Source: Psammoneis japonica (Eukaryota). From it: 44,536 bases of DNA. The stretch is taken from assembly GCA_008632985.1 (NCBI GenBank), contig QPGO01000227.1:62001-106536 (forward strand). The letters are read 5' to 3'. The notes beneath the pieces are model-generated. The model saw nothing but the letters and a program-made list of their open reading frames with translations. It was not told the DNA's origin and ran no database searches. The number at the start of each line of letters is the position of its first letter. Within the stretch, counting starts at the first letter, position 1. The position numbers were made by a program, and so were the translations under genes. This document shows positions 1-44,536 of this stretch, one piece after another.

Positions 1-2783
1 AATCTATGCCCTCCTTGCGCACGGTCTTCATGAACTCCATGCCAGGTTTTGTTTGCTCCTTAGATCCATCCATCAGGAGTTTCTCTGGCACGCCAAATTC
101 CTGGCAAAACATTTTGAGAGCTTCGCCAGCCTCACTCTTTTTGTCCATGGGATAAATCGCAGCAAAGCATTGCTTGTTTGTTAAGATCTGAGCATGTCAA
201 TTGCCCTCCAGCAAAATCACCTTGCCATCAACCATGTTGGTTGCCCATTCACCCCGTAACCCAGGCTTTGTGAACATCCAATTGGCCCGATGGCGTTGAC
301 CCATTGGCATCAATGCTGACCTGATGAGCTTTTGCACAGTCTTCTTGAGTGCACTTGCTGCTTGCTTGAGTCCTGTGCACCATCGTTCACTCAAGTCAGC
401 AGCCGATGCATCACCATGTCTCTCCTTAGACATGAATGTCTTTGGGAGTGCCAAGTCTTCAGGTCCTTTGCCAATTGTTTCCGTGGTGGAGATCTGGACT
501 GTTGACTCCGATTCCACGTTGACGGCAGCCATGAGCCTTGATTGGACTTGATCGACTCCACAAATGAATCGCTCATTGCAACAGTCCCTGGATTGAGGGT
601 CACTGCAGGCAGGATCAGCTTTGAACTCGTGTGTCAGATTGGCATGGATCGTCGCAATTGACCGAACTAGCTCCATTTCCTCCTCCGCAGATCGTCGAGT
701 TCCAATGGATTTGAACTTGACGGTCTGTGGATCCCAAGGTTGTTGGGAGGTCATCTGGATCTTGGGGCATTCGTGCAATTCCTGCTCTGCAGGAGTGCGA
801 GTTGCCACAACAACATTGGTCCCCACAGCTTCAAGTGGCATCATGAAAGATCTGTCCTCTGCAAGGACACACAGTGGCAAATCAGAGCAGGGGTTGTCCT
901 GAACCTTAACACCAAAGTGCTGCAGCTGGTTTGGGCCAACCAGCGAGTGCTCCATGGAATCCGGCATCCACAAGCCCTCGTGGAAGACCAGAACAAATGT
1001 TGCTCCCGATGTCGGTGACGTCCACGCCGTGGCTGCCGAGACAATTGGGACACTCTTGATGGAATTGCATCCCTCGTTAAAAGGCGATGCATCACATTCT
1101 CGTCCAGAATGACCTGAGAGGGTAAAGTTTTGACCAAAAACAGTGGTGTCAGCATGCGAACCCATTTCAAGGCGTCCATGCTGTGCCTTGCTCATGTCAC
1201 GGATGTGAGTGATTCGTGTGGTGTCAGACCGCGTTGCCGAGACACGCCGTGTCGAGGTGACAACCTCACAGACGCGTTTGTCACAGCCACGTGGGTGCTG
1301 CTCCTTTGATCGATGCGGCTGTCCCCTGCCCCATTGCAGCAACCACAACAAGAAGTTTGTGATGCAACAGAGCAGGGTCCAGCTTGGCAGTCATTTGTTC
1401 TTTCCTCTGTGCTTTTCACTGCGACCACCGAATGCGTCTCCGGCATTGTCTCTGTCTTTGCCGCCAGCCCTTGATTCATCATCGCCAGAATCGGCGCTGG
1501 CATTGGTGTTCAGGGCAGAGATTTTGCAGTTTGCTTCTTGCGACTTGACGGATGCAGCACAGCGTTTGGTTGGTTTGGGTTGTTTGGCAACACCCAGACG
1601 CACGCGCTTGTCGACAACCTTCTGTTTGTCCTCCTCACTCAACTGGTGCCAATTTTTGTGGTGTCCAGTGTCAATGGATCCATCCTCATCATAGATGGCA
1701 CCACCCTCTCTTCCGCCTCCACAGGTGACTGCGGCAATCGCATGACGATGCGCAATCGTCTCTGGAAGGGTGGCAACTTTTGCAGCAAGATGATTGGCCG
1801 CCGTGGTGAACATGATGCCTCCTCCAAACTCATTCTGTGCCTTCAAGGTCTCAACTGCCGCTTGCAGTGATTGGTGCTGCGTCTTCTCAAAAAGCATCCA
1901 TGATTTCTGGGCCTCCGTTTTTGGTTCGTTGTTCTCCTCAAAAATGTCAAACATTTCTTGAAGCTTGTTGACAAACAACTCAAACGGCACAGCGCGTTCA
2001 CTCTTGCAATGGAGGGTGTTCTCCATGCGCTTGGCTTCAGAGATGCGGCGGGAGGCATTCCCTTCTCCCTGGCAATGGTCACACAACGCCCTAAAGTCAA
2101 CTCGTCCGTTCTGCTCATTCTTGTGGTCTTTCAACCATTGCTCACTGGGTGTGCCCGTGGCAAGGGACTCAATGAGCAAATGAACCGCACGAGTGTCAGC
2201 CTTGAAAGCTGGGCCTCTTGGAGGGGTGCACATGCAATGCACTTCTGGACAAAAGTGTTGTGGCCTTGAGGTTCAGGTGCATCGTTTGACGTGTGCAACA
2301 CACTGACGGCACGCCAGAGACTCCTGGCATGATGCCAAGCACATTCGTCAAGCCAGTGCTCCACTTGACCCAATCCTTTTCACTCTCTAACATCCCGGGT
2401 GACACCTCTTTGCTGAGAGAGTCAGCAGTGGTCTTGGTCTGGGAACGGATCTCGGCATGACTGAGTGCCGTCTGGAGAGCAGCACGGAAAGTTGCCTGGT
2501 CAAGCCCATCCAGAGCAGGGTTCTCACTCACACGACCAAAGTCCTGTGCCCAATGGATGAGAGCTTTGAGTCGACGACTGCGGGCCAAACCAAAATGAAT
2601 GCGCCCTTCAGCAACCGTCCTCCCAGCACATGATGACGCAAGAGAGTCGATGTCTTCTTCCTTGAGGTCTTCTAAATTGTCAAAAGACGCAAAGTCCGCC
2701 ATGAGCAAGACTCGTTGAGCTGGATCAACAAATCCGATCCATTCGAGTGCTGTCTCGACAGGATCTGGAGGGGCAGCCGCCAT
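1..2783 (-). mobile_element. Degenerate Ty1/Copia (CoDi-like) LTR retrotransposon gag-pol, running off the window start
   Basis: Gag-like ORFs 2196-2783 and 1391-2242 (frameshifted); protease-like 'RLEMGSHADT' (consensus ELDSHADT); integrase core continues past the TGA at 197-199 ('FCQEFGVPEKLLMDGSKEQ'). Order PR then IN indicates Copia. Almost no Tyr codons. Confidence 0.85.
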
Positions 2784-3381
2784 GGTGGCACCTGTGCCAG
2801 CAGGAAAACAGAGTCATGTGAGAAATCACAAATTAAAAGAAGGATGTCTCGGTCTGTGTTGACGACAACACACAGCCATCAGAAGCATGGAGACTGGCCA
2901 TGTCTCCTCACTGCTTGTGCACTCACTGATGCCAGGCAACGACAATCATCACACACCCTTCGATCGACCGGCGTTCATCGTCACAACCCCGTCATCTTGG
3001 CGCGATCGTCTCTTCACAGTTGTTCAATGCATTTCGTCAAACCAAACCTGAGTCAACGACTTGGCTCTGACAAAGCGAGTAAATCTAGCTGCCGGATGGG
3101 CTCAGCCACTCACAGTCTTAGTGCGATGGCGCGAATGCAACCAATGAGATGCTTCTGGGCCTGTTGCAACTGCAACGGATGCAACAAGTGAAGACCATTT
3201 CGCGGTCATCGGTGTCACTGTCTGCATGCCACATCACAGTTTCTCCACAGCACCTCCCAGCCAGCTAGAGCACACCAGGCAGTCCCTGATGCACTGGATT
3301 TCATTCGCAACAGACAACAAAAGAATGCAAAGCAAGCAAGGCACCAGTGGGTGTGGGGTGTGGGCGTTGGTTGACCAGGCC

Positions 3382-4960
3382 ATGGCGTCTCATAAAAGCG
3401 CATGCGACCATGTTGACATTGCACTTCCGAATCTGCCTTACTTGGAGAAGGCATTGCAGAGGCAAGAAGAAAAATGTTCAACGAGGTGGGCAGCTCATTC
3501 GCACACACCAATTTCTGTGGAAGCTTGGCCGGACTTTGCAGCCAAGAGATGAGAGGCATCACAAAGACCCAAGAACACCCGCGTGATTGGCGCCAATGTT
3601 GGCACAAGCGCACCGCAAGAAAAATTGAAGAAAGTTACTTCAGAAGAGCATGTGACAGTCAATGCAGAGCGTTTGCTCGAGACAGTCTTTGATGGAGTAA
3701 ACGCCGGCTTCGACATTGAGCAGAACAGTGCGTTCACGTTGTCACAGCCAGACCTGGTTGCGCTAAAACAAGAAGGACAACGCATCATTCCCGCGCCTGA
3801 ACACACGTCTCCAGCATGCCGCAAGGCAGTGGGAAGACATGTCATTGCAAACACCGTTCCGTTGTGTGCTTTCGAAACTAAGCCGTTCTGGAAATTCAGG
3901 TTTCTCAAAGACGACAACAGTGCGGAAGCACCAACCACTCTGTTTCAACACCCCAACGGCTTCACTGCTGAAGATTTGAAGAAAAAGAGGCCGCTTCCCG
4001 ATGACTGGGCACATGAAAAAATCAAAGTGTTTCACTTGATTCGTCAAGTTTACGGTCAAATGATCTCTTCGCAGTTGCGGCATGGTGTGATTCACTTGTG
4101 CAAGGTCTCTGGTGGTTTTGCTGCCGCGATTCCAAAGGTGCTCTCAAAATTTCTCGTCCATTTCGAAAGGAAGAGACCTCTCCATCAGCACTTCAGGCAA
4201 TCAAGACGATTGTAGAGTGTGCTGACTTCATCCTAGAGGAGACGCCTCATGCCACCCTGCTTCCGCCGTCAAGGCCCGTCGCAAATCGAGTCCCACGGAA
4301 GGCCCGAAGACGAGAAAGACAGGAGTCGCACCACAAAGGGCATGTCATAACAAGCTCCCGAATCAAGATTGGAAACGTGGTGGAGGCAAAAGTAAGTCAC
4401 ATGCACCATTGGGCTGCTCTAAAGGCCCGGCTGGATTCGCTTCTGGTGTCCACATGTGGGACTGCGAATTGGTGGACTTCAATTCCAATGTCAAGCTCCT
4501 CGCCAGCCAAAAAAACCCATCGGTCCTTATCAAGATGCAGTGCAATACTTGGGCAGAAGATGTTGCGGAAGAGATGGCAAACGAAGCTTCTATGCACAGT
4601 AAGCTCAGTGCGAATCCTAATGTAAAGGATGTAATTGCCGAGTTCTATGGGTTCAGTGCCCATCTTTGAGTTCCCTTGTTGTGCTTGGGAAAGGTAGGCC
4701 CTAGTTTTGAGGACATTGGACTAGAAAACATTGCTCTTGACCTTCGATCATCGGCAGTAGAAAGTTTGCGTCTCCTGGGTGGAGCTGGGCTTGTGCACAA
4801 CGATCTGGATCTCCGAAATATCGTGCAGAGCAAGCAGAACCCGAAACGCGCCAAGATTATCGATTTTGGTCGCTCTGAATTCTCTGATAATAGTAGGCTA
4901 CTCGAAGCTCAGGTCGAGACCCTGAAATCCATTTTGAATCTTTCTCATGATTTTGAATGA
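3382..4960 (+). pseudogene. Frameshifted gene with a C-terminal protein-kinase-like domain, preceded by a QxYGxM...RHGVI segment
   Basis: Consecutive partial ORFs in shifting frames; kinase motifs 'LVHNDLDLRN' and 'KIIDFGRS' in 4676-4960; in-frame TGA at 4667-4669. Confidence 0.6.
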
Positions 4961-5080
4961 AGGCTTGTGCTTGCTGGCTCCATATTAAATACAAGTAAGG
5001 GCCCTCTCATAAAGCTGCTACAATAAACCAAAACTCACCTCTCGCTCCCGTTCCCTCCTGTTTCTAATACAAGTAGCACC

Positions 5081-6064
5081 ATGAGCACCGACACTGCTGG
5101 CAATTACAACAACTGCAAGAACATTCCCAACCTGGAGGGCAAAGTGGCAATCGTCACGGGTTCCAACAGTGGTACCGGCTACGGCATTACCTACCACCTT
5201 GCCAAGCACGGTGCAAAAGTCATCATGGCGGCCCGAAACCAAGATAGGCTAGAAGAAGCCCAAAAGGCCATGCTGGAAGAAGTTCCGAATGCCAATCTCC
5301 AAATCGAAATCCTCGACTTGTGCAGTCTCCAAAGCATTCGAGAGTTTTGTGACCGCATCAAGTCGTCCTATACGAAAATTGATTTTCTCGCCAACAACGC
5401 GGGTGGTGGATCCGCCACGTACCAAAAGACGGTTGATGGATTCGAGTCGAATTTCTTTTTGAATTATCTCGGTCACGTGGCCTTGACGACGCAATTGTTG
5501 CCCGTCCTGCAGGATGAGAGTCGTATCGTCAATTTCTCCAGCATCGGATACAAGAGGTTCTTGAAGAACGACCTGGATACAGAACATTTGGAATGCACCG
5601 ACCCGGACCAATACGATCAAATGGAAGAGTATTGCAGAGGCAAGCTTTGTTCCATTTTGCATTCCGTCAAGCTGAGTCAAGAATTTCAAAAGGTCGGATC
5701 GTCCTCGTTGGCCTTGGCGTGCCATCCCGGCAACGCCCGAACCAATTTGCTCAATGCCGACGATCAATCCTTTCTCGTCAAGTACTTTTTGCGATTCATC
5801 CTTCCTCCCCTCTTTGCCTTGTTTGGAATGAGTCACAGCTTGTATGATGGTGCACTACCCGCTGTGGAAGCCTTGGTGGCAGACAATGCCAACCCCGGAG
5901 TCGTTTACGCGCCGGGTAACAAGAACGAAATGACGGGCGATCCCATTCCGTGGGAAATTGATCACACGCATTACAAGGATGAAGATGTGGACAAACTCTG
6001 GAACAAGACGGAAGAAATGTTGGGAATGAAAGCGAGTGATTTCCTCAAGCAAAACAAGCAATAA
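5081..6064 (+). CDS. Short-chain dehydrogenase/reductase (retinol dehydrogenase/WWOX-like), 327 aa
   Basis: TGSNSGTG cofactor motif, NNAG, catalytic YCRGK, HPG; intact ORF with normal Tyr content. Confidence 0.93.
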   Translation: MSTDTAGNYNNCKNIPNLEGKVAIVTGSNSGTGYGITYHLAKHGAKVIMAARNQDRLEEAQKAMLEEVPNANLQIEILDLCSLQSIREFCDRIKSSYTKIDFLANNAGGGSATYQKTVDGFESNFFLNYLGHVALTTQLLPVLQDESRIVNFSSIGYKRFLKNDLDTEHLECTDPDQYDQMEEYCRGKLCSILHSVKLSQEFQKVGSSSLALACHPGNARTNLLNADDQSFLVKYFLRFILPPLFALFGMSHSLYDGALPAVEALVADNANPGVVYAPGNKNEMTGDPIPWEIDHTHYKDEDVDKLWNKTEEMLGMKASDFLKQNKQ

Positions 6065-6916
6065 TATTCCCTTGCGCACCCCTACTTTGTGAAGCAAAGG
6101 AACCCAGTTGATTTACATTGTTTTAAAATAATACTTTTCATGTCGTCAAATAGGCACAGTCCCAGCATCATACTGTATTATGTAGATTCTTATTGACAAA
6201 ATGCAGCTACTTTTCCGCTTTTTCGCATGAAGCTTAGTAGATACTTCTCCGAAGTACCGTAGGTGTAATACTATGATGTGTCTCCGGTATCATTTACCAA
6301 CTGTTGGTATGGAGACCACGAGATGGCTCCAAGGATTGTTTCTTATCATGGGAGTGTGTTGAGTTCACGCAAGTTGCGTAATAGAGAATGTAAAACTCGA
6401 CGAATCGGATCTGGACGAATCCATCTACCCCCAACTACAATATCTTTCTACTTTGTAGTTTAAACTATTCCATGAGAACCCGTTGTACTTGGATAAGTAA
6501 GAGGAAGTCGTTACTACTTCTACAGTGATTTACAAGACGAAATGGCGTCAAGCTCAAACCGGTATATTCTTGGTGCTCATCGCATGGCGAAGCAGCAAAA
6601 AGATAGAGACAGCAGCACAGCACGGATGACATTATGCAGCAAAACGCCATCTTCCGATGTACTGTAATATGGTAGATGCCCGCCTGATCGATAAGAAAAC
6701 CGGTTGATATGGTGTTGTTACAATGAGGCACCTCACAAGACTGTTCAAAACGCAGTTGTTTCCCGTTGCCTTCGTCGAATGTTGTGCAGATGAAACAGCA
6801 AACGCGACAAGACTGTTCAAACATTGATGTCTGCCTCTGACACGACTGTTGAAAACTCATAAAATATTAATAAATGAATACCTTTGGATAGGCATACTCA
6901 ATCGTAACCGCCATCA

Positions 6917-8085
6917 AATTGTCTACAAGAATGTTCAAAATTTAGTCAAATTAAAGTATGAATAGTATCTTGGCAAAGATTTCTTAAGGATAACCGCCAC
7001 CCACTATACAAGACCAATTTGTCACTCCGAAACTATTGCCGGCGCAACGGTCAATTTCAAAATCACGTAGAAATGAACAAAGAATTTTTGGTATGTCGTT
7101 TCACACGAAACATCCAGATTTTGAAATGAAAATCAACACGAATGAACCATCACATTTCGTCTCATCTCGTCTCACAATTCTCACTTTTGTTCTTCCCTGC
7201 CCATCAAACCACTACATCACCATGAAAGCTTCCCTTGCCTTCCTTCTTCCTCTTGCCAACGTCTGCGTTGTTGACTCGCACTCATTGAGGAAGCATCACG
7301 TTCACGGCGCACGCATTCTTGACGAGTACAGCACTTTGGCAAAAGAAACGCAAACGCATGTAGATCCAGACCTTCTGGGCCTAATCCAACGAGACCCCGC
7401 CTTTGAAATGGTAGCTGCCGATCACAAGTCAACCAGAGAACCAAAGGCCTCCAGATCGCCGAAAACTTCAAGAGCGCCTGTAACAGCACCCGTCGTCAAT
7501 GTCGATTCTCGGTCCTCCAAGTCGCCGGTATCAGCAAAACAAGGAAAGGTTTCAACCAAGTCAAGCACCAAGTCGCCGAAATCTTCCAGTTCCACCAAGT
7601 CACCGAAATCTTCCAGCTCCACCAAGTCACCGAAATCATCCAAGTCTTCGAAATCATCCAGTTCCACCAAATCACCGAAATCATCCAAGTCTTCGAAATC
7701 ATCCAGTTCCACCAAGTCGCCAAAATCATCTAGTTCTACCAAATCGCCGAAATCATCTAGCTCTACCAAGTCGCCGAGTTCATCTAGCTCTACCAAATCA
7801 CCGAGTTCATCCAGTTCTACCAAATCACCGAAATCATCCAGTTCTACCAAATCACCGAGTTCACCCAGTCCCACCGCGGCACCGTCTTTAACTGTATAAG
7901 AACGCTTTAAAGTTTATGACATTTCAGCTACTCTTGGATTAGACCAATGCTCTTGAAGGTGCTCTCTAGAGCACTCGACCCATGCGGTGCTCTTTATGGT
8001 GCTCTACAGTAGCTGACAGAGAGCACTCTGTTGACTGTGCGACAGCAGAGCAGCGCAGATGGACGCATGCATGTGTGTCACTCGA
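6917..8085 (+). repeat. Local duplication unit (upstream region + silaffin-like gene + 3' region); paralogous to ~21321-22472
   Basis: Shared blocks 'acaagaatgttcaaaa', 'taaccgccacccact', 'aactgtataagaacgctttaaagttta', 'gactgtgcgacagca', 'tgtgtcactcgaat'. Confidence 0.85.
7222..7899 (+). CDS. Silaffin-like secreted Ser/Lys-rich protein, copy 1
   Basis: Hydrophobic N-terminus MKASLAFLLPLANV, RIL (RXL) motif at 7312-7320, many KSPK/KSSK repeats (STKSPKSSS units). Confidence 0.7.
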   Translation: MKASLAFLLPLANVCVVDSHSLRKHHVHGARILDEYSTLAKETQTHVDPDLLGLIQRDPAFEMVAADHKSTREPKASRSPKTSRAPVTAPVVNVDSRSSKSPVSAKQGKVSTKSSTKSPKSSSSTKSPKSSSSTKSPKSSKSSKSSSSTKSPKSSKSSKSSSSTKSPKSSSSTKSPKSSSSTKSPSSSSSTKSPSSSSSTKSPKSSSSTKSPSSPSPTAAPSLTV

Positions 8086-10024
8086 ATTGTTTGCATTGGA
8101 CCAATGCGCAAAGAGCCAGACAAAAGGAATTGCTTCCCAATCAAATTAAATTCGGATGAAGTGGCAGACAACATGGAGCCACCACACTTGTTGCTTTTGG
8201 CACCATGTCACATGCTCTGCAGAGTTCTGCGGCCACAGCTCTAAACTTGTGATGCACCGACTGTCACTGAGTGCAGTTGTCATTCTTTGCCAGTGCAAAA
8301 AGGATTGTGTTTGATGAGTCAAAGGTGGCAGTTGACACTGGTGCAAACAATGGAGTCTTTGTGGGTCATTGGACCAACTTTTTCAATGAGGCTGTCAAAC
8401 AAACGGACCTTTTTTCCTTTGCATTTTGACTGCAACAGCAGTGCCAACCAACAATGTGAAGAAGACACTCCATGTGTTGAGAAGGAAGGGATGAGTTGTG
8501 GTTGTGTTTTCAATGCCAAAATGGACCTGCAGCATTCACAGGATTTTGCACAACTTTTGTGCATCACAGAAAGTCGATGCACGCGGTCGCCAAAACAGAT
8601 CTCCAGTGCACAAAAATGACCTTGTTGTGAGCTGATTTAGATGTGGTGAATTTGACGGTGTTGTTTTTGTGTGGAATGTTTTGAGTGCAGGGGAGGGGGG
8701 TCAAAGTGGCCTGAGAATGGGTGTCCCAACTTTGCAGTTGAAAGTCGCTGAAATCTTCATGAGTCTGCAGTTGTTGAGCTGATCAAAAGAGATGAAATGG
8801 AGCCTGCAGACTGGGTGAATTGTGGCGGTTCTGATGGTGTTGTTTTTGTTGTCATGAGGTGGAAATCAGCATCTGTCTCATGCATTTGTGTTCATTTTGT
8901 TGTCGTGTTTTGGGGGTCTGGTGTTGGTTTGTTTCTCACTGAGAAAGCAGCTCCCTGGAAGCATGAATGAATGCGTTCGGTTTTTTGATGCTGGTGTTTA
9001 AGACAATTTTGTGCAGCAGATGCAAGTGTCACATGAATTGAGACAAAGTGTCCATTTGCACATCACCTGGCACCGGAAGAACATGTTTTGTTGACATGAT
9101 GACTTGCACAAGATCATTCTGCCCTCCTTGGGAGTTAGCCAGCACATTTGCACAGCGCTGGACTGCAAACTGCTTTCTTCCCATTGTGATTTGCCAATCT
9201 CCAAGCGCTGGGTGTGACGCTCTTTTTTTTTGCTGACTTGAGCTGAGAGACTGGCTCCACAGCAATTTGACCTTGTCACCACCAAAGACACGCCACTGCA
9301 AACAACCAAGAAAAAAGGCAGCAACAACAATCTCTCATTCCAACAGATGGGCATTGGGGCATGCCCTTTTGCCATTTCTCACAGATGCAGTCCATGTGCC
9401 TCCAACCCCAGTCATTGTGTTGGCAAAGTGACAAGCCATTCTTTTTGGGTGGTGCCTTCAAGCATGACAGAGTGTGGAAAAGGTTTCCAGCTTTGATGGT
9501 TGCTTTCTTCTTCTTTGATGAGTTGACAACTTTCATTGCTGATCAAATTTTTTGAACAGCGAGATTGCTCTGACTGGTCAAGGAGATGTTTGGTGATGGG
9601 AGGACACAATTTGGATGCTTGCAGTGCAACAAGGCAACACAGTCAAGAGGATGTTGCCACCAAATGTGCAAGGAAAAACACTGGCAACCTTGACTTTTTC
9701 CACACCTGCAATTGCCACATTTAAGTGCAATTTTTTGTCACAGAAGATGCCAGTTCAAGTGCCCAAAAATTTCTCCATTCAAGTGCCCCACAAGAGCTTT
9801 GACAGCTCCTGTTTTTTCTTGCTTGCTCAGCAGCCCACAAAACAAAGAGACAAAAGCAAAAACAAAGGGAAGAGCTGACAAGGCCATGGAGGTTCCAAAC
9901 AAAAGCCCCCAATGAGACAGATTCCTTGTGCAGAATTTCTCAAAGTCACCACCAGCACACTCTTTGGCTGCATGGGGAGGTGATTCCTTGCCAAATTCCT
10001 GACTCCAGATGCACGTGCATGAGT

Positions 10025-10966
10025 GGTGTGTTTTCATCCTCTGGGTGAGAAACTTTTGGACACATCACAAGGTTTTCTGCATGTTTCCACTGGTGACATG
10101 CAAACTGGCGCTGAACCTGTGTAAAAATTGAGCTCCACAACAAAGACACATTTTTTCATGTCTTGAACCACAAATTGCGCACACAAAAATGACACCATGC
10201 TGCTGCCATGAACTTGTCCATTTGCACACCAACAGCTGTCAAGACTGAAAAGGCAAAAATGTGGTTGACATTTTGATTTTTGCCATTTGTTGTGCCTTGC
10301 AGGATGGTGGCCTTTTGACTCATGACATTTTTGATGGAGTCAGAGTGCAGTTCATTTTTGGTGTGAGCTCTTTGCACACAATGAACAATGTGCACATTCT
10401 TTCAACAACAGACAGGTGCAACAAAAAAAGCAGAGCAGTCTCTCAAATGTGCCTGAACAACAACAAAGTGCAGTTGGCTGACAGCTTTGCCAAAGATTTG
10501 GCAAAATCACATGATTTTGGCACATTGAGAATCCCACCATCCAGGTTGCTTTGGGCAGGTTGGCTGCATGATGTGGTGCATGGGGTGTGCTTTGCAGCAG
10601 CACAGTGCGTGAAACCAAAAGTGCAATGGAGTGGAGCTCTGAACCACCAATGATTGGATCTGGGACCAGCTCATCAAGCTTGTTCCAAATCTGTGCTCAA
10701 ATGGATCGGAGTGGCTGTCTTTCAATGCATCTGTGCGTCATCCACACGGAGACCAATTTCATCACCAGTGGACACTCCAACTGGCCAACCACCCATGCGC
10801 ACCCTCCAAACAAAGAGAACAATGGCTGGCTTTTCAAAACAAACAGATCTGAGGAAAGAAGAAATGAAAATTTGGGCGACACTCCAGTCAGATTTGTTTG
10901 CACAAAAAGCAAGTTGAGGGAAGAAGAACAGACAAAACGTCTCACCTTCATGCACGTTTCTCACCT
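10025..10966 (-). mobile_element. Diverged, inverted, partly truncated copy of the TIR element at 19031-20349
   Basis: Start 'gtgtgttttcatcc..gggtgagaaacttttggacacatcacaagg' is the reverse complement of that element's right end; 10800-10966 matches its left portion. Confidence 0.8.
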
Positions 10967-11448
10967 TTGAAATCTCACCTTTGCACGTTTCTCTCCTTCA
11001 ATCAAAACACACTGAGCTTCCTCGTTGGAGCCTTCTTTTTTGGAAGAACCCTGGGATGACTTCTCCAATGTCTTTTTGCCTCCAAACAATTGCTTGCATT
11101 GCATGATTTGTGAGTGCCCTTTCCAGCCATCCATGGGGCCCTGAAGGGTGTCCTGACAAGCCTGGGCCACAGCTGTGGTCAAAAAATTGATTCAAGCCAA
11201 TTGGTCAGCATGGTGTTTCCAAAGCAAGGGCACTTGGTGTGACAGCTGTCTGCCCATCCATCAGAAGTGGCATCTGCAGTGATTCCAAGTCCCACGCAGC
11301 TGGCTGCCTGACGTCACTTTCAGTTTGCCAAAATGAAGAAACTGGCACATCAGGGTGCAAAACCCTTTTTTTGGAAACACTTTTGCACAAAACCTCAAAA
11401 ATGACCAAGCAATCATTTGTGGCACATCTCTGCTGAAAAAAAAAAATG

Positions 11449-12835
11449 TGCAATATACAGCTACTAATAAGAGTTAATGTATCACGGCGACGTGTTACAG
11501 CCTTTAAATGTCACAAAGGGCGTGACAAAAACAACTTTTTGTCTGCATGCATACTGCAAATGCCCTGGTGACGGGTTCCAATCCTAGGTGGGACTTTTTG
11601 TGACATTGGGCGCGTAGAATTCTACGTGCGAGCTCCGCAGTAAAATTATTAAGCAATGAAAATGTGAATGATCGCTGACAGAAATAGAGGCAATTTTACG
11701 AACGTATCTCCTCCTCCAAATTTGAAGTACGTTATTTATAGTTTGCCCGGGTATATTCTTTAGACATTAAACAATATACCCAGCGCATTTTTATTGTCAT
11801 AAATGTAGAAAACAGAAAGCCTTTGGCTTCGCAAAAGAGGCAGTGTGGAACAATTTTTTACAATAGAACACGTAGAAATGTACGTGCAAAACATACGACG
11901 GATGACAAAAAATAATTATGTCACAGTCCAGTAGTGCGAGGTCCCACCTAGAGCTGGAACGCGTCTGGTGGCACCTTTTCTGTGTTCAGTGCACAAAAAA
12001 CATGACAGCACCAGACGCCAGAAGCACCATTTGCTCTTAAAAACTTGGTGGCGGGGTGGTGGTGGCAAGTGTTTTTCTTTGCGGTGTGACAGGCTTTTGC
12101 ACCACAAGTGGCCAAGGACATCATGAACACAGGCGCTTGCCACCTCCCACTTCTTTGTCATCATTGCATCTGACGAAATGGTGGGTGGCATCATGTCTGA
12201 TTGTTTGCACACTGAGCTCAGAATTTGCATGCAAGCCACATGATTTTTTCTTTTGCAGCTTGCATGTGATTGCATGAAATCCTGTCTTCAACCCCAATGC
12301 CATGCTTCCACACGCAATCACAGTCCCGCCATTTTTTGCCAAAATGCGTTTCCAGCCAACATGTGTCATGCCAGTGCAAAGTTCCCAACAACATGTGAGG
12401 TCGCAAGCAGAAGGTTGCGTTGGTTGAAGAGCTGTCGCTAAAAATTGCCCCCCCCACGCTTTCACGTGTGATGAAGTTCTCAGCAATGACGCCATGAACA
12501 ACACGTGCCCGGTTCATTCTTGCAAGATGTTGGTTTAAAGAGCAGGAGACTGACAATGCTCACATCTCGTGCACTTTGAGGCTCCATCAGGGGGCAAAAG
12601 TCCAGCCAGTTTTTCCAAAAAATTTGAGTCAATGTGGGATTCAAGACATGTGACTCACTGTGCAATGAAGGGAAATTGACCCTTTCTTGACACCAATGCT
12701 GAATGACAACATCAACACAAGACCCTGCAGCATGCATGCAGACAAAAGGTTGTTTTTGTCACGCCCTTTGTGACATTTAAAGGCTGTGACACGTCGCCGT
12801 GATGCATTGGCTCTCATCAGCAGCTGTGTGTTGCA
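11449..12835. mobile_element. Non-autonomous element bounded by ~110-bp inverted repeats (11449-11558 / 12726-12835), containing a nested MITE
   Basis: The two arms align as reverse complements, differing almost only at TpA sites. Confidence 0.8.
11570..11965. mobile_element. MITE (GAC...GTC termini, 4-bp TSD TGGT), unmutated TpA-rich copy
   Basis: Ends 'gacgggttccaatcctaggtgggac' / 'gtcccacctagagctggaacgcgtc'; TGGT at 11566-11569 and 11966-11969; interior differs from the other two copies. Confidence 0.85.
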
Positions 12836-13953
12836 ACCCGTTTCTCATGGCCGCGATGTTCTGCTCTCCAATCCACGGCTGCTGGCCCCTGTCTGACAAC
12901 TCTGGCTGATCTCTCTGCTGCCACAAATGGGCAAAGCAACCCACCACAACTCAGGTTCAACATTTGCACTTTTGAGATCAATCTGGAGCAGAAAAAGCAA
13001 GACAGAAGCTCAATTCATTGAATCTTGTCATCAAATGGGGTGGTGGCAACAGCGCCATTTTTTGTCAACATTGTTTGACAGGCTCTTCTGATCATTCACC
13101 AAGAATTTTGCAACCAAACTTCCTTGTGTGTTTTCACTCCAGCTCAACTCTCTCCAAACCAACAACATGAAAGTGGAGCCATTGCAGTCACTTCATCATG
13201 TCCTCGAAAGATCCCTTGGACCCAAGCCATTGCTCTGCATGCACAGCAAAATCTGGGGCCGGTGTTCTTTGCTTTCTTGAAGACAGTGACCACAACAGCT
13301 CTGTCTCTGTCTTGCACTCAGTTGACAGAAAACCAAGCTTCTGCACTGGCAAAGCATTGCACCACCACAAATTGATTGTTTGTTGACTGATCTTTGCATC
13401 TCCGTCAGCTTTGACTCAGTGGTGTGCCGAAAATGCAGCGAATGGGTGGTGCACGAAGAACCAGCATGCGAGACAGTGTTGCAAACAACCAAATTGGTGT
13501 GTTCATCAACAACTTGCCACAAAATCAAAATCATGGAGATTGCAGTTGTGCACCTGTCAAACAGATGCCAATTGACAACATGTCAAACAGTGTGCGCTCT
13601 CGCAAAAAACAAAGGTCCAGCAGTTTCAAGTTTCGCAACATTGCAATGACCGCCATCATCGTCAAAAGTTTTGATCAAATTTCTCACAACAGCGCCATGG
13701 CGATGGTCTGCACGCTCATCAGGAGTGAGTGTGCAATGCCAGTTTGGATTTGCTTGGGACCCACAGCAGCTGCAAAGACACATTGTGGCCAAACAAACCA
13801 GACACACAACACACCAGTCAAAGTTGTCGCTCACAAGCCAATCCAGGTGTTTTTGTTGAGTTCCAACTCCAGCTGTCATGCACAATCAACAAGAAGCAGT
13901 TCCCAATGTGCGCCCCCCCCAGATTGACCACAGTGGAGGTGCTGGTGTCACAC

Positions 13954-14385
13954 TGCAGTGTGCCTCGCTGCTGGACAACACGGCGAGACCGTGCACAAGC
14001 CTCTTGCACGTGGCAACGTGGTGTTGTTAACACGCACCTGGGAAGCACGACCACAGGAGGGTGTGGCTCCAGGTCTCAGGCAATTCCAGAAGGATGCCAA
14101 GAGAGCATCCGTGTGAAGCACACCAGCCCGTCGTCTGGCCCACGATGGCAGCGTGATTCCACACGATGACATCACTCGTGCATGGCGCGTGATGGCTTGA
14201 TTCACACAATCAACAATGCGAATGCACGATCGATTTGATGCGATCCAAATGCGAACGAATGGGGATTTGGCAAGATTCCCCATTCGCACGATCCCATTTT
14301 CTCTGCTCCAAACTAGCTCACAATTTTCACAACGACAAAGTCGCAACACATCTTCTTTTTCAGCGCCTGGTGCACACATGGGGCA
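13954..14385 (+). repeat. 5' LTR of the Gypsy element
   Basis: Direct repeat of 20447-20878, same length. Confidence 0.9.
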
Positions 14386-17092
14386 CAGCAATGTCACTCC
14401 CGCATGTTGTGCGAGGCAACGAAATCCACAGAAACGAAACTACGAAATGTTGGCAGGACCGACAAATCTTAAAACGACCATGAAGAAGCGGATTAAGCCG
14501 CCGACTCCGTTCGCACGACCGGAGAAGAAAAAGCTGCAGCAGGGCGAGTGCCAGACGTTCAAGCTGCATGACAACCCCGCTGATCCGGATGGTCCAACGC
14601 ATGAGATGGGCATTCCGCACCTTTCTGCGGCTACATGCGAGACACTCCCAATCTTTCCACGCAACGTGGATTGCGTGCACGAAGGACAAAACATCACGAC
14701 CGGGCCAGCGAAATTTGCCCTCATGCGTGACCCACTGCAGGGCGATGCTCTGACGTCATCCAACAATGCCGCTGACGAGCAGGCACCCCAAACCAATGCT
14801 GCGTGCGCAGCATGCATCGCGAAGCTAAAGGAAAGCATCTTCCCACATGGGGTGGCACTGTTGCAGAAGCGTCATCTGAGGCGCTTCATGCGCAAGCCTG
14901 CAGAGGTTTCTGCTCGTGACTGCGTCGCGAGGGCTGTTGAAGTTAACGACTGTGTCTCTCAGTTTCCACCCGTGACGGAGGATGGAGAAGCACCGGCACC
15001 ATCACCCAATGACAAACTGTGCCATGTGTTCGAGTGCGGTGTGCCGAACACATGGCAGAAGTTCATGACGCTACAGAATTTTGACCCGTTGGCGCATGCC
15101 ATCGCCGAATTCACACAGTTCTGCGAGCGCACCGAGCAGGTCGAGCTTGCCGAAGGTGACAGCGACCAACACACTAGGGTTCCACGTAAGCGAGGACGTA
15201 GAACGGACAATTCTGAGTCGTTGATCACGACCCAACCGAACACCCACATGAAGCGTGTCAAGACTGGACATTCCAGCAACGGAGGCAGCAAGCCCAATGC
15301 AAAACATCGGAATGAGGAAGACGCTGATGCTCTCATCGGATCGAAGGTCAAGGAATTCTTTGCCAATGCTCAGAAAAAGCGCAAGGCACACAAGGAGGAG
15401 CTCAATCACTTCCGTGACCTCAACTCAAGTGATTCCGAAGACTCGGGCACTTGCCGACACGATGCAGGCAGTTTTGACACATTGGGTGAATGCACAAATG
15501 AACAACTGAATCACCATCGTACACGTGTTGTAGGCCAATCCCGCAAACGAGTTAAAAAGACTCATCTTGCTCCAATCTTGCCCACAGCTGTGAATGCCAA
15601 ACATGGCAAGGGCAAGACTCAAACCATTAAGGCACCACTAGATAGTGGCGCCAGCAGCACACTACTCGACAGTCGATACTGTAAACGTCTGCGAAGCCAT
15701 TCAACGGCTGAGACAAACTGGACTACGGTAGCAGGCTCGTTCAGTACGTCTAACGACTGTACCGTTAAATTTTGGTTACCAGAATTATCCGAAACTGCAG
15801 AACTTAAACATACCGTCCACGTACACAACGGAAAGTTGGGCAAGTACGATATGATTATTGGACGTGACATTCTGGAGACACAAGGCATTGATATTGTCTT
15901 CTCTAAACACATGATAGAGTGGCCATTAGTCAATGGAGAAGTACCGATGAGGCACGTAGATGCTACGGTAGAAACCTCCTTCTATCTTCAAGATCCAGAA
16001 GCCTTATCTTCGGAAACCGACCGGATTTCGCGTATTTTAGACGCTAAGTACGCGCCGGCCTTCCTCAAGGACATAACGCGAGGGGCAATAGAACTTTCTT
16101 TAGTTCATTAAAATGACCTTTTGGCACTATTGAAACGCCATGAGTCTCTATTTGATGGGACATTAGGACAATGGAAGGGAGAACCCTACCATATCCAACT
16201 CAAGGAGGGTGTAGAACCATACCACGCTCGTCCGTATAAAGTACCTCGTGCGTACGAAGCTACGCTACGTAAAGAAGTAGAGCGCCTAGTACGTATCGGT
16301 GTTCTCAAACGCGTTAACCGATCCCAATGGGCAGCTCCATCATTTATCATACAGAAGAAAGATTTAACGGTACGCTTTATTAATGATTTGAGAGAGCTAA
16401 ATAAACGGATTAAGCGATTGCCTTATCCGATTCCTCATATCCAAGACATGCTACTTAAGCTCGAAGGCTTTATGTGGGCTACATCACTGGATTTAAATAT
16501 GGGCTATTATCACATCCGATTGGATACTGATAGTAAGAAGCTCTGCACGCTCATCTTCCCGTGGGGCAAGTATGAGATGCAGGTGTTGCCCATGGGATTA
16601 TGTAATTCGCCAGACATTTTCCAAGAACGCATGTCAGGCTCATTTGAAGATCTATCGTTCGTTCGAACGTACTTAGATGACCTTCTCGTCGTGACGAAAG
16701 GCACCCATGAAGATCACCTCAACAAACTTGAAGAAGTTTTGTTGAGAGTCCAGAAAGCAGGACTAAAAGTCAACGCAACTAAATCTCACTTCTGTCAAAC
16801 CCAATTAGAATGCTTGGGTTATCTGGTCAACAGAGACGGAGTGCGACCAACACCCAATAAAGTCGACGCCATCAAGCGAATCGCGACCCCAACCAACAAA
16901 CGCGACCTCCGTTCATTTGTTGGCATGGCGAACTGCTGCTGCGACACGTGGATTAGACGTTCTGAAGTCTTGGCTCCGCAAGCGAGACTGTCAAGTGGGA
17001 GTGGACGTCCGTTGAAGACGAGGCGTTCGAAACCATCAAACGGGTGATGTCGGATGATGTTTTGTTGTCACATCCTGATTTTGATGAACCCT

Positions 17093-17482
17093 GACGCGTT
17101 CCAGCCCTGGGTGGGACTCCGTGTGACATTGGGCCCGTAGAATTCTACGTGCGAGCTCCGCAGTGCGAGAATTTAATCAATGGATGTGTTTGTCTTCAAC
17201 ATCAAATAAACGGCCAAGTTTGTGGTGCAATTGTGCCTCTTGCCACTCGACGTTTTTGCAACTTCGCCTGCCCCACGCGATTCTTAAGATGTTGTAGAAT
17301 CGCACAGCAACAAAAAATGTCAAAAGTTGTTGGACGGATCGCTCAACAAGTGTGCCGTAAAATGACACAAAATGTTGAAAAAATCACGTAGAAATCTACG
17401 TGCGCGACATGCGACGAGACTCAAAAAACTGTCGATGTCACAGTTCAGCAGTGCGAGGTCCCACCCAGACCTGGAACGCGTC
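17093..17482. mobile_element. MITE (390 bp, TSD CCCT) inserted at the start of the Gypsy RNase H domain
   Basis: Termini gacgcgttccag / ctggaacgcgtc; CCCT at 17089-17092 and 17483-17486; removal restores PDFDEPFETHADAS. Confidence 0.92.
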
Positions 17483-19030
17483 CCCTTTGAGACACATGCC
17501 GATGCCTCTAAATGTCAATTGGGAGCAGTTGTGTCCCAAGATGACAAACCCATCGCCTTTTGCAGCAGAAAGCTTGACAGTGCGCAATTAAATTGTGCAA
17601 CAACAGAGAGAGAATTGCCCACCATTGTGGAGATGTTGAAAGAATTTCGAACGATTCTCCTTGGTCATCGCACAATTGCACATGCTGATCATAAAAATCT
17701 CACATGCAAAGCATTCAATGCCAAGCGCGTTGTGTGCTGGCGGTTGACATGCGAAGAATGCGGTCCCGAATTACGCTGTGTCAAGGGTGCCCACAACCTG
17801 GTCGCTGACGCTCTCAGTCGCCTTCGACTGGCACCCAGCTTGCCTTCCGAGGCCAATCCGGATGTAAAAGACACTCCATCGAGTCATCCTTTGCATGAAG
17901 CCTTTAATGCAGACGCGCAAGATGAGCCATCTCTGCCTGTTGGCTTCAAGCGCATTCAAAAAGCACAACAAAAGGACAAGTGCCCACTCTCACGAGCTGA
18001 GGACTCGTCCGACCACTCCATTCGCGCGTGTCGTGGGGGAGGGTCATCACGACAGTCAATCTGTCATAAGGACAAAATCGCAGCACCACAGTCATTGCAG
18101 GTTCTGCCAACTGAATGGCACCACGAGACACTGTGTCATCCAGGTGAGACACGTGCGGAAACATCCATTGCCCAGCACTTCTGTTGGCCTGGTGTGAGGT
18201 CTGCGGTGCATTCTACGAGTGTCAAGTGCGAGCGATGCCAGAAGACAAAACGCCGAACACAGCGTTGTGGGAAGCTGCCAGAAAAGGTCGCAGAGACAAC
18301 TCCATGGGAGACTCTGTGCACAGACATGATGGGGCCACATAAAATTCAAAGACGCGGAAAGGACACTTTGCAATTGTGGGCAGTCACAATGATTGACCCA
18401 GCAACCGGGTGGTTCGAGATTGAAGAAGTGTCTGCGAAACGTGCAGACGTCGCAGCAAACGTTGTAGAACAAACGTGGCCATGCAGACATCCGTGGCCAA
18501 CCCAGGTGGTTTGTGACCGTGGGACAGAATTTGTGGCAGAATTTTGCCAGATGATTAAAAATGACTGTGGGATTTTGAAGAAACCCACAAGCAAACGGAG
18601 TCCACAGGCGAATGCCACAGTGGAACGTGTGCGCCAGACACTTGGTAACATGGTGCGCTCCTTTTCAGTGCAGGACATGGAACTGGACAAAGATGACCCA
18701 TGGAGTGGCATCCTCTCCGCAGTGGCCTTCGCCATCAGAGCTGCGGCACATGCGACCACGCGTGCAAGTCCCACGCAATTGGTCTTCGGACGCAATGCGG
18801 TTTCATCTGTTGCCCATCGTGCCAAGTGGAAGCACACAGAAACCAGAAAGCAGAAGCTTGTCCACTTAAACAACAAACATGAAAATCAGAAACGCAAGGA
18901 GCATCAACACACCGCAGGGCAATTGGTGCTTGTCAAACAGGAACAATCCTCTAAATGCAGTTCTGACAGCTGTGCAGGACCCGCCAGAGTTGTCCGTGTG
19001 TGTGACAACGGCACGTTGCACACCCAGAAC

Positions 19031-20349
19031 GATGTGTTTTCATCCCAGGTGAGAAACGCGCATGCGGAGGTGAGACGTTTCATCTGTCCCTTTTCCGTCG
19101 CCGTGCTTTTTGTGCGAGCAAATCTGACTGGACTTTCCCCCGATTTTTCGTTTCTTCTTTCCACAGACATGTTTGTTTTGAAAAGCCAGCCGTTGTTCTC
19201 ATTGGTTGAAGGGTGCATGCAAGAAAAGCGCTGTCTCGAAAGCGGCATTTTTTGGAGTGAAGCTGACAGCCATCTGCTCGTTGTTGTCATTCTGGTGCAT
19301 TTGAGAGACTGTTCCACTGTTTCTTTCACCGAATCTGACTGCTTTGAAAGAATGTGCGCATTGTTCATTGCATGAAGAGCTCATGCCAAAAAAGAACGGC
19401 GTTCTAACTCTGTCATTTGCACAAGAAAAATTGGGGGGACTGACTTCGCACGTGATTTTTTTGCGCGATCGGCCATTTCAAAGATCGACTGATTTGTCGA
19501 CCTGTGTGGGATGCTTGAGTGAATAAAACAATGGGATTGAAATGGCAGCGTCAAAGTTCAATGTGTGTCCAGTTGTCATGTGATTTGACATGCCCAAGCA
19601 GAGTTAAAGATGAAACATTGACAAAATTTCACCGCTCAAAATGACCAGTTCTGTCTTAGAATAAAACAAAATGGCTGCAACACTGAGATGTTGCCAATGG
19701 CATTGTTCTGCTTTACAACAATGAAACCATCACACTTGCATCTGAGATTCTTTATCCTCACACACCCTCAAAACCGAACACACAACGATTCTCTTGTCGG
19801 CAGCGAAATCTGATGTTGTCGCGCGACCCAAAAGCGTCGTCCATGACGACTCAAAGTGCGGACGATGCATTGCAAGAATCACAGCAACGTGTCATAGAAA
19901 CATTCTTCGTTGTCAGCATCCGGTGTCAAGCAGATGGAGCAGCGCGTTGATGAGAATCCCACTTCGCAAGCTGAGGAAGAGAGAAAGAGGCATCAAAAAT
20001 GTCATGAGTCAAAAGGCCATCCATGAGGCACAACAAAAAACAAAGATCAAATTTTCAACCACATCATCGCACTGAGCGTTGTCTTGTTGACCTGTCTCAG
20101 CATTCTCACCTTCTCAGTCACAACATCCGTTGGTGCAAGAATGGACGAGTTCATGGCGACGGCATGGTGCCATTTTCGGTTTGCGCGAATTGTGGCCCGT
20201 GGTTCGAGACATGGAAAAATATATTTTTGCTGTCATGGAGCTCGTTTTTTACTAAGATTTTTTTGGCACTAAATGTACGTCTCATGTAGAAACACGTAGA
20301 AAACCTTGTGATGTGTCCAAAAGTTTCTCACCTGGGATGAAAACACATC
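19031..20349. mobile_element. Non-autonomous TIR element (27-bp TIR gatgtgttttcatcccaggtgagaaac, TSD GAAC) inserted in the integrase C-terminus
   Basis: Perfect TIRs; GAAC at 19027-19030 and 20350-20353; removal restores 'GTLHTQNGALTDAHNLRQIAPC'. Confidence 0.92.
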
Positions 20350-20446
20350 GAACGGAGCGCTGACAGATGCGCACAATCTACGGCAGATTGCACCCTGTCA
20401 CCAGTGAGACATTCTGTCACTTGGCGGCCCTGATCATGGGGGAGTG

Positions 20447-20878
20447 TGCAGCATGCCTCGCTGCTGGACAACACGGCGAGACCGTGCACAAGCCTCTTGC
20501 ACGTGGCAATGTGGTGTTGTCAACACGCACCTGGGAAGCACGACCACAGGAGGGCGTGGCTCCAGGTCTTGGGCAATTCCAGAAGGATGCCAAGAGAGCA
20601 TCCGTGTGAAGCACACTGGCCCGTGGTCTGGCCCACGATGGCAGCGTGATTCCACACGATGACATCACTCGTGCATGGCGCGTGATGGCTTGATTCGCAC
20701 GATCAATGATGCGAGCGCACGATCGATTTGACACGATCCAAGTGCGAACGAACAGGGATTTGGCAAGATTCCCCATTCTCACGATCCCATTTTCTCTGCT
20801 CTAAACTAGCTCATAATTTTGACAACGACAAAGTCGTAACACATCTTCTTTTTCAGCGCCTGGCACACACATGGGGCA
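20447..20878 (+). repeat. 3' LTR of the Gypsy element
   Basis: Direct repeat of 13954-14385, preceded by a polypurine tract. Confidence 0.9.
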
Positions 20879-21627
20879 ACACACCAAGGCTGATCCCCCG
20901 CAGGAGCAACCACCCCCACACACTGCTGCTCAATGATCCGTGTCACTGACAGAGCAGCAACAACACAAATGATGGAAAATCAATGCCTTGCTCTAGAACA
21001 TGAGTTGAAACAAGCAAATGTGGGTGAGACAAGGGCAGGCAACAAGACCCCCCCCCCAAAACACACCAAAACACAACGACGGTGCTGTCACACGTGCAGC
21101 CGCAACTCAAAGCACACACTTGTGCAATTTTCTCACCATCACAATGCCACAAGTCACACTTGTGAGTCGAAACAAGCATTGCAGAGACAAAAGCAATTTT
21201 CACCGTTGACAATCTTTGAATTTGTAAGCTCGTTGCAAAAGCACCCGACCGGACAACGATTGATTTTGGGCGGATGGGCTGAAAATCAAGTCCATCCACA
21301 TTTGAAAGTCCCATGACCCATTGTTCACAAGAATGTTCAAAATGAAACATAATTCAAGAATGCATAATTTATACGCAAACATCGAATATGAATAACCGCC
21401 ACCCACTTTACAAGACTAATTTGTCCTCCGAAACTGTTGCTGGCTCAACGGGCAAATTCAAAATTACGTAGAAACGAACGACGAATCTGCGGTATGTCGT
21501 TTCACCGAAAAATATAGATTTTCAAATGTGAAAATCAACACGAATGAGCCATCACAATTTGTCTCACAACTCGCGTCTCACAATCCTCACTTTTGATCAC
21601 CCCAGCACCATCAAACCATACATCACC

Positions 21628-22236
21628 ATGAAAGCTTCGCTTGCCTTCCTTCTTCCTCTTGCCAACGTCCCCGTTGTCGACTCGCTCACATTGAGGAAGC
21701 ATCCCGTGAACGGCGCACGCATTCTTGACGAGTACAGCTCCTTGGCAAAAGAGACGCAAACGCATGTGGATCCAGACCTTCTGGGCCTAATCCAACAAGA
21801 CCCCGCCTTTGAAATGGTAGCTGCCGATCATGAGTCAACCAGAGAACCAAAAGCCTCCAGGTCGCCGAACGTCGATGCCGATTCTCGGTCCTCCAAGTCG
21901 CCGGTATCAGCAAAACAAGAAAACGTTTCAACCAAGTCAAGCACCAAGTCGCCGAAATCCTCCAGCTCCACCAAGTCGCCGAAATCTTCCAGCTCCACCA
22001 AGTCACCGAAATCAACCAAATCATCGAAATCATCCAGTTCCACCAAATCACCGAAATCATCTAGCTCTACCAAATCACCGAAATCATCTAGCTCTACCAA
22101 GTCGCCGAGTTCAGCCAGCTCTACCAAGTCGCCGAGTTCAGCCAGTTCTACCAAGTCGCCGAGTTCATCTAAATCATCCAGTTCTGCCAAAGCACCGACA
22201 TCCTCACCCACTGGGCTATCGACTATAGAGCCCTAG
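21628..22236 (+). CDS. Silaffin-like secreted Ser/Lys-rich protein, copy 2
   Basis: Paralog of 7222-7899 with the same signal-like start, GARIL motif and STKSPKSSS repeats. Confidence 0.7.
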   Translation: MKASLAFLLPLANVPVVDSLTLRKHPVNGARILDEYSSLAKETQTHVDPDLLGLIQQDPAFEMVAADHESTREPKASRSPNVDADSRSSKSPVSAKQENVSTKSSTKSPKSSSSTKSPKSSSSTKSPKSTKSSKSSSSTKSPKSSSSTKSPKSSSSTKSPSSASSTKSPSSASSTKSPSSSKSSSSAKAPTSSPTGLSTIEP

Positions 22237-22484
22237 TAGTAGTAACTCAGAGAGACACCGTGAGTAACTGTATAAGAACGCTTTAAAGTTTACGATATTT
22301 TGCAGCTACAGTACTCTTTGTTTCGACACATACTATTATAGCTACTCTTGGATAAGACCAATGCACTTGATGGTGCACAAGAGCACTCTAGTGACTGTGC
22401 GACAGCATCATAAGTTATTTAGGGCCCTACGTACAGTAGTTGTCGCCGGATGGACAAATGTGTCACTCGAATAGCCTAATTTGT

Positions 22485-22655
22485 GCCAGTTCCACCAAAT
22501 CACCGAAATCATCCAAGTCTTCGAAATCATCCAGTTCCACCAAGTCGTCGAAATCATCTAGAGTTCTACCAAATCGCCAGAGTTCAGCCAGTTCTAGTAC
22601 CAAATCGCCGAGTTTATCCCCCACCGAGGTACCGATTTCAGCCCCTACCATTTAA
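22485..22655 (+). pseudogene. 5'-truncated third silaffin-like fragment
   Basis: SSTKSPKSSKSSK repeats with no N-terminus, followed by a third copy of the shared 3' block (~22746-22830). Confidence 0.7.
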
Positions 22656-22861
22656 GTAGCACCGTAGAGCGACTGACAAGGCAGTTAAGCCCCTGGATGA
22701 TGGGTATAGCATATATTGAAAACACGTATTCCATGTAAATCACAGGGAGACACCGTGAGCAACTGTATAAGAACGCTTTATAGTTTACGATATGACAGCT
22801 ACTCTTAAATTAGACCCATGCCCTTGATGGTACCGGTACCTACTCTCTAGAGACCACTTTA

Positions 22862-23060
22862 TCCGATTTGAGCAGCGGCGAACGACATCTTTTGAGCATT
22901 TGCGACCAAGAGACGTTTCAAATTTACTAAAAGACGCTCCGCGGTTTCCGGCCTCAAATAGCCAACGCTCGTAGCTTCGGGTCCAATGCTGGTCTTGAAC
23001 ATGAACGGAAAGGACGGCGAGAAAGGTTTGCCGGATTGGGTCTTACAGCCATATGGTAGG
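22862..23060 (-). pseudogene. Isolated internal fragment of eukaryotic glycyl-tRNA synthetase
   Basis: 'PFMFKTSIGPEATSVGYLRPETA...FAAAQIG' resembles the GlyRS motif FNLMFKTxIGP...YLRPETAQG...PFAAAQIG; no flanking domains. Confidence 0.8.
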
Positions 23061-23261
23061 ATCAAGCTCCGCAGGACTAGCCGCATCTGCCTGTCATTGA
23101 ATGCGGAGATGCGCCTCTTTTTCTCCACTTGATATTTTAGGGTTCTTTTCAAGAAAGGCATCAATTGCATCTTCTACACTCAAACAAATGACTATGATTC
23201 AAAGAAAAAAAGCTGCAACTTCGTCCACGATTGTGCACAAATCAACAACACCCCGACTGTA

Positions 23262-25757
23262 CTAGCCACGTTTTCTTGCTGCAATCTCAGCCAGAAAGCC
23301 CCCAGGTCTGGCAGCCAATGCAGATGCAGCCATACCACGACCTTCAGGCTTCTTGGGTTCTATCGCCTCTTGAGCTCGTTCCACTTTCGCCTTGGCTTCC
23401 TTCACTATCTGATATCTTGTCTTTCGCTTTTTGGAGGGACTTGGGGTTTCAACCCCGAGGGTATCAAGCGTGGTTAGGTTTCGTTCGTGTAGTTCATCCA
23501 GCAGCTCACGTAGTTGACTCATTGACGTCTTTGATCTTCCATCTTTGATGTCTAACTCTCTCATTCGTTGCTCCATAGCCGAAAAGTAATCTTTAGCAAG
23601 GTCACAAACCTCCTCGCAAAGCCCAAGCTCCACTCCACTGCGGATATCCACGTGGTTTGCAGTAGCCTCTTTCGTTCCTGTGAGCTGCATACCTGACCGC
23701 TCCGCAAGCTGCGAAATGGATGACCTCAAGTCATTCAACGAGTCGCTTATATGCATTGTTTCTTTTCGCTTCTCGTCCTCACTCATCATCCCTTTATCCT
23801 TACTCTTGATTCCGTTTTCAATCCAAGTTGTTTGATTTGATTCCATCGTATCCAACACCTCATCCATACTTTCACAGCTGGCACTTGCCAGCGACACTTG
23901 AAGAACACCCTTGTAATGCTTTTTCAAGGCATCCAAACGCTCGGTTGCGCGTTTCTCTCGTGCTAGAGTAGCCGCGTCGCTTGCGGCTCTAGCACCTGCA
24001 TCTTGAGTGGCATCGGGCCTGTGAGCAACCGCGATTTCGTATTCTGCACCATCTGGAAAGCCATAGTCGTCATTGTAGCTATGTTCTTGATCGGCCCGTA
24101 TCGGACACTGCTTTCCAATCATGGGGCACCCGCCTTTGGGATTGTCTCGTGTTGCGTATGGATGATTTTCTGGAGGGCCAAACTGCTCGACGTGGAACTC
24201 GTATTGATTTACAGCTTCCTTTAGATTCGTCCGCATCGTGGACCACCATATCCATTTACGTTCTGTCGTTGGGTCTGACTGCATCGCCTTCCATCTTGAC
24301 CCAACGTCTTTGAGATGCGCATACACGGCCCTCTTTTCTGTCAATGTCATGCCCGTGACACTAATGTTTTCCAGGGTGGAAGGATGCATACGCGCAATAT
24401 GTTCTGGATCAGTGCGTATAAGCTGAAGCACGTTTGTCCTTTTGAAGCGCCTGGCAATTGCCTTGGGTAGCATCTTTCCATTCGGAGTCGGTTGAGAACA
24501 GAGTTGAGCTTCCGTGAGAGACTTGACGTTAACCGGCATGTGTCTTCTCATCTTTTCGAGAGCCTCCATATTCAGTTGTTCATTGTTTCTGTCCCATTCC
24601 ATTTCCTTCTTTTCCTGTTCTTCAATATACTCATCTGTCAATACCAGCGCTGTCGAGTACTTTTCCATTTCTTGCTCGAGTCTAAAGTACTCCTCACGAA
24701 GCTCGGCCTGTTTCTTTTTATCTACGTGTGTCGCTTCACTCGATCCAATCGCTTGCATGCGCTTAGTGATGCTCTCCACCTTTTCCTTGGCCGTGTGGTA
24801 GGGGATATCCTCTGCAATCTGCAAACCTGCTTGTTTGAGCTGCTTTTCTAGTTTCCTTTGTTTCTTTTCCGCCTCTTCCAATTCGTTTAAAAGCTTTTGA
24901 TGCACAGCACTCGTTCGGGGGTCGTCTCGGATGAGCCGAATCGACAATGACTTGCATGATATCATATTACCCTTGGAGTCGGCCAGCCTCCGCACATTGG
25001 ACTGCCGACTAGTTTGCTTGTGATCTGCTAATTTCCGTATGCTGGATGTGATGCTCATTTTCTTGGCCGACTCGAGCTGGGATTGGAGTGATTTGACCTT
25101 GGCATTAAAGACTGTAAAACCGATAAAAAAGGCGGCAATCTCTCGTTCCGACAAATGGCCGCCTTTTACCATTTCATCACGGATATCGTCCATGTACCTT
25201 TGCTCCTCGTCATCGTTTCTTGCGTCCTCAAATTTTTCCAATTCATCAGGATCGGGCAACAAGTCATCCTTCTCGGATAGTGCCTTCAAGCACGGTTTCA
25301 ACGCTCGTTGGACCAAGGTATTGACCCGATCCCATTTTGTCTTGAGACTAGTACTGCTCTTATCATCTTTTTTGCCCGCAGGTTGAATTTTCGGAGGCAT
25401 AGCTTCCGCTTGCTTTCGTGTATCTCTCTTGTTTCGCGGGGCGTTTGGCTTTTCAACAATACTTTGACTTGAGCCTCGAAAGGTGAGTCTTGGGGGAGTA
25501 GTAGTATCACCAGATCGAGGTGATGCGAGGGTAGAATTTGGTTTGAGTGCCGACGCCATTTTATCTTTGGTACCAACGTGTGTTGAAACAGAAACGGACG
25601 AACGTCCCGATGGGCGATTACTTGCCAAACCCACCGAAGGCTTTCGTGATGGCGGCGACGGAGCCTGTAAAGACGGAGGACGAGTCCGAACAGGTGGTGC
25701 CAAGCCACCGCCGTCGTCACCATCATCGACTGCATGTCTCCTCTTACTGCTACTCAT
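23262..25757 (-). CDS. 831-aa coiled-coil protein with Ser/Pro-rich N-terminus and C-terminal WH2-like motif
   Basis: Long intact ORF, charged heptad-like stretches, ends 'RPGGFLAEIAARKRG'. Confidence 0.8.
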   Translation of the reverse strand: MSSSKRRHAVDDGDDGGGLAPPVRTRPPSLQAPSPPSRKPSVGLASNRPSGRSSVSVSTHVGTKDKMASALKPNSTLASPRSGDTTTPPRLTFRGSSQSIVEKPNAPRNKRDTRKQAEAMPPKIQPAGKKDDKSSTSLKTKWDRVNTLVQRALKPCLKALSEKDDLLPDPDELEKFEDARNDDEEQRYMDDIRDEMVKGGHLSEREIAAFFIGFTVFNAKVKSLQSQLESAKKMSITSSIRKLADHKQTSRQSNVRRLADSKGNMISCKSLSIRLIRDDPRTSAVHQKLLNELEEAEKKQRKLEKQLKQAGLQIAEDIPYHTAKEKVESITKRMQAIGSSEATHVDKKKQAELREEYFRLEQEMEKYSTALVLTDEYIEEQEKKEMEWDRNNEQLNMEALEKMRRHMPVNVKSLTEAQLCSQPTPNGKMLPKAIARRFKRTNVLQLIRTDPEHIARMHPSTLENISVTGMTLTEKRAVYAHLKDVGSRWKAMQSDPTTERKWIWWSTMRTNLKEAVNQYEFHVEQFGPPENHPYATRDNPKGGCPMIGKQCPIRADQEHSYNDDYGFPDGAEYEIAVAHRPDATQDAGARAASDAATLAREKRATERLDALKKHYKGVLQVSLASASCESMDEVLDTMESNQTTWIENGIKSKDKGMMSEDEKRKETMHISDSLNDLRSSISQLAERSGMQLTGTKEATANHVDIRSGVELGLCEEVCDLAKDYFSAMEQRMRELDIKDGRSKTSMSQLRELLDELHERNLTTLDTLGVETPSPSKKRKTRYQIVKEAKAKVERAQEAIEPKKPEGRGMAASALAARPGGFLAEIAARKRG

Positions 25758-26068
25758 TCTTCAACAAGTGTTGGTTGGATACAAAACACGCTCAGTCTCA
25801 TGAAGTATGGGTCGTTATGTTGGGGTGAAGTGAAATTTTAGAACAATCCATCACCGCATTGAACCCGCGCACGACCAAAAGATCGCGGATTGCAGATTGC
25901 AATCGCAAAGATTGGTTAAAAATTTTGAGATATCTACGTGATTGTATGTATGTTTAAATTTTGTTTTACAGCTAGCCCTATGTTTTATTTATTCGGACTG
26001 ACGTCAATTTCGGTTCGCCAGAAGAAGTTACTAAATATATATAAATATACGTGTACATAACAAAATGA

Positions 26069-27052
<984 letters not shown>

Positions 27053-27567
27053 AGGCTACTTTAGAATGAATTGCAATTACGACGGATGAAGTGGTAAGTA
27101 AAGACTCGAAAACGCAAATTACATAAGTAGACTAATCACAATAGGATGATTTGAAGAAAGTCCTTACCAAGTTAAAGGAAGCGAGGGGATGAAGGGTCAT
27201 ATTACTTGCTTTGCCTTCATTCGATTCCTTTCCGCTACTATCGTTGGATTTATGCATACACCTCAAGACTGTCGATAAGCCGTCTTTATCCTCATCTGGC
27301 TACATAATCAGCCAACTTGACGAAACCGACGTTAGATGTCTTCAACAGTCTCCAACACGACACTTCGTTCCTCAAATGACACCGGTCCAAACAAAAGGCC
27401 TTATGACTGCTTCTCCATCGTTCGCAATGCGTAGATTGTAGCTTGCAAAGAGTAACTTGGGTTTCTTGAATCAAAATAATTACTGTATAAGGCCTACTAT
27501 ACCTCACTGAGCTCCAATCAAAACTGCTGTTTGAAGTATCCATGTTCTCGAAGTGGATAGCAGAAAC

Positions 27568-28281
27568 CTAATGCCCAAGGCTGGCTTTTGGATCGGTGGC
27601 TACGCACACTACTCCTGCCACGACGAGTAGGACACCCAACCACCCTCTCACAGATAGCTGCTCTCTCAACAAGATTGCACCTAAAACACTTCCAAAAGCG
27701 ACGCTACCACCAATCATGATTGGTATCGATTGAGATGCTTGGACACCCATGCTTGAAATCGTAAAGGACAAAATCTCGGCTGCCCCCACGGCGAGACCAG
27801 CGGCGACGGACCAAAACAGTCCCATGCGACTACAAGTGATGCTCTTTTTACCAGTTAACAGTAGCATGACTGTGCCCAACATTGTCGCTACTAGTTGCAA
27901 TACGACACCTCCCAGTATTGGGTGAATACTCGCGGATCCCAGCTTGATGAAAATATTGTACAAGGCATAAGATAGCGCAGACGCGAGAGCCGGTGTAATC
28001 CAACGCCCCAGAGTAGGCGGCTGATGCTGTCCGTCTCCACCTCGAAGTTTCTCGTGGGAATATTGTCGGCATGTTGCTGTTCTATGAGAGTACTGGGCAT
28101 TTCTAGTCTGCGTGACAACATCACTGCCACCACGGCGCTTTGTCTGGAGCAATACGGGTTGATCATCGTTGCGAGCTATCGATTGATGTACAAAAGATCG
28201 AGGATGCAGCAGGAACGCATAGGCGTTATTGTTCAGATGAAAGGCGCAGAAAAGAGGCAACCAATTGCAAATCAACTTCAT
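27568..28281 (-). CDS. EamA/DMT-family small membrane transporter with probable bipartite plastid targeting peptide
   Basis: N-terminal hydrophobic stretch then 'AYAF'; five TM segments; C-terminal 'LLREQLSVRGWLGVLLVVAGV'. Confidence 0.8.
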   Translation of the reverse strand: MKLICNWLPLFCAFHLNNNAYAFLLHPRSFVHQSIARNDDQPVLLQTKRRGGSDVVTQTRNAQYSHRTATCRQYSHEKLRGGDGQHQPPTLGRWITPALASALSYALYNIFIKLGSASIHPILGGVVLQLVATMLGTVMLLLTGKKSITCSRMGLFWSVAAGLAVGAAEILSFTISSMGVQASQSIPIMIGGSVAFGSVLGAILLREQLSVRGWLGVLLVVAGVVCVATDPKASLGH

Positions 28282-29008
28282 GGTGATAATGCAGGGGAGA
28301 TAGCAGCGCAACGTTAACCTTATAATTGATCTTCCTTGTGCTTCATGCGTTTCGATAGAGGTGAGAGGTGTCATGAACGTCACGGCTGTGTCACGTTCAC
28401 GTGCACTCTGCTAGTTCTGCGCGATGAGTGCATGCGATGAGGCCCCGCACCCAAGGCAGGGGGGGGGGGGGTGGGGGGGATGGGGCGAAGCGCAATGACT
28501 GTGGACAATGTCGCGACGGATTCTGATTCTTGAACCCTCCGACTGACGACAAATGATGGGGAACTGCCCCATCTCTACTCTAGCAGTAGCTAGAGTAGTA
28601 GCTACTTTTCTACTCTCTAGAGCTACTCTAGAGGAATCCACACTCGAGAATCGGCCATAGTGAGCTCTCGCTAGCTAGAGAGCTCTACTCTAGTAGAGGG
28701 TGCACAGTACTTGGTACTCTCTCTAGAGGGCTACGGTACTGTAGAGAGCAATGGAGTAGTGACCAGCAGTCTGTTTCTCTTCCGCCAAATGATGATAAGT
28801 AGTGTAGTCCTACCAGGTATTGCAGCTTCGATCGAAGAGTGTTCCTGTCTTTTAATTTACGCTCCTGCACACCACATTTGTTGAAACTCTCTACCGGTAG
28901 AGTAAGACTGGTCATTCTGTGTAGACTGTAACAATATTCCACTATAGGTTCCATATAGTTATGCGAGTAATCCGTGTAACAATCAAATCCCAGATGTCAC
29001 ACTACGTG

Positions 29009-30371
29009 CTACGACGGCGCGCTATCTTCGCCCTCCGATTCATGCGCCGCAGATGCAGCGGCGGCGGCGGCGGCAGCAGCAGCAGCCTTTGCCCGTATGA
29101 ATTTCTCTACCCCCGCCAAGCTTGGTGGCTTTTCACTTCTCGCTGCCACCGCTGCAGGGTCTCTGGCCTTGCCGTCTCTTCCTGAACACGAGATCATGAC
29201 ACACAAGTCAGGCCTATTCTTCTGAAACAAAGGGTGATGGAAACAATCTGTTCCTGTCCCTGACGTTAGCCTCACAAATCCCCATCGATGAAGCTTGCGT
29301 ACAAATGAAGCATACTTGCAGCCCTTGAATACCTTCTTCAGGACGGTTTCCACAAAGTCTTCTGGATTCACCACCACAAAGCTTTTACCGTCTGGTAGCC
29401 ATGCTACCGCGTCGTCACTTGGAGCTTCCTCAATGGCTTGCATGAGCTTTTCTGGAAATGTCTTGGTGCGCTTCTTGGCGGGGACCTTTTTAGGAGCGGA
29501 TGCTACCGACATCTTTGACCTCTTGTCACCTTTTCTTTTCGAAGGATTTTGGATAGATGACGAATCCTCTCCCATACCACCCATGGCTGCAGGATTGCCG
29601 CCCATTGCTCCGGCCATGAAAGAAGAGGGCAATCCGGAGCCAAGAGATGCATATCTATTTTGTAGCAACGATGCAGCGTCTTGCTGATTGAAATTCTGAC
29701 CAAAGCCTCCACCACCAAAGCTTCCTCCTGGTCGGTTAAAGGACGGCATGCCAGAACCAAATCCCATTCCCATTCCACCTGTTCCCATCCCGGACGCTGC
29801 CAAACCAGCACTGCTCATACCTCCACCAGCACTACCACCTCCAAAACCAGAGCCACCCATGCCTCCACCGGTACCCATTCCTTGCAGAGAACCGGCGCCA
29901 GGACTACGTCCATCGCCTCCGGCTTGATTCGCTGCTACAATGGCTGCATTGAGGATAGACTGTGTTCTCCGTTGGTGGTCCATCATTGCAGGGTTGATCC
30001 CCGCAAGCATAGAGTTTGTATTCATCATGCCTCCGGTTGATCCTAGATTTGGTGACGATGAGGCGAGACCTTGTTGCTGTCTTTGCAGTTGTTCTTGTTG
30101 TCGCAGTATTTCTGCTCGTTGTTGTTGCAGCAATGCATCTGAAAAAAGCAAAAACACGATCAAAAACAAAAACATACCGTAAGAATCAACCATCATACCG
30201 CACTTTATACAACACAGATAAGCTCCAAAATTACACCCGATTCCAATGAACAAGAAGAAAAGACACGATTACTTCATGCTCTGACGCACCGTCATTTCTT
30301 CCTGATTCTTCTTGGGATCCTCCTTCACCTGATGGCCCATCCCCGACCGGAAGCATCTGAGGATAGACCAT
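29009..30371 (-). CDS. HSF-type DNA-binding transcription factor, 2 exons (30371-30290, 30138-29009)
   Basis: HSF domain 'TFPEKLM...AWLPDGKSF...YASFVRKLHRWGF'; GT-AG intron 30139-30289 keeps frame; Gln/Gly-rich N-terminus. Confidence 0.88.
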
Positions 30372-31721
30372 AGTATTATTTCTGCTTAGGTCCACAGCCA
30401 TAGGCGAGATGCTTCGATACGTAAATCAGTGGGTCGCCACTGTTGTTTGTGATGTTCTTGTTCAGAGTAGGTTGCTGTTGGGTCTGATGCCTTTTTAGTT
30501 TTGTCTGGTGTCCCTCCAATTACGCCCAAGAGAGTAACAAAAGGAAACTCAACGAGCACAGCAAAAATTGGGAAGCAACTGCGCATTGGCGATTCGCAAC
30601 GCACGCAAAGCGTTTTCTTAGGAGTGCGGGGTGTCTTAAGCATAAGTGTCTGACTAGATTCACTTATTGTTCGATGACAGAGACATTTTAGTCATGGACA
30701 AGTTTCTCCGACAAAAGATGTGGGGGGCTATTCGATTTTCGACTCTGTACCCTACCTGTTTTGACCTTAATCGTAGAAAGTCATTGCGTGACTGATGGGC
30801 GTCGAAATGAGCTAATCAGAAGGGTAGATGATGAATACCGTATTCGATGCTGGGGCTTATTTTTGCCGTACTGTCCGCGTAGGATTTGAGCCAGCCCTTC
30901 CCGAAAGAAAGTTCTGACAACGTAATAGTCCACGTCATACTATAACGTACGGCGAAGATAATGAATTAGTCCGAAGGGAACTTCGACAAAATTTTACGAT
31001 TAGATTTTATTTAACGACAAGTAGTCATACGAGAACAGAATCGCAGATTTGACGTTTCACCTTTCGTTCATCCCAGCCTATATTGCCCCCAGAAAATAGA
31101 TCTTCCGATGACCATGTCTCTTTTAAATAAAAGACCCAACAGAATTGCATTGAAAAAAGGAAATATATGTCTTTTTTATAGCCTATGTACAAAACAGTCT
31201 AGTACGACAAAGTTACTCGTGCTTTCAGTCACGTTTCGCCAAACGTCGAACTGTGATTCCAAAAATTCAAAAAAATGAGCTGCGAGTGTCGACGAGAGTG
31301 TGAGATCACTATACTACTTCTTTGTTCTCTGCAAAAGTAAAGACTGCGACTATGGTATGAGAAAGACTGCGACTACGAGATTTTGATATCGACCATGTTT
31401 GATTCATTCGAGGAAACTTGGGTCAGTTCGTCTGCAGGCGTGCGTTCGTGACTCTGGTCGCGTGCGTCTGTTTCTGTCTACACAATATGCCCTACGTTAT
31501 TGTGAACGGTGTCGACGGCTCTCTTAGCCACTGATGGTGTCATTTGGTAAAATAAAAGGGAAACATAGCGTAACATTCATAAACTTTTTCGACCTTTCTC
31601 GATGGGTTCGGGTTCGGTTTAGTCCCGCGACCGACGGCATCAGATCGAGGTGTCACGGATGACGTCCGCCAGAAGATACGATTACAGCGAAAGCAATAAG
31701 GCACTGAGAGAACACACCACA

Positions 31722-33269
31722 ATGTCACAGCCTTCCGACAATACAAGCTCGCAGATACAAGAAACAGCACCTTCTACCTACAATAATCGTCGGTGCGGTT
31801 GCTGCCGCAGGCCTCCCTTTGATGGCAACAAGGAAGCGGCTGCCTGGGCCTTAGATTCTTGTGCGACATCCATTGCATTCGTGGGTGCGGGTGCGTTTCT
31901 GGCGCCTGCACTCATCAAGCTAGCCAAAGATGCTGCAGGTTGCGAGACTGAGAAATTGCCGGGAGAGTCAAAGGTTCCCGACTGCGACGAGACGATTCAT
32001 GGATTCAAGCCTTCCTCGCTCGTTACGATTTATGCCACGGTGATTGGTCTTTGCGCTGCGATTGTCATGCCATTCGTTGGTGCTCTCGTGGATTATACTC
32101 CATATCGACGGTTCCTCGGACGTGTCTTGTCATGTTTGTTTTGGTTAACCCTCTTTCCAACCATATTTGTATCCGAAGATACGTGGTTTGAAGTCTCAAT
32201 CATGTTTGGAGTAGCTGGCTTTGTGGGCTGGTTTGAAACCATGGTTCTGTACGCGTACCTTCCGGAATTGACTGACGATGAACAAGTGCTCAACAGGTTC
32301 ACTCGAATGTTTTCTATACTGTCATTCTCTGGCATGGTGGTATACCTAGCAGCGATTGTCGGGATTTCAGCTGGAGTTGGGTATTCAAATGACACGGATA
32401 CACTGGACGACGAAATTGGTACGGCTAGAGTGGGCATGTCGGTAGCCGTTGGAATCAATGCATGCTCCATGTCCATTGCTTGGTTCAAACTCTTTGAAAA
32501 ACGACCATCGGCCCATGAATTACGGGAGGATCAATCCATCTGGACAGCAGGGTTTCGTCAAGTCTATCATACAATTATTACTGTCCGAAAGGACTTTCCG
32601 GCGCTTAAATGGTTCTACTTGGCCATTATGTTTTGCGATGCGGCCACTGGAGCGCTACTTGTTTTGGCAATCACCTTTCTCACCGATCAGTTGGAGTTTA
32701 GTGGAGCCGAGATTGGTGCCATTATGCTGACGTTTCTAGTCGCAAGCATTCCCGGTGGCATTCTTTCAAGCTGCTTTACTACTAGATTTAACCCGATTTG
32801 GAGTTCAATAGCCGCCGTCACTGTGTTGACTATAAACACAGCGCTCGTTGCCGCTATATTGAAGGAACCCGGCCAATACGCTGGAGCATTCATCTTTGCG
32901 ATTGGTTGGGGGGTTGGAAATGGCTGGAAATGGACCGCAGACCGCATGCTCTATGCCGCAATCCTACCGCGTGGTCAGAATGCGGAGCTGTCTGGAGGAT
33001 ATGTCTTTTTTCGTCAAGTCTTGACATGGCTACCGCCATTGGTCTTTACAGTCATGAACGAAAACGACGTGGACATGCGGTGGGGTATGGCCTCGTTGTG
33101 CATCTTTTTCATTTTAGGAATCTACTGCTATGTGCGTGTGGGAAGCTACGATGCTGCCGTGGCTGTAGCGCATGCCGAAGACTCAATGGCCAATCAAGAC
33201 GAAGAAGGGGGTAGCTCTGCAGATATGGAGGACGAAAAGATCTCCGACGAAGCAGCCTCTAGTAGCTAG
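31722..33269 (+). CDS. MFS transporter, UMF1/Atg22-like
   Basis: About 12 hydrophobic segments, 'PFVGALVDYTPYRR', 'AYLPEL'; alternative ATG upstream at 31659. Confidence 0.85.
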   Translation: MSQPSDNTSSQIQETAPSTYNNRRCGCCRRPPFDGNKEAAAWALDSCATSIAFVGAGAFLAPALIKLAKDAAGCETEKLPGESKVPDCDETIHGFKPSSLVTIYATVIGLCAAIVMPFVGALVDYTPYRRFLGRVLSCLFWLTLFPTIFVSEDTWFEVSIMFGVAGFVGWFETMVLYAYLPELTDDEQVLNRFTRMFSILSFSGMVVYLAAIVGISAGVGYSNDTDTLDDEIGTARVGMSVAVGINACSMSIAWFKLFEKRPSAHELREDQSIWTAGFRQVYHTIITVRKDFPALKWFYLAIMFCDAATGALLVLAITFLTDQLEFSGAEIGAIMLTFLVASIPGGILSSCFTTRFNPIWSSIAAVTVLTINTALVAAILKEPGQYAGAFIFAIGWGVGNGWKWTADRMLYAAILPRGQNAELSGGYVFFRQVLTWLPPLVFTVMNENDVDMRWGMASLCIFFILGIYCYVRVGSYDAAVAVAHAEDSMANQDEEGGSSADMEDEKISDEAASSS

Positions 33270-33542
33270 AGATAGTGTGCCCAACAAAAACCTCCGAACC
33301 GAAACAAAATCAACATAGTTATAAAACACGCTAGAGCCCCTCCCCTAGCTAGAAAATAAACTGAAACGAATCCCACTAGAGAGATTCAGAGACTTGTCGA
33401 GTTCTTTGAACTTTGATGACACCAGTGCAAGCTACACGGATACGATATGTCACGTTCACTTGTATGTACGAAGGGATTTTGTTCGTCACCTCTTCGAAGT
33501 GTATATCTTGTCTCGTATGGAATGAAAAGCTCCATATGCCGA

Positions 33543-34328
33543 TTACCATTTTGCATTTTTGTTTTCCAACCCAAATTCTTCCCAACCGTCTGAAATAGCA
33601 AAGTCTCCATAATCCAACAGTAGTTCTTCTCCGGGTTCAATATCTGAAAGGGCAAAGTAATTATGTTGGCAACCTCCCGACAACTTTTCTGCTTGATCGG
33701 AATCGCATCCAATGTTTGGTTCGTCTGCTTCATTCCATGCCGAGTTGATCAATGAGCCTTCATCGATATCCATCGATAATACCCGTCTGTATGAGGCTCG
33801 CCATCATTATCAGAATCCGAAATTTCTTGTACATAGGCCCATTGCATGGCATCACAGGCCAAGTCGGGTCCTATCGACATTAAATAGCGTCGATACTCAT
33901 CGCCCGTGGTGAAACGAGCCGTTTGACGGGTATTCCAAATTAAAGTGGATTTAGCAATGTGTTGATTGGCATAGACACCCCGGCCTTTTTCGTTTTGTTT
34001 CACGACAATTTCGACATGAAAGCCATTGCTGTCGTGCGGAGTGAGGGTTGCGTGAGATTCTCCCACGATTTGTACATAGGAATTACGCAAGTAAATCCAC
34101 GTGTCCAACTCATGAATGGGACGCTGTGATTTGAATACATCGTCACACTCAAAATGTGCCCAAAAATCGTTCAATACCCAATCAGAATAGTCTTCTTCTT
34201 CCTGGCGCTGTACATGTTGGGTCGCTGTCACTGCATTCTTGCGCAACTGTCAAGTAGTAGTGATGAAGACAAGAAGCAAGAACCAACGCAATGAATAACA
34301 AGTGTCGAAACGACGGCAGCATCAACAT
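33543..34328 (-). pseudogene. Signal-peptide SET-domain protein split by two frameshifts (pseudogene or assembly indels)
   Basis: Three consecutive frames: signal 'MLMLPSFRHLLFIALVLASC'; 'KGRGVYANQHIAKS'; 'DEGSLINS...FALSDIEPGEELLLDY'. Confidence 0.7.
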
Positions 34329-34483
34329 TGTGGGGTTGCACCCAGAGTAATAATCAGGAGGCGGCAGCACTTTGAGTTCAGCCGAGTTCGCCCCGGTTGG
34401 AGCAATTCCATGTTTCCGTTGTTTGGCGCAGGGTCGTTTTTTTGGCGGGAGAAGCGGGCATGTCCTCTAGGGTAGCTCTAGCT

Positions 34484-34759
34484 AGTATCTTTTTCCGCAT
34501 GTACAACTTGTACCAATTCTACTGGTGAACTTGGAAGTACCCAGTTTCTGGTATCTTTTTCCGCATGTACAACTTGTACTAATTCTACTAGGGCATATGA
34601 CAGCACCAAGTGTTCCAGTAGCTTTCTACGTATCGTAGAACTATGTACTAATCCTACTAGTGCATAGGACAGTACCAAGTGTCCCAGTGAGACTTCACGT
34701 ACGTACAAAAGATACCAAATCTACACAGCACCAAGTGTCCCAGTGTGACTTCACGTACA
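34484..34759. repeat. Short imperfect tandem repeats
   Basis: 'gtatctttttccgcatgtacaacttgtac' x2; 'accaagtgtcccagtg.gacttcacgtac' x2. Confidence 0.75.
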
Positions 34760-35125
34760 ACAGCAATCTTTCGTGCCGTAGAGTCATTGTTTCATAAATA
34801 CGTAGAAATTATGTAGACCAGCACCAGCAAAAATGTGAAATTGTCTGTCCGTCTACCCTCAGTGAATTTAAATTCTGCGAAAATGGACTTTGCTGCAAAG
34901 TAATCAGGCGCATTTTAGAACAACATGTTTGCAGAAACACGCCTGACCAGCCAGCAGCGATGTCCTTTTTTGCAAAAGTTTTGAGACGATGACAGCTTTG
35001 GCACAAAAGCGTGTGGATTCTGCGGACGTCCATGAGCACTTTGTGCGATTTGCGTCACGGGTCATTTTTGAAAGATTCCCGCTGGGTGCAAAAGGCACCA
35101 AATCCACACAGTCACTGCTGCTGCC

Positions 35126-35515
35126 GATGCGCTCCAGCTCCAGGCGGGACTCCGTGTGACATTTGGCCCGCAGAATTCTGCGTGCGAGCTCCGCAGTGCA
35201 AGAACTCAATTGATGGATGCATTTGTCTTCAACATCAAATGAATGGCCAAGTTTGTGGTGCAATTGTGCCTCTTGCCACTCGACATTTTTGCTGGCACGC
35301 CTGCCCTGCACCACTCTCAAGACATTGTAGAATCGCGCTGCAACAAAAAATGTCAAAAGTTGTTGGACGGATCGTTCAATGAGTGTGCTGTAAAATGACA
35401 CAAAATGTCAAAAAAATCACGCAGAAATCTGCGTGCGCGACATGCGACGTGATTCAAAAAACTGTCGATGTCACAGCTCAGCAGTGCGAGGTCCTGCCTG
35501 GACCTGGAGCACATC
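35126..35515. mobile_element. MITE (390 bp, TSD TGCC), heavily mutated copy of 17093-17482
   Basis: Colinear with the 17093 copy; TGCC at 35122-35125 and 35516-35519. Confidence 0.88.
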
Positions 35516-36059
35516 TGCCAAGTGCTCCAGCATGACTCCACGCATGTAAATTTCAACGTGCACCGGGGTCATTTTTCCACACGATCAAAAGTGCCCATGA
35601 GGTGTTTTTTCAACTGGCTCGTGATTTTGCAATTTTCTTGCACTTTGCCTGTGTCATTTTGCAGCACCTCTGAGCACCCCCAAACACTCTTGTGAGTGTG
35701 TCCAGCCCCCATCAGGGCTGTTGGACCTGTGTGTGAGCTGCACATTTCAACCTTCAAATGCCAGCTGTCGGGCTTGGCTCAGTTGTTGCACTCGACAAAC
35801 CGCTGTTTTTCACCAAAGTTGAGCTGCTCAAGGGAGGCAAGCCATGGCTTTCCAGGAAATGCTGACAACTGGCGTTTGACCAGCTGCGGACATTTCTGCG
35901 GTTTTTGTGCCAAAGATGGATCGTGCATGGCATGGCCACAATCCACAAAAATGCAAGCTCGCACGCAAACAGACCTCATCTGGATGAAGACAGAGCCGCG
36001 GCCAACAACGAGTGAGCAAACAAGTGCTGACGTTGCACTTTGTTGTCCTGCCAAGTTAA

Positions 36060-37585
36060 ATGCTGAGGATCAAAAAGGACGTTGTGAAGGAAGGAGCATC
36101 CTGGTTCAATTGTCTTGGATTGCTGTTGGTGATTCCTCGGCACTCGATTTCTGCTGGGATGTCAAGCTTCATGTCTAAGACCACAGATGAAGAAAAAGAC
36201 ACGCCAGTGTCGAAATGGGAAAAGGTGCACTGTGAGGGAGAGCAAGTCAACCGAAAAACAATTGTGCACGTTGTTTCATCTCGCAACTTGAAACTTGCAG
36301 CCCCGCTCACAAAATGGCTTGCACTCAAGCATGTGAAGACAACGAGAAGCAGAACAAGCGCAGCCAAGGCTCTTCCCAAAAGTGAAGCTCGGGTGACTGC
36401 ATTTGATCTGGACAGCGCCACATGGAAAATGACGCCAACCATTGCGGCAGCTGACGATGCGCTCACTGAGTTTTTGGATCAACCCAACATTCATCAACCC
36501 ATTCGAGTCAAAAAAGTCATGGGTGAATTGTTTCAAGCGCAAAAACCATGACACTGTTGTTGATGGAACAAGATTCAAAAAAGAAGGATGCGCTGCCAGA
36601 TGAACCCAAGGCACTGGTTCTTTTGACCCTTTTGCGACAGGATGCAACTCAGCACATTTTAGAAGAGCACAATGACTTCTCAGAGGAGGAATCCATGTTG
36701 CTTGCGGATGAGGCCTTTCATGTCTGGACAAGAGCGCGGCACGATGTGATCCCCTCTTTTTGGCCTCAAACGCCAAAGAGTGTTTGGAGAAACTCAAGAG
36801 CAGTGCAGCCAGATCATCAGGCAATCCAGTCTTGATTGGAGCCATCACTGATGGCAACTCGTCTCCTCAGACAGTCAAAGGATTGGGAGAGCATTTTGAT
36901 TTTTGCATCAATGCCAAAAGCGTGGGTGCAGCCAAGCCTGACAACCGTGTCTGTGCAAAGGCCATGCGGACGGTTGGTCAACATCCTCATGCGCAAGATT
37001 TGTTTGGATCGCTCTTGCAAGAAAACAAACTGACACCGGAAGCACTGCAGGAAATGGTTGGACCGTGGTGGGTGCATGTTGGTGATGACTTTGCCGATGA
37101 TGTTGTGGCTGCAAAAGGCTTGAACACGAGAAGTGTTTGGTCGAGGGAACTCATCAATGTTCCAAAAGCAACAGAAGCCAATGACAAGGACAAGCAGAGA
37201 ATTTTGTCAAGGAGATGTCAGAAATGAAGGAAATGAAAATGGGCGCTGGGCTGGGTGACCATTTGGAGGACGCGATGTGTCATGAATTTGCCGATGCCAT
37301 TGTAGATTGGTTTGAAGAAGTGAGCAAATTGCTGCTGGCATCAAGAAGGCTTGAATTCCCTGCAAGAATCTACAATGGTGGAAGCTGCCCTGGCTCAAGA
37401 GAGTGACAAAGAGTCATCTCTCGAAAAGGAAACGCCAATGAGTGGCGTGCTTGAAGTGATCAAACCAGCAGCAAGAAATGAGCCAGCAGAAGAAGCTGAA
37501 GTTTTGTGTGCATTGCGGAACCAAGCCACCAGTTGACACAAAGTTTTGTCTTTCCTGCGGTGAAAAACAACCTCAAGCAGACTGA
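36060..37585 (+). pseudogene. Hypermutated, frameshifted HAD-like hydrolase with C-terminal double zinc ribbon
   Basis: 'AFDLDS', 'GAITDGN', 'AKPD', 'HVGDDFADDVVAAK'; C-terminal 'KFCVHCGTK..VDTKFCLSCGEKQ'; nearly TpA-free. Confidence 0.8.
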
Positions 37586-38153
37586 CAAGCACATGATTGG
37601 GGGGGGGACTGTGCAGCCAGCGTTCAGATGGGTGGTGTTGTCGCAATGTGCAGTGCGTGGCTTTCGCCAGCAGGGCAATCCTTTGTGCAGTGGCGACACT
37701 CATTTCTTCTCGTCCCGCTCATTGTCAGCTGCAAACCACGCATGCGGTCAAGCTAAATCAAGTCTGCGAACAGTTGTCGGAGTTCGAAATCAAGTTCAAA
37801 CAACAGCAGGAGAATGCAACCGCGAGGTCAGTGTTGACTCTCTAGCTAGAGAAGAGCACTGCTTGTGCCACTTATCCTAAACACTAAACCTTGTGCTGCA
37901 CATTGCATTACGTTGTGTCCCATGCTTCTATCTGCGAAAATGCTTGTTACGCCATCGTAGAGTTGGAAGGAGCTCTATGACCACCCTCAACCCGAGGGCA
38001 AATTTAGAGGACGAAAACAAATGCGTCTGAAGTGAAACTAAGCATATAATGGCTTTAGTTGGGCTAGAGTTAGGCATGTGAAACCTCCAGATCAGGCAAG
38101 ATACAATATACCGGTACTTTTCAAACACGATAGCTACAATAGAGAAAATGTGC

Positions 38154-39119
38154 TTAGAACGAATCCATGCTCACTGGCTCATTGGGGGAGTTGACAACCG
38201 AACATCCCTTCCTTGGTGCTTCCTTTTTCCAAAAGGCCTCTGGCAATTTCGGGGCATGTTTCTCTTTCAACTCGTCGGGACACCAGCTATCAAAGTCTGC
38301 CAACGACACGCCTTGGGGTTGTGCAGAACAGTACGGGCGCGAACCTGGCTTTGCGAGATATTGCTGGTGATAAGGTTCGGCAAAGTACCACAATCCACCG
38401 TACTTGTCATAGTCACTAGCGGCGGCAACCTCGGTTGTGATGGGTCGTCCTAGTTGCTTTTCGTAAGCGTCCTTGCTAGCTTCGATCAGTGCCTTTTGCT
38501 CGTCATCAAAGTAGTAGAATCCGGAACGATACTGGGTACCTCGGTCGTTGCCCTGGCCCATACCACTGGTTGGATCGTGGGCTTCCCAGAACCACCGCAA
38601 AATGTCAACAAAACTAATTTCTTCAGGGTTGTAAACGACACGAACGCCCTCTGTGTGTCCCGTCATGCCGCTGCAGGCTTCTTCATAGGTCGGATTGGGT
38701 GTAAAACCGGCACAGTAACCCACGGCAGTCGAATGAATTCCGTATGGGAAACGCCAGATTCCCTTTTCGCTTCCCCAAAAACAACCATTGGCAAACACGG
38801 CAACCTTGTATCCCTCGGGGACCTCCTCGAGTTTGTTTCCCAACACGTAGTGGCGCAAGCCTTCGATATTGGGCATTTTCGTGTCACGACCCGGAAGAGC
38901 CTTTTCAGGAGCAATAAGTTGTGACTTGTCGGGACCACCCAACAAATCAAGAATAGAGCCAATCATTTTTAAACCCCGATTCTGCGATGCTACAGGCGGC
39001 TTGTTTGCGCTGAAACCGGAGCTCACAATTTGCTTCCCCGCAGACGACGGAACGACAAAGGACGAGGTCAGTGAAGGACTCAAAAGACTTGTAGCTAGAA
39101 CGAAACGACGCAGAGACAT
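38154..39119 (-). CDS. msrA: Peptide methionine sulfoxide reductase A with signal/transit-like N-terminus
   Basis: GCFWG, NPTYEEAC, GHTE, HDPT, GNDRGTQYRS, AEPYHQQYL motifs. Confidence 0.95.
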   Translation of the reverse strand: MSLRRFVLATSLLSPSLTSSFVVPSSAGKQIVSSGFSANKPPVASQNRGLKMIGSILDLLGGPDKSQLIAPEKALPGRDTKMPNIEGLRHYVLGNKLEEVPEGYKVAVFANGCFWGSEKGIWRFPYGIHSTAVGYCAGFTPNPTYEEACSGMTGHTEGVRVVYNPEEISFVDILRWFWEAHDPTSGMGQGNDRGTQYRSGFYYFDDEQKALIEASKDAYEKQLGRPITTEVAAASDYDKYGGLWYFAEPYHQQYLAKPGSRPYCSAQPQGVSLADFDSWCPDELKEKHAPKLPEAFWKKEAPRKGCSVVNSPNEPVSMDSF

Positions 39120-39437
39120 GGTGGTAAACTAAATCTACCACTGGACAGAGTGTTGCAAATATGAGATGAAGCCAGTAACGAGCGTCAACACCAACGACAT
39201 CGCAGCAAATACAGTATCTTGCGGATTGAAATCGAAAACTCGCACCGTGGTCGTGTGTGACGTGGTCTTCTACTATGTCAGTCACGAATTGTGAGTCAGT
39301 CACGACAGGACTACTTGAGGGCAAGTCCCCAAGTCCCAAAGCAAGGAGCATTCATTTTGTTTTACAACGAATAAAACTTATAAAAAGTTATATAACCTTA
39401 CGACATTTATTTCAACATACACATTTTGTTGTCTTTT

Positions 39438-39439
<2 letters not shown>

Positions 39440-39513
<74 letters not shown>
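39440..39513. repeat. Poly(T) tract (~74 nt, one interruption) followed by two ~55-bp imperfect direct repeats
   Basis: Homopolymer; 'ttgggaaa...ttgccggcgctcccaaaaa' at ~39535-39587 and ~39618-39673. Confidence 0.85.
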
Positions 39514-40211
39514 CTTATTTTGTGCTTTGTCTACTTGGGAAAATACGAGAAAATACATGGTTTAGGCTTTGCCGGCGCTCCCAAAAAGAATTAATTTTAA
39601 TTAGAGATTTTCTACGATTGGGAAAGCAAGTACGGGAAAATGCGTCGACTTGGCATTGCCGGCGCTCCCAAAAATGAGTACCAGAGATCGTGTAAAAAGC
39701 TACGCTGGTGTCATGCAGAAATTAATGTTAGTAATAAAAATTAATATTATATAATATTTTCATTATGTAATTATATTCGCAGACCGTTATTTTCCCTGCG
39801 CGAGCGCGATTTCTCAAAATTCCAAATTCAAAGAAAAACCTCACATGATCATGGAGGAGTGACGACTCCTCACTCCTCGTCGGTTTCTGACCAAAATAGT
39901 CAAACATGCCTTTCCTCAGTTAGAACTTTTATAGAACAATGATGAATAGGGAGATGAATAAGTAGAAGCAGCTTTTATCTAGCCATCACAGCCAACCAAT
40001 GATGAATCCACCGACGTCGCTCCGGTGTCTCGAACTCTTTCTGCTCTTTTGGCGGTGAGAAACGCCCTTGGTGTTTCAAGTAACACGATGGGAAGGTGTT
40101 GAATACAAACACTTCAACTCTGTATGGTGTGACCCATGCTTTTCGCGAATAGGGCCTCATCATCCGAGTCTTATCCGCTGCACTATCAGCGTGGCTTACA
40201 ACACTACCGCT

Positions 40212-43200
40212 TCACTGCCCAGTTGTTGGGCTCGGGATGCTATGAAACTTGATGAGTTTCTCGAATTCCGTGTAGTCGAATGCAGCCAGCAATGCTTCTG
40301 GTATTACATCGAAAAAACCCAATACAAACTCTGTCAGCTGGGATTTTACACGATCAAGGAGGCAATGCCTCAGATTTGCTTCCACATAGAGGTCAAAATT
40401 GTGGTTGGTGAGCGCCGTGCTTCTGCCTCCTGCGATCAACTCCTCTTCCTTTAACTTTCCCATGAGCTGACTGGAGGTTGTAAAGTTCAGACCAAGCACT
40501 GAAACGTCTTCGCCACTTCTAATCCAGGAATCTAGTTGATCGAGATTACGATACTGCTCTTCCCCAATGTTGCGAATGTCGCGAAAGTACAACGGCCATC
40601 CAACCAGAAGTTTTAGTATGTACATGTCGAGAGGAGCAGTCAAGATTTGTCGTCCCTCCAAAAGCGCTTTCCCCAAAATACGCCCGCCGAATCGAAAGTA
40701 TTGCAAATGATCTTCGCAGCAATAGCCTATGATAATAGAGAGGACCAACAAAAGGAACGTATTAGGTTGAGTTTGAATCTCCGGGGGTGACAATAGTAGA
40801 CGAGTGTTTACGTACCACTTGCAGGATGAATCTGCATTCGTAGTTCATTCTCCACATGGCTATACTGCCATAATCCTAGGTCGGGGTCAAAGAGCTTTCT
40901 CAATACATGTTGATACCATTGGTTTTCCTCAGAAAAGTTCATGTTGTGTTCCCGGAGATAGCCCAACTGCCAACGCTTTCGCATATCGAGGCGGGATAGC
41001 TGCATCACGTACCTGACGGAATCCTGAAACATGTACTCTCCGCGAGGTATTGTAATGCGCATGAAACCTTCGGTTACAGGTACACGGAGATGTTGAGCAC
41101 ATACATTGCGAAACCATTCCACCTTGGCGTCCAACGTGGGCATTCTGGCGGCTTGAGCAATCTCGTGTGAAGTAACAAGCGTTACCCCGTCCGGTGACTT
41201 GACGCTTGCCTCCATGACAGCTGCACCCACGGGCACCATTGACAATTCACCCCCACGATGCCCATCCACAACATGTTTGAATTCCAACTTTCTACCGAAT
41301 GCGGAGGTTCTCAGATCGAAACCCCAGCTTCCGAAATCTTGCTGATTCGTTTTATTCCAGAAAAACCGATCATCGACAAGGATTCGCACGTACTCATGCG
41401 TTGAGCGATAATGAATCGTGGTAAGGCTCTCTGATGATTCGGCTTCAGCTTCCTCCAGTATCCCCACAGCGGTAGAACTTGCCTGCCCATTGTCGCCAGA
41501 ATACGAGTGAACGGTTTCTCCGTGGCCAAAGTCGTTCCATTGATTATTTGAACTAGCCATTCCTGATTGTCCATTACGATTGTCGCTCCTTTCACTAATT
41601 GAACGGGTCATTTTAGGTCGTCGACTTGGTGCGTTTGCTCCCTGCATGCTGATGCGATACATGAGCTCTTCGCCAGCATGTATCCCCGGAGGGCACTTTA
41701 GTACAAGCTTTATACCGTTTCTGCTAATGGCGAAATGGTGCCCGGGCTTGACCCCTTCAGGTATGACAACTGGGAATGTTTCGTACTCATCATCGCTATC
41801 ACTTTGTTCGTCGTGTAGCTGCCGGCTACTAGGTTCGTTGCCTCCATTGGACGACGATGGTGGATTTGGAAAGATCTTGACTGGTGCACCCGGACGTCCA
41901 TGAGCAGGACAAGTTATTGCCATGATTTTTCCTTGGATCTTGACATGAAACTGCTGTCCCGGTGACACCCCTCGTGGTACAGTGACAATATAACCAAGCC
42001 CACCAATCTTGCAAACCTTGGCTTCCTCCATTGGAGTGGCTGTTAGCTTTTGCTCTTCAATGTCTGTATTGAGAAAAATGGGGCATTTTCGTCCAGGCTC
42101 CCCGTGCTCTGGGCACTTGACTTTGTGATCTGTCCCTTGATTAATGCCTCAAACGTATCACCAGGAGATACATTCTCCGGTATCGTTACATAGACAGGAC
42201 CAACAGGTTGGGTTCGAGCAGTGTCTCGACTCAGAGAATTCCGGGATTGTATCGAACTTTCACTCTTGTAGCGAGGCAGTTTTGCAAACGGTAAATTTCG
42301 TCGTCTTGAACTAGTGCTAGAAGCTTCTTGGTTGTGTTTGGCAGGTAATGATGCAACGTTGCTGTTGTTCGCAGGCTCATTGGTATCTGTGACATCAAAA
42401 CTTCTTGCAATCCCCGGGTGCTGGTTGTCTAATTGCTCCAGCAAATAGCATATTCGTTTACACATCTTTTTCATGGACGAGTCCGCCATGGCCCATTCCA
42501 TAACTTGCTCTTCTAGCACTTGCTTTTTGATCAAAAAGTGTGTCACCATGCACTGTTGAAATTCACGGTAAATGTTTCGTTCCGGCACCACGAGATACTC
42601 GAGTACATTTAAATACAGACTTGACACGTTTGTTTGCGCAACGACTTGTTGTACATGAGCTCTTGCGTTCACCTTGTCTTGTACCACGCTGACCTTCGTA
42701 GCCCGGTTCGTTGTAATATGGGTCCGGTACCAAAATGAGTGACTGAATAGAAATCAAAACTTGCAGCAAGGTAGACGTCCCCGGGATCCACGACGGTCCG
42801 CTCCACGTTCCCAGCAAACTCAGACACACCTTGCCATTGGCATATAGATTTGGATTGAATCGTATCTTGCCATTTCCTGTGGATAAAAATTTCACTTTTG
42901 GCGGCACGTGCGGATACGAGGGTGGCAAGAACACGTCAAACATAAAGGCGCCATGAGCATACGGTGTGTTGTCTGGGCCCAAAATCATGACACGAATCTG
43001 CGACAGTTGCTGTTCCACGGCACGAACAAATATACTGCTACCGTATTCGACGGGAAGAGTGGATTTGTAGGCGGCCAATTCCTTGAACCATTGACGTGTC
43101 GATGCGTTTTGATTTGGAGCCACGTGGTCTTCAAAAGCATGGTGTTGCAGCGTTTCCACTAAATCAAAGCTCAACGGTTCCAGTTCATTCTTGTAATATT

Positions 43201-43774
43201 CTTCAATACCATGTTCTTGTTTCACCGAAGAAGCCTGACTACTAAACGAATGCGATCCCTTGTAGGGCTGCAATTGTTCCACGGTACGCTGAACCTTATC
43301 TTTGAGTTGCACAATTTGGCTTGTCAAGAGCAAATCATTCATTTGGCTATTCCCCGACCTCGACAAGACGTATTCCGCGTCTTGACAAAACTTGATTAGA
43401 ATGGAATACAAGGAATCGGATTTCCGTGATGATCCAAAGAGAGTTGTCAATTGCACATCCATGGCGAGCGTGTCGCATACATCGCATGCTGTTTTCAGCA
43501 ACTCTCGTTCTGTGCTGGACATGTCGGTAGTGACATTGAAACTGAGAAATATCTCCTTGAGTTTATGAACGAGTTCTGCCTTGTCAGGAGAGTCCATGAA
43601 TCGAACAAGCAAGAGAGCATCTTGATTGACGTGTTGTAGAGTTTGGTGCATTTCCTGGAGATAATTGCATGTTTCTTGTGCGCGCAAAGCTTGTCGTTGC
43701 TGCGCAAGCCGCTGTCCTTGAACCAAGTTGTTGTAATCGGTTGCCTCTCCACCAAATCCAGTTCCGGCATTCAT
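40212..43774 (-). pseudogene. Frameshifted fusion: BIRC6/UBE2Z-like UBC (E2) domain + three VPxGVxPG repeats + HECT N-lobe
   Basis: UBC 'FNPNLYANGKVCLSLLGTWSG'; frames join by small shifts at ~42660, ~42610 and ~42122; GT-AG intron 40727-40815; HECT 'YFRFGGRILGKAL', 'FVLGFFDVIP'. Confidence 0.75.
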
Positions 43775-43995
43775 GGTTCTAACGATAATACGAATAGTTT
43801 TTTGTGGGAGCCGTAATGCTTCGTCATGGTAGGTCACGTTTTGGCCGGTTGTCACTCACAAAACGTGACTCCAACTCGCGGCAGAAGAAGCAACGCCATC
43901 TGCAACCTGCAACACCACACTAAAAATTTCGAAATTTTGGAGGCAATAGTGACGTCATTCGATCAATGGCACACGCACAGCATATCATACGTACG

Positions 43996-44536
43996 TGCAC
44001 ACATCAAGCATGTGGATTGCCTGCCTGGTGCCAGGCAACAAGTTCCAAAAGAGGTGTTGGGGGCATGAAGCCCCAGTGCTCTGCCACCAGCTTTTCTTGA
44101 GGTCCAAGTTGAGTGTGAAATTGGCTGGTGCAACGCACTGCACAAAACTGCGGAGCTCAGTGCCACTTTTCAGTGTGCGCGCAAGATGACAACAAAAATG
44201 AAGCAAGGCTGAGCTCTTCCCAGTCAGCTTCAGCAAATTGCACCCAGGAACAATCCACGCACAAGTGTGCCGCAAGTTGTTGCAGTGATGTTGAGTGCAT
44301 TGTTTTGGAAAACTTCCATTGTGTAAAAATGCACAGTGTGCAACTTGCGCCAGCCAAGTGCGTTGTTTTGGAAAACCCATCTTCTCGTGAAGTGCACAGC
44401 ACACAGTTTGCACCAGAAAAATGGAGCGAGCATCAGAGCTTCTTGTGGGTGCGTTCCATGGCATTCTCATCTCAGTTTGGTTTTGCCATGGGATTCTCTA
44501 AAATTCCCTGGGATTGCCACCTTTTGCTGTGATTTT
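43996..44536. other. TpA-depleted tract, probably a mutated repeat continuing beyond the window
   Basis: Abrupt loss of TA after 'catatcatacgtacg'; open in several frames; no recognisable protein. Confidence 0.55.

Follow-up and report, generated by a model that had tools for sequence, protein, structure and literature searches.

What process could strip a single dinucleotide, TpA, from blocks of transposon DNA and leave it at ordinary levels in neighboring host genes? A TpA-directed mutational signature was previously known from one report only, concerning an alga that is not related (Mettrop et al., 2026 preprint, bioRxiv 10.64898/2026.01.13.699255), and the present locus offers a case of near-saturated TA loss to TG and CA in the mobile-element DNA of a genome that, judging by its host proteins, is most probably that of a diatom. 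Across the window (the whole stretch of DNA that was analyzed, 44.5 kb), the observed/expected ratios (o/e) are 0.43 for TA, 1.36 for TG and 1.35 for CA. Segmentation delimits six TA-poor tracts that together cover 18,755 bp (18.8 kb of 44.5 kb) and hold 106 TA (o/e 0.09), whereas the remaining 25,781 bp, including the host genes, hold 1,206 (o/e 0.66). TG and CA are raised inside the tracts (o/e 1.67 and 1.61, versus 1.15 elsewhere in the window), and CG is lowered (0.62 versus 0.97, with a local minimum of 0.04). An earlier note on this DNA had described the near absence of TA from such tracts and its normal frequency in host genes, and both observations stand. Its coordinates were mostly close, but the first tract ends at 4347 rather than 3300 and the third at 15552 rather than 15150; its estimate of about seven TA in 8100-11450 proved on recount to be exactly 7.

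The first tract, which begins at 1 or 154 and ends at 4347, contains 25 TA where 160 would be expected at the host o/e (counted over 154-4347). The second (8011-11453, minus strand), also CpG-poor with a CG o/e of 0.22, has 7 against 167 expected, the fifth (34917-37842, plus strand) 9 against 124, and the sixth (43993-44536, CG o/e 0.37), which runs past the window end, 2 against 23. The segmentation places the third at 11950-15552 and the fourth from 16955 or 17398 to 21349. Per-tract Poisson P values for observed TA against expectation at the host o/e of 0.66 range from 2e-61 to 2e-8, the weakest belonging to the 544-bp tract at the window end. Tract boundaries are abrupt, being resolved to tens of bases, and match the points at 8010 and about 21350 where host DNA begins. 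Depletion is graded, from an o/e of about 0.03 in older repeats through 0.15 in a younger gypsy element to about 0.3-0.4 in a MITE. By following base, TA survival is 0.04 for TAT, 0.08 for TAC, 0.15 for TAG and 0.28 for TAA (chi-square P 1.5e-9). When next-base preference was tested directly, using only sites without ascertainment bias, the split was 14 versus 7 (P 0.19, not significant).

The direction of change can be read from a Ty3/gypsy LTR retrotransposon of 6,925 bp (13954-20878, plus strand; gene order gag-PR-RT-RH-IN). Its LTRs (13954-14385 and 20447-20878) have TG...CA ends, the 4-bp target-site duplication ACAC lies on both sides, the Pfam domains RVT_1, RT_RNaseH, Integrase_H2C2 and rve are present, and tblastn finds homologues at 56-58% identity. 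None of the 11 conserved Tyr residues in RH-IN is kept (6 are Cys and 5 His). Among 262 conserved RH-IN columns, 53 are changed, of which 29 correspond to one TA->TG/CA step and 3 to one CG->TG/CA step; by hand count, the coding strand of one ORF carries 16 A>G changes, interspersed with 13 T>C. Of the conserved gypsy pol residues, 20% are altered. The three RNase H peptides quoted in the earlier note were all found, as was the lack of Tyr it reported for the 667-aa RH-IN ORF (0 Tyr, 30 Cys, 29 His) and for a 384-aa ORF (0 Tyr); six host ORFs contain 1.7-5.0% Tyr.

A Ty1/copia-type remnant on the minus strand of the first tract (1-4347), which runs off the window start, has gag/protease-side ORFs at 200-2813 (minus strand). 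The ORF at 200-1390 (minus strand) gave no match in a Pfam scan, and the label "Copia" is supported by PF07727 (RVT_2) in 22 of its 27 longer homologues. Its 397 aa include 0 Tyr, versus 1.6-3.5% in homologous segments, and of its 39 changed conserved residues 11 fit a TA origin and 7 a CG origin. No Tyr-free relative occurs among the 27 public homologues of the copia ORF or the 120 listed for gypsy, and thus no second example was found beyond the window.

Pairs of related DNA segments within the window agree with the protein evidence. A TA-normal patch (11449-11967, plus strand) combines a 110-nt repeat arm (11449-11558) with a MITE copy (11570-11965). Relative to its inverted partner at 12726-12835, the arm shows 11 differences; all 11 are A:T->G:C transitions, and 9 sit at TpA of the 11449-11558 copy. 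The gypsy LTRs, which are 93.5% identical over 432 nt, differ by 25 transitions and 3 transversions, with TG opposed to CA at 7 common sites and TA to CA at 4. Because 25 CpG are preserved in both LTRs, the discordant sites cannot derive from CpG, and because TG in one LTR faces CA in the other, the mutations must postdate the time when the LTRs became separate duplexes. Across 66 polarised sites, 33 have become TG and 33 CA. From these comparisons the polarity TpA->TpG/CpA, the direction proposed in the earlier note, can be taken as settled, and TG/CA sites appear to arise mainly from TpA, with CpG a minority source.

The reading we favor, and regard as probable, is a strand-symmetric A:T->G:C process that acts on DNA at TpA, near saturation, in integrated mobile or foreign DNA, and that is of the same kind as the one described in the chlorarachniophyte Bigelowiella natans. 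TpA would be converted to TpG or CpA in transposon blocks after the LTRs had separated, and non-retroelement DNA in the same blocks would be affected too. Tyr codons would thereby become Cys or His codons, TAA and TAG would vanish and G+C would rise, leaving elements with long open yet non-functional frames. Chemically, adenine might be deaminated to hypoxanthine where it follows T, with replication turning the I:T pair into G:C. A TadA/ADAT2-like enzyme is a plausible candidate because the tRNA substrate of ADAT/TadA universally presents U33-A34, and such an enzyme could be recruited to silenced chromatin or be guided by small RNAs.

The phenomenon itself has already been described, as hypermutation of TpA in integrated viral and other foreign DNA of B. 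natans (Mettrop et al., bioRxiv 10.64898/2026.01.13.699255). In that preprint, mutation-accumulation lines acquire the signature de novo in integrated viral DNA, with TpA the only dinucleotide hit; RT and DDE domains are over-represented among TpA-depleted coding sequences; and the authors cite published DNA editing by ADAT2 of amphioxus. Both systems make exclusively A:T->G:C changes at TpA alone, yield TpG on one strand and CpA on the other, are confined by region to foreign DNA, and leave a lasting TpA-poor, CpA+TpG-rich signature. In B. natans the process does not depend on copy number, its NCLDV region being single-copy, and here too it looks independent of it. The differences are that B. 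natans is a rhizarian and the present host most probably a diatom (neither "diatom" nor "stramenopile" appears in the preprint), that new mutations were observed directly there and are deduced from sequence comparison here, and that CpG decay accompanies TpA loss here. Furthermore, the best-studied B. natans targets, NCLDV and virophage insertions, are still TpA-rich (Rho 0.45; 3.3% and 9.2% TpA), whereas the LTR retrotransposons here are near saturation (Rho 0.09).

The name "reverse RIP", under which the earlier note proposed a repeat-targeted system, is not supported. RIP of ascomycete fungi likewise makes dinucleotide-directed, strand-symmetric transitions confined to transposons and destroys their coding capacity. 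It converts CpA to TpA, with a gain of TpA and of stop codons and a fall in G+C, thus running in the opposite direction, and it requires both sequence duplication and passage through a sexual cycle. In the present DNA, a host tandem duplication of about 1.1 kb borders the 13-kb transposon island, with a Ser/Lys-rich secreted-protein gene in copy A (6918-8010, plus strand) and copy B at 21320-22831, where homology begins at about 21320. Between the copies, transitions number 33 and transversions 45, and TG is opposed to CA at 1 site, so that this spectrum is absent and they have been spared, but at their divergence (about 79% identity over 1,163 aligned columns, or 87% over 591 columns in another alignment) they make only a weak control for repeat targeting. 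The MITE is very abundant (summed contig depth in the bin of its second copy is about 2,600x that of host bins) and has both TA-normal and partly depleted copies. The copy at 11570-11965 (25-bp TIRs, 4-bp duplication TGGT) is TA-normal; that at 17093-17482 (plus strand, 25-bp TIRs, duplication CCCT) is partly depleted with 9 TA remaining; and that at 35126-35515 (duplication TGCC), in the fifth tract, has been mutated together with its surroundings, 7 of the 9 TA being TG or CA there. Given these copies and the spared duplication, targeting looks regional and not set by copy number, and the label "repeat-induced" is not supported. The idea that mobile or foreign DNA is affected does hold: the evidence supports changes limited to such DNA and destructive of its coding capacity.

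The same footprint would be left if the thymine of TpA, rather than the adenine, were modified, for example by a TET/JBP-type dioxygenase that oxidises it to 5-hydroxymethyl- or 5-formyl-uracil, with mispairing to G producing T->C. Because TpA is palindromic, sequence cannot separate T-targeted from A-targeted events, and both would give the same products (33 TG and 33 CA). 5-Formyluracil does mispair with G, and a preference of dinoflagellate 5hmU for TpA would also fit, although a literature search for that preference found no report. We nevertheless consider this account unlikely: nothing here points to a base of this kind in the lineage, the T-A context is that of the ADAT/TadA substrate, and adenine deamination is what the B. 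natans authors propose (bioRxiv 10.64898/2026.01.13.699255).

Editing could instead precede integration, with retrotransposon RNA or unintegrated cDNA deaminated by an ADAR/ADAT-like or APOBEC-like enzyme and the elements inserting already mutated. Abrupt edges at the junctions of transposon blocks with host DNA would then be explained, and LTR discordance would also be expected with a double-stranded cDNA substrate; indeed, the discordance dates the hits only to after LTR duplication, a timing that action on such cDNA would also satisfy. Editing of sense RNA, however, would leave A>G changes alone on the coding strand, and is argued against by the equal, interleaved A>G and T>C changes and the equal TG and CA products. 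ADARs are known as metazoan enzymes, and A-to-I deamination by ADAT2/3, TadA and ADAR, which shares the A->G change and the 5' U/T preference, acts on RNA and marks one strand, whereas both genomic DNA strands and non-retroelements are affected here. APOBEC3 editing of the cDNA of retroviruses and LTR retrotransposons, likewise a deaminase hypermutation of retroelements kept in genomes, converts C to U, which appears as G->A in the plus strand, is strand-asymmetric and pre-integrational, and makes elements AT-richer, so that it differs in base change, strand asymmetry, timing and AT direction.

Pre-integration editing also fits poorly with what else has been mutated, and we judge it improbable. 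A copy of a TIR (cut-and-paste type) element, unclassified repeats and a HAD-hydrolase-like pseudogene are affected as well. The pseudogene (about 36400-37224, fifth tract) is split over three frames, with a motif-I-like stretch in a different frame and 0 Tyr in all five listed ORFs; its matches are weak (Pfam E 1.6e-4, below the cut-off; PDB 3vay E 1.5e-4). The gypsy element inserted into an older, unclassified TA-poor and CpG-poor repeat (11950-13953, resuming at 20879-21349; CG o/e 0.30-0.47 in 12001-14000; no Pfam domain found in 11950-13953) that is TA-free as well, its second part being TA-poor up to the host junction, with dense TA beginning at 21350. The second tract is an old diverged repeat with contig depth near the host level and no Pfam domain found; its 10027-10966 segment matches the 3' part of gypsy in reverse orientation, and blastn against 19047-20347 gives 68-84% identity on the opposite strand. 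No Pfam domain was found in the sixth tract (43993-44536). In B. natans, hits fall on long-integrated DNA (bioRxiv 10.64898/2026.01.13.699255). Finally, gypsy keeps an untouched internal patch covering the protease and most of RT (15553 to about 16800, plus strand), with normal TA and CpG (TA o/e 0.89-1.15 across 15501-16500). In bins 15600-16799, 8/8 conserved Tyr are retained and 12/178 conserved residues altered; downstream, 15/43 are altered and 3/4 Tyr lost. For the favored reading, too, this 1.25-kb patch is a difficulty, and it has to be accounted for by something extra, for instance gene conversion by a copy that stayed intact, or protection of that stretch.

It is very unlikely that the changes are a sequencing or assembly artefact in which a modified base at TpA in transposon chromatin leads to A being miscalled as G while the real DNA is still TA. 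Some long-read base-callers do produce A>G errors at modified adenines, the platforms of the assembly and of the public run are not on record, and a random choice of TG or CA at each site would resemble the observed pattern. Contigs assembled from k-mers of one public DNA run, the only one found to contain the sequence, nevertheless reproduce 7753-9840 (2,091 nt, spanning a host/tract edge) with 0 differences, at a depth of 67 in the tract and 58 in host DNA and without halving or bubbles. The run may be the source sample, so the match is not independent proof. CpG decay, frameshifts and graded depletion fit mutation build-up, and the B. natans process was found as true de novo mutation in Illumina data (bioRxiv 10.64898/2026.01.13.699255).

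Selection on active elements to shun TA, for instance as protection against a TA-specific nuclease or against insertions that target TA, would accord with the long open frames that survive in the tracts, but is highly improbable: the loss of TAA and TAG (96 and 60, versus 893 TGA) opens all six frames, every conserved RH-IN Tyr is replaced along with a fifth of conserved pol residues, pol is interrupted between RT and RNase H by the second MITE copy at a point where that of homologues is continuous, and the LTRs differ in product at identical sites.

Ordinary 5-methylcytosine decay (CpG->TpG/CpA) would suit the lowered CG and a CpG origin for 7/39 copia and 3/53 gypsy changes, but as the sole cause of the TG/CA excess it is ruled out by TA loss where CpG is intact (complete in 14001-15500 at a CG o/e of about 0.95-1.0; 19001-19500 has 1.06), by the polarised residues and by the DNA pairs. 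As in other methylated, silenced transposons, such decay adds TpG and CpA and leaves TpA untouched, and it is a second, slower contributor in the same DNA. Relative to the host o/e, the tracts lack about 680 TA and about 400 CG and have gained about 1,150 TG+CA, which makes CpG decay the minority contributor. TA and CG depletion are correlated over 35 tract windows (Spearman 0.69), which could reflect one enzyme acting on both or an effect of age.

The deficit of TA dinucleotides in this DNA is confirmed. Over the whole window the observed/expected ratio (o/e) is 0.43 for TA and about 1.35 for both TG and CA, and the deficit is not spread evenly but concentrated in six sharp-edged tracts, which segmentation on TA places at 1 or 154 to 4347, 8011-11453, 11950-15552, 16955 or 17398 to 21349, 34917-37842, and 43993 to the end. 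Pooled, these tracts (18,755 bp) hold 106 TA at an o/e of 0.09, compared with 1,206 TA at an o/e of 0.66 in the remaining 25,781 bp. TG and CA stand at 1.67 and 1.61 inside the tracts versus 1.15 outside, and CG at 0.62 inside versus 0.97 outside. When measured against expectation at the o/e of the surrounding host DNA, the TA count is low in all six tracts, with Poisson P values from 2e-8 to 2e-61. An exact count returned the seven TA that the earlier note had found by eye in 8100-11450, and all three RNase H peptides that it quoted are present. The lack of Tyr that it reported also holds for both the 667-aa RNase H-integrase (RH-IN) ORF of a gypsy element and a 384-aa ORF; six host ORFs contain 1.7-5.0% Tyr.

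On the two strands of the tracts, the stop triplets number 96 TAA, 60 TAG, and 893 TGA. Because TAA and TAG are nearly absent, overlapping open frames are present on both strands, and these are by-products rather than genes. Annotation efforts are affected by such tracts, which yield long spurious ORFs in six frames and Tyr-free 'proteins', and transposons that carry them are concealed from homology searches.

A 13-kb transposon island of nested elements separates the two copies of a host tandem duplication that carries a gene for a Ser/Lys-rich secreted protein. Its Ty3/gypsy LTR retrotransposon (13954-20878) displays all the hallmarks of the class, with 432-nt LTRs that have TG...CA ends, a 4-bp target-site duplication (ACAC), and the domain order PR-RT-RH-IN. 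An older unclassified repeat surrounds this insertion (11950-13953 and 20879-21349) and is adjoined by a gypsy-related remnant that is older still and lies in reverse orientation (8011-11453). A MITE family of about 390 bp, with 25-bp terminal inverted repeats and internal palindromes, is represented by three copies, each flanked by a 4-bp target duplication. Copy 1 (11570-11965, TGGT) has a central part unlike that of the others, copy 2 (17093-17482, 390 bp, CCCT) splits the gypsy pol gene, and copy 3 (35126-35515, TGCC) lies in the tract at 34917-37842. When metagenomes were scanned for a 17-base core of the MITE, 61 loci came up, all of them chance matches (longest blastn match 27 nt), and no copies were added.

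The tract at the window start is probably the 5' portion of an element of Ty1/copia type, judging from the homologues of the ORF at 200-1390 on the minus strand. Elements of this type are marked by an RVT_2-type pol with integrase ahead of RT; RVT_2 is carried by 22 of the 27 longer homologues, and only the N-terminal part falls in the window. A Pfam search with the mutated ORF itself found nothing, and an Atlas search gave only weak leads to gag_pre-integrs and Pol_BBD (scores 0.85-0.88). The tract at 34917-37842 also contains a HAD-hydrolase-like pseudogene (36400-37224, plus strand), with motifs I, III, and IV distributed over three frames and no Tyr. Both of its matches are weak, the Pfam one (E 1.6e-4) missing the cut-off and PDB 3vay giving E 1.5e-4, and it looks like a cellular-type gene, possibly of bacterial type, that shared the fate of the transposons. 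PDB sequence searches with the two neighbouring ORFs gave no match, and Pfam searches of 67 stop-to-stop ORFs from the tracts found no transposon domain outside the gypsy element, the sole extra being the sub-threshold HAD match. A scan of viral contigs with the mutated RH-IN protein produced three pattern matches, none of which was confirmed.

Comparison of the mutated sequences with their relatives upholds the direction of change proposed in the earlier note, from TpA to TpG or CpA. From 120 listed homologues of the RH-IN protein (57-58% identity for the nearest of those listed), 60 were aligned with it, and columns with at least 80% conservation were scored. The window departs from 53 of 262 such columns; a single TA-to-TG/CA step can account for 29 of the 53 altered residues, and a single CG-to-TG/CA step for 3. 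All 11 conserved Tyr residues are gone (six to Cys, five to His), and the other common changes match expectation, namely T>A and I>V after a T-ending codon as well as I>T, L>P, L>S, V>A, and I>M. The copia ORF shows 39 changes in 139 conserved columns, with 11 fitting a TA origin and 7 a CG origin. At the nucleotide level, a 110-nt repeat has one copy in TA-normal DNA (11449-11558) and an inverted copy in a tract (12726-12835). Read from the TA-bearing copy, all 11 differences between them are A:T to G:C, 9 of these fall on its 10 TpA, and the single spared TA lies within TTTAAA. Identical sites read TA, TG, or CA across the three MITE copies, and a few T>C changes off TpA are also seen.

Decay of CpG does contribute to the gain of TG and CA. 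By our arithmetic, the tracts hold some 680 TA and some 400 CG fewer than the host o/e would give, and their TG plus CA are up by about 1,150. CpG fails as the sole source, a possibility that the earlier note had raised against its own reading, since TA is completely lost even where CpG is normal (for example, at 14001-15500 and 19001-19500) and the altered residues fit a TA origin. Across 35 tract windows of 500 bp, low TA o/e goes together with low CG o/e (Spearman 0.69, P 5e-6), which may reflect age alone or one activity acting on both TpA and CpG.

The LTR pair of the gypsy element differs at 28 sites, comprising 25 transitions and 3 transversions. Fourteen of these sites form seven TG-versus-CA pairs, four are TA versus CA, and five are CG versus TG or CA. 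Since 25 CpG are intact in both LTRs, the seven discordant pairs do not derive from double independent CpG hits. These seven sites were formerly TpA and were hit independently in each LTR, the two having been identical when made. Rough arithmetic on the pair gives about 1.8 hits per TA site versus about 0.006 per other site, or a few hundred-fold bias. Ages estimated from LTR divergence are inflated by such a process, given that 18 of the 28 differences lie at TA-derived sites.

For the LTR elements, hits on unintegrated double-stranded cDNA are, strictly speaking, still conceivable. Action on chromosomal DNA is favoured over this route because a MITE copy, which is of cut-and-paste type, and the HAD-like pseudogene are mutated along with their surroundings, and because the older repeat around the gypsy element is TA-free too. 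An artefact of heteroduplex or modified bases is a weaker alternative. One public DNA run matches the stretch (0.69 of sampled words) and two further runs of the same sample match almost none of it; no RNA run appears among the matches listed. Contigs from this run, which may be the window's own source data set, reproduce 5001-7421, 7753-9840 (which spans a host/tract edge), and 20851-21827 with no differences, and 10672-11496, 11937-12561, and 12974-13864 with 4, 1, and 2 differences, respectively. Contig depth is 57-76 over all reproduced stretches, as in host DNA, and this agreement at host depth speaks against an artefact.

Editing of RNA predicts a strand bias. ADAR hyper-editing of retroelement RNA leaves A>G clusters on one strand that are inherited through reverse transcription, whereas the 66 polarised sites in the window divide into 33 TG and 33 CA. 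On the RH-IN coding strand we count 16 A>G and 13 T>C changes, interleaved in 13 runs (about 15 expected) with no sign of long single-strand bursts. Sense-RNA editing is ruled out by this balance and interleaving, and the tracts differ from ADAR or APOBEC editing of retroelements both in strand symmetry and in substrates, an element with terminal inverted repeats being mutated too. Fungal RIP produces C:G to T:A transitions (CpA to TpA), raises TpA, and is triggered by sequence duplication. The change in the tracts runs in the opposite direction, and dependence on duplication is not evident.

The depletion is confined to integrated mobile or foreign DNA, and host genes in the window are unaffected. 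Tract edges at 8010, 21350, 34917, 37842, and 43993 match the junctions between transposon blocks and host DNA to about 30-45 bp, and no spread into host sequence is seen. The description of the process as repeat-targeted, made in the earlier note, was not upheld. MITE copy 1 is TA-normal, copy 2 retains nine TA, and copy 3 lacks seven of those nine. The host tandem duplication is spared, with 33 transitions, 45 transversions, only one discordant site, and no TpA spectrum, although its divergence (87% identity over 591 aligned columns, about 79% overall) makes it a weak test of a duplication trigger. Summed contig depth relative to host bins, which is not equal to copy number, is about 2,600x for the MITE bin and about 175-530x for gypsy bins. 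The process does not seem to be set off by copy number. By the same depth, the MITE family may be one of the most abundant repeats in the genome.

TA o/e falls with apparent age, from about 0.3-0.4 in the inserted MITE and about 0.15 in the gypsy element to about 0.03 in old CpG-poor repeats. One patch of the gypsy element, from 15553 to about 16800 (1.25 kb, covering protease and most of RT), is untouched and has normal TA and CpG. All eight of its conserved Tyr are retained and 12 of 178 conserved residues are altered, compared with 15 of 43 immediately downstream and 53 of 262 in RH-IN, and both edges lie inside one reading frame. The patch might be explained by local protection or by gene conversion from a copy that is still intact.

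The base that follows TA influences its survival. Relative to host frequency, and with the proviso that the ancestral composition of the elements may differ from this baseline, survival (chi-square P 1.5e-9) rises from 0.04 in TAT through 0.08 in TAC and 0.15 in TAG to 0.28 in TAA. Among tetranucleotides, TTAA resists best and ATAC/GTAT have all but disappeared; the products most enriched are GTGC, GTGT, and their complements. When sites are sorted by which strand's adenine was hit, a +1 pyrimidine prevails by 25 to 8 among all polarised sites, a set biased by codon ascertainment, and by 14 to 7 (P 0.19) once the codon-biased sites are removed; a preference for a +1 pyrimidine is suggestive only.

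Overall, we consider it probable that a directed mutational process converts TpA to TpG or CpA in mobile DNA. To our knowledge, no natural process that drives A:T to G:C hypermutation of genomic DNA was known before 2026. A search of full-text literature outside subscription journals found TpA-directed hypermutation only in one preprint, on the chlorarachniophyte Bigelowiella natans, and none reported for diatoms. According to that preprint, 302 single-nucleotide mutations arose in mutation-accumulation lines of B. natans, and 231 of them lay within two integrated viral regions; 230 of the latter were A>G or T>C, every one at TpA, and rates were about 1,000x background (Mettrop et al., bioRxiv 10.64898/2026.01.13.699255). 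The preprint also reports that reverse transcriptase and DDE domains are enriched in TpA-depleted CDS, proposes an ADAT2-like adenine deaminase, and makes no mention of diatoms or stramenopiles (bioRxiv 10.64898/2026.01.13.699255). The pooled tracts, and 30 tract windows of 500 bp, fall within both limits of the window criteria stated there, and the tracts share the B. natans traits of almost exclusively A:T to G:C change, a TpA target, and TpG and CpA products. The process is already known from B. natans, but as far as our searches reach it had not been seen before in a diatom-like genome or in LTR retrotransposons at saturation.

With regard to mechanism, our preferred reading is that adenine in a T-A context is enzymatically deaminated on the chromosomal DNA of silenced regions, and that replication then fixes the change. 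Deamination of adenine could well be the chemistry involved, but we hold this view tentatively. More speculative is a defence shared across SAR (a stramenopile here, a rhizarian in the preprint), in which chromatin or small RNAs would direct an enzyme that deaminates DNA adenine, or one that modifies thymine, to the TpA of invaders. Such a system may also deaminate cytosine, which would explain the correlated loss of CpG; in function it would parallel fungal RIP, except that it enriches GC and removes Tyr codons and TAA and TAG stops. The enzyme would count as a naturally occurring base editor of DNA adenine. The sole prior report concerns one rhizarian alga and gives no mechanism. With LTR retrotransposons at saturation in an apparent diatom, the known range of the process widens to retroelements and to a second major lineage, suggesting that it is old or recurrent among marine protists. 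Nested elements of unlike age, an LTR pair, spared patches, and next-base effects also offer richer material for working out the targeting rules.

The host genes point to a diatom. Those recognized by Pfam encode a short-chain dehydrogenase, an ATP-synt_C protein, EamA, HSF, Atg22-like, MsrA, HECT, and UBC proteins. For the MsrA protein, the closest Atlas clusters have a recorded membership made up mostly of Bacillariophyta, and Nitzschia inconspicua is the source of the one relative of the Atg22-like protein that bears an organism name (46% identity). The protein collection searched contained no identical protein, so the source is probably not B. natans, for which a public proteome exists. 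The duplicated secreted-protein genes (7036-7899 and 21544-22236, plus strand) have a signal-peptide-like start and Ser/Lys-rich repeats with a 27-nt (9-aa) unit, and we take their products to resemble diatom silaffin-type proteins. A separate 66-bp tandem duplication (34482-34758), in TA-rich host DNA adjoining the tract at 34917-37842, is not TA-depleted. Also, in the 313-aa product of the ORF at 26111-27052 (plus strand), the domain of ATP-synthase subunit c (PF00137, E 2e-17) has lengthy extensions on both its N- and its C-terminal side, and a signal-like segment is present; c subunits are not usually built in this way.

Follow-up and report, generated by a model that had tools for sequence, protein, structure and literature searches.

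Locus and tract structure

The window, by which we mean the whole stretch of 44,536 nt of Psammoneis japonica DNA analysed here, contains a Ty3/gypsy retrotransposon whose LTRs lie at 13954-14385 and 20447-20878. These direct repeats align without gaps over 432 bp with 93.5% identity and carry TG...CA termini. The 4-bp target duplication ACAC is present at both ends of the element, and the pol domains follow the order RVT_1, RT_RNaseH, Integrase_H2C2 and rve (Pfam). The pol homologues of the element are 47-57% identical. The features of the window are given below, with tract boundaries to the nearest 250-bp bin.

1-4500: TA-purged tract, 0-4 TA per 250 bp
8001-11250: TA-purged, CpG-depleted tract with fragments akin to the 3' part of the element
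12001-21250: TA-purged tract with the element and its flanks, broken only by the island at 15520-16680
13950-13953: target-site duplication, left copy, ACAC (direct reading; matches 20879-20882)
13954-14385, plus strand: 5' LTR, 432 bp, TG...CA ends, TA observed/expected 0.09
14386-15500, plus strand: leader and gag-like part of a long frame-2 ORF, in the TA-purged tract
15520-16680, plus strand: spared island, the protease-RT part, 88 TA per ~1.16 kb
16112-17047, plus strand: reverse transcriptase ORF (Pfam RVT_1, E = 6.8e-26)
17093-17482: nested MITE-like insertion, 390 bp, partly TA-depleted
17483-19375, plus strand: RNase H and integrase (Pfam RT_RNaseH, Integrase_H2C2, rve), same frame as the RT
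20438-20444, plus strand: polypurine tract GGGGGAG, ending 2 bases ahead of the 3' LTR (direct reading)
20447-20878, plus strand: 3' LTR, 432 bp, TA observed/expected 0.18
20879-20882: target-site duplication, right copy, ACAC
35001-37750: TA-purged tract with a MITE copy and a HAD-like pseudogene
35126-35508: MITE copy within this tract
36712-37224: host-type HAD-hydrolase-like pseudogene within this tract
44001-44536: TA-purged tract, beginning only, at the window end

Sharp-edged TA-poor tracts make up ~42% of the window, with a TA density of 5.8/kb over 18,647 bp of purged tracts versus 47.1/kb over 25,411 bp elsewhere. The purged tracts contain repeats and the host genes are spared; two repeat segments inside the purged tracts, 15520-16680 and 11251-12000, are unpurged. 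TA loss within the RT ORF begins around 16640-16811, and the RNase H-integrase part is heavily purged (TA observed/expected 0.12). The older tract at 8050-13950 has a CG observed/expected ratio of 0.34. Sequence context affected retention: ATAC is retained 0 times in purged tracts compared with 186 occurrences in normal DNA, and TTAA is over-retained 4-fold. A Pfam search of the gag-like part gave no match, and none of the 59 ORFs of the purged tracts searched against Pfam reached the curated cut-off. The two sub-threshold matches were a HAD-hydrolase fragment (E = 1.6e-4) and a conotoxin family (E = 0.006), the latter taken as chance. Many long false ORFs arise in these tracts because the stops TAA and TAG have been lost; a stretch of 8 kb is overlapped by 36 ORFs that are each 80 aa or longer.

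Differences between the LTRs

Of the 432 aligned positions, 28 differ between the two LTRs, 25 by a transition and 3 by a transversion, corresponding to 20 events: seven adjacent TG/CA swaps, one AT/GC doublet, four TA/CA singles, two CG/TG singles, two CA/CG singles, one other A/G single and the three transversions. The initial annotation had described repeated TG/CA swaps or TA loss between the LTRs, and the alignment confirms this. All eight of its examples were located (13959, 14028, 14077, 14124, 14260, 14309, 14321 and 14344), and three further swaps were found at 14214, 14239 and 14371. The swaps run in both directions, four one way and three the other, and the LTRs retain only 1 TA and 25 CG in common. 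When 25 random transitions were placed on the 5' LTR in 200,000 simulated trials, swaps averaged 0.29 with a maximum of 4; restriction of the transitions to pyrimidine-purine steps raised the mean to 0.94 and the maximum to 6, compared with the seven observed. The LTR class counts fit a TA loss with a maximum-likelihood value of r = 0.84 per LTR copy, which implies ~18.5 TA at insertion. Since TA-derived sites make up 18 of the 28 differences, LTR-divergence dating is inflated here, as had been anticipated; removal of these sites lowers the differences from 28 to 10, an inflation of ~2.8-fold. No other copies of the LTR were found within the window, and an exact LTR 22-mer had 0 matches in metagenome_contigs and 0 in viral_contigs.

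Ancestral state of the mutated sites

The polarity of the changes was assessed with 120 protein homologues of the same element, which provided 444 conserved columns. The element mismatches 78 of these columns; 35 mismatches are explained by a single TA>TG (22) or TA>CA (13) change and five more are composite and include a TA change. CpG transitions account for six of the 78, compared with 40 involving TA, so that CG to TG/CA is not the main change. The conserved Tyr columns at 15845-16670, inside the spared segment, were all retained (8/8), the one at 16670 included. At 16811-19091, the 16 conserved Tyr columns now encode Cys (10), His (4), Phe (1, TTT) and Tyr (1), i.e. 14 of the 16 have become TGY or CAY, and Arg (CGY) was found at none of the conserved Tyr columns. 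The CGN-type Arg columns were intact in 20 of 23 cases. The seven Thr>Ala changes are all preceded by T, and none of the 46 columns in which His, Cys, Gln or Trp is conserved shows a CA>TA or TG>TA change. An initial assignment of the Cys at 16811 to the YxDD Tyr of the RT was dropped, since the translation places it in a later LEYLGY-type motif. As host control, the MsrA gene, whose best match in the protein collection is 83% identical, retains 13/13 Tyr and 8/8 Arg. In metagenomes, 79 of 79 related gypsy loci lack a TA purge, with TA observed/expected values of 0.57-1.06; these loci give a baseline composition only, because mutated copies would escape a search by the peptide patterns employed.

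Repeats outside the coding sequence gave the same polarity. The nested MITE has 25-nt terminal inverted repeats and CCCT at either flank, its depth in the public sequencing run X1 is ~10x that of adjacent bins, and it belongs to a family of three copies, of which the unpurged third served as outgroup. At four TG/CA swaps between the MITE copies, the third copy reads TA in two cases and CA in the other two, with no instance of CG (0/4). The purged copy retains none of the 10 TA present in the unpurged copy, while seven of the latter's 10 CG sites remain CG in both other copies, and the purged copy changed two. A normal tract contains one arm of an inverted repeat and a mutated tract its partner; nine of the 11 differences between them pair TA in the former arm with TG or CA in the latter, with none in reverse. 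Because the Tyr/Arg columns, the His/Cys/Gln/Trp columns and the third MITE copy agree, the ancestral state at the mutated sites was therefore TA and not CG, as read from proxies that stand in for the seven unpolarised LTR swap sites themselves. Four independent proxies, namely the protein outgroups, the MITE family, the inverted-repeat arms and the LTR class counts, support TA.

Run X1 contains only 55% of the sampled words of the window. Of its 563 variant places, 525 are transitions, and 10,021 X1 contigs map to the element at a likeness of at least 80%. Among the 40 of 574 variant rows listed, none of which falls on an LTR swap site, the TG/CA state of the window is found at 35-82% of depth where other copies have TA. 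The CpG transitions of this copy that X1 polarises are at 14204 (CG>CA), 15350, 15390, 15392 and 15415. At 17290-17291 the window reads TG, yet 39-40 of 40 X1 contigs read CA, which for some swaps implies either two steps in succession or a difference between subfamilies.

Discussion

The changes described above run from TA to TG or CA, fall on both strands, postdate the insertion, lie in distinct tracts and show a bias in sequence context. For this 44.5-kb window we consider it very probable that they reflect a DNA-level hypermutation of repeat tracts. The initial annotation had proposed chromosomal targeting of both strands after insertion, which is supported by the outcomes along the element, where 22 TA>TG and 14 TA>CA changes are interleaved; a runs test for strand processivity found no signal in their order (16 runs, P = 0.28). 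In the proposed sequence of events, the retrotransposon, with two identical LTRs, would have inserted into older repeat DNA. A process acting on the DNA of the chromosomal tract would afterwards have converted TpA to TpG or CpA by an A:T>G:C transition at the A of 5'-TA on either strand, with a preference for TA followed by a pyrimidine. CG never results because a site is no longer TA after one strand has been hit. Each LTR resolved its sites independently, so that a single ancestral TA now appears as TG in one of them and as CA in its partner. The process has come close to saturation (~84-94% of TA sites lost per copy) and would be limited to sharp-edged repeat-rich tracts, sparing the host genes.

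Decay of methylated CpG would likewise remove a palindromic dinucleotide of silent DNA by transitions on either strand and inflate divergence estimates. The swap sites would then have been CG at insertion, with the top-strand C deaminated in one LTR and the bottom-strand C in the other. Deamination of CpG indeed yields TG or CA, this copy does carry CpG transitions, and the older tract is low in CG. The 25 CG shared by the LTRs, together with the 4-5 single losses, nevertheless predict only 0.08-0.125 swaps under independent CpG decay as opposed to seven. CpG is largely intact in the element, with 20/23 Arg columns kept as against 15/16 Tyr columns lost outside the spared island, while TpA has been lost at a far higher relative rate. 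CpG decay also leaves the near-absence of TA in the LTRs (1 shared) unexplained and is at odds with the absence of CG at the swap sites of the third MITE copy; we regard it as very unlikely. A quite unlikely source of the pattern is the assembly, if a modified base at TA in silent chromatin were miscalled by long-read base-callers and the repeats left unpolished. Strand-specific miscalls would fit the sharp domain-like tracts, the context dependence and the lack of CG outcomes, and the limited coverage of the window by X1 points the same way, with some window letters (e.g. 14204 and 20742) in no X1 contig. Against such an artefact, the element reads without a frameshift over two tblastn segments, 509 and 540 residues long, and the outcome switches between TG and CA within 6 nt, unlike a read-strand majority. 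Among the listed rows at 15161-15415, the share of X1 depth that reads TA at the TG/CA sites of the window is only 24-65% and never 100%. The X1 contig depths cluster at ~65-70 and ~30, which would fit accurate diploid reads, and the transversions, CpG loss and nested insertion in the same tracts together indicate real age.

Editing before integration, either A-to-I editing of the element RNA or cDNA deamination in the course of reverse transcription, can draw on the ADAR/ADAT-type preference for A>G after U/T. Hypermutation of retroelements by APOBECs is on record in the accessible part of PMC4866542. RNA hyper-editing would affect one strand and leave the LTRs identical, but here the coding strand shows both A>G and T>C (22 versus 14), the seven LTR swaps were resolved in opposite directions and the MITE is affected. 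A DNA-transposon derivative and a host-type pseudogene share the changes, which further excludes RNA editing and RT error, both already argued against in the initial annotation; flanking non-element DNA is altered as well. Editing before integration is thus extremely improbable. A comparably negligible likelihood attaches to LTRs that were never identical, the element being recombinant or gene-converted between diverged members of its family. This family is large and diverse in X1, and the spared island could be a conversion patch. The ACAC duplication, however, is matched at both ends, the same seven sites would still need a change in both lineages, and the Tyr losses in the adjoining coding sequence are incompatible with functional lineages. 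Selection against TA was dropped, as invariant residues are lost through the changes; GC-biased gene conversion lacks TpA specificity, and 2-bp inversions cannot yield TA/CA singles or the Tyr>Cys/His pattern.

With regard to the agent of the TpA-directed hypermutation, we infer an enzyme or a mutagenic DNA mark that targets repeated or silenced chromatin; no enzyme emerged as a candidate. We favour a chemistry in which adenine at 5'-TA(Y) is deaminated to hypoxanthine. The same pattern would be expected if the thymine of TpA were modified so as to mispair with G. Adenosine deaminases with a preference for a 5'-U include TadA/ADAT2-3 (tRNA A34), the fungal mRNA A-to-I editing activity and ADARs. 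The changes in the window resemble theirs in being A>G, in requiring T/U before the A and in preferring a following pyrimidine (tRNA anticodon loop UAC). Those enzymes act on RNA, whereas the substrate here must be both strands of chromosomal DNA. APOBECs cause G>A on one strand before integration. Context-specific, clustered transitions that inactivate LTR elements are a shared trait, but the changes reported here are A:T>G:C, occur on both strands after integration and extend to a DNA-transposon derivative.

Repeat-directed hypermutation as genome defence is known from fungi, with C>T changes. RIP hits duplicated DNA and leaves single-copy genes alone, is premeiotic and requires a homologue of RID-type DNA methyltransferases. 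According to the accessible part of PMC2621366, it converts C:G to T:A mostly at CpA and thereby creates TpA. The process in the window resembles RIP in that only transitions occur, on both strands, in a dinucleotide-specific and near-saturating manner and in sharp-edged repeat tracts, in which the coding capacity of transposons is destroyed and non-transposon sequence is touched as well. It differs in its reverse flow, from TpA to TpG/CpA, with RIP-direction changes at 0 of 46 columns, and in its host, a diatom and not a fungus. Diatoms possess a RID-related DNMT4 of unknown function, as stated in the accessible part of PMC9998398, where the term 'deamination' is absent. In the part available of a paper on LTR dating in diatoms (bioRxiv 10.1101/2025.10.24.684338), the terms dinucleotide, hypermut and deamin are likewise absent. 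A literature search found no paper on TpA-directed A:T>G:C mutation of repeats.

It is conceivable, though on balance we would not assume it, that the hypermutation represents a dedicated diatom defence which edits chromosomal dsDNA at 5'-TA(Y), A to G via inosine and near saturation, in repeat or silenced tracts. If true, this would be a functional counterpart of fungal RIP with the opposite chemistry and would imply that adenine in DNA is deaminated by a natural, previously undescribed enzyme, or that a mutagenic base modification specific to TpA exists. Such a diatom counterpart would be a second, chemically distinct solution to genome defence and would point to an unknown DNA-editing activity of interest for base-editing technology. 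For diatom genomics, the changes mean that LTR-divergence ages are too old, that transposon proteins in purged tracts are hard to recognise, and that repeat copies turn sequence-unique, which alters the assembly and read mapping of repeats.

Element structure and differences between its terminal repeats

The element is bounded by a gapless direct repeat of 432 bp (13954–14385 versus 20447–20878) with 93.5% identity.

Terminal features of the element
Both repeats: TG at the start, CA at the end
13950–13953 and 20879–20882: flanking 4-bp duplication ACAC
Immediately 5' of the 3' LTR: purine run GGGGGAG

The TG...CA termini, the ACAC on both flanks and the purine run thus identify a single insertion. 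Between the LTRs, frame 2 encodes a reverse transcriptase, an RNase H, an integrase zinc-binding domain and an integrase core, in this order, and full-length homologues matched this frame in two uninterrupted segments of 509 and 540 residues. The element at 13954–20878 is a Ty3/gypsy LTR retrotransposon. A lone in-frame TAA (16109–16111) lies between the gag-protease ORF and the reverse transcriptase ORF; the frame is otherwise continuous, and this TAA may be an original read-through stop or a later mutation.

The eight LTR differences quoted in the initial annotation were all present in the sequence, and three further swaps, that is sites reading TG in one LTR and CA in the other, were located at 14214, 14239 and 14371. 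Altogether 28 of the 432 positions differed, by 25 transitions and 3 transversions that group into 20 events.

Classes of the LTR difference events
Adjacent TG/CA swaps: 7
AT/GC doublet: 1
TA/CA singles: 4
CG/TG singles: 2
CA/CG singles: 2
Other A/G single: 1
Transversions: 3

A count of seven swaps greatly exceeds the random expectation. In 200,000 simulations, 25 random transitions in the 5' LTR yielded 0.29 swaps on average and never more than 4; when transitions were limited to pyrimidine-purine steps, the average rose to 0.94 and the highest count to 6. AT/GC adjacent doublets recurred, between the LTRs at 14222–14223 and against other copies at 15276–15277, and a single TA hit does not account for them. 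At 17290–17291 the window reads TG versus CA in 39–40 of 40 contigs of X1, a public sequencing run covering the element, which requires two steps in one lineage.

Distribution of TA loss along the window

TA dinucleotides were mapped in 250-bp bins.

TA content of the mapped tracts
1–4500, 8001–11250, 12001–15500, 16750–21250, 35001–37750 and 44001–end: purged (TA-depleted) tracts, mostly 0–3 TA per 250 bp, at most 6
Elsewhere: remainder, including every recognisable host gene, mostly 6–26 TA per 250 bp

TA density was 5.8 per kb across 18,647 bp of purged sequence versus 47.1 per kb across 25,411 bp elsewhere. In the purged tracts TG and CA together amounted to 204.0 per kb, versus 142.8 elsewhere, and CG to 38.2 versus 51.7 per kb. 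TA loss is confined to sharp-edged tracts and is not a genome-wide pressure. Host ORFs had TA observed/expected ratios of 0.39–0.74. Among them, a methionine-sulfoxide-reductase (MsrA) gene with 76–83% identity to diatom transcriptome proteins, Odontella among the best matches, kept all 13 conserved Tyr and all 8 conserved Arg. The window further encodes an HSF-type DNA-binding domain, along with other eukaryotic genes. These host genes assign the stretch to a diatom. Related elements from metagenomes had ratios of 0.57–1.06 in 79 of 79 cases, in a search biased to intact copies.

Two islands of normal TA content interrupt the purged sequence. The one at 15520–16680 (protease to reverse transcriptase) accounts, over about 1.16 kb, for 88 of the 150 TA in the element, with sharp edges and a low mismatch rate in conserved columns, and may be a later conversion patch or a protected segment; the other spans 11251–12000. 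Window-wide, the TA sites surviving in mutated tracts were mostly TTAA (4.0-fold over-represented) and CTAA/TTAG (3.4-fold). ATAC/GTAT had no survivors there versus 186 occurrences in normal DNA, and GTAC, ATAG and ATAT were likewise rare among surviving sites.

The purged tract 8001–13950 is also strongly CpG-depleted (CG observed/expected 0.34, TG and CA 1.76 each) and looks like older debris which has lost both TA and CG; it contains reverse-orientation fragments akin to the element's 3' part (10027–10966). Unpurged paralogous segments at 6918–8047 and 21320–22407 flank the entire 8–21 kb repeat tract. They share 84% identity over aligned columns, differ by 76 transitions versus 93 transversions and carry 9/27-bp tandem repeats in long ORFs.

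Ancestral state of the swapped sites

A swap can start from CG or from TA, either way with one change per LTR, and the initial annotation had named CG in outgroup copies as the state that would speak against TA. No second copy of the LTR was found within the window, an exact LTR 22-mer had no match in metagenome or viral contig collections, and the 40 of 574 X1 variant entries covered here did not include the swap sites. Polarity was therefore inferred by four routes, namely LTR class counts, protein outgroups, other repeats of the window and sequence context.

In the LTR pair, 25 CG sites were kept in both copies and 4–5 were changed in one, for which independent decay predicts 0.08–0.125 swaps. 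One TA site was kept in both copies, four in one, and seven were swapped; these counts fit a per-copy loss of r = 0.84 from about 18.5 TA sites at insertion.

As protein outgroups, 120 homologues (47–57% identity) were aligned to a pol translation read through its stops (written as X), from which the nested insertion had been removed. The window pol departed from them in 78 of 444 columns conserved at ≥80%.

Classes of pol mismatches in conserved columns
Single TA>TG: 22
Single TA>CA: 13
Composite including a TA change: 5
CpG transition: 6
CA>TA or TG>TA: 0
Rest (transversions, other transitions, mixed): 32

Every one of the seven Thr>Ala changes was preceded by T; the codon is ACA in all four cases of Ile>Thr and TCA in all three of Leu>Ser. 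No conserved His, Cys, Gln or Trp column (46 in total) had turned into a TA codon. The 32 Arg columns comprised 20 that still had CGN and 9 with AGR, with TGC or CAC in only 3. For Tyr the alignment was lengthened to 15452: between 15845 and 16670 all eight columns were kept, and between 16811 and 19091 one was kept, ten had become Cys (TGY), four His (CAY), one Phe and none Arg (CGY).

The other repeats of the window are the following.

Repeats and related features compared in the window
17093–17482: MITE-like insertion, 390 bp, in pol between reverse transcriptase and RNase H, CCCT on both flanks
35126–35508: other MITE copy, in a mutated tract
11569–11975: other MITE copy, partial, in a normal tract
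11449–11558: left arm of a 110-bp inverted-repeat pair, in a normal island
12726–12835: right arm of the same pair, in a mutated tract
36712–37224, + strand: HAD-superfamily-hydrolase-like ORF, in a purged tract

The nested insertion has terminal inverted repeats of 25 nt (92% complementary) and thus derives from a DNA transposon. It differed from the copy at 35126–35508 by nine TG/CA swaps over 383 bp. At four of these the third copy read TA twice, CA twice and CG never, within 169 reliably aligned columns. None of ten TA sites of the third copy was kept in the mutated copy at 35126–35508, and seven of its ten CG sites were kept in both other copies. The two inverted-repeat arms showed 11 differences, all transitions, of which nine had TA in the normal and TG or CA in the mutated arm; the reverse was never seen. 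The X1 depth over the nested MITE was about ten times that of the bins next to it, and each of its borders had loose ends.

As for context, four of the seven LTR swap sites, taken as TA, fell into the four most susceptible context classes, and all five TA sites surviving in at least one LTR have A or G next; both numbers are small. Taken together, the LTR class counts, protein outgroups, window repeats and context show, indirectly, that the swapped sites were TA; the counter-evidence named in the initial annotation did not turn up by these routes.

Timing, strands and nature of the mutational process

The LTRs of a single insertion begin identical regardless of their RNA history, so their differences arose on DNA. 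At the seven swap sites the 5' LTR reads TG in four and CA in three. In the element interior 22 TA>TG and 14 TA>CA outcomes are interleaved, sometimes 4–6 nt apart, and a runs test detected no strand clustering (16 runs, P = 0.28). The initial view of a post-insertion mutation of both strands is borne out. The DNA-transposon derivative, the HAD-like ORF and non-element flanks were affected as well, which together with the DNA origin of the LTR differences and the two directions excludes RNA editing or reverse transcriptase error as the main cause, as had also been proposed. TA had turned into CG in none of 24 Tyr columns, in line with a hit on one strand removing the target on the other. The process thus delineated is an A:T>G:C mutation at 5'-TA on either strand, post-insertion, tract-confined, near saturation and with preference for TA followed by a pyrimidine. 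The nested MITE was only partly TA-depleted, which fits an insertion later than that of the element and a process accumulating over time or in rounds.

Long-read miscalling of a modified base would mimic much of the TA>TG/CA pattern, yet it is a very improbable source of it. The aligned 3.1 kb of pol contains no frameshift, and TG and CA outcomes switch at short range. Where other copies carry TA at a listed TG/CA site, X1 backs the window letter at 35–82% of depth, and TA never reaches 100% of depth at any listed TG/CA site of the window. Single-contig depths of X1 grouped near 65–70 and near 30, apparently reflecting accurate diploid reads, and 525 of its 563 variant places were transitions. 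Among biological alternatives to TA-directed mutation, methyl-CpG decay was a minor component only, and APOBEC- or ADAR-type editing of retroelement intermediates was rejected as the process.

The agent of the TA-directed mutation would be an enzyme or a mutagenic mark directed at repeated or silenced chromatin, with deamination of adenine to hypoxanthine as the favoured chemistry; a TpA thymine modification mispairing with G would leave an equal pattern, indistinguishable here. tRNA A34 deaminases and fungal mRNA editing favour T before and a pyrimidine after the edited A, which the strict preceding T and the following pyrimidine of our sites resemble. The layout is also like that of repeat-induced point mutation (RIP) of fungi, which is a C:G>T:A change at CpA that makes TpA (PMC2621366); this change was tested and absent here, and the flow is reversed. 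Diatoms possess DNMT4 proteins akin to RID, a factor of fungal RIP, which are described as of unknown function (PMC9998398), and nothing ties them to a TA>TG/CA chemistry. Our literature search found no account of TpA-directed A:T>G:C mutation of repeats, and the accessible part of a 2025 preprint on diatom LTR dating is silent on dinucleotide bias and hypermutation (bioRxiv 10.1101/2025.10.24.684338). The process belongs with repeat-directed, context-specific hypermutation, and there is a fair chance of a categorically new activity behind it.

Consequences for dating and annotation

The expectation that LTR dating would be inflated was borne out: 18 of the 28 differing positions are TA-derived, and the divergence without them is 10/432 (2.3%) versus 6.5%, so ages would be about 2.8-fold too high. 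Because TAA and TAG stops are lost, purged tracts are filled with long false ORFs. The 8-kb stretch 13500–21500 is overlapped, counting both strands, by 36 stop-to-stop ORFs with a length of 80 aa or more, and one of them, of 163 aa, spans the entire 5' LTR. Transposon proteins, in turn, escape profile searches because their Tyr, Ile and Leu codons are lost.

The HAD-like ORF has 36–48% identity to six homologues and weak Pfam and PDB matches; at two positions where three or four of the six have Tyr, it has His and Cys. It probably represents a host-type gene reduced to a mutated pseudogene, in which case the process would reach beyond transposon sequence. In purged tracts of this diatom, stop loss probably gives rise to false gene calls.
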